Part shown: piece by piece, positions 1 to 64,000 of the stretch
Position numbering within the stretch: the stretch's first letter is position 1
How the letters are laid out: every line of letters starts with the position of its first letter
Assembly (NCBI GenBank): GCA_964456845.1
Contig: CAYWCV010000006.1
Span: 4,093 to 68,092, forward strand
Length of the DNA stretch: 64,000 nucleotides
Reading direction: 5' to 3'
DNA from: an uncultured Chitinophagales bacterium
GTDB taxonomy: Bacteria; Bacteroidota; Rhodothermia; Balneolales; CAYWCV01
Notes under the pieces: generated by a model
What the model saw: only the letters and a program-made list of their open reading frames with translations
Databases searched by the model: none
What the model was told of the DNA's origin: nothing
Program-made: the position numbers and the translations under genes

Positions 1-2393
1 ATTTTCTGCTCAACTATCAAATAGCCCGAGGTATCGGTTCAAGTGGCCTATTGGGAGGAACGATGCTGAACATATTCGAAGCCAACCTGGTTGCTTTTGA
101 AATGCGCGAGGGCAAATTGTTCCTCGTACAGAGACCACATCGATACAAAGCAGAAACGGGCTCCCCGCAGGCTGCATCCGTCGATTACAGCTATGGCGAC
201 TCCGTTCTGGAGACCGCTAAAATTGAGGCTTGGTCTGACGACAAATCGATGATTCTGATCAGTGTGTACGATTGGTTTGTCAGCGACCTGTCAAACATCA
301 GCCAGCGTGTACAGAATGCGGCATCACCACGTCCGGGAACTCCAGGACGCGTCACGTTCGACAAGAGCCGGAGCTATATCGAAAGCGCCAAATCTTTCCC
401 ACTGAATACCAACATCCGTGCCAGCCTCACCTTCAGGAATAATGAATCATCGGGACCTCGCACCGTTGCCGACGCACGCTTTATTCCTGTATCCATCTTC
501 TATTCAATGGCTGCTCTGCCAGAAACCCCAATGAAGCCCCGTGAGGGCGATGAGCGCCTCGGCTATTTCATGACGGTTCACAAAGACTTCACGAACGATG
601 ACAAGAGCTTCTTCAAACGCAACATCAACCGCTGGCGCCTGGAATGTGATGGTCCTGCGGGAAGCGACGGACTTTGCACACCGAAGAAGCCCATCACCTA
701 TTACATCGACCATACCGTTCCTGTTGAGTACCGACAACCTATGATGGAAGGCGTTCTCGCTTGGAACGATGCCTACGAGGCGGCCGGGTTCAAGAATGCC
801 GTGAAGGTCGACATGCTGCCCGATGGAGCCGATCCTGAAGACATCCGCTATGCGACGCTTCGTTGGAGCAGCTCCGACCAGTCGGGCTACAGCGCCATCG
901 GTCCGTCGATCGTCGATCCGCGTACCGGCGAAATCCTGGATGCCGACATGCTCTATGAAGCGAATATGATCATCGGCACACGAAATTCGCAACGGCAGCT
1001 GGTTGAACCAAGAAGTGCCATCGACGAAATGTACATGGCAACCGATGAAGAGCTTGAACTGCAGTCGCAGGGTATCAAGACGGGCAGCTTCTATGCCGAA
1101 GTGGGCGCTCAGCAGGATCTGGTGCGCAGTTTCCTGCTGTTCGGGGGTGCCATGCGGGCCGGAGAAGATGTGCCAAAGACCTTCCTCGACTCGTTCATCC
1201 GTTGGGTGACCATGCATGAGGTTGGCCATACCCTAGGCTTGCGTCATAACTTTAAATCGTCGGCCGACACACCGAACAACAGGCTCACGGACACGTCATT
1301 CACAGAGAAAAACGGAGTATTCAGCTCGGTGATGGAGTACCCAGCCGTAAATCTTGGCAAAAACGCCAGCTCCGACGGCCACTATTATAATGTTGGGGTT
1401 GGATCCTACGATCGCTGGGTGATCACCTATGGCTACACGCCCGACGACTCCAAATCTGAAGCTACCGCACGTCTGGCAGCCCAGCCAGGACACGCGTTCT
1501 CTGACGATGCCAGCGGTGCAAGTGCGATCGATCCGCTTGTAAACACCTATGATCTCGGTGGCGACCCGCTTGCTTGGGGCCGCGAACGAGCCGATATGAT
1601 CAACGCAATGATACCGCGCCTGCCCGAAATCGCCCTCGACGACAATTTGCCGTATTACGAGCTTACCGACATGTACCAATCGTTGCTGCAGCAATATTCG
1701 CGGGCTTTGGCACCGACCGTTAAGTACATCGGAGGTCAACATCTGCATCGCGACCGAGTTGGCGATCCAGACGGACGCATGCCATTCGAGCCCATCAGCA
1801 AGGCCAAGCAGCAGGAAGCACTCGACATGATCGTCGACTATGCCTTCGATGCCGATGCCATGAGCCTGCCGCAGGAGGTTTTCCAGCAGTTTGGCGCCAA
1901 CCGGATGAGCCATTGGGGGCTTACCAACACCTACGGCGGCCGAGTCGACTATCCGCTGCATCAAACTTCGTTGGGGATCAAGACATCGCTGCTGAACCAG
2001 CTGCTCAATCCGACCCGCCTGGAGCGGATACGCGACACCGAAGTCAAGTTCGGAGCCGCCAACACGGTGACCATCCCCGAGCTTATGAAATCGGTCACAA
2101 TGGCCATTTGGGAGGAGATTTGGACCAGTCCAGGCAAGAACATCCCTGGTACACGTCGTGATTTACAGCGTGCTTACATAGACGGCATGATATCGCTGGT
2201 AACAAATCCGTCTTCCGACACACCAGCCGATGCCCGATCCGTTGCCCGCATGACCCTGCAAGATTTGCACGACCGCATCGACGGACGCCTTAAGCCGCCG
2301 ACATTTGCGTTCGACGACTACACCAAGGCACATCTGCAGGAGGCCCGCGCTCGCATCAAGAAAGCCTTGGATGCCGGCATGAGCCAGAATTAG
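1..2393 (+). CDS. Zinc metalloprotease, metzincin-type (DUF5117/DUF4953-like), 5' end cut by window edge
   Basis: The reading frame is open from nt 3 with no stop before the listed TTG at 51, so the gene begins upstream of the window. The zinc site HEVGHTLGLRH (HExxHxxGxxH) is encoded at 1215-1247. The stop TAG lies at 2391-2393. Confidence 0.8.
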   Translation, partial: FLLNYQIARGIGSSGLLGGTMLNIFEANLVAFEMREGKLFLVQRPHRYKAETGSPQAASVDYSYGDSVLETAKIEAWSDDKSMILISVYDWFVSDLSNISQRVQNAASPRPGTPGRVTFDKSRSYIESAKSFPLNTNIRASLTFRNNESSGPRTVADARFIPVSIFYSMAALPETPMKPREGDERLGYFMTVHKDFTNDDKSFFKRNINRWRLECDGPAGSDGLCTPKKPITYYIDHTVPVEYRQPMMEGVLAWNDAYEAAGFKNAVKVDMLPDGADPEDIRYATLRWSSSDQSGYSAIGPSIVDPRTGEILDADMLYEANMIIGTRNSQRQLVEPRSAIDEMYMATDEELELQSQGIKTGSFYAEVGAQQDLVRSFLLFGGAMRAGEDVPKTFLDSFIRWVTMHEVGHTLGLRHNFKSSADTPNNRLTDTSFTEKNGVFSSVMEYPAVNLGKNASSDGHYYNVGVGSYDRWVITYGYTPDDSKSEATARLAAQPGHAFSDDASGASAIDPLVNTYDLGGDPLAWGRERADMINAMIPRLPEIALDDNLPYYELTDMYQSLLQQYSRALAPTVKYIGGQHLHRDRVGDPDGRMPFEPISKAKQQEALDMIVDYAFDADAMSLPQEVFQQFGANRMSHWGLTNTYGGRVDYPLHQTSLGIKTSLLNQLLNPTRLERIRDTEVKFGAANTVTIPELMKSVTMAIWEEIWTSPGKNIPGTRRDLQRAYIDGMISLVTNPSSDTPADARSVARMTLQDLHDRIDGRLKPPTFAFDDYTKAHLQEARARIKKALDAGMSQN

Positions 2394-2434
2394 TGACTAG
2401 TGACTAGTGATTAGTGATTAGTAGTTTAGTAGTT
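2391..2434. repeat. Tandem repeat block (TAGTGAC)x2 (TAGTGAT)x2 (TAGTAGTT)x2 starting with the gene's own stop codon
   Basis: Read directly: tagtgac tagtgac tagtgat tagtgat tagtagtt tagtagtt. Because the period is 7, TAG and TGA fall in all three frames. It contains ACTAGT palindromes. Confidence 0.9.
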
Positions 2435-2439
2435 TAAAA

Positions 2440-2472
2440 TCCCCTCTCTAAATGTTTAGAGGGGGGATTTTC
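2440..2472 (+). terminator. Rho-independent terminator after the metalloprotease gene
   Basis: The stem tcccctctcta (2440-2450) pairs with tagagggggga (2457-2467), 11 bp including one G-U pair. The loop is aatgtt and a tttt tract follows at 2468-2471. Confidence 0.7.
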
Positions 2473-2554
2473 TTGATGCGCACTCATTTGCGAGAATGTA
2501 ACTGCGTGTGTACTTTAGCCTTGTATATATGACATTTAACACCGAGGGGGCACG

Positions 2555-3046
2555 GTGAATTCTAACACGTCAACCATTTTGCCAAGGCAATCAGGTTCAT
2601 TTTCGAATGCACCTTTTGTGCTAAAGGCATTGCTTCTTTTCTCTTTGATGACGGTGGCTTTCGACATTTATATGAACGTGATAGGTCCTCTTCATATCAA
2701 AGAAGCGGTTATTCCCTATACAGGCTGGAGTGTAAGCACGTCGTACAGCTTTGTAGCGATAGCATTGGTGTTTTTAATGCTCGGCTATCATTCTAGTCCA
2801 TTCTACAGTAGAAAAATCATCGCCTTTATTTTATGTATCGGCATCATCTTCGGCATAGCAGACATTGAATCCGCCTTTGGCGTCGAAGATTATGGCAACC
2901 CATACTTAACCGTCAGCCCGTGGCGACCGGTTTGGACCATCATCATACCTTCTATTTGGGTGGCTCTGCTATATACACCTGGCGTAAACCGGTATTGTGA
3001 ACATTTGGAGAACAAGTTTCCCAGGATGTTGAGCCACTATCGATGA
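2555..3046 (+). CDS. Hypothetical integral membrane protein (about 4 TM segments)
   Basis: A 163-aa ORF with a GTG start and several hydrophobic stretches (LLLFSLMTVAF, FVAIALVFLML, IIAFILCIGIIFGI, TIIIPSIWVALL). I recognise no family motif. Confidence 0.5.
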   Translation: MNSNTSTILPRQSGSFSNAPFVLKALLLFSLMTVAFDIYMNVIGPLHIKEAVIPYTGWSVSTSYSFVAIALVFLMLGYHSSPFYSRKIIAFILCIGIIFGIADIESAFGVEDYGNPYLTVSPWRPVWTIIIPSIWVALLYTPGVNRYCEHLENKFPRMLSHYR

Positions 3047-3209
3047 ATTCGTCTCTGGTAGTCGTTTTCATATGCATATCGATCGAAAGAGCAGTAATCT
3101 ATTGCACAATCCCATTCTGTTCATAATGATTGCGGGCTTCTGAAAATTCAGTATCTGAACATTATTCATCGTAATATGTTGATCATCCGACGGTTAAGAC
3201 TGATCATGT

Positions 3210-5222
3210 ATGCGTATAGCATCACAGGAAAGCAATTTAGAACGTCTAGCTTTAATACAAGGATTGCTTGTCGGGCTAAGTCCGCTTCCGTTTGTCCTTT
3301 TTGATGTAGCGGCTGGAGACTACCAATACCCAAAATGGTTTGCGATTATACCGTACCTCGCGTTCGCGGTTAATCTCGTTGCGGTTTTTTATCCGTTTAA
3401 GAAATGGAGGAATAGACGTTCATTTGGCACCATCGGTGTAGTGATGACATCTTCGGTGCTATACCCGATGTTACCTGAGCGGCCCGACATCTCCCTTGCC
3501 GTATTGGTACTATTGGCCGCCACCCATTTTTCCCTGTTCGAGCAGAATGTCTTCGCCTATTATACACGCCGGGTTTCACGATTTGACCGATACAACATCA
3601 GCTTAAAAAGTGGTGTACTCAGCTTCAGCGCCCTCCAAGCGATTATTGTGTTCAATGATTGGGATATCGGGCTCCCTTCAATTGCCATCAGTGCATTGAC
3701 ATTCAGCACCATATTAGTCGCAGTCATTTTTCTTGTCGTTGGCAAGCCTGGTTTTCGGTTATCAACTATTTTTATAAATGTCGGATGGGCGCTTGTTCTG
3801 GTTGTAAGCATTATTGTGCTTCCAGATACACATACGCTGTCTTACATTTTGCTTACTGTTTTTTTGATAAGCTTGCCATCTAAGAAGGGAAGTGGCAATA
3901 TTGGCGGATGGCTTGAGTATGCCGTTGCCAAACCGGCCAGGGCTTTGGTATCGATGTTCTTGGCTGCCGGTTTTGTCGGATCAGTCCTGCTTTACTTACC
4001 AGTGTCTCAAACGGGTCCGATATCATGGTTAGATACGTTCTTTACAGCGATAAGTGCTGTGTGCGTTACAGGGCTCATTGTGGTCGACACGCCAATGGCC
4101 TATTCCTTCTGGGGCCAGCTTATAATCCTGATCCTCATTCAACTGGGTGGCTTGGGAATCATGAGCGTGTCCATCATTCTACTTCAACGGCTCGGGAAAC
4201 GTATAAGCATCAGTCAAGAACAAGTGATGGTATCGATGACCGATGCGGACAAACGGGACATCTACACATCGATACGCTTGATCTTGGTATTTACTATTGC
4301 TGCCGAATTGTTGGGAGCCATTTTATTGGGCGCAATGTTCTTTCAGGCCGGCGACGAACTGGGATATGCCATTTGGAGAGGTCTGTTCACATCGGTGTCG
4401 GCATTTTGTAACGCCGGTTTTGCCTTACAAAGCGACAGTTTGATGGCATACGCTGGTAATTCGGGCATCCTTACGGTCGTATCAATACTCATCATAATTG
4501 GCGGCATCTCACCATTGTACACCATGATGATTGTGCGGCGGATGTCGTTCAAGACGCTCAACGCCAGTCTGAAACTTACCTTGTACATCGTCCTTGCCTT
4601 ACTTGTACTTGGCACAATGTCCACATTGGTTTTTGAGTGGAATGGCACCCTCGGTTCAATGGCATTCGGCGACAAAATCATAAATGCATGGTTTCAATCC
4701 GTCACACTCCGTACTGCTGGCTTCAACTCCGTTGACCAAGCCCTTCTTAGCACCCCTACCTATTTGATGTCACTGGTTTGGATGGTTATCGGCGGAAGTC
4801 CGGGTGGCACGGCCGGGGGCATTAAGACTGCGGTCGTAGGTTTGATTCTGCTCAACTTTATTTCGCAGATCAATCAAAAACAAAGCTTGATCTTCGCGGG
4901 CAGGGTGTTTCCTATGGGTTCAATACTCCAAGCGGCCTCGATTGTAACCGCCTACGGTTTTGTGCTTTCAATGGTGCTCTTGGCGATGATCTTGACTCAA
5001 AATATCCCGATAGACGCACTTTTATTTGAAGTCATATCCGCTTTGAGCACGGTCGGCCTCTCTATGGGCGCGACAAGCATGGTTGACCCCCTTGGCAAAT
5101 GGATCTTGATTTTCACTATGTTCATTGGCAGGGTGGGTGCCGTAACCATCTTCATGCTTCTGAGCAAAGACGTGCGGACTGACCACATTGAGTTCCCCGA
5201 AGAGCAACCTACGTTAGCATAA
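3210..5222 (+). CDS. ktrB: KtrB/TrkH-family potassium transporter with an extra N-terminal multi-TM domain of about 235 aa
   Basis: The C-terminal 430 aa or so match the KtrB/TrkH pattern (FTAISAVCVTGL, LIQLGGLGIMS, SAFCNAGF, TAGFNS, GGSPGGTAGGIKT, ALSTVGLS). A ktrA gene follows 10 nt downstream. The N-terminal 235 aa are hydrophobic and have no recognisable motif. Confidence 0.85.
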   Translation: MRIASQESNLERLALIQGLLVGLSPLPFVLFDVAAGDYQYPKWFAIIPYLAFAVNLVAVFYPFKKWRNRRSFGTIGVVMTSSVLYPMLPERPDISLAVLVLLAATHFSLFEQNVFAYYTRRVSRFDRYNISLKSGVLSFSALQAIIVFNDWDIGLPSIAISALTFSTILVAVIFLVVGKPGFRLSTIFINVGWALVLVVSIIVLPDTHTLSYILLTVFLISLPSKKGSGNIGGWLEYAVAKPARALVSMFLAAGFVGSVLLYLPVSQTGPISWLDTFFTAISAVCVTGLIVVDTPMAYSFWGQLIILILIQLGGLGIMSVSIILLQRLGKRISISQEQVMVSMTDADKRDIYTSIRLILVFTIAAELLGAILLGAMFFQAGDELGYAIWRGLFTSVSAFCNAGFALQSDSLMAYAGNSGILTVVSILIIIGGISPLYTMMIVRRMSFKTLNASLKLTLYIVLALLVLGTMSTLVFEWNGTLGSMAFGDKIINAWFQSVTLRTAGFNSVDQALLSTPTYLMSLVWMVIGGSPGGTAGGIKTAVVGLILLNFISQINQKQSLIFAGRVFPMGSILQAASIVTAYGFVLSMVLLAMILTQNIPIDALLFEVISALSTVGLSMGATSMVDPLGKWILIFTMFIGRVGAVTIFMLLSKDVRTDHIEFPEEQPTLA

Positions 5223-5232
5223 CAAGCAAATC

Positions 5233-5898
5233 ATGGCACAACAGATCATCATCATCGGCCTTGGACATTTTGGGATGTCCTTGGCAAAAACCTTGGCGGC
5301 TCGCCAGGTAGAAGTGATAGCAACCGACATCCGAAAGCATTTGGTGGACGAAGCTTCTGCATTTGTGTCTGAGGCTATTCTCATGGATGCAAGCGACGAA
5401 CAGGCACTGTCCAACCTGCGTCCAAAAGAACGCGATGCGGCAGTATGTGCTATAGGCGACGACTCCAAAGAGGCATCGATCATTGCTACCGCCTTACTTC
5501 GGCAGATGGGCTGCCCTTATGTGATAGCCCGTGCAAACGATGAAATCCACGCAAGAATCTTGCGCCTGGTCGGGGCGCATATGGTCGTAAACCCCGAGCA
5601 GGAATTTGGCAACCGATTTGCGAACAAACTGCTGTACAGAAATGTCATCGCCGACACGGCGCTTCACGATGGGCTTACACTCACCGAGATCTCCGTCCAC
5701 AACAAAATGGCTGGCAAAACACTCGCAGAACTGCAGCTTCCAAAAAAGTATGGTGTAATGGTGGTTGGAATTCGCCGGATTGACCACTCAGAAGTCGTTC
5801 AGCCATCGCCGGATGTGCCGTTAAACGAAGCCGACACGCTACTTGTGGTGTCAAACGAAAAGAACATCATCAACATGATTAAAAGCCTGCTCGTATGA
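5233..5898 (+). CDS. ktrA: KtrA, potassium uptake regulatory subunit (RCK: TrkA-N plus TrkA-C)
   Basis: It has an N-terminal Rossmann motif IIGLGHFG. The 221-aa length is typical of single-RCK KtrA. It sits directly after ktrB. Confidence 0.85.
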   Translation: MAQQIIIIGLGHFGMSLAKTLAARQVEVIATDIRKHLVDEASAFVSEAILMDASDEQALSNLRPKERDAAVCAIGDDSKEASIIATALLRQMGCPYVIARANDEIHARILRLVGAHMVVNPEQEFGNRFANKLLYRNVIADTALHDGLTLTEISVHNKMAGKTLAELQLPKKYGVMVVGIRRIDHSEVVQPSPDVPLNEADTLLVVSNEKNIINMIKSLLV

Positions 5899-6587
5899 AA
5901 ACGCTGCTATCCATCCGATTGGGGATCATGATCATCCTGACACTGATACTGGTGATGGCGTTCAGCTCAATTTACGTCTTCACCAGAATGAGTCCGGCAA
6001 TCGAAATCATCATCCAACAAAACGAGCGATCCCTTTTTGCCTGCGAAGAGATGCTGTTCGCCATGTTGTACAACGACTTAACTGTGACTTCAGGAAATCG
6101 GAATGCATCGGTATTTCGTTTTGAACAAGCCTTGAACAGTGCCATAAATAACATCACAGAAGCCGAAGAGCCGGAAGTCCTCGACGTCATTCAAAAATCA
6201 TACAAGTCTGCCTTGGCCGGTGACGCACAATCAAGGATTCAGTTGATGGAAGGCATTGCATCTCTCAGCGCAATCAACAGAGCTGCCATGATCCAAGCTG
6301 ATGTCCGTGCACGTCGACTTGGAACGGCAGGTGCTTGGAGTGTTGTCTTCATTACCCTGTTTGTGGTAATATCTACCTTGATTTTTAGAAACAATTTGTT
6401 CTCAAGGTTGATTATTCCCTTCAACGAACTTAAAGAATCGATAGAGGCATTTCTGCAAGGGGACATCTATAGAAGATGCAACAGTCGCGGACACCCGAAG
6501 GACATTCAGCAGCTATTCAGCAATGTGAACGAGTTGCTCGATAAATCGACGAGCAATCAACCAGAATACATCCCGTTTCGCGAATAA
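5895..6587 (+). CDS. Membrane protein: TM1, helical extracytoplasmic domain, TM2, HAMP; no output domain
   Basis: Its start overlaps the ktrA stop (ATGA at 5895-5898). There are two TM segments (IMIILTLILVMAFSSIYVF and WSVVFITLFVVISTLIF). TM2 is followed by a HAMP-like stretch, IIPFNELKESIEAFLQGDIYRR...DIQQLFSNVNELLD, and the protein ends about 15 aa later. Confidence 0.6.
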   Translation: MKTLLSIRLGIMIILTLILVMAFSSIYVFTRMSPAIEIIIQQNERSLFACEEMLFAMLYNDLTVTSGNRNASVFRFEQALNSAINNITEAEEPEVLDVIQKSYKSALAGDAQSRIQLMEGIASLSAINRAAMIQADVRARRLGTAGAWSVVFITLFVVISTLIFRNNLFSRLIIPFNELKESIEAFLQGDIYRRCNSRGHPKDIQQLFSNVNELLDKSTSNQPEYIPFRE

Positions 6588-7297
6588 GGCGCCGATTCGT
6601 CGACCATGAAATAGACGATCTCTGCATCGGGTTGCGCTTTTACTTCGATTTCCTCGTTTTCGACCAAGACCCCATCCCCCTTTTCGAGTGTAGTATCGTG
6701 CCCTGGTAATTGCACGGCACCCGAAAACACATACAGATAGCCAGTGCGTCCATTTAACTCCGGTGTCCGGATTTGAGCTGAGTCGAGCAGGCGCGAGTCG
6801 TACAACCACGACTCGCTACGGATCTTCAGCGGCGCATCGCTGTGCTCGGGTCCGCCGATCCATCGCCATTCGTTGTCGGAGAACTCCTCCTCGAAATCGG
6901 CAAACTGGACCATCGGCTTCAGATCGTCGGTATGTGGACGGAAAAACACCTGCAGCATGTCGATCGGCGCGGCGTCTTGGGGCACATCCTCCTCGTGGTA
7001 GATCACCTTTCCTGCGTTCATCATCATCATCTTTGCATGATTGATTGGCATGTGGATGCCCTCGCTGTCGCTATGGTACATCGTCCCACGGCGCATGTAC
7101 GACAGGATCTCGTCGTTGGCATGCGGGTGCATCCCGATCGTGAAGCCAGGCTCCAATGTGGAATGGTCAAAAGCACCCAAGGTTGCAAGGCCCCGCTCGA
7201 AACGATTATTCCGCTTCAAACCGGGATACACGCGGCGCATCACAAACTTGCCTCTGTTTAATTCCAATCGATCTGACGCTCTGCTTACGGTAATCAT
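6557..7297 (-). CDS. Pirin-family cupin protein
   Basis: The cupin metal motif region GMHPHANDEILSYMRRGTMYHSDSEG and the 246-aa length fit the family. It overlaps the convergent gene 5895-6587 by 31 nt. Confidence 0.7.
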   Translation of the reverse strand: MITVSRASDRLELNRGKFVMRRVYPGLKRNNRFERGLATLGAFDHSTLEPGFTIGMHPHANDEILSYMRRGTMYHSDSEGIHMPINHAKMMMMNAGKVIYHEEDVPQDAAPIDMLQVFFRPHTDDLKPMVQFADFEEEFSDNEWRWIGGPEHSDAPLKIRSESWLYDSRLLDSAQIRTPELNGRTGYLYVFSGAVQLPGHDTTLEKGDGVLVENEEIEVKAQPDAEIVYFMVDESAPYSRNGMYSG

Positions 7298-7433
7298 GAC
7301 CCACCTGTTCGTTTTCTGGTTATGCCGGTTTGCTATGACTCACGTTGAAAGGGAGCACAACTCAACCGTATCCTTTATTTGTTTACAACAACTAATTTAT
7401 GCCAATTTTCGTTCTCAATCAAATGACAGCTGT

Positions 7434-8858
7434 TTAGTCACCGTTGATATTAATCGGCCTCCTTACTCGGAGCCTCTCAATCTCGATGGACGCCTCGGCG
7501 GTTGCATTGAGCACAAACTGGATATTGTTCCGAGTCACCAAGAAATTCCACGACTGAAATTCAAGTGTGTCGATTGTCAGGTCGAGCCGTTCTGCCGACT
7601 TCCCCTCCTCGATGGCCTCCGATATGAGGGAAGGCAATCGGCGGATTTCATCGCCGACAAACAGCACCAAGTAACTCGACAGCTGTTCGAGCGCGTAATC
7701 GTAGATGGCCGAGTTTGCAGCATTGATGACCTGGCTTTCTGTCTGAACATCGTACGTAAGGTTTGTGACCACCAACTTGCGCTCATCGGGCAGGTACTCA
7801 GGTTGACCAATGATGTATATCGATCCGTTGGCAAATCCGCTCACATCTAGGCGGATGGCAATTCCTTCGTCGGTACCATACATTCGTGCCCCGCGGACCT
7901 TCAGATCCATCCCGTATCGCGATATGACCAAACCTTTGACTTGCCGGTCGAGCATGAGGTTGACAACATCGTATGGAACGGTGCCCTTGACAGCCATTGT
8001 CAAAGTGTCGAGTTCTGGCATTTTCTGCCGAATGTCCGGCAGGCGCGACGACACTGCCAAGGCTGTGGAATCGAAACCGACTTCGGTATACGCTCCGACT
8101 AGCACGTTGAATATGATATCTTGGTCATCCGATAGATGAAGGTCACCATAAATATGCTGAGTGTGAATTTTGAACCAAATACGTGGCTCCTCTTTCACAA
8201 TCGCCATTGGTTTTTGGATGTCGCCCCATACTTTTGCAATGGCCTTATGCAGGTTGATGTGCTCATACACGGCAGAATCTACCTTTGCGAGCAGTTCAAC
8301 CTCTCTTTTGGCGATGATATTCTCCAGATATTTGGTAAGTGGGATGCGCAGCGGACCCAAATGCAGTTTTGGGTTTTCTTCCCAATCGATTCCATCAAGA
8401 CGCGTATCCGAGATGATCTTCCAATTCGAATCAATGTCGAGAATCGAGGAAATATTCAGCGTAAGGCTGGTTTCGATCGGCTGATTATGTCCAAATCGTA
8501 TTCCTAAGACGTACTTGAAGTAGTTGCCTTTCATGCTCACAGGTAACGAAAAGTGCATGCGACCCTGTTTGATCGACATCCGGATCGGACTCATCTTCGT
8601 CACTTCGAGATACACGCTGTCCTTCCCGTCATTAATCCGAAATCCGTGATCAATGAAGGTGCCGTCGATCTTGATGTTCATCCAGTCTTCGAACTGCTGG
8701 ATGGGGTAATAGATCGGCATGCGATAGTACGACATATCATGCTTGATCTTGGCTTCAAGAGTGGTTGATTTTGGCCCTTCCGGGTTTACCCTTGCACAGG
8801 AGCTGCCAAGAATTACAGTCGCCAGGCAGCCAAATACTACAAAAGTTCTGAGTCTCAT
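7434..8858 (-). CDS. Lipoprotein of unknown function (possibly DUF4403-type)
   Basis: I chose the internal ATG at 8856-8858, which gives the signal peptide MRLRTFVVFGCLATVILGSSC with lipobox LGSSC. The family assignment is from memory of size and architecture only. Confidence 0.55.
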   Translation of the reverse strand: MRLRTFVVFGCLATVILGSSCARVNPEGPKSTTLEAKIKHDMSYYRMPIYYPIQQFEDWMNIKIDGTFIDHGFRINDGKDSVYLEVTKMSPIRMSIKQGRMHFSLPVSMKGNYFKYVLGIRFGHNQPIETSLTLNISSILDIDSNWKIISDTRLDGIDWEENPKLHLGPLRIPLTKYLENIIAKREVELLAKVDSAVYEHINLHKAIAKVWGDIQKPMAIVKEEPRIWFKIHTQHIYGDLHLSDDQDIIFNVLVGAYTEVGFDSTALAVSSRLPDIRQKMPELDTLTMAVKGTVPYDVVNLMLDRQVKGLVISRYGMDLKVRGARMYGTDEGIAIRLDVSGFANGSIYIIGQPEYLPDERKLVVTNLTYDVQTESQVINAANSAIYDYALEQLSSYLVLFVGDEIRRLPSLISEAIEEGKSAERLDLTIDTLEFQSWNFLVTRNNIQFVLNATAEASIEIERLRVRRPININGD

Positions 8859-9078
8859 ATTGACTCCGTGTGCTAAATCCGACAAGCTAATCACTTATTT
8901 GTGGCACGATACGGCCCTGTATGAACCATGTTGGCTACTTCATTACAGAGCGTGCGTTCAGTAATCAATCGAATATTGCACTGCTATGTACATATGGTTT
9001 TACTCCGAAATACGCTTATAGATCCGTAAATCCTATTTCCCATCTTTTAATCCCATTGATCTGAAAGATCCGCGGTCA

Positions 9079-10371
9079 TTACTCCGTGGTCAGGCTTTCA
9101 AGGTCGGTCCAGAAATCCGGGTACGACACCGCCGCGTGCTCGGCGCCCTCTATGTTCACATCGCCGTCGCAGCGCACGGCGGCGACACCGGCACTCATGG
9201 CGATGCGGTGGTCATGGCGGCTGTCGACTTCGAGGCTGTCAAATCGATGGTCGGGTTGTCCTTCGATGCGATAGCCGTCCTCATACTCCTCCACAGGAAT
9301 CCCAATCGCCCGCAGCATCCCGGCCATGGCATCGATACGGTCGCATTCCTTGACACGCAACTCACTGGCTCCCCTCACCTCGGATTCACCCTCGGCAAAG
9401 GCCATGGCCACCGATAGCACCGGAATCTCGTCGATGGCCACTGCAACCTCGGCCTCCGACATGGAAGTCGCCTGGAGTCGGGTCGGACGCACCGAAAGGT
9501 CGGCAACAATCTCGGCGCCGGCCTGGCGCTCCTCAATGACCCGTATGTCGGCGCCCATGCGTCGCAGCACATGCAGAGCGGCGTCGCGTGTCGGATTTAA
9601 TCCAACATTCTTCAAGACCAGCTCCCCCTCCCGCATGATAGATCCGGCCACCATCCAAAACGTGGCGGACGAAAAGTCGCCCGGAACGTCATAGTTCTGC
9701 AATGGTACCTGGTGTGACCGCGAGCTGTAAATCAGGCGCGTGCCATCATCCAACAATTCATCCCTCAAACCCAGCAACACCTCCGTGTGATTGCGGCTGG
9801 GCATCGTCTCGCGCACGATTACTTCATCATCGCAATACAAACCAGCAAGTAAGATGCACGATTTAAGCTGTGCGCTCGCTATCGGCAATGTGAAATCAAT
9901 AGATGTTAACCCTGCGTTGGCATGTAATTCAAGCGGCGGATAGGTGCCGTCGCGAGCATCGATGCTGGCTCCCATTTGTCCTAGCGGACCCATCACCCGT
10001 TTCATGGGTCGTTTACTCAGGGAGGCATCACCGGTCAGAGTACACTCGATGCCGGCACCTGACAAAATCCCTGCCATAAGCCTCATCGTTGTACCCGAGT
10101 TTTCGCAGTCAATAACCCCAGTTGGTTTCTGCAGCAAGTGCCGTCCCCGTCCGTGAACCATTACGGTTGTTCCCTGCTGTTCAACCTTTACACCCAGCGA
10201 CTGAATTACTTTCAGCGTGGTCTGTGGATCGGCAGCCTGTGCATAGTTGCCAATTGCCGATGTACCATCGGCCAGTGCAGCGAACATGGCTGCGCGGTGT
10301 GCAATGGATTTGTCGGGAGGAATCTGAACGACGCCGTTCAGACCACCCAAAACGGAGATGGATTTACGCAT
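9079..10371 (-). CDS. aroA: 3-phosphoshikimate 1-carboxyvinyltransferase (EPSP synthase)
   Basis: The PPDKSIAHRAAMFAALA N-terminus, ENSGTTMRLMAGIL and ELRVKECDRI motifs, and the 430-aa length all fit. Confidence 0.95.
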   Translation of the reverse strand: MRKSISVLGGLNGVVQIPPDKSIAHRAAMFAALADGTSAIGNYAQAADPQTTLKVIQSLGVKVEQQGTTVMVHGRGRHLLQKPTGVIDCENSGTTMRLMAGILSGAGIECTLTGDASLSKRPMKRVMGPLGQMGASIDARDGTYPPLELHANAGLTSIDFTLPIASAQLKSCILLAGLYCDDEVIVRETMPSRNHTEVLLGLRDELLDDGTRLIYSSRSHQVPLQNYDVPGDFSSATFWMVAGSIMREGELVLKNVGLNPTRDAALHVLRRMGADIRVIEERQAGAEIVADLSVRPTRLQATSMSEAEVAVAIDEIPVLSVAMAFAEGESEVRGASELRVKECDRIDAMAGMLRAIGIPVEEYEDGYRIEGQPDHRFDSLEVDSRHDHRIAMSAGVAAVRCDGDVNIEGAEHAAVSYPDFWTDLESLTTE

Positions 10372-10398
10372 AGGAACTGAAGAGGATAATCGTGGCTA

Positions 10399-13398
10399 TC
10401 ACCGATTGCGTCCGAGCAGGCGTATTGCCTCGCGACCGGCGTCGGTGTTTGGATAATCGTCGGCAAGCTGCTGCAATATACGGCGTGATTCGACACGGTT
10501 GCCAAGCTGATCGTAACATGAACTCTGTTCCAACATGGCTCGGGCGACCCATGATTCGTATGCTCCAAAAAGCACCCGCACGGCAGCGAATGAATTAACT
10601 GCTTCCTGACAACGACCGCCGAGCTGTTGTGCACGACCCAATTGGAATTGGGCCTCAGCCCCGGTCACGGAACTGCTATTTTGTGCCAATGCTTGGAATG
10701 CGGCTTCAGCCTCCGTGTAACGGCCCTCCGAGAGGTCGGCCTTAGCAAGCCCCAGTTTAACGGCATCGCTTGAAATCGAGCCTGCAGCCGCAAAACTTTC
10801 GCGTGCCTTTGCGCCATCGCCCATGGCAAGGTAGGCGTTGCCCATGCCGATACGTGCCTCCTGGCGCATGCGGGTGTTGTCGCGGGACAAGCGCTCAAAG
10901 TACTGTAGCGACTCGCTGTAGTTGCCATTGTCGTAGGCGATACGACCTAAGTTGGCAAGCGCCGGACCCATTCGGTTACTGCTAGGATATAGATTTACGA
11001 TGGTAAGATAGGCGGCGCGAGCGGCATCATAATTGCCTTCGCGCTCGTGAGCATCTGCCAGGTTGAACTGGGCTTCGGCGCGTGTAAGATCGTCGCTGGT
11101 GAGTCGGTCGATTTCGCGGTAGGCGTTGATCGCGGCCGGTATGTCACCCGCATCCATGAGCGAGCGCGCTTGACTCAGGCGTAGGCGGTCGGCCGTGGTT
11201 GCGTTGGGGTTGCTGGCGAGGAACTGGTCCATCAGTTGGCTCGTATTGTCGTCGAGCCCAATAGCCAGACCGGCATCACGGATGCTGTTGATGGCATCTA
11301 CAACGTAGTCGCTGCGCGGATATCGATTGAGAACCACTTGATAGGCTTCGATCGCCTTCTGATATTCGCCGGCATTGTACCAGGCGTCACCAATGTTGTA
11401 CTGTGCCCTGGCGGCCCAATTAGAGCCGGGCGCCAATCGGATGAGCGTTTCGAACTCAGCCACCGCCTGCTCATGGCTGTTGCCGAGCAAATAGATGTAC
11501 CCGATGTTGAACTGAGCCAGTTCACGTAGGTTGCTTTGCGTGTAGTTGTCGATCAGCTTCCTGAAGGCGCTCACAGCCTCGAACGGCTGAGATGCACGGT
11601 CGTAGGCCATGCCAATTTGATATTGGGCATAATCGCCACCAAGCTGTGATGTGGTCACCTTATTATAGGCGTCGATGGCCTGACCATATTCACGGGTCGC
11701 GAAATAGGCATCACCGATACGCAGGTTCGTGTCGACGTCGTAGGGAAACATGGCTATGGGAGGCGGCTTGTAATCGCGCAGGAACGCCTGAAGCGGCGGT
11801 ATGGCACGCTCAAATTCACCCATTTGGAAGAAGCTCCACCCCAACGAATAGCGTGCGGCTCCGATAAGCTCATGATTCGGATGCTGGTCAATGAATCGCT
11901 GGAACAGCGTAGCCGACTGTTGATACTTCTTCAGGTTGAAATAACTGTCGGCATTCCAAAAAAGTGCCTCTGCCGAGAATACCCCGGTCGGCTGTTCGCG
12001 TACAAGCGCCTCAAAGATGGGCTGCGCATCTTCGAAGGCCATTTCACGAAACAGTGCCCAACCCTTCTGAAACCGTGCCTGTCGTTTGATGTCGGGATCA
12101 AGGTTTGTCGTTTCTGCGGCCGCGTCAAACGCCTGAATAGCACGTGTGAACTCGTTGTTGGCGTAATAGGCCTCACCCAGCAGGATGAACACAAGTCCGG
12201 GTTGATTGACCGCCATATTTCTTCGGATCAGATCGAGGCATACGTCGATGGCCATCACATTGTTGCCGACTTCGAATGCAGTCAACGCCCACTCGTAGTA
12301 GGCCTCTTCGATCCACAGACCCGTCTTGTATTTCTCCCCAAAGCTCGTGAACGTCTCGAGGGCCTCCCGATAACGTCCACCAATTTTCTCATTTACCGCC
12401 TTGTAATACAATGCTTTGCGGGCAAGCTCATCATTGCCGTCGGCTGCCTTTTCGAACGAGTTGGCTGCCCAGTGGTAAATCTCCTGCTTATGGTATAACC
12501 ATCCCAACCCGTAGTGGGCACGACGCTGGTCGTCCTTGCCCTCGTTCATGTTGATGTATTGAAGGTAATAGTTGGAGGCCTCCTCGTACTCGTCGAGCGC
12601 GTTGTAGCTCTCGGCGATCAGGTAGATGGCCCGCATACGGGTTTCCGGCTCCAAGATAGACTGCTGCGCCTTCAAATTGTCGATGGCCTCCTGATAGCGT
12701 GCCTGCATATAGTATGACTCGCCGAGTGCCGTTCCGATGTTGCGGGTTGCCTGGCTTCGGGGATAGTCGGCGCGCAGCTTCTCGAAGGTGCTCGATGCCA
12801 TCGGGAAGATTTCGTCGCGCAAATACAGACTGCCCTGCGAAAACAGTGCCTTTGGGGCCCAATCACTTTTGGGATACGTGTCGACCACAACCTGAAAGTA
12901 TCTCCGCCCCATGTTGTTGTCGCCCTTGGCGATCGCTTCTTCGGCCATCCAGTACCATATCTGTGGTGCTCGGTTGTCCTGCACAGCCTGCTCGGTGGCA
13001 CGTCGGTATATGGCTATAGCCTCGTCGTGATTGCGGTCAACCGATCGGGCGTGCGCCATGTCAAGCAACAGGTCGATCGTATGCTCATGTACGGGCCAAG
13101 CCGCTATGAACTGCTCGTAATAACCCTCTAAATTGTCGGGGTCCAGCTGCGATTTGGCCTTCGTAATATGAAAGGCGGCTGACGGATGAAGCGGATGGTC
13201 CGGATGATTTTCGATGAACTGCTCCAACAGCATGATGGCCTGCTCGGGCTGCCCGTCGTGATAACGTCGCAAGCCCTCCATATACTGCTCATGCAAGGGC
13301 TCCGGTGTATTTTGTGCCGATGCAAACGGGCTTTGAAAAGATGAAATCGCAATGATGAATGCGAGGGAGGCGATCGTGCGAGAGATCGAGTTTGGCAT
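10399..13398 (-). CDS. Large secreted tetratricopeptide-repeat (TPR) protein
   Basis: The pattern of about 34 aa (A..Y..A/G...Y..A) recurs throughout. I prefer the ATG at 13396-13398, which gives the signal peptide MPNSISRTIASLAFIIAISSFQSPFASA. The listed start at 13443 is TTG. Confidence 0.8.
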   Translation of the reverse strand: MPNSISRTIASLAFIIAISSFQSPFASAQNTPEPLHEQYMEGLRRYHDGQPEQAIMLLEQFIENHPDHPLHPSAAFHITKAKSQLDPDNLEGYYEQFIAAWPVHEHTIDLLLDMAHARSVDRNHDEAIAIYRRATEQAVQDNRAPQIWYWMAEEAIAKGDNNMGRRYFQVVVDTYPKSDWAPKALFSQGSLYLRDEIFPMASSTFEKLRADYPRSQATRNIGTALGESYYMQARYQEAIDNLKAQQSILEPETRMRAIYLIAESYNALDEYEEASNYYLQYINMNEGKDDQRRAHYGLGWLYHKQEIYHWAANSFEKAADGNDELARKALYYKAVNEKIGGRYREALETFTSFGEKYKTGLWIEEAYYEWALTAFEVGNNVMAIDVCLDLIRRNMAVNQPGLVFILLGEAYYANNEFTRAIQAFDAAAETTNLDPDIKRQARFQKGWALFREMAFEDAQPIFEALVREQPTGVFSAEALFWNADSYFNLKKYQQSATLFQRFIDQHPNHELIGAARYSLGWSFFQMGEFERAIPPLQAFLRDYKPPPIAMFPYDVDTNLRIGDAYFATREYGQAIDAYNKVTTSQLGGDYAQYQIGMAYDRASQPFEAVSAFRKLIDNYTQSNLRELAQFNIGYIYLLGNSHEQAVAEFETLIRLAPGSNWAARAQYNIGDAWYNAGEYQKAIEAYQVVLNRYPRSDYVVDAINSIRDAGLAIGLDDNTSQLMDQFLASNPNATTADRLRLSQARSLMDAGDIPAAINAYREIDRLTSDDLTRAEAQFNLADAHEREGNYDAARAAYLTIVNLYPSSNRMGPALANLGRIAYDNGNYSESLQYFERLSRDNTRMRQEARIGMGNAYLAMGDGAKARESFAAAGSISSDAVKLGLAKADLSEGRYTEAEAAFQALAQNSSSVTGAEAQFQLGRAQQLGGRCQEAVNSFAAVRVLFGAYESWVARAMLEQSSCYDQLGNRVESRRILQQLADDYPNTDAGREAIRLLGRNR

Positions 13399-13504
13399 GG
13401 AAAAGCTTCGTATAAATCCTGATATGCGTGATACGTTCTTCAACGATGGGCGGGCTTTATTGTTTCCCGTCGGCAGAATCTACGCAAACTTTCAGATCTA
13501 ATCC

Positions 13505-14176
13505 TTACAATTCGAGGAATCGGATCAACTCGTTGGCGCGGTCGGCCCATTCGGCGTCGTCATGGGAGCGGGCATCCGAGTGGACGGCATATCCAAACCG
13601 GCGCAGCGACGATACGGCACGGTCGGCGTTTGTGGGATCGAGGCGCATCGATATTTTGTGCACTTGCTCGTCGCCGTCGTTCTCGGCGGCATACTCGACA
13701 CCCATCGAGAGTATGCGTACCCCCTCCGTTTCGATGATGCCAATGATAGACTGGAGCTCTGGGGTGCGCTGGTCTGATTCGATAAAAATCGTCAGGCCTT
13801 CCTGCATCAGCCCCAGGGCCTGCTCCACTGCCTGCCTTACATCTTCGAGAGTGACAAAGCCCAGAAAGTTACCGCTGCGCTCTGCAACAGGTATCACGTG
13901 TTGCCCTGTAGCATTGATGGAGTGCCAGACGTCGAAAACGTGCTGTTCCGGATAGGCCATGAGCGATGTCTCAAACGACTGCATTGGCAGTATCTCATCC
14001 TTCACATGGTCTAGCAGCACTTCTTCCCTGATGGTGCCGACCAAAACCCTGTTCATGCGGTCGATAATCGGCACACGCGACTCCCCATGAAGTGCCGACC
14101 ACGAAAGCGCATGCATAGGCGACTGATCAGAATAGACCGGGTCGTGATCGACATGTATGAGGTGGGAGACTAGCAT
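13505..14176 (-). CDS. CBS-pair domain protein with C-terminal ACT-like domain
   Basis: Two CBS-like units are visible (VPIIDRMNRVLVGTIREEVLL and VIPVAERSGNFLGFVTLEDV). It starts 2 nt after the hflX stop. Confidence 0.65.
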   Translation of the reverse strand: MLVSHLIHVDHDPVYSDQSPMHALSWSALHGESRVPIIDRMNRVLVGTIREEVLLDHVKDEILPMQSFETSLMAYPEQHVFDVWHSINATGQHVIPVAERSGNFLGFVTLEDVRQAVEQALGLMQEGLTIFIESDQRTPELQSIIGIIETEGVRILSMGVEYAAENDGDEQVHKISMRLDPTNADRAVSSLRRFGYAVHSDARSHDDAEWADRANELIRFLEL

Positions 14177-14178
14177 AC

Positions 14179-15558
14179 TCAGGTTACGGTTTGAAGCGGA
14201 GGATGGTTTCGTTCTAACAGGGTCGCCAACCTTTTTACTTGGTTTTGATGAACCCGAAACGTGATGTGTATTCCGTCGTCTTCGTATCGTTTGTCGAGAA
14301 CTTCGGCAATATCGTGGATAGATGCCACCGTTTTATGGTCATGTAACGGAAGCAAAGCCGATTTTGTGATGAACTCTTTGTTCAAATGTCGAACAATTTC
14401 CTCTTCAAGTCTCTGAAGCCCTACGCGATGTTCCGCAGATATGAAAATTGCCTCCGGATACTGGTTTCGCAGGCTGGTCATCCGCTCGGGATCCGTTATC
14501 CTGTCGGCCTTATTGAACACCATCAACATGGGCTTCTTGTCGACATCCAGATCCTTCAGTGTCGAATGGACCACCTCGATGTAATCGTCGAGAACGGGAG
14601 AAGATCCGTCAACCAAGTGGATGAGAATGTCGGCCTCCCGGATTTCGTCGAGGGTACTTTTGAAGCTCTCGATCAGGTTGTGGGGCAGCTTGCGGATGAA
14701 TCCAACCGTGTCGGAAAGCAGGAACGTTTGACCGGCCATGTCGAGGCGTCGCACGGTTGCATCGAGCGTGGCAAAGAGTTTGTCCTCGGCGAGCACATTT
14801 GTGCTGGTAAGGGCATTCATGAGTGTCGACTTACCCGCATTGGTATAACCCACTAAAGCAGCACGTGGAATCTGCTCCCTGCCTTTGCGCTGTGTGGTGC
14901 GCTGACGGTCGAGTTTGTCGAGCTTTTCCTTGAGGGTAGCGATACGTTTACCGATCAGACGGCGGTCGGTTTCGATCTGTGTCTCGCCTGGACCCTTGGT
15001 GCCAATGCCACCTTTTTGCCGGGAAAGGTGGGTCCATAGACGTGTGAGCCGAGGAAGGAGGTATTGTAGCTGAGCAAGCTCCACCTGCATTTTGGCGGCC
15101 GACGTCTTAGCTCTGCCTGCAAAAATATCGAGGATGATTCCGCTGCGGTCGATCACCTTCGCATCGGTCGCCTTCTGGATATTACGCGTCTGTGTCGGCG
15201 ACAAGTCGTCGTCGAATATGATCAGATCAGCCTCATCGGTGCCCGCCAACGATGCCAAATCGTTGAGCTTGCCTTTTCCGATGTAGGTTGCAGGGTCTGG
15301 TCGCTTGCGGTTTTGGAGGATCTTTCTGACGGTTACACCACCGGCGGTGAGCACGAGCTGCTCCAACTCGTCGAGGTGCTCTGTCGCTACCGTCCTGTCG
15401 GTTTCCGCGCTGTATAAACCGACTAAAATAGCTTTTTCAGCCTGAACTGCCGTCGAGAAATAAATGTCTTTTTTTGTTGTATCCAATGAGTCGGAAGAAT
15501 TAGTATGAGCGCTCGATGTCTGATGTCTCAGACCAAGCCTGCGACAGATGTCGGTCAA
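14179..15558 (-). CDS. hflX: GTPase HflX
   Basis: G motifs GYTNAGKST, DTVGF and NKAD follow an HflX N-terminal domain. The listed ATG at 15558 overlaps the upstream gene by 59 nt, and an in-frame TTG at 15484-15486 is an alternative start. Confidence 0.9.
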   Translation of the reverse strand: MTDICRRLGLRHQTSSAHTNSSDSLDTTKKDIYFSTAVQAEKAILVGLYSAETDRTVATEHLDELEQLVLTAGGVTVRKILQNRKRPDPATYIGKGKLNDLASLAGTDEADLIIFDDDLSPTQTRNIQKATDAKVIDRSGIILDIFAGRAKTSAAKMQVELAQLQYLLPRLTRLWTHLSRQKGGIGTKGPGETQIETDRRLIGKRIATLKEKLDKLDRQRTTQRKGREQIPRAALVGYTNAGKSTLMNALTSTNVLAEDKLFATLDATVRRLDMAGQTFLLSDTVGFIRKLPHNLIESFKSTLDEIREADILIHLVDGSSPVLDDYIEVVHSTLKDLDVDKKPMLMVFNKADRITDPERMTSLRNQYPEAIFISAEHRVGLQRLEEEIVRHLNKEFITKSALLPLHDHKTVASIHDIAEVLDKRYEDDGIHITFRVHQNQVKRLATLLERNHPPLQTVT

Positions 15559-16096
15559 CCTTATACGTCAATATACGCCTGAACGTTTCGTATCTATCGT
15601 TCGGAACTTTTAATTTGATACGGTGCGAGCGCAGACCGTTCGTTTCGGCTGATGTAAAGAAAAACGTAAACTCCGTGTATCCTTCGCGTGGCAGTTCCAA
15701 GTAGTCGTTCACCCTGCTCCAAGCAATCGTCTGGGACGGATCGTTGATATTCTTGACAATGCCGTTATCGGTGATGTAGCGCTTCGACATCAGATAATAG
15801 GCGACGTACCAGTTGACTCCCATCCATAGGTAAGCCAGTTCGTAGGGCCGGTAGGCCGACTCACCCAGAGCTGTGTGATAAACCGATGTAAAAACCACCA
15901 AGACCAAGAAAACTGCCGGAAAGACGGGGATGCCGTGCAGACCAGGGTCCTGCCACGTGAGGATGCAATTTCTCAAGCGACGCGTATTGAACCATGTCCA
16001 AACGGTCAACACGGTAGACCCGAACACAAAAAGCACCAGCGCTGCAATGAATGCAGTCAAGGCCATGTTGGTGATATGTGGGGTCAATTCAAACAT
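15500..16096 (-). CDS. Hypothetical membrane protein (3 TM segments plus a soluble C-terminal domain)
   Basis: Taking the start at ATG 16094-16096 (MFELTPH) gives an ATGTTTGA overlap of 8 nt with the upstream gene's stop at 16089-16091. I recognise no family motif. Confidence 0.55.
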   Translation of the reverse strand: MFELTPHITNMALTAFIAALVLFVFGSTVLTVWTWFNTRRLRNCILTWQDPGLHGIPVFPAVFLVLVVFTSVYHTALGESAYRPYELAYLWMGVNWYVAYYLMSKRYITDNGIVKNINDPSQTIAWSRVNDYLELPREGYTEFTFFFTSAETNGLRSHRIKLKVPNDRYETFRRILTYKVDRHLSQAWSETSDIERSY

Positions 16097-18209
16097 TTTC
16101 AGCTTTGTACCATCTTGATATAAACGTCTCAAACATGAGCAGGATTATACCGAACAGCAAAAAAAGATGCCATATTTCTCTGCCCATTCCCGCTGTTTCA
16201 AGAAATTCGCTGTAATTCGGGTTCGATTGCGCATCGAGACGAAGCGTTTCGGAGAGCTCAAGTTCATCAGCGAAAAATGTGCTGAGTCGCGCATCCTCAA
16301 TAGTTGCGAGATTCGACTCTTCTACAGGTAGATTAACGGATAGTACTGTAAAATCGGAACCTGACTCAACGCGCAATATGCCCGGGGTCCACTCCTGACC
16401 GGCATACCGTAGGTTGACCCCACTTCGAGTTTGACGAGCTTCAGGCTTATACGTAACTCCATTCAGCAATGCGGACACATCGCGCGACGACAACCTCTCG
16501 GTAATGTCAAGGCCTTGACCCAATACTACGCCCTGTTCTTGGCGCACATCCCTGGCAGCGGCATACAGTACCATTCGGTAGAACAGCGGAGCAAAGAGTG
16601 GCCTGGCCGGCAAGTTGCTCCACCCGGGGTCGGCGCCGAAAGCCGATATCAGCACGACCCCTGCCCCATAAGGCTGTTCGACTACGAGAGGCTCCGAGAG
16701 ATTGCTTTCAAACAACACACGGGAACGGTCGGAGGTTGTAGTGTTAACTAACCAGTAGTAGTAAAAATCAGGAAGCTCGATGCGAATGTCCTCATTTTCA
16801 CGCAATTCAAAAAGATCTTCAAGCACGGGATGGTCCCTGCTTAGACGTCCCAGTTTAGCTATCGACTGGAATGAGGCATATTCACCACGAAATCCAGAAA
16901 ATTCGGGTGCCCCAAAGCGTTGGAGCAGTCGATTGTATGCCGTCTGATTGCCCAGCTCGTTTGGGAGAATAATCAGGCTTTGACCGTCTTGGACAAACGA
17001 AAGAAGTTCGGCTGAGAAAGCCTCAGGCAATTCACGGAGTCCGTCTAAAATGACGGCTTGGAATCGGTTCAGGTCGGGCATGTTGCCGGGCTGAGTCTCG
17101 ACCACTTCGATGCGCCCGCTTGTTTCCTGTGCAGCTCGGAGAACGGGCAGCAGGTAGGAATTGAGCTCCGCGGGGCGCTGCGTCGCCTCCCTGACGTATA
17201 ACACCGGCATGGAGGCCGGTATCGATATGCTGAAGTACCGCTGGTCGTCAGCACCGAATGCATCCCCTTCCATATAGACACGGCCCGTGATATAGCCTGC
17301 CTGCTGCGGCCTGACTTCGAACAAATACGTGCGCACCTCTCCAGGATTGAGCGACACGGTGTATTGTCCTCCTTGCTGACCATCCGATTCAAGCGTCAGA
17401 AACAGGTTCGATACCGGATCGCTGTTGAAATTGGTGATTTCGGCCTCAACAATGACAGGGCGGCCCGTACCCAGTATGCGGTTCAATATTCTCAGACCGG
17501 TGATACCCACGTTGTTAGATGGACGCTCGCCCACACGGACGAACTGTACAGGCAGGGGTTCCTGACCCTGACGGACCGAAGGGCTACGGTTGGTCAAGGG
17601 CTCAAGCTGACTGCCTTGGGCATCACCGATCACAAAAAGTACAGGGAGGTGTTCTCCCGGCTCGACGGATGCATCGGCTAGAGCTGTCAGACGCTCCGCT
17701 ATGTAATTGCCCTTAGCCACAGGCTCCAAACTCTCCACGGCCTCGCGGAACCGGCCGGCGTCAAGTCTGCCCTGGACCGTCCATTCACCGTTTGTCGGTG
17801 CCAAGATAAATTGATCGCGTGGTCCGGCATTGCCCACCAGTGCTATCAGGAAATCCTTCGTCTGCTGCATGTAAGGACCGTTCACATCAACTTGAGCCAT
17901 ACTCAAGCTATTGTCGACCAAAATCAGATACAGCCTGGGTTGACCTGCCGAAGCCATCATCCCGACACCGGATGGCATAAATGGGCGCATCAAGCCCAGT
18001 ACTAAAAGTGTGATCGCCAGAAGGCGAATTGCGAGCAAAATCCACTTTTTGATGCGGATGCGTCTTATTGTGCTCTGCTGCAGCACCTTGAAGAAGGCGA
18101 TCGTCGAAAATTTGAGCGTCTGCGGCTTGCGCAGATTCAGCAAATGGATGATGATCGGCACTGCCAGAGCTGCAAAAGCAGCAAAAAACCAAGGACTTAA
18201 AAATTGCAT
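16089..18209 (-). CDS. BatA-N (aerotolerance regulator N-terminal, double-TM anchor) domain protein
   Basis: The N-terminus MQFLSPWFFAAFAALAVPIIIHLLNLRKP...KKWILLAIRLLAITLLVLGLMRP is the characteristic two-TM anchor. The 706-aa length is typical of this family. Confidence 0.8.
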   Translation of the reverse strand: MQFLSPWFFAAFAALAVPIIIHLLNLRKPQTLKFSTIAFFKVLQQSTIRRIRIKKWILLAIRLLAITLLVLGLMRPFMPSGVGMMASAGQPRLYLILVDNSLSMAQVDVNGPYMQQTKDFLIALVGNAGPRDQFILAPTNGEWTVQGRLDAGRFREAVESLEPVAKGNYIAERLTALADASVEPGEHLPVLFVIGDAQGSQLEPLTNRSPSVRQGQEPLPVQFVRVGERPSNNVGITGLRILNRILGTGRPVIVEAEITNFNSDPVSNLFLTLESDGQQGGQYTVSLNPGEVRTYLFEVRPQQAGYITGRVYMEGDAFGADDQRYFSISIPASMPVLYVREATQRPAELNSYLLPVLRAAQETSGRIEVVETQPGNMPDLNRFQAVILDGLRELPEAFSAELLSFVQDGQSLIILPNELGNQTAYNRLLQRFGAPEFSGFRGEYASFQSIAKLGRLSRDHPVLEDLFELRENEDIRIELPDFYYYWLVNTTTSDRSRVLFESNLSEPLVVEQPYGAGVVLISAFGADPGWSNLPARPLFAPLFYRMVLYAAARDVRQEQGVVLGQGLDITERLSSRDVSALLNGVTYKPEARQTRSGVNLRYAGQEWTPGILRVESGSDFTVLSVNLPVEESNLATIEDARLSTFFADELELSETLRLDAQSNPNYSEFLETAGMGREIWHLFLLFGIILLMFETFISRWYKAENV

Positions 18210-18231
18210 CTCGTAAGATAATCAAGAACGG

Positions 18232-18313
18232 GAACAAGAACAGAGCAAGAGCAAGAGCAAGAACAAGAACAAGTGCTAGTGCTAGTGCTAGTGCTAGTGC
18301 TAGATATTGCTAG
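18232..18313. repeat. Hexamer microsatellite block: about 7 units of (AGCAAG/AACAAG), then (TGCTAG)x5
   Basis: Read directly at 18232-18273 (gaacaa gaacag agcaag agcaag agcaag aacaag aacaag) and 18274-18303 (tgctag x5), plus atattgctag. It begins 23 nt upstream of the BatA-like start codon. Confidence 0.9.
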
Positions 18314-18470
18314 TCTGGTCTGTTTAAATGATAATGAATCAAAACGGATTGATTTGAGTATGCTATTTTAATGACTTTTTGAAGCCATAGCCATCTCAAG
18401 CCGAGTACTCATAGCGCCATGATAGCAAAATGTTGCGCTGCATCATTTCGTTTCAACTTACATCTCCAAC

Positions 18471-20690
18471 ATGACATCAACCCGAAGCACCAATTACCCC
18501 ATTCCCTTGCACTCGCACTCGCACTTATTCTTGCTCTTGCTCTTGCTCTTGCTCTTGTTCTCGTTGTCATCCTGCTCTCCGAAATCAGATCCCGACTGGT
18601 CCCGGTTTCTTCCCGATCAGACAGTCTTGGTCTATTGGGGTGATGGAGATCGTGACGGCAGGCTGCGTACTGACATTGGCGAGCTTATTGGCAAGCCGAT
18701 CTTGTCGCGCCTTGTATTGGGTGATACCGTCGCTTCGGAACCGGCGGCAACGGCATTGGTTCCCGAAAGCGTCGACCAACTTTCCGCTCTGTGGATTTTC
18801 GATGCATCTGAAGATCTGAAAACAGTGCTCACTGGCGGCGGATGGGTGAACAAGGGTGGTTACACCATCACCGAAGGTCGCGTTGACTTCTATGACAAAA
18901 GTGGTGTTTCGGTCGCTATGGGCTCCACTTCGACATGGACCTTGGTATCAGAGAGCAGTCGGACGATTGAACAGGCGTTAAGGGCAGCCGATGGTTCCAT
19001 ATCACGTTTGGTGATCGCCAACACGCCGGGTTTCCATCTGAATGTGGGCGAATTCGGCAGGCTGTTCGCTCCATTGGCAAATTCGTCCGTCCGATCTGAA
19101 CTGGCGAAGGCGTTGCGTGGCCTGGGCACCGTATTGATCGAACCTCCAAGTAGTGGCGACCAGGCAGAATGGCTCATTGATATTCCTGTGACGGCGGAGG
19201 TCTCGAATCTGGTGAAGTATCTTTCGGCTCGTTCGTCTGTTGCCGCATCTTCTTTTGAGGTTCCTGCCGGTGTGGCATTGAGCTTGGTGTGGAACGACCC
19301 CTACGGCATTGACGTGTTCGACGAAATCCGTTCATCGAACAGTAGCGGTACTGCTGTGCGATCGGCCATTGGTGCGATGTCGCCGCATTTGTCACCGGAG
19401 GTTGCGATGTACGTAACGGAGGCGCCATCGGCCGCGGTGGCTTATGTCAGAAGGGCCAACATGGCATCAATTGGGGATGTTTTTGCCGATTTATATCAAC
19501 AAGGCATGCTCGATGGCGAGGGTGAGGTGTTCGTTGGGCGAGATCCGGCGCTTGCGGTGGCCATATGCTCCGGTCTTTGCGACTTGAGCCGGTATTCTAT
19601 TGGGCTGCGTGAGGACGGCATCGTGATATCGTCGAGCGAAACCTTGGTGCGCAGGTTGATGGTAAACGACGGTGCTGGATCTAGCCTTGAGTCTTTGGTT
19701 CCTGCGGGTGGGGTTGGCGCCGGCGGGATGGAAGGCTCCTACGGGTGGGCTGACGTATCTTCACTGATCGCGGCAGCCAGAGCGAACGGGTGGATGGTGT
19801 CAGACAGGCCGGTTCCAGGCATCCTGCGAAGATTTGCATCTGTGGCGTATTCGGCGCGGGCGGGCGACGGAAGGCTCACCCTGAGGCTGAGGTTGGATTC
19901 AGGTTCGACTGGCGGTTCACGTACCGACCTGATTTTGGCATGGCAGTATCCGCTTCGGGATGATGCCCTCATATCGGAGCCGGTAGCAACGGTACTCAAC
20001 GGCAGGCCATTGATCGTGGCCACCACGAGCTCTGGGCGTGTCTTGGCGCTAGGTGCAGAGGGCACCCTGCAGTTTGAGGTCACGACAGGGACGCAGACAC
20101 CTATGGGAGGGGTTGAGATCTATGATTGGTATGCCAATCGATCGCCCGTCGTCTTGCAGGCTGCTGGGTCAGCAATCTACGCTTGGAGTCCATCAGGTAA
20201 TCTGCTGCCAAGCTTTCCGTTCGTGATCGACTCACCCATAAGCGCCCCGATCACCCTCACCGACATCGATGGGAATGCCGAACCCGAAATCCTCGCGCCC
20301 ACCGAAGACGCACGCCTTCATTTGATCAACCGCGATGGAAGAGGAGTGTCTGGATGGCCGGTGTACACCGACGGCAAAATTGTGAAAAAACCAGTGATCA
20401 CCCAATCCAATGGAGATTGGGCGGTCGAGGTCATTACAGAGTTTGCAACCGAGGTGTACGACAAACTCGGTCAACGAATATCAAGCCGCCCTCATCTCGA
20501 CGACATTTCAGTAGACACAGATTCGTTGGTCGCCCATTCTTCCCCTTCTGGGTTTGATGGAAGTGCACCCATGCTCTATGGTCAATTCCCCATTGTTGCC
20601 GACATCGACGGCGACGGCAGAATGGAGCTCATTGTGGTATTAGACGGCCAGATTCGTTGCTACCGGCTTCCTTCCAATCGGGCTGACTGA
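18471..20690 (+). CDS. Lipoprotein with C-terminal FG-GAP/VCBS-like beta-propeller repeats
   Basis: The signal peptide ...HLFLLLLLLLLLFSLSSC carries lipobox LSSC. FG-GAP-like motifs TDIDGNAEPEILAP and VADIDGDGRMELIVV lie near the C-terminus. Confidence 0.7.
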   Translation: MTSTRSTNYPIPLHSHSHLFLLLLLLLLLFSLSSCSPKSDPDWSRFLPDQTVLVYWGDGDRDGRLRTDIGELIGKPILSRLVLGDTVASEPAATALVPESVDQLSALWIFDASEDLKTVLTGGGWVNKGGYTITEGRVDFYDKSGVSVAMGSTSTWTLVSESSRTIEQALRAADGSISRLVIANTPGFHLNVGEFGRLFAPLANSSVRSELAKALRGLGTVLIEPPSSGDQAEWLIDIPVTAEVSNLVKYLSARSSVAASSFEVPAGVALSLVWNDPYGIDVFDEIRSSNSSGTAVRSAIGAMSPHLSPEVAMYVTEAPSAAVAYVRRANMASIGDVFADLYQQGMLDGEGEVFVGRDPALAVAICSGLCDLSRYSIGLREDGIVISSSETLVRRLMVNDGAGSSLESLVPAGGVGAGGMEGSYGWADVSSLIAAARANGWMVSDRPVPGILRRFASVAYSARAGDGRLTLRLRLDSGSTGGSRTDLILAWQYPLRDDALISEPVATVLNGRPLIVATTSSGRVLALGAEGTLQFEVTTGTQTPMGGVEIYDWYANRSPVVLQAAGSAIYAWSPSGNLLPSFPFVIDSPISAPITLTDIDGNAEPEILAPTEDARLHLINRDGRGVSGWPVYTDGKIVKKPVITQSNGDWAVEVITEFATEVYDKLGQRISSRPHLDDISVDTDSLVAHSSPSGFDGSAPMLYGQFPIVADIDGDGRMELIVVLDGQIRCYRLPSNRAD
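18509..18564. repeat. Intragenic hexamer repeat (GCACTC)x3 (CTTGCT)x4-6, an inverted copy of block 18232-18313
   Basis: Aligned by hand, the reverse complement of 18232-18303 (..gcactagcactagca cttgtt cttgtt cttgct cttgct cttgct..) matches gcactcgcactcgca cttatt cttgct cttgct cttgct cttgct cttgtt. The block encodes HSHSH-LFLLLLLLLLLF. Confidence 0.85.
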
Positions 20691-20692
20691 TG

Positions 20693-21589
20693 TTACTTTA
20701 GCAGATCGCGAAGGGCATCTTCTATAGTGGTGAACTTCCATGCAAACCCTATTGATTGCAATTTGGCGGGAATCATGCGCTGGCTCGCCGTTACTACAAC
20801 AGCAGACTCACCAAGAGCTAGACTAAGTGCAAATCCCGGCACTTTGAACAGAGTTGGCCGTGATAGAACCTTGCCCAAGGCAGCCGCAAACTGCGACATG
20901 GTCACTATGTTTGGCGCCGAAGCATTGACGGCACCACTCAGGCTCTCGTTTTCGACGCCTTCGATAATGATTCTCACCATATCGTCGAGGTGGATCCAGG
21001 GGAAATATTGATTACCAGTTCCCAGCGGTCCACCGAGACCCAATTTGAACGGCAGAAGCATCTTCTCGAGAGCTCCCCCATCGGGATGCAGCACAACCCC
21101 AATGCGTGGTATGACCACTCGTACCCCCTTGGGTGCCGCATTCGCATGCGACTCCCAATAACGGCAGACGTCGGCGAGAAAATCGGAGCCCGCCGGGGAA
21201 TCCTCGGTGAGCACTTCGTCGCCCGAATCGCCATAGTAACCCACGGCCGACGCCGAGACAAAAACTGATGGACGCTGATCGGTTGGCACTGCGTTCATGG
21301 CCTTCACGATTGCAGATGTGGTATCAACCCTGCTGGAAACGATCTTTTTCTTCAACGACTCCGTCCACCTGCGCCCTCCGAGCGGCTCGCCAGCAAGGTT
21401 GACGACACCTTTGGCACCTAAAATAGCGCCGTTGATGTCAGCCCATGTTGCGTACGACACCGAATCGCCAAAGGGTGTAGATCGGGACGTGTCCCTGGTT
21501 AAAATCACGACCTCGTACCCTTTAGATACCAAGGCCTTGGTGAGTGCCGTGCCAATGAATCCCGTCCCTCCACTGATGACAACTTTCAT
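20693..21589 (-). CDS. TIGR01777-family NAD-dependent epimerase-like oxidoreductase (YfcH type)
   Basis: It has an N-terminal VISGGTGFIGTAL motif and a DUF1731-like C-terminal tail (PAKLQSIGFAWKF). The length is 298 aa. Confidence 0.8.
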   Translation of the reverse strand: MKVVISGGTGFIGTALTKALVSKGYEVVILTRDTSRSTPFGDSVSYATWADINGAILGAKGVVNLAGEPLGGRRWTESLKKKIVSSRVDTTSAIVKAMNAVPTDQRPSVFVSASAVGYYGDSGDEVLTEDSPAGSDFLADVCRYWESHANAAPKGVRVVIPRIGVVLHPDGGALEKMLLPFKLGLGGPLGTGNQYFPWIHLDDMVRIIIEGVENESLSGAVNASAPNIVTMSQFAAALGKVLSRPTLFKVPGFALSLALGESAVVVTASQRMIPAKLQSIGFAWKFTTIEDALRDLLK

Positions 21590-21609
21590 AAGGACTTCCT
21601 GCTTGTTAG

Positions 21610-22632
21610 TTAGTTTCTCTGCTGAACACCCAACCCCGGCAATTCATTCAAACGAACCCTTCCGTCAGCCCCAACGACTAGCCCGGTAAAAGGATCCTCC
21701 GAAATGAGGACGTGACTGTCGAGGTCGCAATAGTCGGCCCATAGCGCAACAATGGCGGCGGCTGTGTTGGCGACGGACGATTCGAGCATGCATCCGACCA
21801 TCACTTTCATTCCGAACTGCCGTGCCTTCCATAAATGGTGGAGAGCTGGAACCATGCCACCGGTCTTCATCAGTTTAAGATTGATGCCATGATAGCAACG
21901 AGCGATTTGAGCCATGTCTTCTGCACCGGTGAACCCCTCGTCTGCGATGATGGGCACGGGTGAGCCCAACTTCAACATCGCCAGTTCATCGGTCATGTGT
22001 GCCGGCATGGGCTGTTCGACCAGTTTCACGTTCATCCGGTGCATGAACCTCGCAAGATCGATGGCTTCTTCGGGGTCGGTCCATCCCTCGTTGGCGTCGA
22101 TCCACACTTCCTTCCGGGTCAGGCTTCGGATGAGGCGAATGATGTCGCGGTCGTCGTTTGTTCCAAGCTTCACCTTGAGTACGGGGTAAGGCTCCGCTTC
22201 GGCCACTTTTTGGCGAATGATATCCTCAGTGTCAATCCCGATGGTGAACGATGTAGTGGGCCCGACAGTGTCCGGTGCGTTCCATATGCGATGCAAGGGC
22301 AAGCCGAGCGATTTACCCATCAGGTCGGCGTATGCCATTTCAATACCTGCACGTACCGACCCCTCGTGCGGATAAATCTCGTTCAAGTAGGCGTGAAGTT
22401 CGACCATGTCGAGTGGATTCTTAATGCGTGAGGCATCGAAACGCTTCACGGCTTTCCGCACGGAGTCGACCGTCTCGTCGTAACGCTTGTTGGGGGCGAA
22501 TTCCCCGTAGCCAACCAAGTCGTTCCTCTCAACCTTAAGCAACAGATTCGATGCGACCGTACGGGAGCCACGGGTGATGGTAAAGGCGTGCTTAAGGGGC
22601 AGATTCAGTTCGCTGAGGGTCAGTTTATCCAT
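21610..22632 (-). CDS. Dipeptide epimerase (L-Ala-D/L-Glu epimerase type, enolase superfamily)
   Basis: The enolase-superfamily catalytic and metal motifs are present: VLKVKLG, WIDANEGW, VEQP, IIADEG and KLMKTGG. Confidence 0.8.
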   Translation of the reverse strand: MDKLTLSELNLPLKHAFTITRGSRTVASNLLLKVERNDLVGYGEFAPNKRYDETVDSVRKAVKRFDASRIKNPLDMVELHAYLNEIYPHEGSVRAGIEMAYADLMGKSLGLPLHRIWNAPDTVGPTTSFTIGIDTEDIIRQKVAEAEPYPVLKVKLGTNDDRDIIRLIRSLTRKEVWIDANEGWTDPEEAIDLARFMHRMNVKLVEQPMPAHMTDELAMLKLGSPVPIIADEGFTGAEDMAQIARCYHGINLKLMKTGGMVPALHHLWKARQFGMKVMVGCMLESSVANTAAAIVALWADYCDLDSHVLISEDPFTGLVVGADGRVRLNELPGLGVQQRN

Positions 22633-22633
22633 T

Positions 22634-23455
22634 TCAGAGGTCGATATACTTGAAGTATTTTAAAAGCTCGAGCCATACCCAGGCCACCGGTGCAGAAAGC
22701 ATCATCGCATCGAAACGGTCGAGCACGCCTCCGTGACCGGGCAGCAGGCTTCCAGAATCTTTAAGGTTGGCCTTGCGTTTGATGCGGCTTTCGGCAAGGT
22801 CTCCGATCGGACCAAATATCGACACGAGAAGGATGAGTGGCCATACAAGGCTCATGTCAAGTTCTTTCCCGCCCGGTGTGAGCCACATGGCAAGTAAATA
22901 GCCAAGAGCGGCACCAAAAAAGCCGCTGATGAACCCTTCCCATGTCTTTTTGGGGCTGATCTTTGGTGCAAGCTGGTGTTTACCGAACATTTTGCCACCG
23001 AAATAGGCAAAACTGTCATTGCCCCACACCATCAGGATCACCATGAGCAAAAGAAAATATCCCTGCGAGTCGGTGCCGCTGTTCCGTAGCAACAGCATCG
23101 TATTCATCATAAGTGGGATGTAGGATCCGATGAAGATACTGCTCACGATGCGGTTCATTCGTTCGTCGCTGCTCCGCAGCGCACCACGCAAGACAAGGAT
23201 GAACAACATCACTAAAAGTGTGGGCAGGAAAAGCGGGTTGTAGGGCTGCGTCACGATTACTGCGCCCATCAGGAGACTCCATGGAAGGCTTACTTCGGCC
23301 CCCATCAGCTTGAAGATGTTCGACAGTTCCCACTGCATGAGCCAGACGATTACGAGTATGGCCACGAGGAAATACCAACCACCCAACCACACGACGACTA
23401 AGAACGCCGGTGCGGCGATAAGCCCAAAGACAATCCTCTTTAGAAACTCATTCAA
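22634..23455 (-). CDS. cdsA: Phosphatidate cytidylyltransferase
   Basis: The signature SRIKRKANLKDSGSLLPGHGGVLDRFD is present in a multi-TM protein of 273 aa. Confidence 0.9.
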   Translation of the reverse strand: MNEFLKRIVFGLIAAPAFLVVVWLGGWYFLVAILVIVWLMQWELSNIFKLMGAEVSLPWSLLMGAVIVTQPYNPLFLPTLLVMLFILVLRGALRSSDERMNRIVSSIFIGSYIPLMMNTMLLLRNSGTDSQGYFLLLMVILMVWGNDSFAYFGGKMFGKHQLAPKISPKKTWEGFISGFFGAALGYLLAMWLTPGGKELDMSLVWPLILLVSIFGPIGDLAESRIKRKANLKDSGSLLPGHGGVLDRFDAMMLSAPVAWVWLELLKYFKYIDL

Positions 23456-23466
23456 GTTCTTGGGCG

Positions 23467-23736
23467 TTACTCGAAGTCGTCGACGTCGATCTGTGCGTTA
23501 TTCCATTCAGAGAGTGCCAAACGGGCGGCGTTGGCTTGGTCGTCGGGCACGTAAAGCCATATTTGGGCCATGTCACCGACGTTCAAGCTATAGGCCCTGT
23601 CGCGTTTGTTGAGGATGTTGCACTGAAGATCACGGCTTTCCAGGTAGCCTTTTACGAGTTCCGCATCATATTCGGTCCCTGTCTGGTAGACGCAGGTCCA
23701 ACCTTGAATATCGCTAACTTGATGTCCAAACATCAT
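23467..23736 (-). CDS. DUF2007-like small protein (putative signal-transducing fold)
   Basis: I prefer the internal start MMFGHQ, because the listed upstream extension overlaps the preceding gene. The sequence resembles the DUF2007 pattern (hydrophobic core, AELVKGYLES). Confidence 0.45.
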   Translation of the reverse strand: MMFGHQVSDIQGWTCVYQTGTEYDAELVKGYLESRDLQCNILNKRDRAYSLNVGDMAQIWLYVPDDQANAARLALSEWNNAQIDVDDFE

Positions 23737-24685
23737 CGCCCTCCGCTGTTTTGGTTTGTCGTTGTATATAGTAAAGTACGACATAGACCAAGACAATGCT
23801 ACCAAAAGCAAGCCAAAGGGGAGGCATTTCGAGATTGGAATCGGTGAGTGGCGAGTCGGGCATAAACTTCACCAACAACACGCTGAAGGCGTTGTTCACA
23901 AAGTGGGCAACCATGGCTGGGATGAGTGAGCCTGATTTGACAGTGATCCAGCCGAGGAATATCCCGATCATGGCCAACGGAATGACCTGGCTCAGGCGGA
24001 GGTGGTAAAATCCGAAGATGATGCCCGTGATGAGGATGGCCGTCCATGCCGCCTTGGTACGGCGCAGCAGGTTCAACGCAAATCCGCGATACAAGATTTC
24101 CTCGCAGATGGCGGGCACCATGGCCACATGGAACAGTGCAAGAGCGATGTTGAAATCGCTCTTAAGGAACCCCTCAATCATTTCGGTCTGTTGGCGTTCA
24201 ATCTCGACCAAGAAAGACGGCAGCGGGATGAGCGTGTTCAACCATGCGAGCAACCACACGCTTGGCGCTCCGACGATGATGAGAAGCGAAGCCAGTGCCG
24301 TGTACTTCCATACGGAGGCGTCCCGTTGCATGGGGAGCATTTCGCTCCATGACCGACGTTTGACAAAATAGATGACGGGAAGAGTGAGCACTCCAAAGGC
24401 AAGGATTTGACCCAACGAGTTGCCCAAAAACAAGATGTCGAAATGCTCTGCGAGTCCCTCGGGTGTAGCCATGGCTGACAAGTCCGTGCCGGGTGTGGCA
24501 AGGAGCCCGACCACAACCACGATAGCTGCTATGACCTGAAATGCGATGAATGCAATCAGGATCCAGCCGTAAGTTACCAGCCAATCGGGAAATCCCGCCC
24601 GCTCAGCCTTCGACTGAGCGGGCGGTTCGATAGCAGGCTCCAAACTGGGGTTTGTAAACTCCTCTTCCGGTCTGATTTCTTCCAT
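23714..24685 (-). CDS. CPBP-family intramembrane glutamic endopeptidase (CAAX protease/Abi)
   Basis: Motifs EEILYRG, FGFYHL and HFVNNAF are present. The start at ATG 24683-24685 (MEEIRPEE) lies 5 nt after the upstream stop. Confidence 0.85.
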   Translation of the reverse strand: MEEIRPEEEFTNPSLEPAIEPPAQSKAERAGFPDWLVTYGWILIAFIAFQVIAAIVVVVGLLATPGTDLSAMATPEGLAEHFDILFLGNSLGQILAFGVLTLPVIYFVKRRSWSEMLPMQRDASVWKYTALASLLIIVGAPSVWLLAWLNTLIPLPSFLVEIERQQTEMIEGFLKSDFNIALALFHVAMVPAICEEILYRGFALNLLRRTKAAWTAILITGIIFGFYHLRLSQVIPLAMIGIFLGWITVKSGSLIPAMVAHFVNNAFSVLLVKFMPDSPLTDSNLEMPPLWLAFGSIVLVYVVLYYIQRQTKTAEGDDVWTSS

Positions 24686-24690
24686 GGGTG

Positions 24691-25248
24691 TCAGAGGGTT
24701 TCTTCCTTCTTGGAGAATACGGCCGCTCCGATCATGCCGGTGATCAGATTGATAATGCCGAACATGAGTGCACCGACTCCAAGTCCCATGAGTCGGGTCG
24801 ACCATTGCGTCGGATCGTTGGCCATCATCTGGTCCATCGCCTGCTGACGAGCCGCCTCGTTCATCTCAGGGATGGTGTCGATGGCACCCATCATGGCGTT
24901 CATCATGTTTTTTGTCATGTTAGGATCGACAAAATCCCATAAAATCCCTAAAACGCCCGAAATTAGGGCAATCAACACACCCGTAACCAACCCCATTACG
25001 GCACCCTTTCCGACTGGCACGCGCAAATCAGTGGCTTTGATATAGCTTCTCACCACCAGTAGACCCGCTAAGGCAGCGACGAGGCAAATCACCCCACCGG
25101 CAACGGATGGGAAAAACATCACTGTCATCGACGGTTCCATGCTGATTACCGTGTATGCGATCACCAAATTGCCGATAAAGGCAACGATCGCGAAGATCAT
25201 CGCAAAGCGAAGGGCAATGGGCATGTAACTTTCGTTAGCTTGTTCCAT
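24691..25248 (-). CDS. Small multi-TM membrane protein (DUF4199-like)
   Basis: It has four hydrophobic segments. I chose the start at MEQANESY (ATG 25246-25248). The family call is tentative. Confidence 0.45.
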   Translation of the reverse strand: MEQANESYMPIALRFAMIFAIVAFIGNLVIAYTVISMEPSMTVMFFPSVAGGVICLVAALAGLLVVRSYIKATDLRVPVGKGAVMGLVTGVLIALISGVLGILWDFVDPNMTKNMMNAMMGAIDTIPEMNEAARQQAMDQMMANDPTQWSTRLMGLGVGALMFGIINLITGMIGAAVFSKKEETL

Positions 25249-25759
25249 GTGTTTGTACGTTTGGTTTTTGTTTGAATTCTCCCGCCAGCAACCATGCAAG
25301 ACTCATACCAAAGAGCGCTCCGAGGATGATACGGCTTTGATGTGAATTCATCCAAGCCCCCGCGAAATTTCCCACGAAATCGACAATGATCAACAGAAGC
25401 GCCGCAACGATGAAGTAAATGGCACGTTTTTTATGGAACGGAAGTCCAATCTGGATTGCAACCGGAAGCAGGACTAAACCCGTGAAAAAAGAACTGTAGA
25501 TACCGAAGCAACGGCTGCACACCGCCATGGCTACCCCATCGAGCGAAAGAGAGCGGTCATGCTGCTGATGACACAGCGATTCGAAGGCCTTGAGACTCAT
25601 CTTGTGGTAAAAGTGTCCGCTTTCGAGGCCGAATAATCCGCCACCCATAGATACGAAAAACAGCAGCGCGCTAAAAAAGACAAGCACGCCATACCAAATG
25701 GGTGAGAAATGTTCGTAAGCCCGTACATGCGACATATCTGAGCCTACGCCATTCGGCAT
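25235..25759 (-). CDS. DUF2085-family membrane protein
   Basis: The motif CHQQHDRS....AVCSRCFGIYSSF matches the DUF2085 Cys/His pattern. Confidence 0.65.
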   Translation of the reverse strand: MPNGVGSDMSHVRAYEHFSPIWYGVLVFFSALLFFVSMGGGLFGLESGHFYHKMSLKAFESLCHQQHDRSLSLDGVAMAVCSRCFGIYSSFFTGLVLLPVAIQIGLPFHKKRAIYFIVAALLLIIVDFVGNFAGAWMNSHQSRIILGALFGMSLAWLLAGEFKQKPNVQTHGTS

Positions 25760-25765
25760 TAAAGG

Positions 25766-26209
25766 TTACAAGAGTGCCGCTTTTTTTAGTCCATCTGCGA
25801 AGTACGCCGGAGTGCGGATGGGCCGCCTGGTGGAGGCATCCATGAACACGAGCACCACGTGTCCGACAGCCTTCAACCGCTCACCCGAATCGTCTGTGAT
25901 CTTGTACCACGTGTCAAGTTTTACCCCAGGCTCCGTAAAGAGGAAGGTATGGATCTTGAATGGTTCGTCATATAGAAGGGGCTCTTTATAGTCGACCGCT
26001 GCATGAACTACTGGCAGCATGACCCCCTTCGATTCGATGTCGGAGTAGGTGAGGCCAAACGTGCGGATCATTTCGGTACGAGCCACTTCGAAATAGGCCA
26101 GGTAGTTGCCGTAATAGACGTACCCCATCTGATCCGTCTCGGAGTAACGACTCCGCAGATTCATCACATGACTTAGTATGGGTTTGCTGTCTGGGAAAAC
26201 CAACGACAT
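25766..26209 (-). CDS. Acyl-CoA thioesterase, YbgC/4HBT hotdog family
   Basis: It has the N-terminal RSRYSETDQMGYVYYGNYLAYFEVAR pattern with the catalytic Asp. The length is 147 aa. Confidence 0.8.
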   Translation of the reverse strand: MSLVFPDSKPILSHVMNLRSRYSETDQMGYVYYGNYLAYFEVARTEMIRTFGLTYSDIESKGVMLPVVHAAVDYKEPLLYDEPFKIHTFLFTEPGVKLDTWYKITDDSGERLKAVGHVVLVFMDASTRRPIRTPAYFADGLKKAALL

Positions 26210-26210
26210 G

Positions 26211-27170
26211 CTACTCGTTCATATCGATGTGCACACCCATCGAGCTGTACTTCTCGACGCGCTGGCTCACAAGCTGTGATGCATCCATAGTGCCCAGTCG
26301 ACCAAGGCTCTCGACGAGTTGCTTCTTTAAGAGGGTGGCGGCTTCCTTATGGTTGCGATGGGCTCCGCCCTTTGGCTCAGGAACCACACCGTCGATCACG
26401 CCGAGTTGGATCAGATCGTTGGCAGTGAGTTTCAATGCTGCCGCAGCCTGCTCCTTGTATTCCCATGTCTTCCAGAGGATGCTTGAGCACGACTCGGGTG
26501 AGATCACTGAGTACCATGTGTTCTCCATCATGTAGACCTCATTGCCCATGCCGATTCCAAGTGCTCCACCGCTGGCTCCCTCGCCGATGACGACTGTTAT
26601 AATAGGCACGCGGAGCACCGCCATTTCCATGAGGTTGCGGGCGATGGCCTCGGCTTGGCCCCTTTCTTCGGCTTCCAACCCAGGGAAGGCACCTGGGGTG
26701 TCGAGCAAGGTTATTACCGGGATGCCGTATTTCTCGGCGATCTTCATCAGACGCAGCGCCTTGCGGTATCCCTCAGGATTCGCCATGCCAAAGTTTCGGT
26801 ATTGGCGCGTCTTGGTGTCGCGACCTTTCTGGTGGCCCATGATCATGACCGACTGTCCGTCGATCGTTGCCAGTCCACCAACGAGGGCCTTATCGTCGGC
26901 GTAGTAGCGGTCGCCGTGCAACTCGATGAAATCGCCGCAGATCAGGTCGATGTAATCGAGCGTGTACGGACGTTCGGGGTGCCTGGCCAGCTGCACTCTT
27001 TGCCAGCGCGTGAGGTTGGCGAAGACCTTTGTGCGAAGCTCCTCGACCCTTGCCTCTAGGTTGTTGATCTCTTTTGCGAGCACGTCGTTGTCGGCCAGCG
27101 ACAATGCCTTCAACTGGGCAATCTTCTGCTCCAGGTCGTAGATTGGTTTTTCAAAATCGAGATGGTTCAT
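26211..27170 (-). CDS. accA: Acetyl-CoA carboxylase carboxyltransferase alpha subunit
   Basis: The true start is [17 protein letters not shown] at ATG 27168-27170, giving 319 aa. Motifs [18 protein letters not shown] and GGAHRNH are present. The upstream 117 codons of the listed ORF are spurious. Confidence 0.92.
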
Positions 27171-27203
27171 GGTTGGGAATATAAGGAAGAATGAGATAAT
27201 AGG

Positions 27204-27231
27204 CATTGGACATTGGACATTGGACATTGCT
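27204..27231. repeat. Heptamer tandem repeat (CATTGGA)x3 plus CATTGCT
   Basis: Read directly in the accA/arsR divergent intergenic region. Confidence 0.85.
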
Positions 27232-27241
27232 CTTGTTTTAT

Positions 27242-27272
27242 TTTGACATTTGAACAAATGTTCATATATTTG
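27242..27272 (+). promoter_or_regulatory. Putative promoter with embedded ArsR-type operator palindrome TGAACAaaTGTTCA
   Basis: A perfect 6-2-6 inverted repeat lies at 27251-27264. It is flanked by TTTG/TTGACA (27242-27248) and TATATTTG (27265-27272), which matches the Bacteroidetes -7 consensus TAnnTTTG. The box ends 5 nt before ATG 27277. Confidence 0.45.
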
Positions 27273-27276
27273 TTTC

Positions 27277-27588
27277 ATGAATACAGAGACACTCCTCGAA
27301 ACACGTATACCGACCGATGAGCTTGAGCCGCTTGCACACCTGCTAAAGGCCATTGCACATCCTGCGCGTCTAGCTATCGTCGACCTGCTCAGCCAGCATG
27401 ACCAGCTGCACTGTACGCAGCTGATGGAGTCCACCGGCGTTGAACAGTCACTGCTGTCGCACCATTTGACGACCATGTTCGACCGCGGGATTCTCAGCCG
27501 GGAAAAAGATGGCAAGTACATCCTCTACCGTCTCGCCGACAAGCGGATGGCGAACATCATCGATTGTGTAATTAAGCAGACTGCATGA
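27277..27588 (+). CDS. ArsR/SmtB-family repressor, BigR/SqrR-like (two-Cys persulfide sensor type)
   Basis: The winged-helix core is [16 protein letters not shown]...SLLSHHL. Cys46 (LHCTQL) and Cys97 (IIDCVI) are placed like the BigR/SqrR redox pair. The operon context fits. An alternative TTG start exists at 27250. Confidence 0.75.
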
Positions 27589-28388
27589 TGTTCACACTTA
27601 TTGCCGGTCTGGCGATGGCCCTGATCATCGGTATAACACTTGGCTTGATTGGCGGAGGAGGTTCAATCCTCACTGTACCTGTCTTCGTCTACATCATGGG
27701 CATACCTCCGGTTGAGGCAACGGCCTATTCGTTGTTCGTGGTGGGCGCAACTTCAGCTGCTGGGGCATTTGGCTACCAGAAGCAGGGACTGATCGCCTGG
27801 AAAGATGGGCTCATCTTTGCGATCCCATCGCTGATAGCGGTATTTATCGTCCGTTCGGCGGTGATCCCTGCCATCCCTGACACACTCGGTGGCATTGTCG
27901 GTCTGTCATTTTCGAAAGATTTGTTCATCATGGTGCTGTTTGCCATCATCATGGCCATGGCTTCGATCACCATGATCAAAGACGGCGTTCAGGTGAAGCC
28001 CAATCCGGACATGAGCCCGATCAAAAAGGCAATCATCATCATGCTGGAGGGCTTTGGCGTCGGTGCCGTCACAGGCCTTGTCGGTGCCGGCGGCGGGTTC
28101 CTCATCATCCCGGCCTTGGTCATACTGATGGGCATGGACATGAAAATGGCCGTTGGCACCTCCCTCATGATCATTGCGGTGAAATCACTGATCGGGTTTA
28201 CGGGCGACGTGATTTCGTTGCCTAGCATCGACTGGGCGCTGATACTTCAGTTCACGGCATTGTCTTTGGTAGGCGTGTGGTTCGGCCTGAGGATATCCAA
28301 GCGCATTCCGGGGCAAAAACTCAAAAAAGCATTCGGCTACTTCGTGGCCATCATGGCTGTTGCCATCCTACTCGCAGAACTTTTATAA
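27585..28388 (+). CDS. TauE/SafE-family sulfite/organosulfonate exporter
   Basis: It is a 267-aa multi-TM protein with GLIGGGGSILTVP and GAGGGFLIIPALV motifs. Its start overlaps the arsR stop (ATGA). Confidence 0.85.
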   Translation: MMFTLIAGLAMALIIGITLGLIGGGGSILTVPVFVYIMGIPPVEATAYSLFVVGATSAAGAFGYQKQGLIAWKDGLIFAIPSLIAVFIVRSAVIPAIPDTLGGIVGLSFSKDLFIMVLFAIIMAMASITMIKDGVQVKPNPDMSPIKKAIIIMLEGFGVGAVTGLVGAGGGFLIIPALVILMGMDMKMAVGTSLMIIAVKSLIGFTGDVISLPSIDWALILQFTALSLVGVWFGLRISKRIPGQKLKKAFGYFVAIMAVAILLAELL

Positions 28389-28421
28389 CTAACAACAAAC
28401 AAGCAAATCACAATTACTTCT

Positions 28422-29801
28422 ATGAGCACGAATTATCATATCTACCAATTTGAAGACAAGGGCTTGGCACACTACAGCTATGCCATCGTCAGTGACGGCA
28501 AAATGGCGCTGGTTGACCCTGCCCGCGACCCACAGCCTTACTATGACCATGCAAAACGCATGAACGCACAAATCGTGGCCGTGATTGAAACACACCCTCA
28601 CGCGGACTTTGTGAGCAGCCACTTGGAGATTTCAGCGACTACGGGTGCAAAGGTATATGTCAGCAAGCTCCTGGGAGCTGCATACGACCACGTGACCTTC
28701 GATGATGGCGACGTGCTGACATTGGGAAGCGTGGAGCTCCATTCCATGAACACACCCGGCCACTCACCCGACAGCATCAGTGTTTTGCTGATGGAGAACG
28801 GCAAGCAGAAAGCCCTCTTCTCGGGCGACACCCTGTTTGTGGGCGATGTCGGCCGTCCGGATCTGCGCGAGAAGGCAGGCAACATCACCGCCAAACGCGA
28901 GGAGCTTGCCCGCATGATGTACAACACGGTGCAGACGCGCCTCAAGCCCTTGGAAGACGACGTGGAAGTGTATCCTGCCCACGGTGCCGGCTCATTGTGC
29001 GGCAAGGCCCTGAGCAGTGCGGCATCGACCACCATCGGTGCCGAGCGCCTCACCAATTATGCCTTCCGCGACATGTCTGAGGAGGAGTTTGTGACGGAGC
29101 TGACATCCGAGCAGCCGCATATTCCGAAGTATTTTGGGAATTCTGTAGGTCTGAACAGGAACGGCGCCCCCTCATTTGAGGCCTCGGTGGCAGCAGTGAA
29201 GCGTCTTGGCCACATGACCGCCGAAGAAGCCGTTTCCAAACTAGGAAGCGACGCCGTCATCATCGATGTTCGTCCAGAGGTAGCGTTCAAGTCAGGCCAT
29301 ATCAAAGGCTCTCTGAACATACAGAACAACAGCAAATTTGACACATGGCTTGGCACCATTTTTGCGCCGTCCGATAGCTACTACCTTGCAGTGAGCAGTG
29401 CAGAGGAAGCAGAGCATGTGATTCGCCGTGCAGCCTTCATCGGATACGAGTCGGCCATTAAGGGTGTGTTTATCCTGGATGCTGCCGATGCCGACAACAC
29501 GTTGTCGCGCGCCGATTTGGATGCGCTGCTCGATTCACCCGAATCCTACACCATTGTAGATGTCCGTAATGAGAACGAGGCAGCTTCTGCACCCATGTTT
29601 GCGGGCGCCATCAACATTCCGCTGCACGAACTCCAGGATCGTATCGCTGAGATACCGCTCGACAAGCCGATCATGGTGCATTGTGCTGCCGGATACCGTT
29701 CAGCTGCAGGATCTTCGATCATCGCTCGCGCACTAGGCGACAACGTCGAAGTACATGACATTGGCGAGTCGATCAAGGACGTTCCCGTCATGACGGCCTG
29801 A
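28422..29801 (+). CDS. MBL-fold persulfide dioxygenase fused to rhodanese domains (Blh/CstB-like)
   Basis: The metallo-beta-lactamase motif ETHPHADF is present. The C-terminal rhodanese has the active-site loop HCAAGYRS. A middle rhodanese-like domain lacks the Cys. Confidence 0.85.
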   Translation: MSTNYHIYQFEDKGLAHYSYAIVSDGKMALVDPARDPQPYYDHAKRMNAQIVAVIETHPHADFVSSHLEISATTGAKVYVSKLLGAAYDHVTFDDGDVLTLGSVELHSMNTPGHSPDSISVLLMENGKQKALFSGDTLFVGDVGRPDLREKAGNITAKREELARMMYNTVQTRLKPLEDDVEVYPAHGAGSLCGKALSSAASTTIGAERLTNYAFRDMSEEEFVTELTSEQPHIPKYFGNSVGLNRNGAPSFEASVAAVKRLGHMTAEEAVSKLGSDAVIIDVRPEVAFKSGHIKGSLNIQNNSKFDTWLGTIFAPSDSYYLAVSSAEEAEHVIRRAAFIGYESAIKGVFILDAADADNTLSRADLDALLDSPESYTIVDVRNENEAASAPMFAGAINIPLHELQDRIAEIPLDKPIMVHCAAGYRSAAGSSIIARALGDNVEVHDIGESIKDVPVMTA

Positions 29802-29808
29802 TTAGTTC

Positions 29809-29886
29809 AGTAGTAGAGTAGTAAATACGAATACTACTCTACTACTATACCACTTTACCACTCTACCACTTTACTACTTTACTACT
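29809..29886. repeat. Perfect 15-bp hairpin followed by an octamer array (nTACYACT) of about 7 units
   Basis: The stem agtagtagagtagta (29809-29823) pairs with tactactctactact (29832-29846) around an 8-nt loop. The 3' arm continues as ataccact ttaccact ctaccact ttactact ttactact up to 5 nt before ATG 29892. Confidence 0.9.
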
Positions 29887-29891
29887 CTTCT

Positions 29892-30449
29892 ATGATTGAC
29901 TGGTTGTTTCAACCCTGGCCATGGTACGTCTCTGGCATTATCATTGGTGTCATGGTCCCGCTTTTGCTATGGATCGGTAACAAATCGCTGGGCATCTCGA
30001 GCTCCATGCGACACATGTGCGCGATTGCCGCACCGGCTAAGATCCCATTTTTCAGCTACGACTGGCGGCAGCACATCTGGAATCTGGTTTTTGTCGGCGG
30101 TTTATTTATCGGCGGCATCATCGGCGGTTACTTTCTCGGTGGCAACGGCGACGTGGCCATCAGCGAGGCTACAAAGGCCGACCTGCAGCAGTTGGGAATC
30201 ACCGACTTCTCTGGAATGATGCCAAAAGACCTGTTCGGAGTAGACGCCATATTCAGTTCGAAGGGATTGATTTTCCTCGTACTGGGTGGCTTCTTAGTCG
30301 GATTTGGAACACGCTACGCCGGCGGGTGCACCTCGGGGCACACCATCTTTGGTCTTGCTACGCTGCAATGGCCATCGCTGGTCGCCTCTATTAGCTTCTT
30401 CGTCGGAGGACTGTTGGTCACCCACTTAGTTCTGCCGTTTCTGTTGTAA
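29892..30449 (+). CDS. YeeE/YedE-family sulfur-compound transporter, N-terminal half protein
   Basis: The motif GGCTSGH is present in a 185-aa multi-TM protein. Confidence 0.8.
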
Positions 30450-30484
30450 ATCCATCCCTTTTTAACGTTTTAATCATATTAGAT

Positions 30485-30895
30485 ATGCGTAATGTCGCTT
30501 ATCTCCTGGCAGGCATTGTCTTCGGACTCGTGCTCATCAAGGGAGAAATTATTTCCTGGTTCAGAATTCAGGAGATGTTCCGGTTTCAGTCGTTCCACAT
30601 GTACGGAATCATCGGGACAGCCGTAGTGGTCGGATTGATCACAACGCGTTTGATGAAACTGACCAACGCCAAATCGATTGACGGCGAGTACATCAAACTG
30701 CAACCGAAGGAATTTAGCAAAGGGCTTATCTACGGTGGACTGATGTTCGGCTTCGGTTGGGCATTGACAGGCGCTTGCCCCGGTCCGATCTACACACAGA
30801 TCGGCGCGGGATACATCCCCATAGTGATTACCCTAATTAGTGCAATTGCTGGTACCTGGCTCTATGGGGCCATGCGTCAACGACTGCCGCACTGA
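30485..30895 (+). CDS. YeeE/YedE-family transporter, second half protein
   Basis: The motif LTGACPGP is present in a 136-aa protein that pairs with the preceding gene. Confidence 0.75.
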   Translation: MRNVAYLLAGIVFGLVLIKGEIISWFRIQEMFRFQSFHMYGIIGTAVVVGLITTRLMKLTNAKSIDGEYIKLQPKEFSKGLIYGGLMFGFGWALTGACPGPIYTQIGAGYIPIVITLISAIAGTWLYGAMRQRLPH

Positions 30896-30916
30896 TTTTC
30901 CTCAAGAGAGGGATGT

Positions 30917-30959
30917 GATGGCACTTGGTTTGCGCACGTGATGCGCAGCCAGTGCCATC
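30917..30959. terminator. Nested GC-rich hairpin at a convergent gene junction (possible bidirectional terminator)
   Basis: The outer stem gatggcac(t)tgg pairs with ccagtgccatc. The inner stem tgcgca/tgcgca encloses the loop cgtga. The flanking T/A tracts are weak. Confidence 0.4.
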
Positions 30960-30965
30960 CATTCT

Positions 30966-32867
30966 TTATGGCTGTTTTTTGGGTATGCTAAACGTAAAAA
31001 TGCTACCCTTGTCCAGTTCCGACTCGACTCGAATATTCCCGCCCAAATCGTCCAGAATCTTTTTAACAATGGCTAGGCCCATGCCTGTGCCGCTATATTC
31101 GTCCCTGCGGTGAAGCCGCTGGAAGATGATGAAGATCCTTTCGTGGTCTTTGGGGTCAATGCCAATACCATTGTCGGCCACCGAAAACTCCCACCGGTCG
31201 CCAAGTTCTTTGCCGTCAATATGAATGACGACATTGCAATTAGGCTTGACGTACTTCAGTGCATTTCCGACCAAATTCTGGAACACCTGAAGAATGGGTG
31301 ACCTAAATGTACTCAGCACTGGTAGTTCGGAAACATGGATGTGAGCCGACTTCTCCTCGATCTGCTTTCTGTGCAAGGCTAAAACATCTTTCATGACTTC
31401 GTTGAGATCGACGTTTTTCCGTTTGTCACTGTGTTTGCCGATCCTCGAAAAATCTAGCAGATCGAGAATGATGTGCCTCATTCGAACGGCACCGTCTCTT
31501 GCAAAGTGGATGTACTGACGGGCTTTGTCGTCGAACACGTTGCCATACTTCTTCTCAAGAAGGTTGAGGAAACTGGTGACCATGCGGAGTGGTTCCTGCA
31601 AATCGTGCGACGCGACGTATGCAAATTGTTCCAGCTCAGAATTGGAGATTTCGAGCTGCTTGTTGAGCTCCAACAACGATTCCTCATAGATTTTCCGGTA
31701 GGTGATGTCGGTGATGGCTCCAACAACCCGAATTACGTCACCGTCGGCATTACGTATAAAGATTGCCCGGTCTATTACAAAGGCGTATTCGCCGTCCGAT
31801 TTCCGAAATTTGTACTCCTCATACCAGTTCACACTCTTGCCGTCAGACATATACTCCTGAATGCGGGATCCTACTCTGTCACGATCATCAGGATGGATGA
31901 GCATGATCAGCTTTTCCAACGAAGGTTTAACGATGTCAGGGTCATGCCCAAATAGCGTGTAAAACCCAACGCCCCACCATAGTTGCTCTGAGGATACATC
32001 ATAATCCCAAATGGCGTCGTTCGTGGCCTCTGCGACCTTGTTGAAGCGTTCATTGGATTTCAGGAGCTCCTTGGTGGTCGACAAGTCTCTCAAGACACCT
32101 ATCATCCTTATAGGATTACCTTCGGAGTTGCGTATGAGGTGGCCAACCTCTTCGACGTGTATATAGCTTCCATCCGCTCGTAGTACCCTAGTCTCATTTA
32201 CCCAGCGTGTCTTTAGGGGGTCTGATAAAAAATCAACCCATTGTTGGTGATCCTTTTCGTAATCTGCCGGATGCTCCAGTTTTACCCAATCGGCCAGTGT
32301 GAACGGCTTCTGCAAATGGCTGTACCCCAGCAACCTGAAGAACCCGTCCCCCCAATGGAATACGTCGTTTACTACATCCCAGTCGTAGACGGCATTATTC
32401 GTGACCTTATTGATGTACTCATATAAGTCATAGGATTTTTCGTGCTGCTCCTGAATTTCGACAAGATCGGTTATGTCATGAAATATCCCGATCAGCTTTT
32501 GAGGTTTCCCGGTAGCGTCGTCAACTCTCTTGGCAACGGATCGAATGTGTTTTATCCGCCCATCTTTCGTGATGAATCGTTTTCGTATCGCATAATCATC
32601 GCCGCTGATGATGGTCTTGTTCATGGTTTCGATCGCCAAATCGCGATCGTCTGGGTGGATCAAGCCGATGGCCGCCTGAAAGTTGACTTCAAACTCGCCA
32701 GGCTCGTAACCCGCAATCCTAAAAACTCCCGCTGACCATGTCAAATCCTGACTTTCAAGGTCCAGTTCCCAATAACCGACCTTTGCCAACGACTCCGTTT
32801 GCTCCAAAAGTAGGTCTGCCCTACTAATTAGACCACTAAGATCTTTGTCAAATGGATGTTGACTCAT
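30966..32867 (-). CDS. Multi-PAS sensor histidine kinase
   Basis: The H-box is FAYVASHDLQEPLRMV. HATPase motifs are DNGIGI and GTGMGLAIVKKI. Repeated PAS units (IHPDDRD, W.W) fill the N-terminal 400 aa. Confidence 0.9.
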   Translation of the reverse strand: MSQHPFDKDLSGLISRADLLLEQTESLAKVGYWELDLESQDLTWSAGVFRIAGYEPGEFEVNFQAAIGLIHPDDRDLAIETMNKTIISGDDYAIRKRFITKDGRIKHIRSVAKRVDDATGKPQKLIGIFHDITDLVEIQEQHEKSYDLYEYINKVTNNAVYDWDVVNDVFHWGDGFFRLLGYSHLQKPFTLADWVKLEHPADYEKDHQQWVDFLSDPLKTRWVNETRVLRADGSYIHVEEVGHLIRNSEGNPIRMIGVLRDLSTTKELLKSNERFNKVAEATNDAIWDYDVSSEQLWWGVGFYTLFGHDPDIVKPSLEKLIMLIHPDDRDRVGSRIQEYMSDGKSVNWYEEYKFRKSDGEYAFVIDRAIFIRNADGDVIRVVGAITDITYRKIYEESLLELNKQLEISNSELEQFAYVASHDLQEPLRMVTSFLNLLEKKYGNVFDDKARQYIHFARDGAVRMRHIILDLLDFSRIGKHSDKRKNVDLNEVMKDVLALHRKQIEEKSAHIHVSELPVLSTFRSPILQVFQNLVGNALKYVKPNCNVVIHIDGKELGDRWEFSVADNGIGIDPKDHERIFIIFQRLHRRDEYSGTGMGLAIVKKILDDLGGNIRVESELDKGSIFTFSIPKKQP

Positions 32868-33008
32868 TGCTTGTCTCGCCTTGTACGTGTCATCCTAGTT
32901 GCAGTAAACAAATCCAGACCGTCATCCGTGACCAGATGCTCTAGCATTGGTAAGATGATTCCGATACGAAACGTTTCCTATCTGTTCTGTTATGCCTGAA
33001 AATGGTTG

Positions 33009-33500
33009 CTATTTACGTGATTTCCAAAAATCTTTATTTAGGGAGTATAGCTGATAATTAATCATTACTGCGTACAAGCCCCAAATAGCACGAGGTAACA
33101 AGAACACCCATCCGCTGATTTCGTTCAGATGAAGCGCAGTTATTAAGCCCCAAATCAGAATCAGTTCGGCGACAAAAGCGGCAAGTGCTATGAAGCAACG
33201 CTGATATTGGAAAAACAGACGGGACCATATTCCGCTCAGGAAAGCGGTTAAGAGGAACCAAGCTGTGAACAAGATCATTTCGGGGGCAACGGGGATGGTC
33301 AACAGATGAAACAGGGCGACGCTCTCTGAAATGTAAATGACGATAAAGACGACGTTGATCGTCAGATCCGAAACGGCATGGGAGGGTTTTTTTAGCCAGT
33401 TATACCACTCCTGGCCATATGATTTCCGGCTTGCCCCGACCAAGATGGGCAAGCCAAAACTAATGACGAAAGCGATCAAACCGGCCAGAATTGGATTCAT
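33009..33500 (-). CDS. TspO/MBR-like tryptophan-rich membrane protein (divergent)
   Basis: It is 163 aa with 5 TM segments. Partial TspO motifs are present: WYNWLKKPS, GIWSRLFF and LLPRAIWGLYAVMIN. Confidence 0.55.
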   Translation of the reverse strand: MNPILAGLIAFVISFGLPILVGASRKSYGQEWYNWLKKPSHAVSDLTINVVFIVIYISESVALFHLLTIPVAPEMILFTAWFLLTAFLSGIWSRLFFQYQRCFIALAAFVAELILIWGLITALHLNEISGWVFLLPRAIWGLYAVMINYQLYSLNKDFWKSRK

Positions 33501-33527
33501 TGATGCTGATGAAAGGCTATTCGTTAC

Positions 33528-34886
33528 CTAATTGGAGTCATGATGCACATTGATGTTCTTGGCCGAAGGCGACGTCACAAGTCTTACTTCATAAATCGTT
33601 GCGTCGGCACTTGTTTTGGCCGTTTCGTAGTTGAAGAAGGCATGTTTCATTGGGCTGCTTATTCCACCGTAAATATATCCAAGAACAGACCCATCCCTAC
33701 TGATGAGATCGAGGTCCATCGTACGTGTGCCCAGCATGTCACGCTCGAGATTTGGGATGAATTCGGCACCGCCTCCCGCGTACCCTGGCATTTCAACCGG
33801 AAGTGCCACCTCCACCCAGTTGCCGCTGGCATCGCGGGTGAGCCTGCTGATGGTCTTCACAAATGGAACCTGGTCGTCTTTCACCAGCTCACCACCCTCA
33901 AAATAGTGTTGGCTTATGCCGCCGAAGAAGATGTGGTGCATCACATCCGTTGAGCTGCTGTATAGCGATACTTTGGCGCTGTGGTAGTTGCTCAGGAGCT
34001 GGTTAAAACCCGTGATGGGTTTGTGACCGTCGGCCGTGATTTCAACCGGATACAGAAAAGGAAGGTCGACGTCTTTTTGAAAGACACCGGACGAAACGGT
34101 CAAGCCCTCCGTGCCGTCGGCAAACACTTGCGGCAGCAGGTTAAAATCTCTCCTCCTGAGGTGCTCTTCGTCTCGGATGGCGCCAAGATGCTCAATGGCA
34201 AGGGAACCGATCGATCCCGACAGGCGGAAGGTGCGAATTTCGTTCGAATATTCCTGGCGGAATCCCATGCCATGGTCAGGTCCGTGGGGATTGTAACGAC
34301 CATCGAACCGATGACCTCCGACTAGATAAAATACATCGCCCAGCTTGGCAAGCTGGCCACCGGTGAGCGCAAACGCCTCATCTTCGACTTGGGTAATATG
34401 CTGCTCCACCGGCCTACGTTCTTTAATGGCCTTGATGGCACCCGGCACGTCAATAACAGAAAGGTATGGGTAGGTCATATGACGGTTCTGCGATTTCGAA
34501 AATGCATACCCCCCCGTCACGACAAGTTGGTCGCCATCTTGGTAAAATTGCATGTTCGTAGACTGGAGCTGTTCACGTACGGTTTCCGGCAGTGAGTCCA
34601 CTGATGCCGACCATACCGTTTTTGAGGCAATTTCAATGACATACATTTTCGTGTTGTTGTTGGCGGCCGGAAATGAGCTGTGGCCTTGCCGTGCGTGGAT
34701 GCCTTCTGTTCTGCCACCAAATATCAGCCATTGCCCATCATGTTGAGCAAAAGCATACGATTGCAATCCGGGCACACCTTCAACTACCATAGGAACAAGT
34801 TCTACCGAAAAGTCGTCATTCACTTGTGCACATGCTACAGTCGAGAATTGAGCTACCAAAAACAGTGCAATGAATAGTCTCTTCAT
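33528..34886 (-). CDS. Secreted protein, probable Kelch-like beta-propeller
   Basis: The signal peptide is MKRLFIALFLVAQFSTVACA. Recurrent GG-containing blade-like motifs occur (IFGGRTEG, VVTGGYAF, YLVGGHRFDG, FFGGISQ). Confidence 0.45.
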   Translation of the reverse strand: MKRLFIALFLVAQFSTVACAQVNDDFSVELVPMVVEGVPGLQSYAFAQHDGQWLIFGGRTEGIHARQGHSSFPAANNNTKMYVIEIASKTVWSASVDSLPETVREQLQSTNMQFYQDGDQLVVTGGYAFSKSQNRHMTYPYLSVIDVPGAIKAIKERRPVEQHITQVEDEAFALTGGQLAKLGDVFYLVGGHRFDGRYNPHGPDHGMGFRQEYSNEIRTFRLSGSIGSLAIEHLGAIRDEEHLRRRDFNLLPQVFADGTEGLTVSSGVFQKDVDLPFLYPVEITADGHKPITGFNQLLSNYHSAKVSLYSSSTDVMHHIFFGGISQHYFEGGELVKDDQVPFVKTISRLTRDASGNWVEVALPVEMPGYAGGGAEFIPNLERDMLGTRTMDLDLISRDGSVLGYIYGGISSPMKHAFFNYETAKTSADATIYEVRLVTSPSAKNINVHHDSN

Positions 34887-34971
34887 AATTGGATCAGATA
34901 AATAGTTGAATAACAGTAATATAATGAGATACCACGTTCTATGGCGACCAATCCAAGCTGTTGATCATAAT

Positions 34972-35706
34972 TTATAGGCGACCAAACAAAGCGCTCAATC
35001 GGAGCACCCATACGCGCCACATGGCCTCCCACATGATCTTTCGCGACATTTTGGAGACACCCTCCTGCCGCTCTCGGAAAATGATCGACTGCTCAACGAG
35101 CTTAAATCCGGCCTTCCATGCCCTGAAATGGATTTCAATCTGGAAGGAATACCCGTTGCTTCGAAGTTTGCTGAGGTCGACAGCTTCCAGCACCCTTCGA
35201 TGGATACACTTGAACCCGGCAGTGGTGTCGTACACGGGAAGTCCTGTAACAATTCGCGCATACACATTGGCCGAGTAAGATAATATGAGACGAGAGAGCG
35301 GCCAGTTGATGATGCTGATACCCTTGCAATACCGTGAGCCGATCACCAAATCGGCATCCCCACTCCGAACCGTGTCGACAAGCCGGGGCACATCGTTGGG
35401 GTCGTGAGAGAAGTCGGCATCCATTTCGACCACCATCTGATAATCTCGTTCCAATGCCCAATTGAAACCGGCCGCATAAGCGGTACCAAGTCCCTGTTTG
35501 CCGGGGCGCTCCATAAGGTGCACCTGTCCGGACCAGCGACCCATGGCATCGCGCACCACAGATGCCGTGTCGTCTGGCGAGTTGTCGTCAACAACCAGCA
35601 CGTGGTAAGATTTTCCCAGACCCATAAGAACATCAATGATTCGACCGATGTTACCGGCCTCATTGTATGTTGGAATGATTATGAGGGTGTCAACCGAAGC
35701 CGTCAT
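34972..35706 (-). CDS. Polyprenol-phosphate mannosyltransferase (GT2, Dpm1-like)
   Basis: Motifs IIIPTYNE, VVDDNSPDDT and MDADFSHDP are present. The length is 244 aa. Confidence 0.85.
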   Translation of the reverse strand: MTASVDTLIIIPTYNEAGNIGRIIDVLMGLGKSYHVLVVDDNSPDDTASVVRDAMGRWSGQVHLMERPGKQGLGTAYAAGFNWALERDYQMVVEMDADFSHDPNDVPRLVDTVRSGDADLVIGSRYCKGISIINWPLSRLILSYSANVYARIVTGLPVYDTTAGFKCIHRRVLEAVDLSKLRSNGYSFQIEIHFRAWKAGFKLVEQSIIFRERQEGVSKMSRKIMWEAMWRVWVLRLSALFGRL

Positions 35707-37115
35707 TGTCCCTTCCCGGTAATCACAGTCATGATGGTGTTGAACAGGATCTTAAAATCCATTCGCAGCGACATGTTCTCAACGTAAAACAGGTCGTACT
35801 TCGTCTTTTCCTTAACATCCTCAAGGCTGGCGTCATACTTCCATTTAACTTGGGCCCAGCCGGTTATGCCGGGGCGCACATTCAGGCGACGCGTGTACAA
35901 GGGAATCTGTTTCTTGAATTGTTCGACGAAATGGGCGCGCTCAGGACGTGGACCCACAAAGCTCATTTCGCCTTTAAGCACGTTGAATAGTTGTGGGAGT
36001 TCATCGATTCTCGTCTTGCGCAGCCAGCGTCCCAAAGGTGTGATACGGGGGTCGTTTTCTTTGGCCCAAACGGGTCCAGTTGCCTTTTCGGCATCCGCAA
36101 CCATTGTTCGAAACTTGTACATCGTATAGGGTTTGCCGAACCGCCCGACACGTTCTTGGGCAAAAATGGCAGGTCCTTTACTGCTTAATCTTACTAAAAG
36201 CACCACGACTATGAGGATCGGCGCGGTAACGGCGAGAATGGCCAAAGAAAGCACGATATCGAACAGCCGCTTGGTTCCCTTTTCCCAGCTTGGCATCGGA
36301 TCGGGCATCACTTCGATAAGAGGAAGGCCAAAAATCTGGTTCGTTCGGTTCAGGCCGATAATCATCTGATAAAAATCGGGGAGGATCTTTACCGAAACAT
36401 CGGGGATGTCGATTTCTTCGATGACTTGGATGAGTTGTTGGTTCTGCCCAGGCTCCAATGCGACAATCACATCTCGGATGCCATTAGCCTGCAAAATGCG
36501 CGACAGGTCGCTGATGTTTCCTAAAATTTGCGCTTTCTCGACAACCTCGGTCTCGCTGGACTGATCGTTGGGCCTCAAATATCCCTCCACTTGCAAACCG
36601 GTAGTGCGGTTTCTGTGAATGTCTTCCACCACAGAAAGCGCCCTCTCACCTGTGCCCACCACAATCGCCTTATGTAGGCCGAGTCCCTTGAGCACGCGGT
36701 ATTTCTGCACCGACCGAATGATCAGGCGGTTTAGCGACACTGTGCCGAACGTTAGCAAGCCGTAAACAAGCATGTTCTTACGGTTGTTGTCGATTCGGGT
36801 GAGCCGGTTGGCATCCCACCCAATCTGGTCGACGAAAAGCAAAAAGAAGAGGAACAGCATTCCGACGAGTACGATTTTGCCGACACGAAGTACCTCGTCG
36901 AACCTTGAGATCATGTACAGATTTCGGTACAGGCCAAAGAAGACGAAAATCAGCACCCATACAGCCGACAAGATGATGCTGGGGAAAACCCACTCGATGC
37001 CAGTCGGCGCCATCTCGTCCCATCGCATCCTCCACAGGTTGAACAGCATGAGGGCCAAGAGGAAGGCGACAAAATCGCCCGACATCACGATCGCGATGTT
37101 CGCGAATTTCTTCAC
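35703..37115 (-). CDS. Polyprenyl glycosylphosphotransferase (WbaP-type large PGT)
   Basis: The C-terminal domain is KRLFDIVLSL...YKFRTM...IDELPQLFNVLKGEMSFVGPRP, preceded by an N-terminal 4-TM module. Its stop overlaps the start of the next gene by 4 nt. Confidence 0.9.
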   Translation of the reverse strand: MKKFANIAIVMSGDFVAFLLALMLFNLWRMRWDEMAPTGIEWVFPSIILSAVWVLIFVFFGLYRNLYMISRFDEVLRVGKIVLVGMLFLFFLLFVDQIGWDANRLTRIDNNRKNMLVYGLLTFGTVSLNRLIIRSVQKYRVLKGLGLHKAIVVGTGERALSVVEDIHRNRTTGLQVEGYLRPNDQSSETEVVEKAQILGNISDLSRILQANGIRDVIVALEPGQNQQLIQVIEEIDIPDVSVKILPDFYQMIIGLNRTNQIFGLPLIEVMPDPMPSWEKGTKRLFDIVLSLAILAVTAPILIVVVLLVRLSSKGPAIFAQERVGRFGKPYTMYKFRTMVADAEKATGPVWAKENDPRITPLGRWLRKTRIDELPQLFNVLKGEMSFVGPRPERAHFVEQFKKQIPLYTRRLNVRPGITGWAQVKWKYDASLEDVKEKTKYDLFYVENMSLRMDFKILFNTIMTVITGKGQ

Positions 37116-37200
37116 TAGTTAAGAGTTAGGTTCTATTTTGCCGATAACGTAACAAATCTTCTTAAATTAGGCTCTCCCGACCGAATTCGCAAAGATACAT

Positions 37201-38328
37201 TTGTTCAAGCTCAAATCCACATCCAAGGCCACGAAGGCTCGCCGCGGGGTTCTGACCACAGACCACGGCACCATCGAAACTCCTATCTTCATGCCCGTTG
37301 GCACCCACGGCACTGTGAAGGCAGTTACTCAGGCGCAACTTCGCAACGACGTCAAAGCTCAGATTATATTAGGGAACACGTATCATCTGTATCTCAGGCC
37401 CGGCACCGATATTATTTCGAAGGCCGGTGGCCTTCACGGCTTCAACGGTTGGGATCGGCCCATTTTGACCGACTCGGGTGGGTATCAGGTTTTCTCGCTT
37501 TCCAACAACAGAAAATTGCACGAGCGTGGTGCCGAATTCAAGAGCCACCTCGACGGCTCGATGCATCTTTTCACGCCCGAGAATGTGGTTGACATCCAAC
37601 GAGCCCTTGGATCCGACATCATCATGGTACTGGACGAATGCCCTCCATATCCAAGCGAATTCGACTATGCAAAGACGTCGATGGACCTTACGCATCGCTG
37701 GGCCGTCCGTGGGCGGAAAGCCTTTCTGGAGACCCAGGAGCGCTACGGACACCGTCAGTTCCAGTTTGGGATCGTACAAGGGTGTACGTACACGGAGTTG
37801 CGGAAACAATCGGCTTTGGCCATTGCAGAGATGGACTTCGACGGCAATGCTATCGGGGGCCTGAGCGTCGGCGAGCCTACCGACATCCTTTACGACATGA
37901 CGGATTTTACGACCGACTATTTGCCGGCCGAGAAGGCACGCTATCTGATGGGTGTGGGAACACCACAAAATTTACTGGAATGCGTTGCCAGAGGCATCGA
38001 CATGTTCGACTGTGTGATGCCCACGCGAAATGCCCGCAACGGCATGCTTTTCACCCGCAACGGCACCATCAACCTTCGGAACAGCAAATGGAGGACCGTC
38101 TTTGAAAGTGCCGACCCTGGATTCAGTTCGGAGTTGTGCAGTGAGTATTCTCTGGCATATTTGCAGCACTTGTTCCGATCGCAAGAAATTCTCGGGCTTA
38201 CACTGGCATCGGTTCACAACCTGCAGTTTTACCTTTGGCTGATGCAGGAAATTCGCAACCATCTCGACGACGGAGACTTCGACACTTGGTATCCTGGCAT
38301 GGTTGAGCAAGTTGGCAGGCGGCTTTAA
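37201..38328 (+). CDS. tgt: tRNA-guanine transglycosylase (queuine tRNA-ribosyltransferase)
   Basis: Motifs ETPIFMPVGT, LGNTYHL, DSGGYQV, LDEC and GIDMFDCVMPTRNARNG are present. The start is TTG. The zinc-site region is atypical (see findings). Confidence 0.93.
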   Translation: MFKLKSTSKATKARRGVLTTDHGTIETPIFMPVGTHGTVKAVTQAQLRNDVKAQIILGNTYHLYLRPGTDIISKAGGLHGFNGWDRPILTDSGGYQVFSLSNNRKLHERGAEFKSHLDGSMHLFTPENVVDIQRALGSDIIMVLDECPPYPSEFDYAKTSMDLTHRWAVRGRKAFLETQERYGHRQFQFGIVQGCTYTELRKQSALAIAEMDFDGNAIGGLSVGEPTDILYDMTDFTTDYLPAEKARYLMGVGTPQNLLECVARGIDMFDCVMPTRNARNGMLFTRNGTINLRNSKWRTVFESADPGFSSELCSEYSLAYLQHLFRSQEILGLTLASVHNLQFYLWLMQEIRNHLDDGDFDTWYPGMVEQVGRRL

Positions 38329-38345
38329 GCGCACGCTTGCGCGCG

Positions 38346-40472
38346 TCAACGGTTAAGCAGACTCTTGGCTAGGATGTCCAAGTCCAGCCAAATCGAATAG
38401 TTTTGAAGGTAATGCAGCTCAAAATGATCCCCCTCCTCGAGGGGTCCGCTTCGTGTTTCATGATATTGCCGAAGGCCCGTCAATCCATGCTTATAGTACA
38501 ACATCGACTCCCGTGTGTCAGACACGAGCGGGGCGCCAACAAAGCTGATTTTCCCCGAGATGATATAGCCAAGTTGGCTGAGGAGGTTGATCCAAGTACC
38601 CGAGGGCAGCAATCGTAACGTGATATGCCTGTTTTCTGCCACGAAATAATGTTGACCTACGCGTTTGCGCGACGTGACGATCCACGGGATTGCCAGAAAC
38701 GGGACGATCAACAAAAATAATGGCACACTCAGTATGAGATCGAAATTTCGTTTGGCAAAACGGTTCCATGTGGTGTAGTAGAGCAGCTGAACGTCTACGA
38801 CAGGGATATTATCGAGGTACTCGACGTTCGACTTCCCAATGATGTAATCGAGCGTGTTCGGCACTATCTTGAACACAAGGTCCATGCCCTGAAGCTGGGT
38901 CATGGCATGAAGCACCTGTTCGTGGCTGACGGCGTCGACCAGAAAGAAGACCTGCCCCGCCTTATGGTATCGACACAGCGATGCAATTTGGCCGATGTCG
39001 CCCACAACCGGAATGCGCTCCACTTCCTCCGTTTCCGAACCGGGGCTGGATGTAACCACGCCCGTTATCTGGTAATTCCAGTCCACGCGCCCCCGTATTT
39101 TTCGTATCAGATCGGCCGTCTTGTCATTGAGCCCAACTACGAGAATCCGCGAAGGCTGAAACTGACCGGTAGCAAACTGCTGACTGCGCTTCATGTTCTT
39201 GCGAATGAGCCTCAGGGTCGACAAAAGCAATGCGCCACTCACGGCTGCCATCAAGAGAATCCATCTCGAAAAGGCATATTCGCGAAGGAAATATGTAATC
39301 ACAGCTGTGCCGATAACTGCAAAAAGTGTCGCCTTTAGCACGGCAGCGGCCGAATGTCGGTTGGTGCCATAAAGATCGTAATACTTGCCTGCGATGACGT
39401 AAAGCACGGCAATGCATAGATTGTAGACTAAATATCGGGGTTCATACCGGTCGAGAAGCTCGGCAGGGTTGATGCCATAACGGATGATGAAGGCTACAAT
39501 CACCAGCACATTCAGGATCGTGAGATCGATAAGGGGCTGCCAGATACGACGGAGCAGCGTTTTGGCGTACCCCATCACACCCCTAATGACAATACCGGAA
39601 ACGATGATCATCCTGAAGAGCAGCGTATAGCTGTAACTGTAGTGCTTCTCGAAGAACTGGTATAAGGCCTTGTTGAAGATGATGATGTAGTCGATGTTGT
39701 CTTTCTTCGTGCTCTCCCCTTTATAGTGAATGATGCTAGTGGAGGGAACATAGTCGATCACCCGGCCTGACTGGGTGAGCCGGTAGCACAGGTCGATATC
39801 TTCGCCGTACATGAAGAAACGCTCGTCGAAGCCGTCGAGCTCCTTGAGGACGTCGGTCCTGAAAAACATGAAGCTCCCGCTGATGACGGGTACCTCCGAG
39901 GGGGTGTCTTCGTCGAGCCAGTTCATGTAGTAACCGGCAAATGTCTTGCTCTTCGGGAACAAAGTTGCCAATCCAAGCACTTTGCCGAGCGCATTCCAAG
40001 GAGTTGGCACTGTTCGTCGAGACTCGTCGGCAAAGGTGCCGTCCGGGTTCAGGATCTTGCATCCAGCCGCCCCCGTGTTCGGATGAGACTCCATGTGATC
40101 GAACATCACCCTGAGTGTTTCTTCCTCGATGAGCGTGTCGGGGTTGATAAGGAGCGAATATTTCCCCTTCGCCTGTCGGATTGCCTGGTTGTTGGCGCGT
40201 CCGAAGCCGACATTCTCACGGTTCTCGATGTAGTTAACATAGGGGAACCGTCGGCGCAGATACGCCATGGAACCGTCGGATGAATTGTTGTCGACTACAA
40301 AAATCTCAAGCGTGAGATCACCTTTGGCCTTCTCAACCGAAGTGAGGAGATTTGCCAGAAATTCCTTCACGTTGTAATTGACGATCACCAGACTGATGTC
40401 GGGTGGCTTGCTTTGAGGCGATAAGTCGGGGGCATCCGTGTTCACGATCCTAAGATAATTGAATTGGATCAT
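38346..40472 (-). CDS. GT2 glycosyltransferase fused to a WbaP-like membrane/PGT module with a degenerate catalytic motif
   Basis: The N-terminal part is GT2 (SLVIVNYNVKEFL, VVDNNSSDGS, GEDIDLCYR). A TM region and a linker domain sit in the middle. The C-terminal part is PGT-like (KRNFDLILSVPLF...GKISFVGAPL) but has INLLSQ in place of IDELPQ. Confidence 0.8.
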   Translation of the reverse strand: MIQFNYLRIVNTDAPDLSPQSKPPDISLVIVNYNVKEFLANLLTSVEKAKGDLTLEIFVVDNNSSDGSMAYLRRRFPYVNYIENRENVGFGRANNQAIRQAKGKYSLLINPDTLIEEETLRVMFDHMESHPNTGAAGCKILNPDGTFADESRRTVPTPWNALGKVLGLATLFPKSKTFAGYYMNWLDEDTPSEVPVISGSFMFFRTDVLKELDGFDERFFMYGEDIDLCYRLTQSGRVIDYVPSTSIIHYKGESTKKDNIDYIIIFNKALYQFFEKHYSYSYTLLFRMIIVSGIVIRGVMGYAKTLLRRIWQPLIDLTILNVLVIVAFIIRYGINPAELLDRYEPRYLVYNLCIAVLYVIAGKYYDLYGTNRHSAAAVLKATLFAVIGTAVITYFLREYAFSRWILLMAAVSGALLLSTLRLIRKNMKRSQQFATGQFQPSRILVVGLNDKTADLIRKIRGRVDWNYQITGVVTSSPGSETEEVERIPVVGDIGQIASLCRYHKAGQVFFLVDAVSHEQVLHAMTQLQGMDLVFKIVPNTLDYIIGKSNVEYLDNIPVVDVQLLYYTTWNRFAKRNFDLILSVPLFLLIVPFLAIPWIVTSRKRVGQHYFVAENRHITLRLLPSGTWINLLSQLGYIISGKISFVGAPLVSDTRESMLYYKHGLTGLRQYHETRSGPLEEGDHFELHYLQNYSIWLDLDILAKSLLNR

Positions 40473-40509
40473 TCTTCCATTCGTGAGTCAGGACATTGTA
40501 TCTTGGGGC

Positions 40510-42435
40510 ATGCCAATCGACTATTCGAACCGATTTCAGGATGCCGAACGGCTTCTGAAGAAACACTGGGGTTACGACACCTTCCGACCCGGCCAAGACA
40601 CCGTCGTTAAGTCTGTGCTGAAAGGCACTGACACATTGGTGCTTTTTCCGACGGGTGGCGGAAAATCGCTGTGCTACCAGGTGCCCGCCCTGGTAATGGA
40701 CGGCCTGACTCTTGTCATTTCGCCGTTAGTCGCTTTGATGGAGGATCAAGTGGCACAACTCAGACGTCACGGCATCTCGGCCGAGTTCGTTAACAGCACC
40801 ATCAGTCGTTACGAGGTCGAGCAGAGGGTCATCAATGCCCGAAACGGTATGTACCGATTGCTGTATGTAGCCCCCGAAAGGCTGCACACACCCCTTTTCC
40901 AGCACGAGTTGCCCGACTTGAACGTAGATCTCGTTGCCGTCGACGAAGCCCACTGCATTTCGGAATGGGGGCATGAGTTCAGGCCGTCGTACCGGCAGAT
41001 ACGGAACTGGATTGAATCCACAGGCATTCAACCGCGCTGGATGGCGTTGACGGCAACAGCTACACCGCGGGTGAAGGAAGACATCTTGGAAAGCCTCCAT
41101 TTCAGGAACCCAATGGTGGTCGCCAAGACGTTCGAACGCAGCAATCTGAAATGGTGGGTGGTACCGACACACCAAAAACGTTCCAAACTCAGGCAGTTAC
41201 TGTCGAGGGCTGAGGGATCAGGCTTGATTTACGCAGGTACGCGACGAGACTGCGAACAACTCGCCGAATCGATCAGTACCGGTGGCCTGAAAGCGGCAGC
41301 CTACCATGCCGGACTTGCGGCAGATAAACGCAAACAGGTTCAAACAGACTGGATACATGATACAACCCCGCTTGTGGTTGCGACGAATGCCTTCGGCATG
41401 GGGATCGACAAGCCTGATTGCCGTTATGTGATTCACTGGTCTGTGCCCGGCTCGATCGAAGCCTATTACCAGGAGGCAGGTCGGGCTGGAAGGGACGGGT
41501 TGCCTTCCTTCCCCGTGTTGCTCTATTCACAATCCGATCTCGACCGTCTTCGTAAACAAACCGACCAGTCGCACCCAAACTTGGATATTCTCCATAAAGT
41601 CTACTCCGCTGTGTGCGACAGCTTCGACTTGGCCCTGGGCACAAAACACGATACTGCCCGTGCAGTGGATCTCGATTCCGTTTTTAAACGGTCGGGAGTG
41701 CCGCTCAAAATGATCACCCATGTACTCAGGGCTTTAGACCGGTATGGAGTGATCGCGATGACCGACGACTATCCCCCCGCCGTGGGTGTTCATTTCAAAA
41801 ATGGCCTAGAGCACATATGTAATCCTACAGGGGGAAGGAACCCCGCCAAAGACTCATTTGGAGACAAATTGGGCAGGCTTTTCTCGAATGACGCCATCAA
41901 CGACATGCATTTCATTGAAATGGATGTCGTATGCGACCGCTTGGGGTTAAGCAGAAACGCAATCATCAAAGGGCTGGAAGTGTTCCGGCTCGACGGACAA
42001 CTCATCTATGAAATTCGTGACGGAAGACCGCTGGTCGAGCTTATTGAACCGCGACAGCCTAAAGTGCCCGTAAGTCGCGACACCGTGGAGCAGTACCGGC
42101 GCCACCTGATGGTGAAGCTCGATTTTATGGAGGGGTACGCCCTCACCAAACAATGTCGCAGCGCATATCTGAGACGGTATTTTGGAGAGACGGATGTGCC
42201 CGAGAAATGCGGTTACTGTGACGTATGCCTATCTGGGAGCAAAAGCGATGAAAACCACAACCTAGGTAACGACTCAAACGAAGTGCTCGAACTGCTTCGA
42301 AATGCCCCTTTGAGCTTGACCGAAATCAGTAGGAAACTCAAATGGAAAAAAGACAGGCTTTCTAGATGCATCAACTGGTTGGGCAGCGAGGGATTGATCC
42401 GTCAAGACGGAGACCGGTTGAGGGCTGAAGGCTAA
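40510..42435 (+). CDS. recQ: RecQ-family ATP-dependent DNA helicase
   Basis: I chose the start at ATG 40510 (MPIDYSNRF). Motifs FPTGGGKSLCYQ, DEAHCISEWGHEFRPSY and EAGRAGRDG are present, along with the zinc motif C...CGYCDVC. Confidence 0.9.
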   Translation: MPIDYSNRFQDAERLLKKHWGYDTFRPGQDTVVKSVLKGTDTLVLFPTGGGKSLCYQVPALVMDGLTLVISPLVALMEDQVAQLRRHGISAEFVNSTISRYEVEQRVINARNGMYRLLYVAPERLHTPLFQHELPDLNVDLVAVDEAHCISEWGHEFRPSYRQIRNWIESTGIQPRWMALTATATPRVKEDILESLHFRNPMVVAKTFERSNLKWWVVPTHQKRSKLRQLLSRAEGSGLIYAGTRRDCEQLAESISTGGLKAAAYHAGLAADKRKQVQTDWIHDTTPLVVATNAFGMGIDKPDCRYVIHWSVPGSIEAYYQEAGRAGRDGLPSFPVLLYSQSDLDRLRKQTDQSHPNLDILHKVYSAVCDSFDLALGTKHDTARAVDLDSVFKRSGVPLKMITHVLRALDRYGVIAMTDDYPPAVGVHFKNGLEHICNPTGGRNPAKDSFGDKLGRLFSNDAINDMHFIEMDVVCDRLGLSRNAIIKGLEVFRLDGQLIYEIRDGRPLVELIEPRQPKVPVSRDTVEQYRRHLMVKLDFMEGYALTKQCRSAYLRRYFGETDVPEKCGYCDVCLSGSKSDENHNLGNDSNEVLELLRNAPLSLTEISRKLKWKKDRLSRCINWLGSEGLIRQDGDRLRAEG

Positions 42436-42518
42436 TTTTTCCCGCCCAATGTAATCGATCATCCAATCGACTGAAGCACATTCCGAAACCTTATAGCCCG
42501 ATTGTCGTACCAATAATT

Positions 42519-43208
42519 ATGCGACTACATTATAACGCACCCGTGGTGCTCACACATACGCTGGTGGCCATGATCGTCTTGGCCATCGACCCGATTTTTA
42601 ATGGGACGATCATACAATCGGTCATGGTCGTGTATCCCGATGGGTCATTTTTGGATCCGATGACTTGGGTACGCATCTTTGGCCATGTTCTGGGCCATGC
42701 CGATTGGGATCACCTACTGAGCAACTTTGCGGTTATATTATTGATCGGACCAATTTTGGAGGAAAAGTACGGCTCTGCCCGGCTGTTGTTAATGGTTGCT
42801 TTCACGGCCCTATTCACGGGAGTAATCGTAACCCTGTTCTTCCGTGACGCCCTGTTAGGAGCTAGCGGCGTAGCCTTCATGATGATCCTGCTTGGGTCAT
42901 TTGCGAATGCGAAATCAGGCAAAATCCCGCTCACCTTTCTGTTGGTGGCTATTATCTACCTTGGTCGCGAAATCTTCGCGGCTTTCAGCGAAGACCACAT
43001 ATCACAGATGGCCCATATTATTGGTGGCGTGACCGGTTCCATTTTTGGATTCCTGATGACACCAAAATCAAACGGCACGATTTCAGGCACAGGTCCGGGC
43101 CACTCGAAGCCGACACCAGCGGTCAAGCCAAAAGCTCAGCCAACAATTGACGACCTACCAGACCTAAAGCTAACCCCTGAGCAGATGCGATTCGGAATGG
43201 ATGATTAA
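42519..43208 (+). CDS. Rhomboid-family intramembrane serine protease
   Basis: Motifs HADWDHLLSN, GASGVAF (catalytic Ser) and HIIGGVTG (catalytic His) are present. Confidence 0.8.
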   Translation: MRLHYNAPVVLTHTLVAMIVLAIDPIFNGTIIQSVMVVYPDGSFLDPMTWVRIFGHVLGHADWDHLLSNFAVILLIGPILEEKYGSARLLLMVAFTALFTGVIVTLFFRDALLGASGVAFMMILLGSFANAKSGKIPLTFLLVAIIYLGREIFAAFSEDHISQMAHIIGGVTGSIFGFLMTPKSNGTISGTGPGHSKPTPAVKPKAQPTIDDLPDLKLTPEQMRFGMDD

Positions 43209-43227
43209 TATCGGTCAGGGTAAGAAC

Positions 43228-45960
43228 CTATCTTTGGTCTTTTGCGATCGTGAAGTGAAACGTGGAGCCTAGACCAACAACCGACTCCAACCATATCTTT
43301 CCTTTGTGGTGGTCGACGATCTTCTTACAGATGGCCAAGCCGATGCCCGTACCAGGATATTCTTCGCGCGTGTGCAGCCGCTGAAAGATGATGAAAATCT
43401 TGTCGAAGTACCGTTCGTCAATTCCAATTCCGTTGTCTTTGACCGAGAATTTCCAATGCGTGTCAAACTCTTCGCCTACGATTGATATCGATGGAGAAAC
43501 CCCCGGCTTACGATACTTGACCGAGTTTTGGATCAAATTCTGAAAGATTTGGAACAACGCCGACTTGATACCATACACGTTTGGCAATTGACCAATGCTT
43601 ATGCTTGCGTTATGTTCATTTAAAAGTGGCAGGTTCAGATTCACAACTTCATTGAGCAACGCATTCAAGTCCACAAACTCTTTTAAGGTCACCTCCCTGC
43701 CCACCCGAGAATATTTGAGCAGATCAAGAATGAGGGCCCTCATACGTGTTGCGCCGTCCGTGGCGAAATACATGTACTGCTTCGATTTATCATCCAAGTT
43801 GTCGGCGATTCTCTTTTCGAGCAGACTCAGGAAGCTGGTGATCATTCGCAACGGTTCCTGAAGGTCATGAGAGGCGATGTAGACAAATTGTTCAAGCTCG
43901 TCGTTCATTAAGGCGAGCTCTTTGTTACGTTCCTTGAGGTTGTCGTTGAGTTCTACGAGTCGTTCCCGCGACTCTAAGAGCTCGGTGATGTCGTTACCGA
44001 AGGTAAAAAACAACCCATCTTCGCCCGGAATCGGGCTCGTGTGCCAGGCTGTCCATTTCGTGGAACCCGACTTGGTAATATAGCGGTTGATGAATGCGGC
44101 GCGATCTTCCTGCCCACTGATCAACTTTTCATATTCGAGGAGAGTCAAGTCCAGATCGTCGGGGTGTACATATTGAATAAACGGCGTTGATAACAACTCC
44201 TCTTCAGTATAGCCTGAGATCTCGATAAGCCCCGGGTTCACCTGTTTGAAAAAACCATCGTCACCCAATGTGCCGATGATCACCGGGGTCCGGCTGATAA
44301 AGTGATCCAGATCGCGTTTGGACTGCTTCCTGGCTATCTCAAGTCCCATGAAAGGACTGAGACGCTCCAATATTTCAAGACGTAGTGCATAGTCTTCTTC
44401 AACAACGTCGCTGAACAATGTGAGAACACCTATCAATACTCCGTCGTTGAAGATCGGAACACCCAACGCTAGATTAAAACCGGCATCTTCTATCAGATCC
44501 CTGTGCTTAAACACAGACGCATTGTTCAGCTCTTCAAACCGGACGGTGTCCAATTGTTGCCACACCAAGCCGGGCAAGCCTTCACCCTTTGAAAATTTGA
44601 TGTCGTGCAACGAAAGAAATGTTCCATATGCGTCGTCAGAGACCCAATCCGACACTTTGTGCAAGATGGGTTTAGACCTCGACAAAAGCCACATCTCACC
44701 TACTTTGGCGTTCAGAAGGTTTGCTGCATGTTTGAGCATGTCGGACAAAGAGTCACTGAGGCTGAGCAGTTCGCTGTGCGACATCAGCAAGCTGGACCGA
44801 AACTCCTCCTCTAATGTCCGGTAATACCGGTAAGTCTCATTTCGTGATAAGCCCACAAGGCCAGACACATGCCCATTATCGTCCTTAATGGGAACTTTGG
44901 TTGTCGACAGCCATTGCTTTTTGCCATATTGGTCGATAATCGACTCTTGATGATTCAACAAGGGCTCACCGGTTGTCATGATGCGGATGTCATCATCCTG
45001 AAAGTCGGCCGAGAGAATGTCTCCAAAGTAGTCAAACACGGTTTTCCCGAGCGTCTCCTCTTCAGTGTCAGCCCCAAGAAGCTCTTTGTAGATTTTCTTG
45101 TTGTTCACTACATGCTGACCACTCCTGTTTTTGACATAGATATATTCGGGTATGTTATCAATGATGGCCCTGAGCGTATTGCGCTCATTCCTTAGCCGAT
45201 GCTCGTACTCCATTTTGAACGTCACATCCCGGAAGTTATCCACAATCCCGCCGATTAGCGGATCGTCGATCATATTTGTGATGGTAGACTCGAGCCATCG
45301 CCAGGAACCGTCTTTATGCCTAACCCTAGCCGATGCCCCCGGAATTGGTTTGCCGGGGTTTGCGACAGCCGACTGCATAGATTCTGTAACTTGTATGATA
45401 TCGTCGGGATGCAGCAGGTCGAACAACTGAAGGCCCATGGCTTCTTCCTGAGAGTATCCAAGCACGGTGGATATGGAAGGGCTTATGTAGGACGGCTTGC
45501 CATCTGGCGACAAGATTGCAATAGCATCACCGCTGTTTTCTACAAGAGTCTTGAATCGTCTTTCCCGATTTTCGATTTCCTCTCTCGATTGCATCACTAC
45601 AGTTGTGTCGGTGGCAAATACGAGCGCGGCAATAATTGCTCCAGTTTCGTCAATAGCCGGTTTGTAGGCTAAATGATAATGTGACTTCCCACCTTCAGGG
45701 TTGGCGATTTCAAGATCAAAGTCAAATCGGTGGCCTTCGAATACTTGTCGATAAACTTTTTCCAGCTCGTCTTTTCGGCTGGCCACAGCATAATTCAGGA
45801 TATCGTCACCATTTTTTATATCACTGTTGAAATACCGCTTGTAGTAATCTCGGAATTTCTGATTGCAAGCAACAATTCGAAGATCTCTATCAATTATGAT
45901 GAGGCTGTCCTCAGTATAATCTAGGAGTTTTTGCCACTCACTATGTTCGAATTGTTCCAT
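43228..45960 (-). CDS. Multi-PAS/GAF sensor histidine kinase
   Basis: The H-box FVYIASHDLQEPLRMI and HATPase motifs DNGIGI and GTGIGLAICKKI are present. Several PAS units and a GAF-like segment precede them. The length is 910 aa. Confidence 0.9.
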   Translation of the reverse strand: MEQFEHSEWQKLLDYTEDSLIIIDRDLRIVACNQKFRDYYKRYFNSDIKNGDDILNYAVASRKDELEKVYRQVFEGHRFDFDLEIANPEGGKSHYHLAYKPAIDETGAIIAALVFATDTTVVMQSREEIENRERRFKTLVENSGDAIAILSPDGKPSYISPSISTVLGYSQEEAMGLQLFDLLHPDDIIQVTESMQSAVANPGKPIPGASARVRHKDGSWRWLESTITNMIDDPLIGGIVDNFRDVTFKMEYEHRLRNERNTLRAIIDNIPEYIYVKNRSGQHVVNNKKIYKELLGADTEEETLGKTVFDYFGDILSADFQDDDIRIMTTGEPLLNHQESIIDQYGKKQWLSTTKVPIKDDNGHVSGLVGLSRNETYRYYRTLEEEFRSSLLMSHSELLSLSDSLSDMLKHAANLLNAKVGEMWLLSRSKPILHKVSDWVSDDAYGTFLSLHDIKFSKGEGLPGLVWQQLDTVRFEELNNASVFKHRDLIEDAGFNLALGVPIFNDGVLIGVLTLFSDVVEEDYALRLEILERLSPFMGLEIARKQSKRDLDHFISRTPVIIGTLGDDGFFKQVNPGLIEISGYTEEELLSTPFIQYVHPDDLDLTLLEYEKLISGQEDRAAFINRYITKSGSTKWTAWHTSPIPGEDGLFFTFGNDITELLESRERLVELNDNLKERNKELALMNDELEQFVYIASHDLQEPLRMITSFLSLLEKRIADNLDDKSKQYMYFATDGATRMRALILDLLKYSRVGREVTLKEFVDLNALLNEVVNLNLPLLNEHNASISIGQLPNVYGIKSALFQIFQNLIQNSVKYRKPGVSPSISIVGEEFDTHWKFSVKDNGIGIDERYFDKIFIIFQRLHTREEYPGTGIGLAICKKIVDHHKGKIWLESVVGLGSTFHFTIAKDQR

Positions 45961-45985
45961 TCTATTGCATTAACACGTGACACTG

Positions 45986-46027
45986 AAAAAAAAAGCGATC
46001 TCAGCCTCTACGACCAAGATCGCTTTT
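45986..46027 (-). terminator. Rho-independent terminator of sdhCAB (bidirectional form)
   Basis: The stem gcgatct (45995-46001) pairs with agatcgc (46017-46023). An A9 run precedes it on the plus strand, which gives U9 on the minus-strand transcript, and tttt follows it. Confidence 0.75.
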
Positions 46028-46049
46028 AAAAGCAAGAGTAACAATTCCC

Positions 46050-46808
46050 CTAAAAGAGGGACTTTACATATTCCCTGCGCATGAGTGCTATTGCGGTTAT
46101 GGAGATCTCCTTCGGGCAAACGGCTTCACACTCACCGTAGTTGGAGCAATCGCCGAAGCCTTCCGACTCCATTTGGTCGACCATGCTTCGAACGCGCATT
46201 TTCCGTTCGGGCGAGCCCTGTGGCAGCAATGCGAGCTGTGCCACTTTTGCTCCGGTGAATAGCGAGGCGGAGCTGTTGGGGCAGGCAGCCACGCAGGCTC
46301 CGCAGCCAATACAGCTGGCGTAGTCGAATGCTTCGTCGGCGACTTCTTTCCCGATCAAGATTGCGTTGGCATCTGGTGCGGCGCCTGTGTTCACCGAAAT
46401 GTATCCGCCTGACTCAATGATTCGGTCGAATGCTCCGCGGTCTACAACCAAGTCTTTGATGACCGGAAACGCGGCCGCACGCCACGGTTCGATGACGATC
46501 TCGTCGCCGTCTTTGTAATGTCGCATATGCAACTGGCACGTTGCCGTTGCCTTGTTCGGTCCATGTGCGGTGCCATTGATCACGAGACCGCAGGAACCAC
46601 AGATGCCTTCGCGGCAGTCGTGCTCAAACTCGACCGGTTCCTCGCCCTTGTGAATCAACATCTCGTTCAAGTGGTCTAACATCTCCAAGAACGACATGTG
46701 TGGACTCACCCCAGGCAGGGTGTATTTCACCATGGTGCCTTTCGACTTGCCGTCTTTTTGGCGCCATACATTCAGTTTGAGCGTCATGGTTTCGTTACTC
46801 ATGCTCAA
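46050..46808 (-). CDS. sdhB: Succinate dehydrogenase/fumarate reductase iron-sulfur subunit
   Basis: The three Cys clusters are [22 protein letters not shown] and [12 protein letters not shown]. Confidence 0.95.
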
Positions 46809-46813
46809 TGCTC

Positions 46814-48751
46814 CTATTTGTAGCTACGCTGGCTAAGTTTAACGTTCTCGAATACAAGTGCTTCTTGATGAAGCTCGGGTGTTGCCTCGTCTCCCTTGAA
46901 TTCCCATGCCGACACGAAGGCGAACTGATCGTCGTCTCGGAGCGCCTCACCTTCTGGGGTCTGGTACTCCTCGCGGAAGTGACCTCCACAGGACTCGTTA
47001 CGGACGAGGGCGTCGTACGCCATAAGCTCGCCGAGCTCGAGGAAGTCGGCCACCCGTCCGGCAAATTCCAAGTACTTGTTGTAGGTGTCCTTCACTCCGG
47101 TGAGCTTCAAATTCTTCCAAAAATCTTCTTTGAGTGCCCGAATTTCGGAAATGGCCTCTTTCAGGCCGGCCTCATTGCGCGCCATGCCCACTTTGTCCCA
47201 CATGATCTTTCCAAGCTCTTTGTGGTACTCCATAACGGTTTTGTTACCGTTGATTGAAAGCATCCGATCAATTTTGGCACGCACATCCTTCTCTGCCTGC
47301 TCGAATGCAGGATGACTCGTGTTCATCACTTCAGTCTTGGCTGAAGCGAGGTAGTCGCCGAGCGTGTAGGGGATGACGAAATATCCGTCGGCCAGACCCT
47401 GCATAAGCGCCGAAGCTCCCAAGCGGTTTGCGCCGTGATCCGAGAAGTTGGCCTCGCCGAGCGCGAAAAGACCTGGAACGGTGGTCATGAGATTGTAGTC
47501 AACCCAAAGCCCACCCATGGTGTAATGGACGGCCGGGTAGATCATCATCGGGGTTTCGTACGGGTTGTCGCCGGTGATGCGCTCGTACATGTCGAAGAGG
47601 TTGCCGTACCGAGCTGCGATGGCGTCTTTGCCAAGTCGCTTGATGGAATCCTCAAAATCGAGGTAGACCGCCATGCCTGTTGGACCGACACCGCGGCCGT
47701 CGTCACATACGTCTTTCGCGTTGCGCGACGCAACATCGCGCGGCACGAGGTTTCCGAAGCTGGGATAACGGGTTTCGAGGAAGTAATCGCGCTCCGCATC
47801 AGGAATGTCCTTTGCCTTGCGCTTGTCATTTTTGGCTTTTGGGACCCATACGCGGCCGTCGTTTCTCAAACTTTCGCTCATGAGCGTCAGTTTCGACTGG
47901 TAATCTCCCAACTGCGGGATGCATGTGGGGTGGATTTGCGTGAAACAGGGGTTGCCAAAGAAGGCACCTTTTTTATAGCACCGCCATGCGGCGGTTACGT
48001 TCGAATTCTTTGCGTTCGTTGAGAGGAAATAGACGTTGCCATAACCTCCGGTACATAACAGGACAGCATCGGCTGCGTAGCGTTCGATGGCACCGTTGAG
48101 CAGGTTACGGGCGATGACCCCCTTCGCCTGGCCGTCGACGGTAACAAGGTCGACCATCTCACGGCGGGTGAGCATTTCGACATTGCCCAGGTCGACCTGC
48201 CGCATCAGGGCAGAATAAGCACCTAAGAGCAGCTGCTGGCCCGTCTGTCCCTTGGCATAGAATGTGCGCGACACCTGGGCGCCCCCAAACGAGCGATTGT
48301 CGAGCAAGCCACCGTACTCTCGAGCAAATGGGACTCCCTGGGCGACCGCCTGGTCGATGATGTTGACGCTGACTTCGGCCAAACGGTGAACGTTGGCCTC
48401 ACGGGCACGGTAGTCGCCGCCTTTCACGGTGTCGTAGAACAGGCGAAAGATGGTGTCGCCGTCGTTTTGGTAGTTCTTGGCCGCATTGATCCCCCCCTGG
48501 GCCGCAATACTGTGGGCTCTGCGCGGGGAGTCGTGGATCGTCATTGCCGTAACGTGGTACCCCAGCTCACCCAAGGCGGCGGCGGCCGACGCACCAGCCA
48601 GGCCGGTGCCGATGACTAAGATGTGCTTCTTCCGCTTGTTGGCTGGCGATACGAGTTTGATGGTGTTTTTGTGATTCGACCATTTATTGCCGACCGGACC
48701 GTCAGGGATCTTGGCGTCGAGCCTTGGAGATGTGTTGATGGAATTGCTCAT
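46814..48751 (-). CDS. sdhA: Succinate dehydrogenase/fumarate reductase flavoprotein subunit
   Basis: The FAD motif [10 protein letters not shown] and the covalent-FAD His region [13 protein letters not shown] are present. The length is 645 aa. Confidence 0.95.
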
Positions 48752-48765
48752 GGTGTACAGACTCC

Positions 48766-49473
48766 TCAGTTAACGAAGAAATAGATGTAGACGGGGATGC
48801 TCAGAAAACCGACCGCCAGCAATATGCCGACAATCATCGCAGCAAACTGCATGGTCTTCCGCGCTGAAGGACGAATGGCACCCAGCGACTGAAAAGCACT
48901 CCAAAAACCATGGCGCAGGTGTAGGCCAAGCAGGATCATCACAAAGGTGTATCCAAGCACGTACAAGGGTTGCTTGAACGTCTCGACCACCAGCCGGTAT
49001 AAATCTCGGGCAGGTTCGCCATCCAATGTGGTCACATACCCCTCTGCAATGCCCGGTCCAAACTTGAACGTCCATATATGGATTACCAAAAAGATGAGCA
49101 ACACACTTCCCGTGATCAACATGGTGCGCGAACTCAAGTTTTGGGCGCTCGGTTCACCGGCAGACACATATTTTTGATAACCAACCGGACGCGCGCGACG
49201 CTTGCCAATCCAGATGTTGATGCCGATGGCGGCATGAAGCAGCAGCGTCAGCACAAGGCCGGCCTCTGCGATGTAAAGCAATATGCCCTGGCTCTCCAAA
49301 AATTTCGTATATGCATTAAATACAAGCCCCCCGTCGTTAAGAAATAGGGAGAAATTCCCCAATAAGTGGGCTATTGTAAACAGGATCCAAGCTATGCCGG
49401 TAATGCCAGTGAGCACTTTCTTGCCCACTGTGGTCCATGCCGACGACAGAAACGTCGCTTTTTGGGTATTCAT
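48766..49473 (-). CDS. sdhC: Succinate dehydrogenase cytochrome b subunit (b558 family, 5 TM)
   Basis: It is a 235-aa five-TM protein with conserved His residues, located directly upstream of sdhA. Confidence 0.85.
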
Positions 49474-49675
49474 ACCTGAAATGCGTTGAATGGAAAGGTA
49501 TTAGACCGTTGGTTTATTCCCTAAACTACCAAAAAAATGCGATTTTAAGAACACGTATTCGGTCTAAATAACCTCGGCATGCCTCAAATCTTCGACCGCA
49601 ACAAGATGGCGGAAAGTAAAGTTTCAATTTTTTGTGAAAATTCAGCATTCCGCAGCATGACGCTGCAGCATACAC

Positions 49676-50317
49676 ATGGATGAACTTCCCTTTTATTACA
49701 GCATTGACGCCGAATGTCGGGTCGACCTGCGCGAGAAAGGGTCGCGATTCGTCGCCTATCTGTTCCCGGTCTGGGAGGATGGAGTGTTTGAGCACAGGTT
49801 GAGCGATCTACGGAAAGAATTCTACGATGCAACCCACCATTGCTCGGCTGTGATACGATACGCCACACCTTTGGCGGAGCATGCCCACGACGACGGCGAA
49901 CCATCGGGTACGGCAGGACTGCCCATCTTAAATGCAATGAGATCGGCGCGTTTGGTCAATGCCGGGTTGATCGTCATCCGGTACTTCGGGGGGACAAAGC
50001 TCGGCAAGTCGGGGCTCATCGAAACCTACGGCGAGGCGGCGAGGCAGTGCATTCAATCATCCAATCTACGTAAAGTCGAGGCTGCAGCGACATTAAGGGT
50101 ACGATCAAGCTACGAAAACATGAAGACGGTGGATTTATTGCTTTCAAGGATGGCCGTTGACCGACTCTCATCTGAATATTTGGAAAGCGTCGCCATCACG
50201 ATCAGAATTAAGGCCGATGACATCGCCCGCTTCAGGAATAATTTTGACCAAGTCGAATATACCGGCATTAAATATGAACTTGAACAGGCAGGTCTGGTGT
50301 TCGCACGTACGGATTGA
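49676..50317 (+). CDS. yigZ: YigZ/IMPACT-family protein (UPF0029)
   Basis: Motifs KGSRFVAYLFPV, ATHHCSA, DDGEPSGTAGLPIL and VIRYFGGTKLG are present. Confidence 0.85.
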   Translation: MDELPFYYSIDAECRVDLREKGSRFVAYLFPVWEDGVFEHRLSDLRKEFYDATHHCSAVIRYATPLAEHAHDDGEPSGTAGLPILNAMRSARLVNAGLIVIRYFGGTKLGKSGLIETYGEAARQCIQSSNLRKVEAAATLRVRSSYENMKTVDLLLSRMAVDRLSSEYLESVAITIRIKADDIARFRNNFDQVEYTGIKYELEQAGLVFARTD

Positions 50318-50344
50318 TACTGAATAAAACCTTACCTTTGTGGC

Positions 50345-50887
50345 ATGAAAATTTATACAAAAACAGGAGATGACGGCACAACCGGTTTATACGGTGGTGG
50401 CCGGGTGAGCAAGGCTTCTGCCCGAATCGAATGCTATGGCACCGTCGACGAATTAAACTCCGTGCTAGGCATTGCACTCAGCCGCGAATGCAGTTCCGAG
50501 TGCCGGCGTTACCTTACCACCATCCAGCACTCGCTGTTTATCCTTGGCGCAGATCTTGCCACTCCACACGATGCCAAGGCCTCGGTCGATCGGATTGAGG
50601 AGCAGCATGCGACCCAGCTGGAGCAGTGGATCGATGAATTGGACGCAAAGCTCATGCCCTTGAAAAATTTCATCCTCCCTGGAGGCACGGAATCTGCGTC
50701 GGTGCTTCATCTGGCACGTACCGTATGTCGCAGAGCCGAGAGGCTGTGTGTTGCCGCGCACGATACCGAAGACTTGGGAGATGCGGTGGTTCACTTCCTG
50801 AACCGACTGAGCGACTTCCTGTTCATGTTGGCAAGATGGGAGAACCAGGCTGCCGGCATCGAAGACACACCCTGGATTACACGCTGA
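50345..50887 (+). CDS. PduO-type ATP:cob(I)alamin adenosyltransferase
   Basis: The N-terminus MKIYTKTGDDGTTGLYGG...VSKASARIECYGTVDELNS is present. The length is 180 aa. Confidence 0.9.
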   Translation: MKIYTKTGDDGTTGLYGGGRVSKASARIECYGTVDELNSVLGIALSRECSSECRRYLTTIQHSLFILGADLATPHDAKASVDRIEEQHATQLEQWIDELDAKLMPLKNFILPGGTESASVLHLARTVCRRAERLCVAAHDTEDLGDAVVHFLNRLSDFLFMLARWENQAAGIEDTPWITR

Positions 50888-50890
50888 TCT

Positions 50891-52765
50891 ATGCCCCGTA
50901 AAAAGTCCCTAAGCAAGCAGCCTGAATTAAGCACTTCAAAGAGGAGGGCTTTCACTGCTGCGGCTTTGTCGATGCCGCTGATTCTCTTTCTGCTGCTTGA
51001 GATTGGGCTGCGGATAGGCGGCTATGGTGGCGACCTGAATCTGTTCATGAAATTCGCGGGCTACGGGGGTGGAGAACTGTATACGCCAAACCCGAATTAT
51101 GCAGCCAGGTATTTCGTGAATGTGCGATTGATCCCAACTCCATCGAGGGACAGCTTCCTGGTCGAAAAGCCCGACAACGGCCTGAGGCTCTTCGTAATGG
51201 GAGAATCGACCACTGCGGGCTACCCGTATGGATTCAATGGCATGTTTTCGCGCGTTCTCAGAGACGCGTTGATCGATGTGTTGCCAAACGACTCCGTCGA
51301 GGTAGTCAACGTTGCCACATCGGCGGTCAATTCCTACACGGTTTTCGATCAAACCGACGACATACTCAGGCATGAACCAGATGGTGTGTTGATCTATCTG
51401 GGTCACAACGAGTTTTATGGAGCTTTGGGTGTGGCTTCATCCGAGAGTCTTGGTGCGTTTCCAGGATTTGTCCGCTTTTACCTCAAGTTACAGCGTCTGC
51501 GAACCTTTCTGCTCCTGAGAGATGCCGTGGCAAGTTTAGCTGGCCTATTTGCAGGTGATCCGAGCGAGGGCACACTCATGCAGCGTGTCGTGCGCGAACA
51601 GCAGATCCCACTCGACTCGGATCTATACAAAATGGGCCGCCGACAGTTCGAAAGCAACCTTGATGCCATCTTATCCAAGTTTAGGGAGGCTGGTGTTCCG
51701 GTCTTCATTGCCAGTGTCACAAGCAACACGATCGACCAACCTCCATTTGAGTCGGTCGATACCGAGATGTACCCCCCGGCACATGTGGTTTACGCCGAGG
51801 CCCAAAACCTGTTGGCCCAGGGCGACACGTCGGCGGCGCGTCGATCCTTTAAGCTCGCCCGCGACTTGGACGCGCTTCGATTCAGGGCAACCGACGATTT
51901 CAACCTGGTCATCAAAGACGTTGCCAAACGGCACAATGCGGTGTACGTGCCCGTCGCAGAGGCTTTCGAGGCCGCCAGTCCCGGCGGGATGGTCGGGATG
52001 AACCTGATGCTCGAACACCTGCACCCTAACGACACGGGCTATCACCTGATGGGGAAAGTCTTTTACGAGTCGGTGGCAGCGAACGGTTTCTTCGGTCGGT
52101 CCGCCAATCCTGAACACCTTGAAGACTGGGCCGTTTACAAAGACCGAATGTACTTGTCGGCATTTGAGCACAGATCTGTGTGGCACCGACTTCAAGTACT
52201 CATGCAGTCGTGGCCATTTGTGAAGGAACAGCTCACAGACTACCGTACCAGTTATGTGCCTGCCGACATGATTGACTCCACCGCCTATTCATTTGTGAAT
52301 GGCGATGTCAACTGGGAAAAATCAAAGGTCGATCTCGGAGAATGGTACGAACGAAATGGCCGTCACGACGAAGCTATTCTGGAGTATCGGGGCTTGATGC
52401 GGGATCAGCCGCAAAACGACAGCCCCATGCTCTTTGTGGCTCGAATCCTGCTCGATCGGGGCGATTATTCCCAAGCACTGCCTTTGCTTGAAACGGCGTA
52501 CAGGATCAGCCCCTCAGCGTACGGGTTGAAGATGTTGGGAGCGCTCGAGATTGACCGCAACAATCTGGACAGGGGAATTGAACTTCTCGAAAAGTCACTT
52601 TCTATGCGTGCCGACGACCCTCAAACTACCTTCAATTTGTCAGGTGCCTGGGCTTTGAAGGGTGACTACGCGAAGGCATTGGATTACGCAAACAAAACGG
52701 AAGCCTTGAACCCCCGCTTCCCGGGTCTTCAAGGCCTGAAACAACAGCTATTGTCGCTTCAGTAA
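50891..52765 (+). CDS. Membrane-anchored SGNH-hydrolase-like protein with C-terminal TPR domain
   Basis: An N-terminal TM segment (AAALSMPLILFLLLEIGL) is followed by block I FVMGESTTAGYPYG, a later GHNEF motif, and TPR-like repeats in the last 200 aa. Confidence 0.55.
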   Translation: MPRKKSLSKQPELSTSKRRAFTAAALSMPLILFLLLEIGLRIGGYGGDLNLFMKFAGYGGGELYTPNPNYAARYFVNVRLIPTPSRDSFLVEKPDNGLRLFVMGESTTAGYPYGFNGMFSRVLRDALIDVLPNDSVEVVNVATSAVNSYTVFDQTDDILRHEPDGVLIYLGHNEFYGALGVASSESLGAFPGFVRFYLKLQRLRTFLLLRDAVASLAGLFAGDPSEGTLMQRVVREQQIPLDSDLYKMGRRQFESNLDAILSKFREAGVPVFIASVTSNTIDQPPFESVDTEMYPPAHVVYAEAQNLLAQGDTSAARRSFKLARDLDALRFRATDDFNLVIKDVAKRHNAVYVPVAEAFEAASPGGMVGMNLMLEHLHPNDTGYHLMGKVFYESVAANGFFGRSANPEHLEDWAVYKDRMYLSAFEHRSVWHRLQVLMQSWPFVKEQLTDYRTSYVPADMIDSTAYSFVNGDVNWEKSKVDLGEWYERNGRHDEAILEYRGLMRDQPQNDSPMLFVARILLDRGDYSQALPLLETAYRISPSAYGLKMLGALEIDRNNLDRGIELLEKSLSMRADDPQTTFNLSGAWALKGDYAKALDYANKTEALNPRFPGLQGLKQQLLSLQ

Positions 52766-52791
52766 CAAACTATCAGCAAGGAGTCCGATCT

Positions 52792-54129
52792 ATGTTAATG
52801 ATATCGGTATCAGGAATCAGAGGTATCGTGGGACAAGATCTTTACCCCGAGAACACGGCGCGTTACGCCGCTGCGTTTGGTACGTGGGCAAAACGGGGAC
52901 GAATTGTCGTAGGCCGCGACACGCGGGTATCCGGCCCCATGTTGGAAGACGTGGTGGTGGCCGCTTTACAGTCGGTGGGTTGCGATGTGGTAAGGGTCGG
53001 CGTGGTGCCGACTCCAACCGTTGCTATGGCCGTACTTAAGCACAATGCTGCCGGTGCGGTAATACTGTCGGCCAGCCACAATCCCGCAGAGTGGAACGCC
53101 CTTAAGTTTCTAAACGGGAAAAGCGAGTTCTTGGCACCTGAAGAGGGCCATGAGGTTCTCGACATCGCAGCTAGCGGGACGATGCGCTATGTATCATACT
53201 CCGAACTTGGCAACGTAACCTACGATCATGAATCGCTGGATTTCCACATCAGGAAAATTCTCGAACTACCTTATATCGACCGTGAAAAAATTGCAGCCTG
53301 CGATTTTAAAGTTGCCGTCGACGCGGTGAACGGCGCTGGCAGTGAGAGCATACCCAAGCTGCTGTCGGCTTTGGGAGTTGCATCCATCGAGACGGTCCAC
53401 TGCACTCCCGACGGTCTGTTTCCGCACAACCCGGAGCCTCTGCCCGAGCACTTAGACGACATCAGAGAGCTCGTGAAATCAACCGGTTGCGACATCGGCT
53501 TTGTGACCGACCCTGATGCCGACCGACTGGCCGTTGTCGACAATGAGGGCACACTCTGGGGCGAGGAGAACACACAGGCTGCAGCCTTCGACTTCCTATT
53601 AGCCATCAAACCGGGTGCGGTGGCAACCAATTTGTCGTCCTCAGACGTGTGCGAAGTGATCGCATCTTCTTATGGCCAAACTGTTTTCCGTTCGCCCGTC
53701 GGCGAAATTCACGTCGTGCGAGCCATGCAAAGAAACTCCTGTGTCATAGGTGGTGAAGGCAATGGTGGCGTCATAAACCCCGACCTGCACTATGGCCGAG
53801 ACGCCTTGGTCGGCATCGCCATGATTTTGCAACTGCTTGCAGACCGCGAGATCACGGCTGCAGATTACCGCAAGAAGCTGCCTGCATTTTTTATCAGCAA
53901 AAATAAGGTCCAACTCTCAGAAACGGATCCAGACCGTGTGCTGCAGCAGATTGTGTCCAAGTTCGCTGGCCAAGCACCGATCACGATAGACGGAGTCAAA
54001 ATCAGGTTCGACGAGGGATGGGTCCATCTGCGTAAATCTAACACGGAGCCGATCATTCGAATTTATTCAGAAGCAGGGTCACCGGAGATTGCCGAGGCTT
54101 TAGCTCGGCGCATCATGCAGGATCTTTGA
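52792..54129 (+). CDS. glmM: Phosphoglucosamine mutase (alpha-D-phosphohexomutase family)
   Basis: Motifs SVSGIRGIVG, the active-site SASHNPAEWNALKF, and DPDADR are present. The length is 445 aa. Confidence 0.8.
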   Translation: MLMISVSGIRGIVGQDLYPENTARYAAAFGTWAKRGRIVVGRDTRVSGPMLEDVVVAALQSVGCDVVRVGVVPTPTVAMAVLKHNAAGAVILSASHNPAEWNALKFLNGKSEFLAPEEGHEVLDIAASGTMRYVSYSELGNVTYDHESLDFHIRKILELPYIDREKIAACDFKVAVDAVNGAGSESIPKLLSALGVASIETVHCTPDGLFPHNPEPLPEHLDDIRELVKSTGCDIGFVTDPDADRLAVVDNEGTLWGEENTQAAAFDFLLAIKPGAVATNLSSSDVCEVIASSYGQTVFRSPVGEIHVVRAMQRNSCVIGGEGNGGVINPDLHYGRDALVGIAMILQLLADREITAADYRKKLPAFFISKNKVQLSETDPDRVLQQIVSKFAGQAPITIDGVKIRFDEGWVHLRKSNTEPIIRIYSEAGSPEIAEALARRIMQDL

Positions 54130-57100
54130 CCGAAGCCTGTTTGCGATTCGATGCTCCTTTTTCCCAAATACCCGCCAGAAGAAGCAACAAAATCGCCGAA
54201 AGGCCAAGGCCCCAGCTTACCACAATGGCCATATTGCGCCAAAACTCGCTGCCTCCGAACAAAATCAGAGGCATCAGTCCGCCGATAGTGGTTACGCTAG
54301 TGAGTATCACAGACCTCGTTTTGTCTCGGTACACATGCAGCCATGCCCTATGGCCGTTAATACCTCTTCTTTTGGCCTCCAGGCGGCGATGCATGAGTAG
54401 AATACTGTTGTTCACAACTACCCCGATGCACAGTAGCGCGCCTGATATCGCACCGCGGTCGAAGGCAATGTCGTGCTCCATCACGCCGTACATGATGCCC
54501 AAAGCACTTAGGGGCACGGCCAGTATGACCGCCCACGACGCCGACCAGCTCTCAAGTAGTGCCGACACCACCATCCACACGCAAAAAACAGCCATGAATA
54601 ATGTGATGGCCAAGCTCATTCCCTGATCGTTCGTTCGGTTAAAGAAATTGTATGTTGGACGATCGGCTGTGATACCGACAGGCACCGGCAGTGCTTCCAG
54701 CGTTTCGGTAAGGAAATCGTTGCCATTTTTGTAGGATCCCAAGTATTCGAAGCTGACCGTCCGTGTGTAGGTTTGGTCCTGTTTTTGGATGCGTGCCATC
54801 ACCTCCTGCTTTTCAAGCGATGCAACTTCGTCGACTTTAAGGTAGGCTTGGCCTACCCTCCTCATATCGGAGCCGAACTGCTCCTGATAGCGTGTTCCCG
54901 CCCTATATCGGGTGATGAGGTAATGTCTGCGTCCGTTCAGTTCCACATGTCCAAACCCGGAGTATTCCGGATTCATGTCCATTTGCAGGCTGGCGAGCAC
55001 TTCACGACGGCTGAGGTTTTTCAGGTATAAGTCTGTATCGTCAAAACGCAGCACATAGTGCCAAAGGCGCTGGTTAGATGTAAAGCTGCGGTTAAGTTCC
55101 ACGTTCTGTACTCTCCGATTTAGCTCCAGTCTGGCTTTTAGATCAGCTGCGACCAGGTCGATCTCTTCCATCGAGTAACCGCGTATCTGAACCTGGAAAT
55201 TCGCAAGCCCACCTCCCCCACCAGAGAAGTACCCGTCGCCAAATCCGCTCACACTGATACTGGAGTTGCCCGTATAAGCCGCCAGGTACATCATCTCCCC
55301 TTTCATGACGTAGGGCTCTCGCTTATACAGATACTCATCCTTGAAATAGAAGACCATGGTTGTGCCCGAATACTCTGAAACACGGGTTTCGTAGTAATCG
55401 ATGGCGTGGCCAAATACGTTGGCGATCTCCTCGAAACTCAAGGCAATTTTATTGAGCTCTTCGAGAGGGGTGCCAAGTGGGGTGTTCACATTCACGCGGA
55501 TGTTTTCTCTGAACACCCCTTTGAATGGTTCGCCAAAATAGGTGTTGCGGTAAAATCGATACCCAACTCCTCCAATGTAGGGGTCGATCCAGTCCCGCTT
55601 CGAAATGTAGGCTTTCTTAGCCATGGCTACGAAGCTGCTGTCGGCTGGTGGCGGTGTCTGCCCCATAGCAAAGTTGCGAGGCGAATCGTTGATAAGGTAG
55701 ACGGGTATACCAATCGTGAGCATGATGGCCACATACACCAGCCACCTGTACCGATGACGCAAGTGCATGAATCGCATCAACCAACGGTTTGGCCGCCACC
55801 ATGTGGGTCTGAGCCGTGGCCGCACCGCTGTTACCTGCCGTGATGGTACCAACCATATCATGGCATACGGCATCCACGTGAGCGATATCAACACGGATGC
55901 CAACAGCGTCACCGTTACCCCTATCCCAAGTGGGGCCAGGAACATGCGAAGCTGCTCGTAGCTGAACAGTAGCGGCACAAAAATGGCGATGGTCGTGAGG
56001 GTGCTTCCCACAACAGGAACAATGGCTCGCTTGAGCTCCTTGCCGTAAAATTGGATTCTGTCGTTGCGCGATTCAGGTTTGCGGATGTTAAGCTGTTCGT
56101 ATACGACGATGGCATTATCCACCAGCATCCCCAGTGATATCGTCAAGGCGGCCAAAGTGATCACATTTAACGACACGCCCATGAGGTAGAGTGCCAAAAC
56201 GCCGAGCATGAGCGAAAAAATGATGCATAGGAGGATCAAAATGGGCGCCCTCAACCTGCGAATGAATACTAGCAGCAACGAAAAGACCACCAACAAGCTC
56301 AACAACGCATCTGTTTGAAGATCATCGAGCTGCCTGCGTAAATCTTCGGTGGAATCGGATTCCAACCGCAACACGACTTCACTGGGCAATGTCGATTCGA
56401 TGGCTTCCATTCGGGCGCGAATTTCGTCGGCCAAAGTCAGCGCATCAGCCCCCGACTCCTTGTGGAAAATGAGGGTGAGCGCTGGATTTCCGTTGATTCT
56501 TCGAATCGACTTCTCCGGTCTGTCTTGAATCGATACATTTGCTATGTCTGAAACACGCAGCTGCCGGTTTGTGCCCGGAATCACGACGGGAATGTTGCGG
56601 ATGTCGTCAATGCTGCCGACCTGCGGTGGGGCATACATGTTCTTGCGGCTGTCGGCTACAGGCACCCAGCCAGCAGTACGACGACCGAGACGCTGGTTCA
56701 CCGTCGCAGATACCGAGGCAGGAGTAATTCCAAGGTTTTCGACCACATCTTTGTCAAACTCAAGTACGATAGCCGGTTCGCGAGCCCCCGAAAGCTCGAT
56801 CTCGGCCAATCCTTCCACACCAAGGAGTGGTCGCTGAATTTGGGATTCGGCAATTTCGAATAGGTCGTGATTTTCAAGTTCCCCACTTATGGAATAGGTG
56901 AGGAATGTCTGAAGATCCTTGAGTTCGTCGGGCACACGCTTACTCACGTTTGGCGGGCTTACCGACCTAGGCCACTCTTCGGCCAAAAGCACCAGCTTTT
57001 CGCGCAGTTCAATGACCCGAAAATCGATGGGGGCATATTTGGCAAACTCGATGGTCACCGTCGACGATCCTTCCGAGGTGATGCTGTTAATCTGCGTCAC

Positions 57101-57346
57101 ATCCCTGAGCTGTGTCGCTACAGCCTCGACCTTGCGTGTCACCTCCTGTTCCATCACCTGTGGCGAGGTCCTCGCCCAAGAAAACGACACCGAAACGCTG
57201 GGCAGTTGGATGTTCGGCGAGAGCTCGACGGGTATGCGCAACCAAGCCGCAACCCCGACAATAATCACAGCAATGTAAAAAAAGCTGATCAGGTATTTAC
57301 GCCTGAACAGACCTAGGATAATGCTGTGTGTTCCATCAGAGTGCAT
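54113..57346 (-). CDS. RND efflux transporter permease (second permease of the operon)
   Basis: The start ATG at 57344-57346 shares one nucleotide with the adaptor gene's TGA stop. It has an RND 12-TM architecture, with the TM4 motif SLGMLVDNAIVVYE. The 60 upstream codons of the listed ORF are spurious. Confidence 0.88.
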   Translation of the reverse strand: MHSDGTHSIILGLFRRKYLISFFYIAVIIVGVAAWLRIPVELSPNIQLPSVSVSFSWARTSPQVMEQEVTRKVEAVATQLRDVTQINSITSEGSSTVTIEFAKYAPIDFRVIELREKLVLLAEEWPRSVSPPNVSKRVPDELKDLQTFLTYSISGELENHDLFEIAESQIQRPLLGVEGLAEIELSGAREPAIVLEFDKDVVENLGITPASVSATVNQRLGRRTAGWVPVADSRKNMYAPPQVGSIDDIRNIPVVIPGTNRQLRVSDIANVSIQDRPEKSIRRINGNPALTLIFHKESGADALTLADEIRARMEAIESTLPSEVVLRLESDSTEDLRRQLDDLQTDALLSLLVVFSLLLVFIRRLRAPILILLCIIFSLMLGVLALYLMGVSLNVITLAALTISLGMLVDNAIVVYEQLNIRKPESRNDRIQFYGKELKRAIVPVVGSTLTTIAIFVPLLFSYEQLRMFLAPLGIGVTVTLLASVLISLTWMPYAMIWLVPSRQVTAVRPRLRPTWWRPNRWLMRFMHLRHRYRWLVYVAIMLTIGIPVYLINDSPRNFAMGQTPPPADSSFVAMAKKAYISKRDWIDPYIGGVGYRFYRNTYFGEPFKGVFRENIRVNVNTPLGTPLEELNKIALSFEEIANVFGHAIDYYETRVSEYSGTTMVFYFKDEYLYKREPYVMKGEMMYLAAYTGNSSISVSGFGDGYFSGGGGGLANFQVQIRGYSMEEIDLVAADLKARLELNRRVQNVELNRSFTSNQRLWHYVLRFDDTDLYLKNLSRREVLASLQMDMNPEYSGFGHVELNGRRHYLITRYRAGTRYQEQFGSDMRRVGQAYLKVDEVASLEKQEVMARIQKQDQTYTRTVSFEYLGSYKNGNDFLTETLEALPVPVGITADRPTYNFFNRTNDQGMSLAITLFMAVFCVWMVVSALLESWSASWAVILAVPLSALGIMYGVMEHDIAFDRGAISGALLCIGVVVNNSILLMHRRLEAKRRGINGHRAWLHVYRDKTRSVILTSVTTIGGLMPLILFGGSEFWRNMAIVVSWGLGLSAILLLLLAGIWEKGASNRKQASVKDPA

Positions 57347-58473
57347 CACATGCCCTGGGCCGCTCGGTTTTCTTGAACAGGAGCAAAGCGCATCCTGGGG
57401 GTGACCCTCAGATCGTGGCTTGCCGTGAAGTGGCGATCGACGGCGATTGTGTCGCCGGGTGTGATCGTGTCGATGTCGAGTACCGCCCATTGCGCATTCA
57501 TGGCCACGGGTTGCACATAAATCCATTCAACCCTGTTGCCTTTGAGCTTGAACACCACCTTGCGCTGGTCACGATCGAGAACGGCCGATCTGGGCACACG
57601 CACCGTACCTTTGACGGAGTCGACTCGGATCCGGGCATTCACGGTCATCCCCCGTTTCAACAGGCCGGTTGCATTATTGCATCGTGCGGTAACTTGTCCT
57701 GTCTTCGTTTTGTCGTCCACCACAGGGCTCACTGCCTCAACAGCACAATTGATGCGGCTGCCTCCTGGAACATCCACCTCAACGGGCATACCCCTACGGA
57801 TGCTGTTAATCTCTACAGAGAGCACCTCGAGGCGCACCGACACGATGCTTTGGTCGAGCAGAAGGCCATACGATGCACCCGCACCCACAAACATGCCCTC
57901 GGTCAAGATCTCCTGTGTGTGAATCACACCGTCGAAGGGAGCCCTCAGCTCGGAGTACTCCATGTTCAGACGGGATCGCTCGAGAGCCAATTCGGCAGCT
58001 GTGACTCCGTATTGATTCCTAAGGAGCCGATCCTGGCTTTCGCTGATGGCGGCTCCCGACGACTGACGGCTGCGTCTTTCGATCTCATAGGCCTGCAACG
58101 CTTTGTCGACATTGACCTGCGCTTCAGTAACACTCAACTCAAATTCACCTTCGTCGAGCTTCATGATGACGTCCCCTTTTTTGACCACGGCACCGTCGCG
58201 GACACGGTGGTCAACCAAATATCCAGCTACACGCATCTGAATCGACAGCTCATGCAGCGGTTTCACCACCCCCTGTGTTTCGACGGCAAAATCGACCGAT
58301 CGGTCGTCGGCAATGTCGAAGATCATCTCCGGCATGACTTCAGGTACGATATTCTCGTTTGGTGCGCTTGTTGAGTCAGATTCGGTACCACAGGCTGCCA
58401 GCAGCGCAAAAGTGATGCCAAAAATGGTGCTGCGCAGCATGGCGGTTGGTACCTTATGGTGCACGTCAATCAT
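57346..58473 (-). CDS. RND efflux periplasmic adaptor (MFP/HlyD family) lipoprotein
   Basis: The lipoprotein signal FGITFALLAACG and barrel-sandwich/coiled-coil features are present. ATG 58471-58473 overlaps the upstream stop (ATGATTGA). An alternative start exists at 58437. Confidence 0.85.
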   Translation of the reverse strand: MIDVHHKVPTAMLRSTIFGITFALLAACGTESDSTSAPNENIVPEVMPEMIFDIADDRSVDFAVETQGVVKPLHELSIQMRVAGYLVDHRVRDGAVVKKGDVIMKLDEGEFELSVTEAQVNVDKALQAYEIERRSRQSSGAAISESQDRLLRNQYGVTAAELALERSRLNMEYSELRAPFDGVIHTQEILTEGMFVGAGASYGLLLDQSIVSVRLEVLSVEINSIRRGMPVEVDVPGGSRINCAVEAVSPVVDDKTKTGQVTARCNNATGLLKRGMTVNARIRVDSVKGTVRVPRSAVLDRDQRKVVFKLKGNRVEWIYVQPVAMNAQWAVLDIDTITPGDTIAVDRHFTASHDLRVTPRMRFAPVQENRAAQGM

Positions 58474-61400
58474 GGCTGTGTATTGTCTGTGTGATGGGTT
58501 CGCTGAGATGTCGTCTGTTTACCAGCCTGAACAGCTGGGGGATCACAAATAATGTAAGGATGGTGCTGCTGATCATGCCTCCCGCCAATGCTAGGCCCAA
58601 CGCTTGGCGCAGCTCGTAACCCTCGCCGATCGGAAGCAACATCGGCACCAAGCCGAGCACGGTGGTAAGCGTCGTCATGAGCACCGGTCGAAATCGGTGC
58701 TTGCCTGCCTCGATGATGGCGTGGTGCACATCGCCGTACTCCTCAAAATACCTCTTCATGAAATCGACCTTGAGGATGGCGTCGTTCACAGCTATACCCG
58801 TCAACACCAGGATACCGAGAAAGGACAAGGTATTGAGCCCGCCACCGCCCAAAAACAGGAGCATGAGCGCCCCAATCCAAGCGAACGGCACCGAAAGGAT
58901 GATCAAGAATGGGTAGACCAGGTTTTCGTACTGGATGGCAAGGATGATGTAGATCAGCAGCACGCTCAGACCAAGAAGGCGGCCCATGCGCGAAAGCAAG
59001 TCGGAAACCTGAATGGCGGATCCTCCGATCTGTATAGGCACCCCTTGCGATCTGCTGAACTCCAATATGCGTTCTCTGTAGTCAAGACCATGCCACCACC
59101 AGTCGTTTAGTGCAATGTTTGTCTTATATCCTAGAACGGGTGTCTGTCCGACGCGTTCGAGTTGCTCCGATTCTCTTACCGATACGACGTTGGCGACCTG
59201 CGAAAGAAGTATAGACCTGGTTTGGTCGGTATAGCGCAAGCTGCCGGGGTCAAACACATTCTCCATTGTGCTGAACATCCGTATGCCGATGGTCTCTTCC
59301 TCGCGATTCCACTCCGTGAGAAGGTTGCCTCGTGCCATCGACTCCATCCACGCAATCAGCTCCTGTTCGCTGAGATTGTATTCGATTAAGCGCTCTGGTA
59401 TAAATCGGAGTTCGTAGAGCTCGACACTGCGGTCCGTTATAAGCTCGTGTTCATAATTCGGGAAGGCCTCCTTCAGATACGCAGAAAGCGCATCGGCATG
59501 GCGTCTGGACTCCACCCTGTCGCGACCCACAATATGAAGCGTAATGGGCGCCACAAGGTCTTGCTGTAGTGTGCCGAAAAAGTTTTCGGTGTCCAACTTC
59601 TCGACGGTCCAGTCGGGGTACCGACGCTCGATCGTGTCCATCATGCCCGCCACAGCGTTGGCCTGGTTCGTGCCACTTACCGCCGTGGTTAATGTGAACC
59701 GGTTGGGGGCCTCTTCGACCAGGGTCGATAGGTTCGACTGATCCGAATATCCACCCATGATGAGCGTGTTTCCCAAGCTCGTCAGAGTTGTCATCAACGA
59801 CTGCACGCCTGTGGCGGCCGATTTGGCCGTTGCAAGCGAGCTGTTCGATGGCAGGCTGACACGGTATCGAACCTGCGAAGGTTCCGTAAGCGGCAACATC
59901 GACTTCGGCAGCACAAGAAAAAGTACAATTCCTACAGCCAACCCGACCACCACGAACGACGACACTAGAACCGGCCGTGGCAATGTCCAGGCCAGTAAAC
60001 GCTCATATCGCCGTTGAAGCATCAACATGCCTGCAGGTGCCAATCCCTTTGCCACTGGCACATAGCGATCGGTGTGACCTCGCTGCACAATGGTCACAAG
60101 TACGGGTAACACGGTAAGTGCAACCAATAGGGACGCCAACAGACTGATCGATAGCGTCATGGCCTGGTCGCGAAACAATACTCCCTCAAAACCGCCCAAA
60201 AAGATCAGCGGCAAAAACACCGAAACCGTGGTGAATGTGGATGCGGTAATCGCCAGGGCAATTTCTCGAGTCCCTTTGCGGGCGGCATCCATGATCGGCT
60301 CACCTTGGTTTCGGTACCTGTTAATGTTCTCGAGCACGACGATGGCATTGTCAACCAACAATCCGATTCCCAGTGTGAGACCACTCAACGAGATGATGTT
60401 GAGCTGTATCCCAAGCAGGTACATCACAAAGAACGTCATGAAAATGCTGACAGGAATCGCGATGCCAATCGTAAACGGAATACGAATGTCGTTGAGGAAC
60501 AAAAAAAGCACGATGAAGGCCAGCACACCGCCGATGAGCAAGGTCTGAAGCAAATTTCGGATGATGGCCTCGATCGCAGTGGCATTTTCGCGTATTACCG
60601 TCACCTCAATGCCCGGATTCTGAGACTTGAGTTCATCCAATACAGGAAGCAAATCTTTGTAAACCTGAACCTGGTTGGATCCGTAATCTTTTTTTACAAG
60701 CACGGTAAGCACATGCATGCCGTCGACCATCGAGAACGAAGTCGGATCACGTTCCGACATCTCGACGTCGGCCACATCTTCAAGTCGGAGGATCCTCGTG
60801 TCGTTCAATGTGACAAGCGGTATGCGCTTGAGCTCATCCAATCCCGATATACGGCTTTCGATCTTGAGCGAATATCGGTACCAACCGTCGCTGAGTTCGC
60901 CCGACTGCGAGAATTGGTTGGCATCAGAAACTCTGAAGCGGATATCGCTGGGACGGAGACCGTACCGGGACGCATCCTGTTCGCGTATGCGGATGCGCAC
61001 CTCGGGCTCCACGGCACCGACCATGATGGCCTGGGCTATGCCGTCGACCTGTTCGAGTCGGCGGCTGAGCACCTGGTCGGTCCATCGCTTGATGTCAAGA
61101 CGGGTCGAAAGGTCTGGATCCGCCTGCCCCACGGGTGTTACCGTCAGCACGGCCACTGGCTCATCGCCGGGATCAGTGTGCACAAGAACGGGCCTTTTGG
61201 CCGCCTCTGGCAACGTGTACCGCACCAAGTCCAGTTTCTCCCTCACATTGAGGAAGGCCATGTTCATGTTCTGACCCCATTCAAACTCAAGCACAATCAG
61301 GCTGATGCCCTGCTTCGATACGGTCCTGGTTCCCCTCAAGTTTGGCACCGTGCTCAGAATTGCCTCGAGCGGCTCGGTGATCCTCAGCTCCACGTCGCGG

Positions 61401-61552
61401 GCGCTCGAGCCCTCCCATTCGGTGCGCACGAGGAGCGTGGGAATGTCCACGCTGGGAAGCAAATCTATAGACAAAGATCTCAAGGCGATTAGCCCAAAGA
61501 TCATGACGGCCAAAATCAGGATGACGGCAGTGATTGGTCGGTTAAGTAGCAC
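58466..61552 (-). CDS. RND efflux transporter permease (first permease of the operon)
   Basis: The start is GTG. The N-terminus is NRPITAVILILAVMIFGLIAL and the TM4 motif is GIGLLVDNAIVVLEN. The length is 1028 aa. Confidence 0.9.
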   Translation of the reverse strand: MLLNRPITAVILILAVMIFGLIALRSLSIDLLPSVDIPTLLVRTEWEGSSARDVELRITEPLEAILSTVPNLRGTRTVSKQGISLIVLEFEWGQNMNMAFLNVREKLDLVRYTLPEAAKRPVLVHTDPGDEPVAVLTVTPVGQADPDLSTRLDIKRWTDQVLSRRLEQVDGIAQAIMVGAVEPEVRIRIREQDASRYGLRPSDIRFRVSDANQFSQSGELSDGWYRYSLKIESRISGLDELKRIPLVTLNDTRILRLEDVADVEMSERDPTSFSMVDGMHVLTVLVKKDYGSNQVQVYKDLLPVLDELKSQNPGIEVTVIRENATAIEAIIRNLLQTLLIGGVLAFIVLFLFLNDIRIPFTIGIAIPVSIFMTFFVMYLLGIQLNIISLSGLTLGIGLLVDNAIVVLENINRYRNQGEPIMDAARKGTREIALAITASTFTTVSVFLPLIFLGGFEGVLFRDQAMTLSISLLASLLVALTVLPVLVTIVQRGHTDRYVPVAKGLAPAGMLMLQRRYERLLAWTLPRPVLVSSFVVVGLAVGIVLFLVLPKSMLPLTEPSQVRYRVSLPSNSSLATAKSAATGVQSLMTTLTSLGNTLIMGGYSDQSNLSTLVEEAPNRFTLTTAVSGTNQANAVAGMMDTIERRYPDWTVEKLDTENFFGTLQQDLVAPITLHIVGRDRVESRRHADALSAYLKEAFPNYEHELITDRSVELYELRFIPERLIEYNLSEQELIAWMESMARGNLLTEWNREEETIGIRMFSTMENVFDPGSLRYTDQTRSILLSQVANVVSVRESEQLERVGQTPVLGYKTNIALNDWWWHGLDYRERILEFSRSQGVPIQIGGSAIQVSDLLSRMGRLLGLSVLLIYIILAIQYENLVYPFLIILSVPFAWIGALMLLFLGGGGLNTLSFLGILVLTGIAVNDAILKVDFMKRYFEEYGDVHHAIIEAGKHRFRPVLMTTLTTVLGLVPMLLPIGEGYELRQALGLALAGGMISSTILTLFVIPQLFRLVNRRHLSEPITQTIHSHD

Positions 61553-61829
61553 CGCTTCAAAGTGTTATGGCGAGGAGAGTGGGGATCCCCTAATGGTGTG
61601 AATGAGAGAGTCACTAAACCTGAGATGGACAACACGAATATTGTCATTATTCCTTAACTATACAAATAGGATCTTTATGCTGCCTTCGTTTTACTCTGAT
61701 TATTTCAAAAGTGTGGCTTATTGTCAAAAAATGTGCGAATATATGGCTGATTCCCTGAGAATAGCGGCAGAGCAGATTAAATCCACACATCAACCGCTAT
61801 TCGATCGTCGTGGTCCGACTCCAGTTTGT

Positions 61830-62465
61830 ATGAACGCATTGCCAGAACTAAAGCCAAATACCCCGGGCAAGGTTTCACTTGCCCTTTTTGATTTTGACGG
61901 CACCTTAACCTATGGCGACTCATTCATGGCCATGCTGCGCTTTGAGCTTGGCGATGCAAAAGTCGTGATGGGTGTGTTGCGCTGGCTTCCGTGGCTTCTA
62001 GGTTACTTGGTCGGATTTGTGTCGCGCACAACCATCAAGACGCGCGTGCTGAACTGGTCGTTTGGCGGAATGACCCGAACCGAAATCCTGGACATGTGCG
62101 AACGGTTCACCGAGCAGAAGATCGACTCGCTGTTCAGAAGCGATGCCCTCAAGAGGTTGCATGAACATATCTCCCGGGGCGACAAAGTTTATGTCGTCAC
62201 GGCCTCGCCCGAAGAATGGGTGAAGCCTTGGTGCGACAAGATGGGGATCGAGTGCATCGGCACACGTCTGGCATACGATCTGCGCGACAAATTCGCCGGC
62301 CACCTTGTGGGAGCCAACTGCCATGGAGTCGAGAAAGTGCGCCGCATCCGTCAGGTCATCCCACTCGACGAGTACCCTGTGCGTTATGCGTACGGCGACA
62401 GCCGCGGCGACCTCCCGATGCTCGGACTGGCGCAGTACAGAGGGTATCGGGTGTTTAAGTCATGA
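61830..62465 (+). CDS. HAD-IB family hydrolase (phosphoserine-phosphatase-like)
   Basis: Motifs LALFDFDGTLTYGDS, VVTASPEEW and YGDSRGDLPML are present. The start is uncertain: ATG 61830 is preferred and ATG 61743 is possible. Confidence 0.75.
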   Translation: MNALPELKPNTPGKVSLALFDFDGTLTYGDSFMAMLRFELGDAKVVMGVLRWLPWLLGYLVGFVSRTTIKTRVLNWSFGGMTRTEILDMCERFTEQKIDSLFRSDALKRLHEHISRGDKVYVVTASPEEWVKPWCDKMGIECIGTRLAYDLRDKFAGHLVGANCHGVEKVRRIRQVIPLDEYPVRYAYGDSRGDLPMLGLAQYRGYRVFKS

Positions 62466-62467
62466 AC

Positions 62468-62610
62468 AATCATTAGCAAGCATTAGCAATGACTAGCAAT
62501 CATTAGCAGTGACTAGCAGTGACTAGCAGTTACCATCGGTGGTCATCGCTGGCATTTGGTAATAACTGTTAGTTATTGTTAGTCATTGCTAATGATTGCT
62601 AATGATTGCC
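62468..62610. repeat. Roughly 145-nt imperfect palindrome built from 10-nt tandem repeats (ARTSAYTAGC x6 and inverted GYTARTSATT x5)
   Basis: The left arm (62468-62534) reads aatcattagc aagcattagc aatgactagc aatcattagc agtgactagc agtgactagc agttacc. The right arm (62558-62610) reads ggtaataact gttagttatt gttagtcatt gctaatgatt gctaatgatt gcc, which is the reverse complement of the left arm with a few mismatches. Confidence 0.9.
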
Positions 62611-62669
62611 TATTTTTATCGTCATATATCCATCGGCCGCGAAAGATCGGCCGCAATCATTCTCTACAT

Positions 62670-63551
62670 ATGCTAATTTCAATGACAGGGTTTGGCCAGG
62701 GCGAAAGTTCGTCCAACGGCTACACGGTGAGCGCAGAAATCCGATCCGTCAACAACCGGTTCCTCGACTTGAGCCTCAAGATGGCCCCGGGCCTTCGCCA
62801 TCTCGAGAATCCTCTGCGCGATTTGATACAGCGCAACGTGGACCGCGGCAAACTGACGGCGCAGATCAACCTCGTGCGTCACACCAACGACACAGAACCC
62901 CCAAAGGTGGACGCCGAAGCCGCAAAGGCGCGCATTGCCCAACTCCGCCAGCTTCAAGAGCTTGCCGGTATTGACGAACCCATCCGAATGGAGCATCTGC
63001 TCGGCTTCCAGGAACTTTTCATGACCAGCGAGGACGACTCCGAGACCCTCGCAGTGCTCCAGGATCTCAGCAGCAAGGCTGTGGCGCTCGCACTGAAGCA
63101 GCTCAACAGCATGCGCCTTCAGGAGGGCAACTTCCTCACCCAAGACATCAGCAAAAGGATCGACCAGCTTGAATCACTTTTGGCTGGCATTCAAACCTCG
63201 GCTGATAGCAGAGTTCCGGAAGCCCGCGAAAAGATGCACGAGCGCATCAAGAACCTGCTTGGCGACGAGAATTTCGACAAGTCCCGCCTCGAACTCGAAA
63301 TCGCAATCCTTGCCGACCGCCTCGATATTTCGGAGGAGATTGTGCGCATGGAAGGCCACATCCGGTTTTTCCGCGAGGCGCTCGCCGCGCCGCAGTCGAT
63401 GGGCCGCCGCCTGAATTTCCTATCCCAGGAGATGAACCGTGAGGTGAACACCATCGGCTCAAAATGCAACCATGCCGGAATCGCCCACAGTGTAGTCGAA
63501 CTCAAGGAAATCCTTGAGCAGATCCGCGAGCAAATCCAGAACATCGAATGA
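62670..63551 (+). CDS. yicC: YicC-family stress-induced protein (endoribonuclease YicC)
   Basis: The start MLISMTGFG lies at ATG 62670. Motifs SVNNRFLD and LSQEMNREVNTIGSK are present. The length is 293 aa. Confidence 0.88.
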   Translation: MLISMTGFGQGESSSNGYTVSAEIRSVNNRFLDLSLKMAPGLRHLENPLRDLIQRNVDRGKLTAQINLVRHTNDTEPPKVDAEAAKARIAQLRQLQELAGIDEPIRMEHLLGFQELFMTSEDDSETLAVLQDLSSKAVALALKQLNSMRLQEGNFLTQDISKRIDQLESLLAGIQTSADSRVPEAREKMHERIKNLLGDENFDKSRLELEIAILADRLDISEEIVRMEGHIRFFREALAAPQSMGRRLNFLSQEMNREVNTIGSKCNHAGIAHSVVELKEILEQIREQIQNIE

Positions 63552-64000
63552 TGGATTCGAACATCGAAGGCAAACTTGTCGTGGTCGTGGCGCCGAGCGG
63601 GTCGGGCAAAACCACGATGGCCAAGCGTTTGCTTCAGGACTTCCCGAATCTTCAGTTTTCGGTGTCGGCCACAACCCGGCCACCCCGCGAAGGGGAGCAG
63701 GACGGCCGCGAGTACTTTTTTCTGACAGACGAAGCATTCGACGAACGGGTTGGCAACGGAGACTTTCTGGAGTGGGAAACATTCTATAATGGACGCCGAT
63801 ATGGCACGCTAAAGCCGGAAGTTGATCGTTTGCTGAAAAAAGGGTATTTTATTCTTCTTGACCTTGAAGTAAACGGAGCCATGAATGTGAAACACATTTA
63901 CGGCGAACGCTGTCTCTCGGTCTTCATTTGTCCGCCGTCGGTTGAAGTTTTGAAGGAGCGCCTGGGCCAGCGGGGAACCGAAAGCCCTGAAAGCCTTGCC
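63551..64000 (+). CDS. gmk: Guanylate kinase, 3' end cut by window edge
   Basis: This ORF is not in the supplied track because it runs off the window. My hand translation gives MDSNIEGKLVVVVAPSGSGKTTMAKRL...SVSATTRPPREGEQDGREYFF with no stop through 64000. The ATG overlaps the yicC TGA (TGATG). Confidence 0.88.
   Translation, partial: MDSNIEGKLVVVVAPSGSGKTTMAKRLLQDFPNLQFSVSATTRPPREGEQDGREYFFLTDEAFDERVGNGDFLEWETFYNGRRYGTLKPEVDRLLKKGYFILLDLEVNGAMNVKHIYGERCLSVFICPPSVEVLKERLGQRGTESPESLA

Follow-up and report, generated by a model that had tools for sequence, protein, structure and literature searches.

The STRR (short tandemly repeated repetitive) elements of cyanobacteria, reportedly described by Mazel et al. 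in 1990, are 7-nt units belonging to a few genome-wide families, CCCCAGT, TTGGTCA and CAACAGT. REP/BIME elements of enterobacteria are extragenic hairpins after stop codons and between operon genes, REPs being one conserved palindrome in hundreds of dispersed copies linked to RAYT transposases. We analysed a 64-kb stretch of DNA from a Balneolales-like bacterium (the window), in which a preliminary description had noted five loci of short tandem repeats. None of the three STRR units was found in tandem in the window, where units are particular to each site, with periods of 6, 7, 8 or 10, and the host is not a cyanobacterium. REP/BIME elements are a plausible functional analogue of the arrays, as stabilisers of mRNA 3' ends, but the window loci share no sequence and their stems are made of tandem units.

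STRRs are nevertheless similar in being short tandem non-coding units capable of forming hairpins. Between the co-transcribed hupS and hupL they occupy the same place in several species, an arrangement to which locus 4 is a close analogue, and the hairpins there have been proposed to influence how stable the transcripts are or how translation is coupled (PMC2670836). The heptamer arrays of Xanthomonas and Nostoc (GGGAATC and GGGGA(C/T)T) are, like those studied here, over-represented in non-coding DNA, are found within 50 bp of stops and overlapping them, form inverted pairs, recur between the same gene pairs of related species with varying length and have no link to mobile elements (Rehm et al. 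2015, PMC4692102). Each genome carries 70-75 convergent inverted pairs capable of forming stem-loops. The one unit common to those arrays is G-rich, and they form G-quadruplexes, whereas the window arrays have no common unit and no G-tracts. Two of the five window loci are flanked by divergent genes, where the Xanthomonas arrays are under-represented (PMC4692102). Direct repeats of the heptamer TAACTGA in Beggiatoaceae, cyanobacteria and five Bacteroidetes (MacGregor 2015, PMC4679880) resemble our arrays in being intergenic, often directly 5' of start codons where Shine-Dalgarno sites are lacking, in having stop triplets (TAA, TGA) within the unit, and in showing unit-sized indels between strains and contigs that end within arrays. 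That family has a single unit, with inversion rare (one indirect repeat among 170 sets), whilst three of the five window loci are inverted pairs; TAACTGA in tandem was absent from the window.

The preliminary description knew of no named repeat class that matches. Besides the parallels with STRRs and the Xanthomonas and Nostoc arrays, the loci belong to a known repeat type, the long simple sequence repeats (LSSRs) with units of 5-11 nt (Mrazek, Guo & Shah 2007, in the summary given by PMC4679880). By that summary, LSSRs share with the arrays short units set head to tail in arrays longer than statistical expectation, sporadic and lineage-specific abundance, prominent heptamers, and tolerance of multiple-of-three periods in coding DNA, represented here by a hexamer array in a signal peptide. 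LSSR is a descriptive class that implies no function, whereas the window sites are conserved across saturated synonymous divergence; the LSSR-rich taxa named in the summary do not include Balneolales-like bacteria.

Tandem arrays in the window

Tandem Repeats Finder (TRF) recovered all five loci as true tandem arrays (Table 1), confirming the reported sites with 6-10 nt repeats. Seven arrays with a score of at least 50 and a period of 5-12 were present in the 64 kb, against none in 100 dinucleotide-preserving shuffles of the window. In about 1.4 Mb (1.39 Mb) of outgroup DNA, the rate was 0.39 per 100 kb at other Balneolales-like loci (518 kb) and 0.80 per 100 kb at other Bacteroidota loci (872 kb). 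The arrays thus far exceed chance, as had been proposed, and the outgroup rates. They are restricted to a lineage, and are absent from the sampled DNA of a relative at 77% identity (L087/L088).

Table 1. Coordinates and composition of the arrays and associated features in the window.
Feature	Position	Strand	Composition	TRF call or other basis
Locus 1 array	2391-2436	+	(TAGTGAC)x2 (TAGTGAT)x2 (TAGTAGTT)x2	2391-2422 TAGTGAC, 4.6 copies; 2418-2436 TTAGTAGT, 2.4 copies
Canonical intrinsic-terminator hairpin	2436-2471	+	AAAATCCCCTCTCTAAA / TTTAGAGGGGGGATTTT	Repeat search and folding
Locus 2 left arm	18223-18303	.	(CAAGAA/CAAGAG)n, then (AGTGCT)x5.3	18223-18273 CAAGAA/CAAGAG, 8.7 copies; 18272-18303 AGTGCT, 5.3 copies, 100% matches
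Locus 2 spacer between arms	18304-18505	+	Holds lipoprotein start codon 18471	
Locus 2 right arm	18506-18578	+	(GCACTC)x2.8 + (TCTTGC)x5.5	TRF
Locus 3 array	27204-27231	.	(CATTGGA)x3.7	27204-27229, 100% matches
Locus 4 left arm	29803-29825	+	TAG-rich purine arm TTAGTTCAGTAGTAGAGTAGTAA	
Locus 4 right arm	29832-29891	+	(TACYACTN)x7.6	29832-29892 TACTACTC, 7.6 copies
Locus 5 left arm	62467-62535	+	Six decamers, CATTAGCAAG / GACTAGCAGT type	62467-62530, 10-nt units
Locus 5 centre	62536-62566	+	ACCATCGGTGGTCATCGCTGGCATTTGGTAA	Conserved in L090
Locus 5 right arm	62567-62609	+	TGTTAGTCAT / TGCTAATGAT decamers	62585-62609, 10-nt units

Positions relative to genes were heterogeneous, which counts against the cis-acting reading favoured below: 3' ends, intercistronic gaps, divergent promoters and coding sequence. 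At locus 1 the TAG at 2391-2393, the stop of a DUF4953/DUF5117 metallopeptidase gene (51-2393; Pfam), is also the first repeat base, as noted before. A canonical intrinsic-terminator hairpin lies directly 3' of this array, which is thus not itself the terminator. The left arm of locus 2 lies 14 nt upstream of a batA-like gene (16089-18209, minus strand), whose Pfam BatA match begins at residue 1, and reads as a CU-rich leader in the batA sense. All sites had been called intergenic, which holds for most but not for the right arm of locus 2. This lies within the N-terminal coding region of a lipoprotein gene (18471-20690), where its translation (...LHSHSHLFLLLLLLLLLFSLSSC) forms the signal-peptide hydrophobic core and lipobox. 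Locus 3 is flanked on one side by the start of accA (27170, minus strand) and on the other by the promoter/operator of an arsR/BigR-like operon (Pfam). The left arm of locus 4 begins 1 nt past the TGA of an MBL-rhodanese gene (28422-29801), and the right arm reaches the ATG of a yeeE-like gene (29892); in every lineage the latter arm lacks G and abuts the ATG. At locus 5 the first unit of the left arm overlaps the TGA of a HAD hydrolase gene (61602-62465), and the right arm is followed by a conserved TATTTTTAT and a yicC-like gene starting at ~62687.

The inverted copies ascribed to three loci are real at loci 2, 4 and 5; a repeat search of the window found no partner for loci 1 and 3, a further point against the cis-acting reading. 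At locus 2, 18225-18297 pairs with 18506-18578 (best 50-nt segment 90% complementary), at locus 4 29809-29823 pairs with 29832-29846, the first 15 nt of the right arm (100% complementary), and at locus 5 62467-62535 pairs with 62540-62608 (69-nt arms, 4-nt gap). Loci 2 and 5 thus carry terminal inverted arms around a unique segment, as a mobile or templated repeat family (REP/BIME, MITEs or CRISPR-like arrays) might, but copies of arm or spacer were absent elsewhere in the window and 97 loci, true orthologues aside, and neither CRISPR-type spacers nor an Rfam match was found. Such an origin is effectively refuted. So is the assembly artefact that the preliminary description had considered, since assemblies of relatives made independently (NCBI, JGI, Logan) reproduce arrays at the orthologous sites.

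Arrays at orthologous sites in relatives

Relatives were sampled at loci 2-5, with locus 1 outside the comparison. Arrays occupied the orthologous gaps of all four loci (L081, L083, L084/85, L090, L091, L093, L094, L095 and L097), with the same unit types in different copy numbers. Orthologues of the locus 2 left arm were present in L094, L097 and L095. Blocks of the locus 2 spacer (GAGTATGCTATTTT; AAATGTTGC...TTTCGTTTCA), compared by eye, recur in the window, L094, L095 and L097, whilst the spacer overall is 62% identical to L097. Locus 3 carries CATTGGA x10.6 in L083, x5.6 in L097 and (GACATCGA)x4.4 in L084, copy number ranging from 3.7 to 10.6 and the period shifting from 7 to 8 nt, with the unit GACATTG identical in three lineages. 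Locus 4 has orthologues in L081, L083, L084 and L097, and its units AGTAGTAG/TACCACTC are identical in three lineages; L084/L086 and L085 encode an identical MBL-rhodanese protein, but their arrays differ by one TCACTATA unit, as slippage would produce.

Changes of this kind could alter promoter spacing or the length of a leader or signal peptide and so tune how neighbouring genes are expressed in a population, making the arrays contingency (phase or rheostat) loci. Phase variation by intergenic simple sequence repeats is known (PMC12721329), and the three copy numbers of locus 3 (3.7, 5.6, 10.6) in a divergent promoter region, the single unit by which strains sharing the same protein differ at locus 4 and the location of the locus 2 right arm in 5' coding sequence would fit. 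We consider this unlikely, given that the coding array is hexameric and permits no on/off frame switching, that most neighbours have housekeeping or metabolic roles (accA, a sulfur-detoxification operon, HAD, yicC) and that three loci sit downstream of stop codons, the reason for which phase variation was judged unlikely for the analogous Xanthomonas arrays (PMC4692102).

A neutral origin is a more serious, though still doubtful, alternative. The arrays would then be functionless by-products of slippage-prone replication or repair, accumulating where tolerated (spacers, past stops, signal-peptide cores), with inverted arms both made and kept alike by intrastrand template switching. Units and periods indeed differ between loci and, at locus 3, within one; copy number varies among lineages and strains; contigs end within arrays; and outgroups hold sporadic heptamer arrays, one of them, in a Flavobacterium, with the identical unit TAGTGAT. 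Mrazek et al. put heptamer excess down to polymerase slippage (via PMC4679880). Against this, the four sites are still occupied where 4-fold degenerate sites are only 32-49% identical between window and relatives, almost saturated, unit types are kept (7- and 8-mers identical in three lineages), and about 100 kb of relatives contained no off-site arrays with a score of at least 50. Bacterial deletion bias, which is established, should also purge useless inserts of 50-200 bp. Array segments were 82-93% identical to L097 against 56% for an array-free intergenic control, although the identity of aligned repeats gauges constraint only crudely and other array-free gaps reached 70% and 85%.

We give about even credence to the reading that these STRR-like LSSR arrays with 6-10 nt units are an old, site-specific intergenic set in one Balneolales-like lineage that acts in cis on transcripts.

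Stop codons and unit sequences

Three loci had been placed at or near a stop codon, correctly: locus 1 has its TAG, and the arrays that begin at 29803 and 62467 lie 1-2 nt past a TGA, which forms part of their first degenerate units (TGATTAGT, TCATGAACAA). The 42 nt past the stop of locus 1 contain 11 stop triplets, where other genes average 1.7. Only the array-bearing ends among 47 gene ends (3/47) had all three frames closed within 42 nt, so that the 'all-frame stop wall' of the preliminary description is literally true as a description.

TAGT/ACTA is present, as claimed, in four loci (1, 2, 4 and 5) and absent from locus 3, and CTAG occurs in multiple copies at three (locus 1 with 2, locus 2 with 5 and locus 5 with 3); in the window outside the arrays it ranks second-lowest among the tetranucleotides (O/E 0.70). 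The single dispersed family with a TAGT/CTAG seed deduced from this is not supported by BLAST, in which loci matched their own orthologues and not each other. A TAGT/CTAG-core family finds no support in the units either, which differ from locus to locus, and orthologous arrays often lack TAG, as in the units TATCAATTAC, TGATTGTTCG, CAAGAG, GACATCGA and TTCACCAA. The CTAG excess is three amplification events with no shared core. Richness in TAG, TGA and CTAG needs no common seed, because arrays next to a gene's 3' end start at its stop and have periods (7, 8, 10) that are not multiples of three.

Folding of paired arms and candidate roles

Paired arms can fold into hairpins. Locus 5 reached -75.5 kcal/mol (z -10.3) and its L090 orthologue -90.8 kcal/mol (z -11.3), locus 4 gave -23 kcal/mol (z -4.1) and the locus 2 arms a z of -8. 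The arms also change together between lineages. At locus 5, GCAGTGACTA / TAGTYATTGY of the window become TCAATTACTA / TAGTAATTGA in L090; at locus 2, GTGCTAG / CTCGCAC units specific to the window are present in its two arms, as are L095-specific GAGAATGA / TCATTTCTC units in those of L095. This co-variation could stem from templated repair (template switching or gene conversion), not selection. L091 and L093 have the right-arm decamers of locus 5 without the left arm, indicating that the hairpin is dispensable there, in keeping with neutrality. At locus 5 the sense (+) strand folds better by about 15 kcal/mol, whilst at loci 4 and 2 the minus strand does so in all orthologues. The better-folding strand does not track gene direction, again as expected of a by-product, and a sense-strand RNA hairpin is thus supported at only one of the three paired loci.

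The same strand preference, together with the conserved units and a still strong fold of locus 5 under DNA parameters (-40.7 kcal/mol, z -9.0), is compatible with elements working at the DNA level, either as binding-site arrays for a lineage-specific DNA-binding or nucleoid protein or as cruciforms acting on replication or supercoiling. We hold this very improbable: with no unit common to the loci there is no single recognition sequence, periods of 6-10 bp place successive sites on different helix faces, the arms as DNA are only 74-85% complementary, and no candidate binding protein was identified.

Under the favoured cis-acting reading, replication slippage would create the arrays and keep resizing them. 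Those abutting a gene's 3' end would start on its stop codon, the stop triplet rotating through all frames, and selection, beyond mutation alone, would retain the sites. The purine-rich, stop-rich arm would follow the upstream stop and the complementary G-poor pyrimidine arm would be the downstream gene's leader. The organism is largely without Shine-Dalgarno sites, a Shine-Dalgarno-like core lying upstream of 8 genes only out of 45, and its leaders contain little G (18%). At the divergent locus 2 the inverted layout would instead give the two transcripts the same CU-rich array at their 5' ends. Where two arms are present, they may form long stem-loops like the STRR hairpins between co-transcribed cyanobacterial genes or REP elements, which could stabilise, terminate or uncouple transcripts. 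That the arrays are transcribed, and that they influence the stability of mRNA, its termination or its translation, is an inference only. What is new comes from the comparison with relatives, in which the arrays hold the same four sites despite near-saturated synonymous divergence; their most likely role would be in cis on transcripts.

Tandem arrays in the window and their excess over chance

All five tandem-repeat loci of the preliminary description were recovered by Tandem Repeats Finder (TRF) where it had placed them, and an inverted-repeat search found inverted partners for loci 2, 4 and 5, in agreement with the three pairs it had mentioned. Periods were 6, 7, 8 and 10 with 82-100% matches, within the head-to-tail units of 1-11 nt that characterise long simple sequence repeats (LSSRs). 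The window contained seven arrays of period 5-12 with a TRF score of at least 50, whilst none arose in 100 dinucleotide-preserving shuffles. The repeats are thus not a product of chance, in line with the preliminary description, and on these 64 kb of genome their length is beyond statistical expectation, as in LSSRs.

These arrays correspond to a density of 10.9 per 100 kb. Outgroup density was 0.39 per 100 kb in Balneolales-like loci (518 kb) and 0.80 per 100 kb in loci of other Bacteroidota (872 kb). Both outgroup sets are unbiased; loci of the window's own clade were picked around arrays, so their density is no independent estimate. An AccA search of the genome collection returned only relatives of at most 76% identity, which were taken as outgroups and not as orthologues. 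Among species-representative genomes the closest AccA proteins were only 72-76% identical and came from Balneolales or 'Bacteroidetes' MAGs. The window had a GC content of about 52%, and no tRNAs or known RNA (Rfam) families were found in it.

Arrays (TRF), inverted pairs and neighbouring features of the window, with folding values
Feature	Position	Units or description	MFE (kcal/mol)	z
Locus 1 array	2391-2436	TAGTGAC/TAGTGAT, then TTAGTAGT		
Terminator hairpin	2436-2471	canonical		
Locus 2 left arm	18223-18303	CAAGAA/CAAGAG, then AGTGCT x5.3 (AGTGCT part perfect)		
Locus 2 inverted pair	18225-18297 with 18506-18578			
Locus 2 arms, fold across ~200 nt				-8
Locus 3 array	27204-27229	CATTGGA x3.7, perfect		
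Sulfur operon promoter	27232-27275	TTGACA-N16-TATATT		
Locus 4 array	29832-29892	TACTACTC x7.6		
Locus 4 inverted pair	29809-29823 with 29832-29846	perfect		
Locus 4 fold, window			-23	-4.1
Hairpin between convergent genes	30908-30967	imperfect, long	-37.4	-5.3
Locus 5 arrays	62467-62530 and 62585-62609	decamers		
Locus 5 inverted pair	62467-62535 with 62540-62608			
Locus 5 fold, window			-75.5	-10.3
Locus 5 fold, relative L090			-90.8	-11.3

Gene context and stop codons

The arrays are flanked by genes for BatA, DUF4953/DUF5117, AccA, an ArsR-TauE-(MBL-rhodanese)-YeeE/YedE operon and a HAD hydrolase (Pfam), and the positional bias proposed for them is real. Locus 1 begins on the TAG stop of a peptidase gene, and a terminator hairpin, separate from the array, follows directly. 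Locus 3 is flanked by the accA start and the promoter/operator of the arsR operon, locus 4 fills the 90-nt gap from the MBL-rhodanese stop to the yeeE start, and locus 5 starts at the HAD gene's TGA and stops about 77 nt short of yicC. Locus 2 separates the divergent batA and lipoprotein genes, with its right arm within the lipoprotein CDS. This coding array is hexameric and in frame, and its (CACTCG)n(CTCTTG)n units translate to ...HSHSHLFLLLLLLLLLFSLSSC, the hydrophobic core and lipobox of a signal peptide.

The TAGT and CTAG counts reported for the loci were reproduced. Outside the arrays CTAG was mildly avoided (observed/expected 0.70), the lowest value there being that of GGAC (0.64). Descent of all units from one seed had to be abandoned: BLAST found no similarity between loci, and orthologous arrays often lack TAG. 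At the loci that follow genes (1, 4 and 5) the first unit includes the gene's stop codon and the period is 7, 8 or 10, so stop triplets are copied into all frames. Seeding on stop codons with periods that are not multiples of three thus gives a simple account of the richness in TAG, TGA and CTAG, with nothing mysterious about it. The all-frame stop wall suggested earlier stands as a description: all frames were closed within 42 nt of the stop at 3 of 47 gene ends, exactly the three that bear arrays; these contain 11, 5 and 5 stop triplets, other genes 1.7 on average. The wall itself follows automatically from such seeding.

An array with the unit of locus 1 was also seen in an unrelated genome, that of Flavobacterium sandaracinum (outgroup locus L075, 7880-7916: TAGTGAT TAGTGAT TAGTACT TAGTGAT TAGTATT); such units therefore arise independently. 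Units in the eight other outgroup arrays were not related to it, and six were heptamers (ACTCCCT, CTCTCAC, TAATTCG, CTAAAAT, CTTCTAA and others).

Several features of the neighbouring genes were recorded alongside. The lipoprotein N-terminus is translated repeat DNA (window 18471-18578, HSHSH + L9; relatives L094 1443-1600, SRSFLALASRFSLSPLPLPLLLLLLLPLLLLLFSSC, and L097 10001-10180), so signal-peptide length and sequence vary with the array; the pre-lipobox region has 35-59 residues, depending on lineage. A near-consensus sigma-70-type promoter, notable in a Bacteroidota-related organism, precedes the sulfur operon (arsR/BigR-like, tauE, MBL-rhodanese, yeeE, yedE), and the promoter spacer holds a perfect palindrome, TGAACAAATGTTCA, presumably the repressor operator. 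This promoter region has orthologues in L083, L084, L097 and L087, and the palindrome is kept even in the 77%-identity relative. The HAD ORF (61602-62465, 287 aa as listed) is probably over-long at its 5' end, since its homologues have 211-240 aa and cover only 74-84%. The convergent genes 30485-30895 (+) and 30966-32867 (-) are separated by a hairpin without tandem units, which probably terminates transcription in both directions.

Orthologous arrays and paired arms

Relatives were found by protein searches (MBL-rhodanese 87-91%, HAD 81-90%, lipoprotein 60-74% identity). Their contigs share synteny with the window; the assemblies, from NCBI, JGI and Logan, are independent of one another. Arrays recur at the orthologous sites across these assemblies, which bears out the view that they are not an artefact. 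They were present in every examinable orthologous gap of loci 2-5, and in about 100 kb of clade sequence all arrays with a score of at least 50 were located at these sites. The relative L087/88 (77% identity) had no arrays at these sites, and a metagenome search with BatA gave one distant match.

Locus 3 carried (ATTGGAC)x10.6 in L083, x5.6 and perfect in L097, and (GACATCGA)x4.4 in L084/85/95. The arms of locus 4 were AGTAGTAG/TACCACTC in L083 and L097, AGTGGTT/AACTACT in L081 and TTCACCAA/TCACTATA in L084-86. In L090 the conserved centre of locus 5 is the same as in the window, and the inverted decamer arrays on either side are longer; L091/92 and L093 had decamers of the right arm only, (TGATTGTTCG)x3-4. 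At locus 2, L094 had (CAAGAG)x17.5 upstream together with repeat-encoded signal peptides, and the arms were shorter or more degenerate in L097 and L095.

Window and relatives were only 32-49% identical at 4-fold degenerate sites, near saturation. When window and L097 were aligned pairwise over 22 kb, the segments with arrays were 82-93% identical, coding DNA 66-81%, and an array-free intergenic control (8895-9078) 56%; two other array-free gaps reached 70% and 85%, so the arrays are conserved like regulatory DNA but not uniquely. Copy numbers vary widely between lineages, and at locus 4 strains L084/L086 differ by one TCACTATA unit from strain L085, which has the identical MBL-rhodanese protein. 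The main rival explanation, which we consider possible but the less probable one, takes the arrays as functionless slippage products sustained by the mutational regime. Three lineages share an unchanged heptamer at locus 3 and unchanged octamers at locus 4, which neutral drift of the unit consensus does not readily explain.

The arrays have the practical effect of breaking metagenome contigs, which begin or end inside them (L081/82 at both start and end, L085 at the start, L096 at the end, and L048 at the start). As assembly breakpoints, orthologous arrays will therefore be under-sampled in MAGs.

Paired arms differed in concert between lineages. The inner decamers of locus 5 are GCAGTGACTA/TAGTYATTGY in the window and TCAATTACTA/TAGTAATTGA in L090, with two G:C to T:A exchanges per unit. 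At locus 2, GTGCTAG/CTCGCAC units are specific to the window and GAGAATGA/TCATTTCTC units to L095, each in both arms. This co-variation is given at the level of units, because an ungapped comparison of the window and L090 stems at locus 5 lost register; comparing arm-to-arm with orthologue identity was not discriminating, since low-complexity sequences align to anything.

The better-folding strand was constant at each locus, being minus at loci 4 and 2 in every lineage and the sense strand only at locus 5 (plus, by about 15 kcal/mol). A sense-RNA hairpin is thus supported at one locus only, and G.U asymmetry, as a test for such hairpins, is neither proof nor refutation. The asymmetry at locus 4 arises because TACCACT variants cannot pair with AGTAGTA in plus-strand RNA; on one reading, this may keep the G-free yeeE leader single-stranded. 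Intrinsic terminators have a short GC-rich stem and then a U-tract at the 3' end of a gene. The locus 5 hairpin is followed by a conserved TATTTTTAT, but its stem is AU-rich and about 50 bp long, and L091 and L093, both of which lack the stem, retain the T-run. A terminator consensus scan of positions 1-20000, which covers loci 1 and 2 but not 4 and 5, flagged neither locus, and consensus promoter and terminator counts were at shuffle level and hence uninformative.

Other readings were considered. Inverted arms around a promoter and start codon could make locus 2 an invertible promoter; this was rejected for now, the spacer having the same orientation in four of four assemblies. Rho-utilisation sites were also discarded, as they fit only the G-free arm of locus 4. 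For locus 3, a sponge with GGA motifs of the CsrA type is a conjectural reading.

Known repeat classes and possible function

The arrays had been said to match no named repeat class, but they have the properties of LSSRs. As outlined in PMC4679880 after Mrazek et al. 2007, LSSRs are tandem units of 5-11 nt, most commonly heptamers, phylogenetically sporadic and with slippage proposed as their origin. Most heptamer arrays of Xanthomonas and Nostoc are no more than 50 bp from a stop codon, which some overlap; they form 70-75 inverted pairs per genome, recur between corresponding genes of related species, varying in length and sequence, and are still without known function (PMC4692102). The window arrays resemble these in stop-codon proximity, inverted pairing and orthologous positions with length variation. 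They are unlike the quadruplex-forming GGGNATC repeats of Xanthomonas/Nostoc, in which about four units are preferred: tandem GGGAATC, GGGGACT or GGGGATT was absent from the window, and since the arrays contain a single GGG, in the left arm of locus 2, and CCC is missing, they have no repeated G-tracts.

TAACTGA arrays lie just 5' of start codons in Shine-Dalgarno-poor regions, five Bacteroidetes included (PMC4679880). The window genes offer a similar context, with Shine-Dalgarno-like cores, even of 4 nt, upstream of 8 of 45 genes and G-poor leaders (18% G); TAACTGA itself was present in the window as a single copy, none in tandem.

Cyanobacterial short tandemly repeated repetitive sequences (STRRs) have heptanucleotide units from a few genome-wide families (CCCCAGT, TTGGTCA, CAACAGT). 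Unlike these, only loci 1 and 3 are heptameric and units differ by locus, and none of the three STRR units was found in tandem in the window. Nor is the host a cyanobacterium, heterocystous or otherwise: AccA matches Balneolales/Bacteroidota, and BatA, DUF4953 and DUF5117 genes are present. Tandem non-coding units, hairpin potential and positions between genes kept across species are nevertheless shared with STRRs. STRR hairpins are found between co-transcribed genes (hupS-hupL, for instance) in several cyanobacterial species, and the STRRs are suspected to affect transcript stability or coupling (PMC2670836). For phase-variable contingency repeats, whose copy number changes within a strain and so switches or tunes the adjacent gene, the relevant observations are the one-unit difference at locus 4 between strains of identical protein and the in-frame hexameric coding array of locus 2. 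CRISPR arrays do not fit, as the 6-10 nt units are contiguous and without spacers (direct repeats of about 23-50 nt are expected). REP/BIME elements and MITEs are single palindromic or TIR-bounded sequences, conserved and dispersed in many copies; a BLAST search for such dispersal, each locus against the window and 97 loci, returned only the locus itself and its orthologues. The arrays are thus akin to named families in behaviour but stand outside those defined by their units, since the named units are not in tandem and G-tracts are lacking.

Our best explanation, held at roughly even confidence, is that STRR-like arrays arose by slippage and are retained under constraint at fixed intergenic positions, where they would act in cis on transcripts. 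A more far-reaching version, which we consider improbable, would make the arrays selectively maintained, site-specific cis-regulatory modules of a Balneolales-like lineage, a Bacteroidota-side counterpart of STRRs. The stop-rich arm would close all frames past the upstream gene, and the G-poor arm, free of structure, would be the leader from which translation of the downstream gene starts independently of a Shine-Dalgarno site. Pairing of the arms, tuned by C/U variants, would set transcript stability or translational coupling. At divergent locus 2 each gene would have the same array in its 5' region, and one of the two copies would also encode the poly-Leu core of the signal peptide.

Tandem arrays of short units, among them STRRs and heptamer LSSRs, were first recognised some 35 years ago; to our knowledge they are documented in few bacterial lineages and have no established function. 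To these lineages the window adds another, unrelated one in which such arrays had not been noted before, and it provides unusually clear comparative evidence of site and unit conservation. Four sites and their unit types are kept and paired arms change together, although the relatives' synonymous sites are nearly randomised, which indicates that such arrays can be constrained and not accidental. If the cis-module reading is true, the function of STRR-like arrays would be directly testable, because orthologous arrays differ in unit and copy number; were a function shown, this natural series of variants would be a ready experimental set.

What the first reader, a model, noticed from the sequence alone, without database searches (positions are those of the whole stretch)
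18232..18564. Mirror-image hexamer microsatellite blocks bracket a divergent promoter, and the coding arm is a stop-free copy that forms a poly-Leu signal peptide
The block 18232-18313 contains about 7 AGCAAG/AACAAG units followed by (TGCTAG)x5. It lies 23 nt upstream of the BatA-like gene. Its reverse complement aligns by hand with 18509-18564, at roughly 85 percent identity over about 55 nt. That second block lies inside the divergent lipoprotein gene.

The arms differ in a systematic way. GCACTA in the non-coding arm is GCACTC in the coding arm. This removes what would otherwise be in-frame TAG stops (ttg cac tAg versus ttg cac tCg). The coding arm translates to LHSHSH-LFLLLLLLLLLF-SLSSC, so the hydrophobic core of a lipoprotein signal peptide is encoded by a microsatellite whose 6-nt period keeps slippage in frame.

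The two arms enclose about 195 bp that holds the start codon (18471) and presumably both divergent promoters. This geometry resembles Bacteroidetes invertible promoters, although the arms here are low-complexity sequence and no recombinase gene lies nearby. Three non-exclusive readings are possible:
- A slippage-driven contingency locus that tunes signal-peptide length.
- A long-range hairpin or cruciform that couples the two divergent genes.
- An inverton.
Basis: partly seen in the sequence, partly recalled or inferred. Interest (0 to 1): 0.7.

Follow-up and report, generated by a model that had tools for sequence, protein, structure and literature searches.

The report
Paired inverted hexamer repeats, concerted evolution
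Two fast-mutating six-base repeat arrays sit in opposite orientation on either side of a divergent promoter region; one encodes the leucine-rich core of a lipoprotein export signal, and the two keep exchanging sequence, but nothing indicates a flip-switch.

Summary
Hexamer arrays at 18223-18313 and 18506-18565 form an inverted repeat (50 nt, 90% complementary, 214 nt apart; z about 30 against shuffles).

The signal-peptide reading is supported. All 14 orthologous loci keep an open frame, a (NTC-TTG)n Leu/Phe run, a lipobox Cys and S/T-x-K-x-D-P-D/E-W.

Both arms are hypermutable. Two strains 98.3% identical over 5.3 kb differ by indels only in the arms (+24 nt non-coding, +12 nt coding).

The arms share lineage-private variant units: GCACTN (window), GCCATT (L001), TTGCAC (L013). 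This indicates sequence exchange between arms. In-frame TAGs are absent from the coding arm.

The non-coding arm is patchy. It is strong in five lineages and weak or absent in the others, so it is not essential.

The inverton reading is not supported:
- The spacer has the same orientation in all 14 loci.
- No recombinase was found among the ORFs scanned.
- The arm sequence is not conserved.
- Inversion would detach the start codon.

A second inverted tandem-array pair (62467-62609) behaves the same way.

Best reading: slippage plus template switching or gene conversion between inverted microsatellites, tolerated because the signal-peptide core accepts in-frame length change. A selected coupling function is not excluded.

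The parts
16089..18209 (-). BatA-like / VWA-domain membrane protein gene (706 aa), first gene of a minus-strand cluster
   Evidence: PF07584 BatA E = 1.9e-19 over residues 1-76, PF13519 VWA_2, TIGR02226. It is the divergent neighbour in 12 of the 14 loci; in L009 the contig ends 155 nt upstream of the lipoprotein gene and in L013 the neighbouring minus-strand gene carries no Pfam annotation.
18210..18231 (-). Conserved proximal leader of the BatA-like gene (sense strand: TTCTTGATTATCTTnCGnn-ATG). It ends in the CAAGAA seed from which the non-coding array extends.
   Evidence: AAGATAATCAAGAA is conserved next to the BatA start in most loci, with small substitutions in L003-L006 (L012 and L013).
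18223..18273 (.). Non-coding arm, outer part: AGCAAG/AACAAG hexamers, 8.7 copies
   Evidence: TRF. Complementary to 18526-18565.
18272..18313 (.). Non-coding arm, inner part: (TGCTAG) x5.3 plus one degenerate unit. Carries TAG on both strands.
   Evidence: TRF, 100% matches. Aligns to (GCACTC) x2.8 in the coding arm with A>C or A>T at every TAG position.
18314..18505 (.). Spacer holding conserved promoter-like blocks: TGAATCA at 18335-18341, AGTATGCTATTTT at 18357-18369 (an extended -10-like TGnTAtTTT on the + strand), AATGTTGCG at 18429-18437 and TTTCGTTTC at 18446-18454. It also holds the lipoprotein start codon 18471 and codons 1-12.
   Evidence: Alignment of 10 loci, invariant columns. Same orientation in all loci. 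The generic sigma-70 scan gave nothing above chance. Promoter assignment is inference.
18471..20690 (+). Lipoprotein gene (739 aa) of unknown function with weak C-terminal FG-GAP repeats
   Evidence: ORF. PF13517 E = 7e-6. 13 homologues, 54-100% identity. No relative with a solved structure by sequence.
18506..18565 (+). Coding arm: (GCACTC) x2.8 encodes H-S-H-S-H, and (TCTTGC) x5.5 encodes LFLLLLLLLLLF, the signal-peptide h-region (residues 19-30, 18525-18560)
   Evidence: TRF and translation. The strict CTC/TTG alternation has P about 1e-6 given this window's Leu codon usage. The only other run of four or more Leu in 47 genes uses mixed codons.
18564..18575 (+). Lipobox L-S-S-C (Cys35 codon at 18573-18575)
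   Evidence: Matches the [LVI][ASTVI][GAS]C rule (established knowledge). Cys followed by S/T-x-K-x-D-P-D/E-W is conserved in all orthologues.
62467..62609 (+). Second member of the same class: inverted decamer arrays forming a long terminator-like hairpin followed by a T-run
   Evidence: IR of 47 nt at 85% and 69 nt at 77%. RNA fold -75.5 kcal/mol, z = -9.7. The orthologous site in L015 has different units shared by both arms; L016 lacks the hairpin.

Best explanation
The two blocks are hexanucleotide microsatellites of the same unit, (CTTGYT)n, read on the sense strand of each of two divergent genes. One lies in the 5' leader of the BatA-like gene. The other forms codons 13-31 of the lipoprotein gene, where NTC-TTG repeats spell the Leu/Phe hydrophobic core of a type II (lipoprotein) signal peptide.

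Shown:
- Both arrays change length by slipped-strand mispairing in 6-nt steps, far faster than the flanking DNA changes.
- In the coding arm every step stays in frame.

Inferred from shared private variants:
- Because the arrays are inverted copies about 200-300 bp apart, they exchange sequence. The likely route is intramolecular template switching during replication (quasipalindrome correction) or short-tract gene conversion. As a result they evolve in concert.
- Purifying selection then removes what the coding arm cannot carry, namely in-frame TAG.

Inferred overall: the pair is mainly a self-perpetuating mutational structure. It is tolerated because a signal-peptide core accepts variable Leu/Phe runs and an untranslated leader accepts variable length. 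The outcome is near-neutral heritable variation in signal-peptide length and BatA leader length, not a switch.
For: 1. The repeats are real and the inverted match is far above chance.
2. The signal-peptide role is conserved in all orthologues, with no stop and with frame-preserving length differences.
3. Strain pair L002/L014 shows 52 substitutions and 36 gapped positions over 5319 nt. All gaps lie in the two arms: 24 nt and 12 nt.
4. Clusters whose arrays are short or imperfect show no N-terminal length variation among 8, 4 and 2 close variants. This is as expected for slippage.
5. Arms share lineage-private variants:
   - Window: GCACTA/GCACTC units.
   - L001: a 27-nt exact match containing GCCATT, giving 7 private 12-mers.
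   - L013: TTGCAC/TTGAAC units, which put N and H inside the hydrophobic core.
   - L014: a 29-nt exact match, with 49 of 53 positions identical, where its sister strain L002 has only 29 nt.
6. The non-coding arm is dispensable. z is 7-30 in five lineages, 3-4 in four loci and about 0-1 in L004 and L010. In L003/L004 other repeats replace it.
7. A second inverted tandem-array pair (62467-62609) shows the same pattern: arm-shared, species-specific units, and absence in one relative.
8. Template switching between imperfect inverted repeats is an established mechanism that homogenises arms (PMC8604942, PMC7202029, PMC5941160; abstracts listed).
Against: - The coding-arm hexamer pattern and the CAAGAA seed in the BatA leader persist across orthologues down to 54% protein identity. 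That is long for a neutral microsatellite and could reflect selection at the nucleotide level.
- In the one strain pair available, both arms are longer in the same strain. This is also what selection for pairing would produce.
- A spacer of about 200 nt is long for classical quasipalindrome template switching.
- Polar residues (H, N) carried into or next to the hydrophobic core suggest that nucleotide-level forces can override protein optimality. That fits conversion, but it also fits a selected DNA or RNA element.
- No reads, transcripts or mutation rates were available.
Confidence: 0.55

Rival explanations
1. Selected long-range stem. The arms pair in a single transcript (most plausibly a BatA-sense RNA starting inside the lipoprotein gene) or as DNA under divergent-transcription supercoiling. 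This would couple or attenuate expression of the two genes, and arm co-variation would be compensatory evolution.
For: - The arms pair in the minimum-free-energy fold on both strands. The BatA-sense strand is more stable (-152 kcal/mol, z = -9.9) than the + strand (-130 kcal/mol, z = -7.0).
- Arms co-vary in several lineages and co-expand in L014 relative to L002.
- By hand from the alignments, transition mismatches become G-U more often on the BatA-sense strand (9 versus 3).
Against: - The invariant promoter-like blocks lie between the arms, so the two start sites probably place each arm in a different RNA.
- No promoter signal or unusual synonymous conservation was seen by eye downstream of the coding arm.
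- The non-coding arm is weak or absent in L003-L006, L010 and L012.
- The 9:3 wobble count is not significant and is confounded by the Leu-over-Phe codon preference in the coding arm.
- Cruciform extrusion with a 200-bp loop is energetically unlikely (established knowledge).
- No Rfam match was found.
Confidence: 0.13
2. Adaptive contingency locus. Copy number in the coding arm tunes export or lipidation efficiency of the lipoprotein. Copy number in the leader arm tunes BatA-operon expression. Together they give heritable, reversible, graded variation.
For: - Hypervariability is confined to the arrays between close strains.
- The gene product is a lipoprotein, a class often subject to variation.
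- The array has been retained in every orthologue.
- Neisseria opa genes use CTCTT repeats in the leader-peptide region (PMC3960869).
Against: - The 6-nt period cannot switch the frame.
- Hydrophobic cores of 9-18 residues are all within the normal working range (own knowledge).
- Three lineages with decayed arrays keep a fixed length without apparent cost.
- The context is housekeeping genes in an environmental lineage. It is not a surface-variation locus, and no paralogous family was found (13 homologues only).
Confidence: 0.15
3. Inverton, or a recombinational or template-switch inversion switch. The roughly 195-bp spacer flips between the arms, swapping or disconnecting the two promoters.
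For: - The geometry fits: inverted repeats flank a divergent promoter region.
- Sequence exchange between the arms implies that they interact physically.
- Template switching between inverted repeats can invert spacers (PMC8604942 abstract).
Against: - The spacer orientation is identical in all 14 loci, which come from NCBI, JGI, ENA and Logan assemblies.
- Arm sequence and length differ between strains and species, unlike recombinase recognition sites.
- No recombinase was found among the scanned ORFs of 64 kb.
- Start codon 18471 and codons 1-12 lie inside the segment. After inversion the gene body would be preceded by five in-frame TAG codons.
Confidence: 0.05
4. Shared cis-element. Because the repeats are inverted across divergent genes, both mRNAs carry the same CU-rich (CUUGYU)n tract, and both DNA flanks carry the same array. 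A common RNA- or DNA-binding factor could therefore co-regulate the pair.
For: - Both sense strands read (CTTGYT)n.
- The gene pair is syntenic wherever the contig reaches.
- The arms flank the promoter region symmetrically.
Against: - No factor or motif is known.
- Units vary between lineages (GCACTC, GCCATT, ATCTTG).
- A 6-bp period does not match helical phasing.
- The leader arm is absent in several lineages.
- The motif occurs nowhere else in the window or in the other fetched loci.
Confidence: 0.07
5. Static coincidence or artefact. This covers independent convergent microsatellites, an ancient inverted duplication with no continuing exchange, and an assembly artefact.
For: Both sites contain TTCTTG-type seeds that could expand independently.
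Against: - Heterogeneous private variants are shared in register by both arms in at least three lineages.
- Cross-lineage control pairs reach at most 5 private 12-mers, against 6-7 for same-locus pairs.
- The structure recurs in independent assemblies from four sources.
Confidence: 0.03

Closest known systems
Neisseria opa coding repeats: (CTCTT)n in the leader-peptide coding region (PMC3960869)
   Same: A pyrimidine-rich short tandem repeat of almost the same sequence encodes the hydrophobic core of an export signal. It varies in copy number by slipped-strand mispairing.
   Different: The opa unit is 5 nt, so slippage shifts the frame and switches the gene on or off. Here the unit is 6 nt and only the length changes. 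opa has no inverted partner array, whereas this locus has one in the neighbouring gene's leader.
Quasipalindrome-associated template-switch mutagenesis and homogenisation of inverted-repeat arms (PMC7202029, PMC8604942, PMC5941160)
   Same: Imperfect inverted repeats whose arms acquire each other's variants. This explains private variants shared by both arms and the coupled change seen between strains.
   Different: Classical cases involve short arms and short spacers. Here the arms are themselves microsatellites (slippage plus switching), the spacer is about 200 nt and holds two promoters and a start codon, and one arm is under coding constraint. The mechanism is inferred here, not demonstrated.
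Simple-sequence contingency loci of bacterial pathogens (the Haemophilus, Neisseria and Campylobacter type; own knowledge)
   Same: A hypermutable repeat lies inside a gene for an envelope protein and in a 5' leader. Indels are confined to the repeat between close strains.
   Different: No frameshift or promoter-spacing switch is possible from what is seen. The organism is an uncultured environmental Bacteroidota-like lineage. No phenotype has been shown.
Bacteroidetes invertible promoters (invertons; PhaseFinder-type loci; own knowledge)
   Same: Inverted repeats bracket a promoter-containing segment of a few hundred bp.
   Different: Only one orientation was seen in 14 loci. The arms are low-complexity and variable. 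No invertase was found in the scanned ORFs of the window. The start codon lies inside the segment.
Leucine-run length polymorphisms in eukaryotic signal peptides (for example the APOB signal-peptide insertion/deletion, PMC4201729 listed; the rest is own knowledge)
   Same: In-frame repeat-number variation occurs in the hydrophobic core of a signal peptide and is tolerated by the export machinery.
   Different: Those are eukaryotic, mostly trinucleotide-based, and have no inverted partner.

Membership tests
Type II (lipoprotein) signal peptide | N-terminal region, then a hydrophobic core, then a lipobox [LVI][ASTVI][GAS]C | tested here: met
   MTSTR...HSH / LFLLLLLLLLLF / S-L-S-S-C35. The same architecture and a conserved post-Cys motif are present in all orthologues. 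No dedicated predictor was available, and cleavage and lipidation were not tested.
Type II (lipoprotein) signal peptide | The region is translated (start codon upstream of the repeat) | tested here: met
   The frame is open from ATG 18471. The ATG context is conserved in the nearest relatives. All indels are multiples of 3. TAG is avoided in the coding arm only.
Simple-sequence contingency locus | Tandem repeat with an elevated indel rate relative to flanking DNA | tested here: met
   L002 versus L014: all 36 gapped positions in 5319 aligned nt fall in the two arrays. Only one strain pair was available.
Simple-sequence contingency locus | Repeat-number change reversibly switches or modulates expression | not testable with these tools
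   The 6-nt unit excludes frameshift switching (read from the sequence). A graded effect on export or on the BatA leader needs experiments.
Neisseria opa-type coding repeat | Unit length is not a multiple of 3, so slippage changes the frame | tested here: not met
   Period 6 in all arrays. Indels of 12 and 24 nt.
Inverton (invertible promoter) | Inverted repeats flank a promoter-bearing segment | tested here: inconclusive
   The inverted repeats are confirmed and conserved promoter-like blocks lie between them. The promoters themselves are only inferred: the generic sigma-70 scan was at chance level.
Inverton (invertible promoter) | Both orientations of the segment occur | tested here: not met
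   The orientation is the same in 14 of 14 loci from independent assemblies. Assemblies show only the majority state, and raw reads were not available.
Inverton (invertible promoter) | A site-specific recombinase, with conserved recognition sequence in the repeats | tested here: not met
   No integrase, resolvase or transposase domain in the scanned ORFs of the window. Arm sequence differs between strains and species. A distant global invertase cannot be excluded.
Quasipalindrome / inverted-repeat template-switch homogenisation | Arms of an imperfect inverted repeat acquire each other's variants | tested here: met
   Lineage-private units are shared by both arms in the window, L001, L013 and L014. 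Cross-lineage controls are lower. The evidence is indirect and comparative only.
Quasipalindrome / inverted-repeat template-switch homogenisation | Replication-dependent strand switching demonstrated | not testable with these tools
   This needs genetic assays. RecA-dependent gene conversion would leave the same comparative signature.
Structured cis-regulatory RNA | Both arms lie in one transcript, with covariation that preserves pairing | tested here: inconclusive
   The arms fold together in silico and there is no Rfam hit. Transcript boundaries are unknown. The wobble asymmetry of 9:3 is not significant.

The most novel reading that the evidence does not exclude
This clade may carry a previously undescribed class of cis-elements: pairs of inverted tandem-repeat arrays kept complementary by selection. 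Slippage in one arm would be matched in the other, so that stem length acts as a heritable, finely graded regulator. At 18.2-18.6 kb such a stem would couple the BatA-like operon to the divergent lipoprotein gene while one arm also serves as the signal-peptide coding sequence. At 62.5 kb the same principle would build a terminator of adjustable strength.
Probability: 0.15. Interest if true: 0.75.

Novelty: new variant of a known kind. Interest (0 to 1): 0.5.

Why it matters
If the best reading holds, this is a clear natural example of two mutational processes acting on one structure: microsatellite slippage and template switching or conversion between inverted repeats. One arm is held in check by coding constraint, through stop-codon purging and tolerance of Leu/Phe runs.

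It shows how part of a signal peptide can be written and rewritten by a repeat. It also shows how nucleotide-level dynamics can push polar residues (H, N) into or next to a hydrophobic core.

The locus is a caution for inverton-calling pipelines, because low-complexity inverted arrays around divergent promoters mimic invertons.

If instead the arms are selected to pair, it would be a new kind of tunable cis-regulatory element. The finding also points to a lineage-wide tendency to build inverted tandem arrays, which a genome-wide census could test.

Tried and rejected
- **Metagenome scans.** A protein-alignment scan found nothing. A DNA-pattern scan returned only an unrelated chance hit, L011. 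The genome scan gave just two loci. The remaining loci came from exact-protein look-ups, and all 12 of those were used.
- **Rfam.** No family at gathering threshold in the window. In the region, only a meaningless miRNA hit at E = 0.5.
- **Promoters.** The generic sigma-70 and terminator scan was at chance level. By eye I found no canonical Bacteroidetes TAnnTTTG/-33 TTTG motif and no sigma-54 motif in the spacer. The invariant TGnTAtTTT and TGAAAC blocks are suggestive only, so start sites remain unassigned.
- **Strand test by wobble counting.** By hand from the alignments, 9 mismatches favour the BatA-sense strand, 3 favour the + strand and 9 are neutral. This is not significant and is confounded by codon preference.
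- **Private 12-mer test.** It is positive for L001, L013 and the L002/L014 lineage. It is blind to the window's GCACTA/GCACTC units, which have one mismatch per unit, and cross-lineage noise reaches 5. I therefore use it only together with the alignments.
- **Truncated gene calls.** I asked whether the truncated calls (P0009, P0012, P0013; 673-687 aa) reflect stops in the repeat. They do not: the frames are open upstream, and the gene callers chose internal starts.
- **Solved structures.** A sequence search for the lipoprotein found none. I did not pursue structure prediction because it does not bear on the repeats.
- **H-DNA/triplex idea.** Set aside because the units are not pure homopurine/homopyrimidine mirror repeats (read from the sequence).


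Full report
**1. What is in the sequence**

Position 18209 is the first base of the start codon (on the minus strand) of a 706-aa BatA-like/VWA protein. Its support is PF07584 at E = 1.9e-19, VWA_2 and TIGR02226. A 739-aa ORF starts at ATG 18471 on the plus strand.

Between and into these genes, Tandem Repeats Finder reports four period-6 arrays:
- 18223-18273: AGCAAG/AACAAG, 8.7 copies
- 18272-18303: TGCTAG register, 5.3 copies, 100% matches
- 18509-18525: GCACTC, 2.8 copies
- 18529-18561: TCTTGC, 5.5 copies

The first two arrays are the reverse complement of the last two, in mirrored order. The arms 18242-18291 and 18506-18555 are 50 nt long, 90% complementary and 214 nt apart, and the match extends to 73 nt at 75%. 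A gapped alignment of the reverse-complemented upstream region against the coding region scores 41. Shuffles score 7.7 +/- 1.1, and the direct orientation scores 7. The 12-mer CTCTTGCTCTTG (up to 1 mismatch) occurs six times in the window, all at this locus, against 0.25 expected. It occurs nowhere else in the other fetched DNA.

**2. The coding arm is a lipoprotein signal peptide**

The ORF begins MTSTRSTNYPIPLHSHSH-LFLLLLLLLLLF-SLSSC35-SPKSDPDW.

A search of 5.8 billion proteins returned only 13 relatives, at 54-100% identity. Every one with a complete N-terminus has a Leu/Phe-rich run, a lipobox ending in Cys, and then S/T-x-K-x-D-P-D/E-W.

I read 14 orthologous loci at DNA level: the window, L001-L010, L012, L013 and L014. 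In all of them the frame is open through the repeat. The shorter gene calls (673-687 aa) are caller choices of internal starts, not stops in the repeat. The ATG context is conserved in the nearest relatives.

The aligned non-coding units read CTAGCA, which would give in-frame TAG. The coding arm has TCG or TTG at those positions.

The nine-Leu run uses strictly alternating TTG and CTC. This has P about 1e-6 given this window's Leu codon usage. The only other run of four or more Leu in 47 genes uses mixed codons.

**3. Both arms are hypermutable**

L002 and L014 are two strains of one species, 98.3% identical over 5319 nt. They differ by 52 substitutions and 36 gapped positions, and all gaps lie in the two arms:
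- 24 nt (four hexamers) in the non-coding arm
- 12 nt (two hexamers, with three nearby substitutions) in the coding arm

The corresponding proteins differ only there...SRVSYLLLLLLLPLLLLSSC versus ...SRVSFSLLFLLLFLLLPLLLLSSC.

In three other lineages the coding array is short or imperfect. There, 8, 4 and 2 close variants have identical N-terminal lengths. This fits the known dependence of slippage on array length and purity.

Among species, the hydrophobic run ranges from about 9 to 18 residues.

**4. The arms evolve together, but the non-coding arm is dispensable**

Arm strength by lineage:

| Locus | z against shuffles |
|---|---|
| window | 30 |
| L001 | 19 |
| L002 | 9 |
| L013 | 9 |
| L008 | 7 |
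| L003, L005, L006, L012 | 3-4 |
| L004, L010 | 0-1.4 |

In L003 and L004 the BatA-proximal region instead carries its own local hairpin of heptamer repeats.

Where the arms are strong, they share variant units that other lineages lack:
- **Window:** GCACTA/GCACTC.
- **L001:** a 27-nt exact match, TCTTGCTCTTGCTCTTGCCATTGCTCT, containing a rare GCCATT unit; 7 private 12-mers.
- **L013:** TTGCAC and TTGAAC units, which put His and Asn into the hydrophobic core, LFLNLFLHLFLF.
- **L014:** arms with 49 of 53 positions identical and a 29-nt exact match, where the sister strain L002 has only a 29-nt arm match. In this lineage the homology runs to the outer ends: the BatA leader TTCTTG|ATTATC on one side and the lipobox codons CTC TCT TCT TGT on the other.

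As a control, cross-lineage arm pairs give at most 5 private 12-mers, against 6-7 for same-locus pairs. Independent expansion of two microsatellites would not reproduce such heterogeneous patterns. Sequence must therefore pass between the arms.

**5. The spacer and the inverton question**

An alignment of ten spacers shows invariant blocks in the same order and orientation everywhere (window 18335-18369 and 18429-18454):
- TG.A.CA, then 15 nt, then AGTAYG.TA.TT, which includes an extended -10-like TGnTAtTTT on the plus strand
- ATGTTGCC, then 8-9 nt, then TTYGTTTC

The other four loci, read directly, have the same arrangement. No locus shows the inverted state.

No ORF scanned in the 64-kb window has a recombinase or transposase domain.

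The start codon and the first 12 codons lie inside the would-be invertible segment. After inversion, the gene body would be preceded by five in-frame TAG codons (read from the sequence). Arm sequences also differ between strains, which is not how invertase sites behave.

The inverton reading is not supported. However, assemblies show only majority states, so a rare inverted subpopulation cannot be excluded without reads.

**6. Hairpin or cruciform**

If both arms were in one RNA, they would pair. The plus strand folds at -130 kcal/mol (z = -7.0) and the BatA-sense strand at -152 kcal/mol (z = -9.9).

Three observations count against this:
- The conserved promoter-like blocks sit between the arms, so the simplest layout is two back-to-back promoters, with each arm transcribed into a different mRNA as the same CU-rich (CUUGYU)n tract.
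- I saw no sign of a promoter downstream of the coding arm.
- There is no Rfam match.

Counting transition mismatches that would become G-U gives 9 for the BatA-sense strand and 3 for the plus strand (by hand). This is not significant and is confounded by the Leu-over-Phe preference in the coding arm. A cruciform with a 200-bp loop is energetically unfavourable (established knowledge). A selected stem is therefore possible but unsupported.

**7. A second example in the same window**

A scan for inverted repeats within 500 nt finds only two long systems in 64 kb, and both are built of tandem arrays. The second is at 62467-62609.

- It consists of decamer arrays (TAGCARTGAC)n facing their complement across a 30-nt loop.
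- It folds at -75.5 kcal/mol (z = -9.7) and is followed by CCTATTTTTAT.
- It lies between co-directional HAD-hydrolase and YicC-like genes, so it looks like a terminator.

At the orthologous site in L015 (neighbouring protein 89% identical), the loop is conserved. The arrays are longer and use other units (CAATTACTAT / ATAGTAATTG), again shared by both arms. In L016 (81%), only a 3.3-copy direct array remains.

The pattern is the same as at the main locus: inverted tandem arrays, arm-shared private variants, and patchy presence. This argues for a general mutational process in this lineage rather than a device specific to the BatA/lipoprotein pair.

**8. Most likely mechanism**

*Shown:*
- The repeats and their inverted relationship.
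- The signal-peptide role.
- Indels confined to the arrays.
- Private variants shared between arms.
- Dispensability of the leader arm.
- A single spacer orientation in every locus.

*Inferred:*
- Slipped-strand mispairing changes each array in 6-nt steps.
- Intramolecular template switching or short-tract gene conversion copies stretches from one arm to the other. Template switching between imperfect inverted repeats is a known mechanism that homogenises and extends arms (PMC8604942, PMC7202029, PMC5941160).
- Selection removes stop codons from the coding arm.
- The structure persists because a signal-peptide core and an untranslated leader both tolerate length change.

I put this at about 0.55. 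Adaptive tuning (0.15), a selected stem (0.13), a shared binding element (0.07), an inversion switch (0.05) and coincidence or artefact (0.03) are the rivals. The first three are not mutually exclusive with the mutational model.

**9. Comparison with known systems**

- **Neisseria opa.** The nearest functional analogue is the CTCTT coding repeat in the opa leader-peptide region (PMC3960869). It shares the sequence flavour, the place in the protein and the slippage mechanism. But its 5-nt unit gives frameshift switching, and it has no inverted partner.
- **Contingency loci.** The locus meets the hypermutable-repeat criterion. The switching criterion is untested, and a frameshift version of it is excluded.
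- **Invertons.** The locus fails the two testable inverton criteria.
- **Quasipalindrome homogenisation.** The comparative signature fits, with the unusual features that the arms are themselves microsatellites, the spacer is long, and one arm is coding.

I class it as a new variant of known kinds.

**10. Source organism**

The two genome-collection loci are labelled 'uncultured Chitinophagales bacterium' MAGs. A neighbouring HAD hydrolase has its best named relatives in Chitinophaga, at about 44% identity. The family of the lipoprotein is very small, with 13 clusters among 5.8 billion proteins.

**11. Verdict**

The inverton reading is not supported, and the coupling stem is unproven.

The added value from this stage is threefold:
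- strain-level evidence that both arms are the only indel hot spots in 5.3 kb;
- evidence that the arms evolve in concert;
- recognition of a second locus of the same kind.

Interest is moderate (0.5). It would be higher if read-level or transcript data showed selected pairing.

Noticed in passing
window 62467-62609; L015 10720-10935; L016 10691-10724: Inverted decamer arrays form a long terminator-like hairpin (-75.5 kcal/mol, z = -9.7, T-run after) between the HAD-hydrolase and YicC-like genes. The orthologous site in L015 has longer arrays with different units shared by both arms and a conserved loop. L016 has only a short direct array.
   Followed up: partly
window 29803-29892: An octamer array (TACTACTC, 7.6 copies) is preceded by an inverted copy (AGTAGTAGAGTAGTA; 15 nt at 100%, 34 nt at 74%). 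It lies in the 90-nt gap between a rhodanese/metallo-beta-lactamase gene and a sulphur-transport gene.
   Followed up: no
window 2391-2436 and 2436-2471: (TAGTGAC) x4.6 and then (TTAGTAGT) x2.4 start at the stop codon of the Met-zincin-like gene, giving stops in all frames. A separate 17-nt, 94% hairpin with a T-run follows.
   Followed up: no
window 27204-27229: A heptamer array (CATTGGA, 3.7 copies, 100% matches) lies in the divergent intergenic region upstream of the accA-like gene.
   Followed up: no
whole window; arrays listed above: CTAG is strongly under-represented: 57 observed, against 249 expected from base composition and 74 from a Markov estimate. Yet 11 of the 57 lie in the 456 bp of tandem arrays. 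GTGACTAG occurs only in the arrays at 2.4 kb and 62.5 kb, so the TAG-rich arrays share sequence cores.
   Followed up: partly
L003 2765-2862; L004 458-552: In these orthologous loci the BatA-proximal intergenic region carries its own local hairpin built of heptamer-like repeats (GAATCGA GAATCGA GACGCGA ... facing CTCGTGTCTCGATTCTCGATT) in place of the hexamer arm.
   Followed up: no
window 18335-18369 and 18429-18454: Blocks invariant across 10 orthologous spacers: TG.A.CA, then 15 nt, then AGTAYG.TA.TT; and ATGTTGCC, then 8-9 nt, then TTYGTTTC. They do not match the canonical Bacteroidetes -33/-7, sigma-70 or sigma-54 consensus, and no Rfam family matches.
   Followed up: partly
window 16089-23455 and all orthologous loci: Gene order is conserved wherever the contigs reach: HflX-like GTPase, a 198-210-aa protein, the BatA-like gene, then divergently the lipoprotein, then an epimerase/DUF1731 gene, an MR_MLE enolase-family gene and CDP-diglyceride synthase. 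The lipoprotein family is tiny (13 clusters) and has no relative with a solved structure by sequence.
   Followed up: no

What the first reader, a model, noticed from the sequence alone, without database searches (positions are those of the whole stretch)
62466..62610. Roughly 145-nt palindrome assembled from 10-nt tandem repeats between the HAD hydrolase gene and yicC
The repeat starts 1-3 nt after the HAD gene's TGA stop. Six 10-mers (consensus ARTSAYTAGC) are followed, after a spacer of about 23 nt (atcggtggtcatcgctggcattt), by five 10-mers that are their reverse complement. The outermost units, aatcattagc and gctaatgatt, are perfect complements.

As RNA or cruciform DNA this would form a stem of about 60 bp. 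That is far larger than a normal terminator, and it has no U-tract. I know of no described bacterial element class in which tandem decamers themselves form the arms of an inverted repeat. REP, BIME and MITE arms are not internally periodic.

The right arm replaces CTAG with CTAA/TTAG in its inner units. Arm divergence therefore follows a pattern similar to that at locus 18232-18564.
Basis: seen in the sequence. Interest (0 to 1): 0.6.

Follow-up and report, generated by a model that had tools for sequence, protein, structure and literature searches.

The report
Tandem-decamer hairpin between HAD and yicC
The spacer between a HAD hydrolase gene and yicC holds a fast-evolving array of 10-base repeats which, in this genome, is arranged as two inverted blocks that fold into a ~60-bp hairpin next to a U-rich tract; it is most likely a home-grown transcription terminator, an unusual example of a known kind of bacterial simple-sequence repeat.

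Summary
Window 62468-62609 holds six tandem decamers, a ~30-nt centre and five reverse-complement decamers. As RNA the + strand folds at -75.7 kcal/mol (z -9.5).

A U-rich tract (CTATTTTTAT, 62610-62619) follows the stem directly. Hairpins built from tandem short repeats are already described for cyanobacterial STRR arrays.

Nine related lineages of an uncultured Balneolales-like clade keep HAD-yicC-gmk-rpoZ synteny (eight) or the yicC leader (one). A 10-nt array sits at this spacer in all eight HAD-yicC lineages. Copy number and unit sequence differ greatly, from 3 units to about 21. Long palindromes occur only in the window, L082 and L083. Contigs from different samples that encode an identical YicC have identical copy numbers.

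An ATTG core stays in fixed 10-nt phase in every lineage, next to a conserved TATTTT box. No other copy was found in 64 kb of window, about 1.9 Mb of fetched loci, plasmids or phages, or (for the central core) metagenome contigs.

Best reading: a locus-specific simple-sequence repeat that grew by slippage and inter-arm exchange. In this genome its RNA hairpin plus U tract probably terminates or stabilises the HAD transcript upstream of the yicC promoter and leader. Function is inferred, not shown. Interest is modest.

The parts
61830..62465 (+). HAD-family hydrolase gene. The start at 61830 is inferred from the 211-aa calls in relatives; the maximal ORF begins at 61602. The stop TGA is at 62463-62465.
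   Evidence: Pfam PF12710 at E 2.6e-32. Gene calls in relatives. ATG at 61830.
62468..62527 (+). Left arm: six tandem decamers (AATCATTAGC type), starting 3 nt after the HAD stop. A seventh, decayed unit (AGTTACCATC) follows at 62528-62537.
   Evidence: In relative L086 the homologous unit AATCATGAGC contains the HAD stop codon itself.
62531..62561 (+). Central core TACCATCGGTGGTCATCGCTGGCATTTGGTA, which forms the apical part of the hairpin. It is shared with relative L082 only.
   Evidence: The 19-nt core gave only chance coding matches in metagenome contigs.
62560..62609 (+). Right arm: five tandem decamers (TAATGATTGC type) carrying the clade-wide ATTG core every 10 nt.
62486..62609 (+). 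Span of the predicted main RNA stem-loop. Left units 3-7 pair with right units 5-1. The two outermost left units stay free in the minimum-energy fold; an alternative register uses them.
62610..62619 (+). T-rich box CTATTTTTAT. It would be the U tract directly after the hairpin. It is conserved as TATTTT(T)A in all relatives, including one with a different upstream gene, so it may also be the yicC -10 element.
62634..62653 (+). Small conserved hairpin CGGCCG-cgaaagat-CGGCCG in the presumed yicC 5' leader.
   Evidence: Alignment A1 at 76% mean identity. The consensus has 6 pairs with only one-sided C-to-U changes and no compensatory changes.
62670..63551 (+). yicC (YicC/YloC-family endoribonuclease). 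A second in-frame ATG at 62682 is the start used by gene callers in relatives.
   Evidence: PF03755 at 9e-38 and PF08340 at 5e-42. Homologues.

Best explanation
This is a locus-specific long simple-sequence repeat with a 10-nt unit. It fills the free spacer between the HAD stop codon and the conserved yicC promoter/leader block.

**How it arose.** The array has persisted at this one site throughout an uncultured Balneolales-like clade. It turns over by replication slippage, which gains, loses and homogenises units. In the ingroup it is organised as two inverted blocks that exchange unit variants.

**What it does in this genome.** RNA polymerase leaving the HAD gene transcribes the array. The inverted blocks then fold into an imperfect hairpin of about 60 bp (-76 kcal/mol). 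The base of the hairpin sits one nucleotide before UAUUUUUAU. The most likely effect is Rho-independent termination, 3'-end protection of the HAD mRNA, or both. That would insulate the yicC-gmk-rpoZ-coaBC promoter from read-through.

**Shown versus inferred.** Shown: the anatomy, the fold potential, positional conservation, turnover, single-copy status and stability among contigs with identical YicC. Inferred: slippage and arm exchange as the mechanism, transcription through the array, and the terminator or stabiliser role.
For: 1. A strong, non-random hairpin is followed directly by a T-rich run on the strand of both flanking genes.
2. The genome uses canonical hairpin-plus-T-run terminators elsewhere: 2436-2471 and AGCGATC...GATCGCTTTTTTTTT in 45961-46049.
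3. Orthologous spacers in 8 lineages all carry a period-10 array at the same place and in a fixed phase relative to the T box. Copy number ranges from 3 to about 21 units and unit sequences differ.
4. Spacer structure z-scores are -10.8, -13.0, -8.3, -5.0 and -4.0 in five of six ingroup lineages. They are near 0 in L090 and the outgroups.
5. yicC DNA identity between lineages is only 70-81%, yet each long palindrome stays internally complementary. In L082 the same unit variants (CAATTACTAT, CAATCATTAC, CAATCATTAA) occur in both arms, in different order.
6. The + strand is more stable than the - strand by 15-26 kcal/mol in all three long palindromes, with 9-12 G.U pairs.
7. No other copy was found anywhere searched.
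8. Copy number is identical among contigs from different samples that encode an identical YicC.
9. There is precedent: STRR hairpins are thought to affect transcript stability (PMC2670836).
Against: - The hairpin is absent or tiny in L090-L097, L084 and L098, so any hairpin function is dispensable.
- The stem is AU-rich and far longer than known terminators.
- The U tract is interrupted by A.
- The T box is also conserved in lineages without a hairpin, and in L115 where TTGAAT-N16-TATTTT looks like a promoter. It may therefore be the yicC -10 box rather than a terminator tail.
- The G.U strand asymmetry is not significant for a single locus. Simulated symmetric decay gives an sd of about 11 kcal/mol and P of about 0.1. 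At another array, 29802-29891, the mismatches favour the opposite strand.
- Arm complementarity could be kept by DNA-level exchange between arms, without selection on RNA.
- There are no expression data.
Confidence: 0.5

Rival explanations
1. The palindrome is a neutral by-product. The spacer between a stop codon and a promoter tolerates slippage, so the array and its inverted arrangement are selectively irrelevant 'junk'. Replication mechanics alone (slippage plus template switching between arms) maintain them. The hairpin has no role.
For: Sister lineages do without the palindrome. Other intergenic sites in this clade also carry positionally conserved but variable arrays with periods of 6, 7 and 8 nt. 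Close relatives of array-bearing Bacteroidetes often lack the arrays (PMC4679880). The strand asymmetry is statistically weak.
Against: The array has persisted at one site across lineages whose yicC DNA is only 70-81% identical. The ATTG core is invariant in all 8 lineage consensus units while the other columns vary. Hairpin and T run abut precisely. The + strand is favoured in all three long palindromes.
Confidence: 0.27
2. The conserved feature is the phased (G)ATTG direct-repeat array, not the hairpin. It would be a cis-regulatory array of binding sites for an oligomeric DNA-binding regulator, sited immediately upstream of the yicC core promoter. The model is the 10-11-bp direct repeats bound by OmpR/PhoB-type regulators or MraZ (from general knowledge). 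The left arm would be incidental.
For: ATTG sits at exact 10-nt spacing in every lineage, including those with no hairpin. Its phase relative to the TATTTT box is fixed: 6 mod 10 in five lineages and 2 mod 10 in two. The phased motif is found only at this spacer among 116 loci. The array always ends 2-6 nt (or 16 to 26 nt, where promoter-proximal units have decayed) from the conserved T box.
Against: Fixed phase is also what whole-unit slippage from a common ancestor would give. Copy number varies from 1 to 9 in-phase sites. In L083 and L098 the promoter-proximal units have decayed. No regulator gene lies nearby. TTG motifs fall 13, 19 or 23 nt from the T box, not 16-18. A 7-nt ATTGGAC array at 27204 shows that ATTG-containing arrays need not be in helical phase.
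Confidence: 0.13
3. The structure is an RNA-level target linked to the downstream gene. Either the long hairpin or the small conserved CGGCCG hairpin in the leader would be a substrate or sensor for the YicC endoribonuclease, giving autoregulation of the yicC operon.
For: YicC-family enzymes bind and cleave structured RNA, and affinity rises with stem stability (bioRxiv 10.64898/2026.03.25.714237). The element lies directly upstream of yicC. The + strand is favoured.
Against: The same study finds that larger or highly structured RNAs are poor substrates and that small RNAs of about 26 nt are preferred. The long hairpin is missing in many lineages that keep yicC. Similar arrays occur next to unrelated genes.
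Confidence: 0.05
4. It is a mobile or dispersed palindromic element (MITE, or REP/BIME-like), or a DNA cruciform used in recombination or replication.
For: The element is a large, imperfect palindrome in an intergenic region. DNA-parameter folds are significant on both strands.
Against: It is single-copy in the window and in about 1.9 Mb of loci. The core is absent elsewhere in metagenome contigs. Nothing was found in phages. The only plasmid hit is an unrelated direct array. There are no target-site duplications or terminal inverted repeats distinct from the tandem units. It is always at the same locus in relatives. The G.T and A.C mismatches weaken cruciform extrusion.
Confidence: 0.03

Closest known systems
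Cyanobacterial STRR (short tandemly repeated repetitive) sequences that form intergenic hairpins, e.g. between hupS and hupL (PMC2670836; related arrays in PMC2408588)
   Same: Short tandem units lie in intergenic regions of co-oriented genes. Arrays in opposite orientation can pair into a hairpin. The proposed roles are transcript stability or coupling between genes. Function is unproven.
   Different: STRR units are usually 7 nt, and the same unit is dispersed at many loci in a genome. Here the unit is 10 nt and is confined to one locus. The organism is a Balneolales-like bacterium. The stem is much longer, at about 60 bp.
Long simple-sequence repeats with 5-11-nt units (Mrazek et al. 2007, as summarised in PMC4679880), including TAACTGA heptamer arrays of Beggiatoaceae, Cyanobacteria and Bacteroidetes
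   Same: Intergenic tandem arrays are rich in stop codons. Their phylogenetic distribution is sporadic. Close relatives with the same gene neighbourhood often have shorter spacers without the array.
   Different: Those arrays are direct repeats, and mostly lie just upstream of start codons in Beggiatoaceae. An inverted pair forming a long hairpin is exceptional there: one indirect repeat against 169 direct sets.
Rho-independent (intrinsic) terminators
   Same: A hairpin lies immediately upstream of a U-rich tract. It is downstream of a stop codon and on the sense strand.
   Different: The stem is 4-10 times longer, AU-rich and internally periodic. The U tract is interrupted. Termination has not been shown.
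REP/BIME intergenic palindromes of enterobacteria
   Same: Imperfect palindromes between genes of one orientation are thought to act as RNA hairpins that stabilise upstream mRNA or attenuate read-through (general knowledge).
   Different: REPs are 20-40-nt units present in hundreds of dispersed copies with a family consensus, and they are not internally periodic. This element is single-copy.
Phase-variable contingency repeats in promoters (e.g. Moraxella uspA2 AGAT repeats, cited in PMC4679880)
   Same: A tandem repeat lies next to or within promoter/leader DNA, and copy number differs between lineages.
   Different: No copy-number variation is seen among contigs from different samples that share an identical YicC. 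The unit is 10 nt. The neighbouring genes are housekeeping genes.

Membership tests
Long simple-sequence repeat (5-11-nt unit) / STRR-like array | Head-to-tail copies of a short unit, longer than expected by chance | tested here: met
   TRF scores of 50-89 at period 10/20/30. Phased ATTG x3 occurs 2 times against 0.04 expected.
Long simple-sequence repeat (5-11-nt unit) / STRR-like array | Intergenic position, with copy number and unit varying between relatives | tested here: met
   The HAD-yicC spacer is 102-288 nt in 8 lineages, with 3 to about 21 units.
STRR sensu stricto | The same unit dispersed at many loci of the genome | tested here: not met
   The decamer array occurs only at this locus in the 64-kb window and in 116 fetched loci. 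The rest of the genome could not be searched.
Rho-independent terminator | A stable hairpin ending 0-2 nt before a U-rich tract, on the sense strand downstream of a stop codon | tested here: met
   The stem ends at 62609 and TATTTTTAT is at 62611-62619. Pairing probability of the last stem bases is 0.9-1.0.
Rho-independent terminator | A short GC-rich stem (about 5-15 bp) with a 3-8-nt loop | tested here: not met
   The fold has 60 pairs, of which 31 are AU. The simple terminator scan does not call it.
Rho-independent terminator | Transcripts actually end there | not testable with these tools
   No RNA-seq or Term-seq data are available.
REP/BIME or MITE | Many dispersed copies with a family consensus (for MITEs, also terminal inverted repeats and target-site duplication) | tested here: not met
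   No second copy was found. No flanking direct duplication is present.
Phase-variable contingency locus | Copy number varies among closely related strains | tested here: not met
   Spacer length is identical within each set of contigs from different samples that encode an identical YicC: L086-89 (153 nt), L090-92 (102 nt; in L093 the contig starts within HAD but the array is the same), L094-97 (102 nt) and L084/85 (174 nt). Only SNPs differ.
Direct-repeat operator of an OmpR/PhoB- or MraZ-type regulator | A conserved short motif repeated at 10-11-bp spacing next to the core promoter | tested here: inconclusive
   ATTG at 10-nt spacing is conserved in all lineages. However, the promoter is not mapped, copy number is unconstrained and no regulator gene is nearby.
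Rfam RNA families | Score at or above the family gathering threshold | tested here: not met
   There were 0 hits at gathering thresholds. Only sub-threshold plant miRNA-precursor models matched, at 45.5 bits against 110.
CRISPR array | Repeats of 23-47 nt separated by unique spacers | tested here: not met
   The units are contiguous 10-nt repeats with no spacers.

The most novel reading that the evidence does not exclude
In this uncultured Balneolales-like clade, hairpins built from tandem repeats could be a selectively maintained class of 'self-renewing' intergenic RNA structures. Their sequence turns over by slippage and arm-to-arm exchange while the structure persists, along with a phased ATTG core next to the yicC promoter. 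In that case the HAD-yicC element would couple termination of the upstream gene to control of the yicC-gmk-rpoZ operon, possibly through a protein that reads the phased ATTG/CAAU motifs.
Probability: 0.15. Interest if true: 0.55.

Novelty: new variant of a known kind. Interest (0 to 1): 0.33.

Why it matters
If the hairpin does terminate or stabilise transcripts, it shows that a terminator can be built and continually rebuilt from a simple-sequence repeat. Structure would be kept while sequence and length drift. Alignment-based or motif-based terminator and ncRNA finders would miss such elements.

The finding also extends STRR-like, hairpin-forming arrays beyond cyanobacteria to a Balneolales-like lineage.

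There is a practical annotation point. In two relatives the array misled gene callers into extending yicC by about 27 codons.

If the element is neutral, it is still a clean natural example of how a minisatellite can persist at one intergenic site across deep divergence.

Tried and rejected
1. **Exact look-up of the window's YicC** (two start choices) found nothing.
3. **Metagenome scan for the central core** CCATYGGTGGTCATCGCTG returned 16 chance matches in unrelated coding DNA. This spent the only scan of that collection.
4. **Bacteroidetes-type promoter motif** TAnnTTTG is not enriched in the window: 25 found against 22.7 expected.
5. **-35 amplification idea** (that the array's TTG motifs are -35 hexamers for TATTTT). 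Rejected because the spacings are 13, 19 or 23 nt, not 16-18.
6. **Automatic self-complementarity.** The AATSATT core has dyad symmetry, so I considered that the array pairs with itself automatically. Rejected: a left unit differs from its own reverse complement in the linker and at the centre, so the right arm is a true inverted copy.
7. **Fur/Zur-like AATnATT boxes and the IHF consensus** were considered by eye and dropped. The outgroup units (GAGATTGTAC, GCGATTGAAC) lack them.
8. **G.U strand asymmetry as proof of RNA-level selection.** Downgraded after simulation gave an sd of about 11 kcal/mol.
9. **The simple promoter and terminator scans** give counts equal to shuffles and are uninformative here.
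10. **Rfam** gave only generic long-hairpin, sub-threshold hits.
11. **The plasmid hit** is an unrelated direct (AAGCATTAGC)x4.5 array in Pseudoalteromonas.

Full report
**1. Observation**

The HAD gene (PF12710) stops at TGA 62463-62465.

Six tandem decamers follow at 62468-62527: AATCATTAGC, AAGCATTAGC, AATGACTAGC, AATCATTAGC, AGTGACTAGC, AGTGACTAGC. Next come a decayed seventh unit and a centre (62531-62561). Five decamers at 62560-62609 are the reverse complement of the left units.

TRF and the repeat finder confirm the period and the arms: 47 nt at 85% complementarity and 69 nt at 77%.

| Fold | + strand | - strand |
|---|---|---|
| RNA parameters | -75.7 kcal/mol, z -9.5 | -60.9, z -8.1 |
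| DNA parameters | -40.7, z -9.4 | -35.0, z -7.3 |

The + strand RNA fold has 60 pairs, 9 of them G.U.

One statement is wrong. The stem ends at 62609 and is followed at once by C-TATTTTTAT (62610-62619).

**2. Context and source**

yicC (PF03755 and PF08340) starts at 62670, or at 62682.

The closest YicC proteins, at 80-92% identity, come from unnamed metagenome contigs. The next tier, at about 45-54%, is annotated Balneolales, Cyclonatronaceae or Rhodohalobacter. A 100% identical neighbour protein exists on a 78-kb NCBI contig.

Eight related lineages keep the order RND pump | HAD > yicC > gmk > rpoZ > coaBC. They are represented by L081, L082, L083, L084/85, L086-89, L090-93, L094-97 and L098. 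A ninth lineage, L115 at 74% YicC identity, has UbiA rather than HAD upstream of yicC.

**3. Comparative anatomy**

All eight HAD-yicC lineages have a period-10 array between the HAD stop and a conserved block. That block consists of TATTTT(T)A, a small hairpin CGGCYG-N8-CGGCCG, and the ATG. It is 76% identical across lineages (alignment A1). The array itself cannot be aligned.

| Lineage | State of the array |
|---|---|
| L090-97 | 3 units of CGTGATTGTT; the stop codon lies inside unit 1; no hairpin |
| L098 | 5 direct GATTGAACGC-type units |
| L084/85 | 6 units of GAGATTGTAC plus a weak left block |
| L086-89 | 5 direct units of AATCATGAGC (the unit contains the HAD stop) plus one right-type unit |
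| L081 | a 21-nt palindrome, CATGAACAAT-G-ATTGTTCATG |
| Window | 6 + 5 units |
| L083 | 7 + 9 units |
| L082 | about 10 + 11 units; shares the central core with the window |

L115 keeps the T box and the hairpin but has no array.

Structure z-scores for the spacer up to the T box are -10.8 (window), -13.0 (L082), -8.3 (L083), -5.0 (L086) and -4.0 (L081). They are near 0 for L084, L090, L098 and L115.

yicC DNA identity among lineages is only 70-81%. An NJ tree places L084 and L098 outside an ingroup in which the palindromic lineages are interleaved with L090/94 and L081. On that single-gene tree, the inverted arrangement is probably ancestral to the ingroup and was later collapsed in some branches.

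Contigs from different samples that encode an identical YicC have identical copy numbers. The array is therefore not a rapidly switching contingency locus.

**4. What is conserved within the array**

I counted units in phase from the T box, without anchoring on any motif. The unit logo is T-M-R-T-G-A-T-T-G-W. The ATTG columns carry 1.4-1.7 bits and are invariant in all eight lineage consensus units. The other columns carry 0.4-1.1 bits and take 2-3 states.

The distance from the last ATTG to TATTTT is 6 mod 10 in five lineages, 5 in L086, and 2 mod 10 in the window and L082. Whole-unit slippage from one ancestor would preserve this phase, so it does not by itself prove a binding array.

Three phased ATTG motifs occur at this spacer in 17 loci and nowhere else in 116 loci.

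**5. Arms**

With the right arm reverse-complemented, the window reads A A' B A B' B' on the left and A A B B on the right.

In L082 both arms carry the same variants (CAATTACTAT, CAATCATTAC, CAATCATTAA) in different orders. In L083 the left arm is homogenised to CAGTGATTAG x6, while the right arm keeps CAATGAYTAT and CAATTACTAT.

So units are homogenised within an arm and variants are shared between arms. This implies either DNA-level exchange between arms or selection for pairing.

The + strand is favoured by 15-26 kcal/mol in all three long palindromes. A simulation of symmetric decay gives an sd of about 11 kcal/mol, so this is suggestive only.

**6. Copies elsewhere**

None were found.
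- The window has a single locus.
- In the +/-10 kb around yicC in relatives, this spacer holds the only strong array.
- The central core gave 16 chance coding matches in metagenome contigs.
- Phages gave no match.
- The one plasmid hit is an unrelated direct (AAGCATTAGC)x4.5 array in Pseudoalteromonas.
- Rfam gave nothing at gathering thresholds and only sub-threshold plant miRNA-precursor models in E-value mode.

**7. A habit of the clade**

Other strong arrays in the window are also intergenic or at gene edges: 2391-2436, 18223-18303/18509-18561, 27204-27229 and 29802-29891. In relative L116 they sit at the same places with different copy numbers or units.

**8. Mechanism**

*Shown.* The array is transcribed-strand sense for both neighbours. 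It starts at the stop codon. It can fold into a very stable hairpin whose base abuts a U-rich tract.

The genome has ordinary hairpin-plus-T-run terminators. At one other locus it has a canonical sigma-70-like promoter, TTGACA-N16-TATATT.

*Inferred.* The hairpin plus U tract terminates or 3'-stabilises the HAD transcript and insulates the yicC operon.

*Caveat.* The T box is conserved even where there is no hairpin. In L115 it has a TTGAAT 16 nt upstream. It may therefore be the yicC -10 element, or both that and a U tract. The TTG motifs of the array are not at -35 distance.

The rivals are neutral slippage product, a phased protein-binding array, a YicC-linked RNA target, and a mobile element or cruciform. 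They are weighed in the rival section. The YicC idea is weakened by evidence that large, highly structured RNAs are poor YicC substrates.

**9. Known relatives**

Hairpin-forming tandem short repeats are described for cyanobacterial STRRs (PMC2670836; array pairs in PMC2408588). Intergenic long simple-sequence repeats with 5-11-nt units, including in Bacteroidetes, are an established category (PMC4679880).

This element shares their nature. It differs in four ways:
- a 10-nt unit;
- confinement to a single locus;
- a very long stem;
- a conserved phased core next to a promoter-like box.

**10. Verdict**

The feature is real and non-random. It is a new variant of a known kind. A terminator or stabiliser role is plausible but unproven. 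Interest is modest.

Noticed in passing
window 18223-18303 and 18506-18578: An inverted pair of hexamer arrays, (CAAGAA/GCAAGA)n(AGTGCT)n ... (GCACTC)n(TCTTGC)n, flanks the roughly 200-nt divergent spacer between a BatA-type gene (ATG at 18209, - strand) and a 739-aa FG-GAP protein. The right array lies inside that protein's Leu-rich N-terminal signal peptide (…HSHSHLFLLLLLLLLFSLSSC), where the perfect complement CTAG would create stop codons. In relative L116 the left array is only a short degenerate run, and the right one is (TGCTCT)x6.
   Followed up: partly
window 27204-27229 (L116 18806-18844): The array (ATTGGAC)x3.7 is (ATTGGAC)x5.6 at the same place in a relative. It sits just upstream of a canonical-looking promoter, TTGACA (27243-27248)-N16-TATATT (27265-27270). 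The spacer contains the palindrome TGAACAAATGTTCA (operator-like). The ATG of an ArsR/HTH_5 gene follows at 27277, which suggests a leaderless mRNA.
   Followed up: partly
window 29802-29891 (L116 ~21418-21570): The whole spacer, from the stop of a lactamase_B-rhodanese gene to the ATG of a Sulf_transp gene, is filled by a perfect 15-bp hairpin (AGTAGTAGAGTAGTA / TACTACTCTACTACT) plus TACCACTY octamer repeats. The relative has a longer, different version. Here the arm variants would give A.C mismatches on the sense strand, the opposite of the 62466 locus.
   Followed up: partly
window 2391-2436 and 2436-2471: (TAGTGAC)x4.6 followed by (TTAGTAGT)x2.4 starts on the stop codon of the 780-aa gene and provides stops in all frames. 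An ordinary terminator hairpin, AAAATCCCCTCTCTAAA/TTTAGAGGGGGGATTTT, follows immediately.
   Followed up: no
window 62610-62669; alignment A1: The block TATTTT(T)A ... CGGCYG-N8-CGGCCGCAA ... (T)ATG-N9-ATGAC upstream of yicC is 76% conserved across lineages. In L115 it is retained behind a different upstream gene. The small hairpin shows only one-sided C-to-U changes, so it is unproven. It may be a 5'-terminal stabilising stem-loop or a direct repeat of ATCGGCCGC.
   Followed up: partly
window 62586-62669; proteins P0001, P0002: Gene callers extended yicC into the right arm of the repeat in two relatives (316 and 315 aa instead of 289-293). The same TTG-started extension exists as an ORF in the window (62586). 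The extension is not conserved and looks like an annotation artefact caused by the array.
   Followed up: yes
L117 1500-1546 (Pseudoalteromonas sp. HL-AS1 NZ_CP133570.1, ~49258-49298): An independent direct array, (AAGCATTAGC)x4.5, has a unit identical to one unit of the window's left arm. It lies in an unannotated stretch of an unrelated gammaproteobacterial replicon and has no inverted partner. This is probably coincidence.
   Followed up: partly
window 61865-61884: A terminator-like hairpin, GGGCAAGGTTTCACTTGCCC followed by TTTTTGATTT, lies inside the HAD coding region, just after its likely start at 61830. The count of such sites equals that of shuffles, so it is probably chance.
   Followed up: no
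L115 916-3450: In the lineage at 74% YicC identity, a UbiA prenyltransferase gene lies between HAD and yicC. HAD is preceded by a short-chain dehydrogenase instead of the RND pump genes. The HAD-yicC junction that hosts the array is therefore specific to the closer clade.
   Followed up: no
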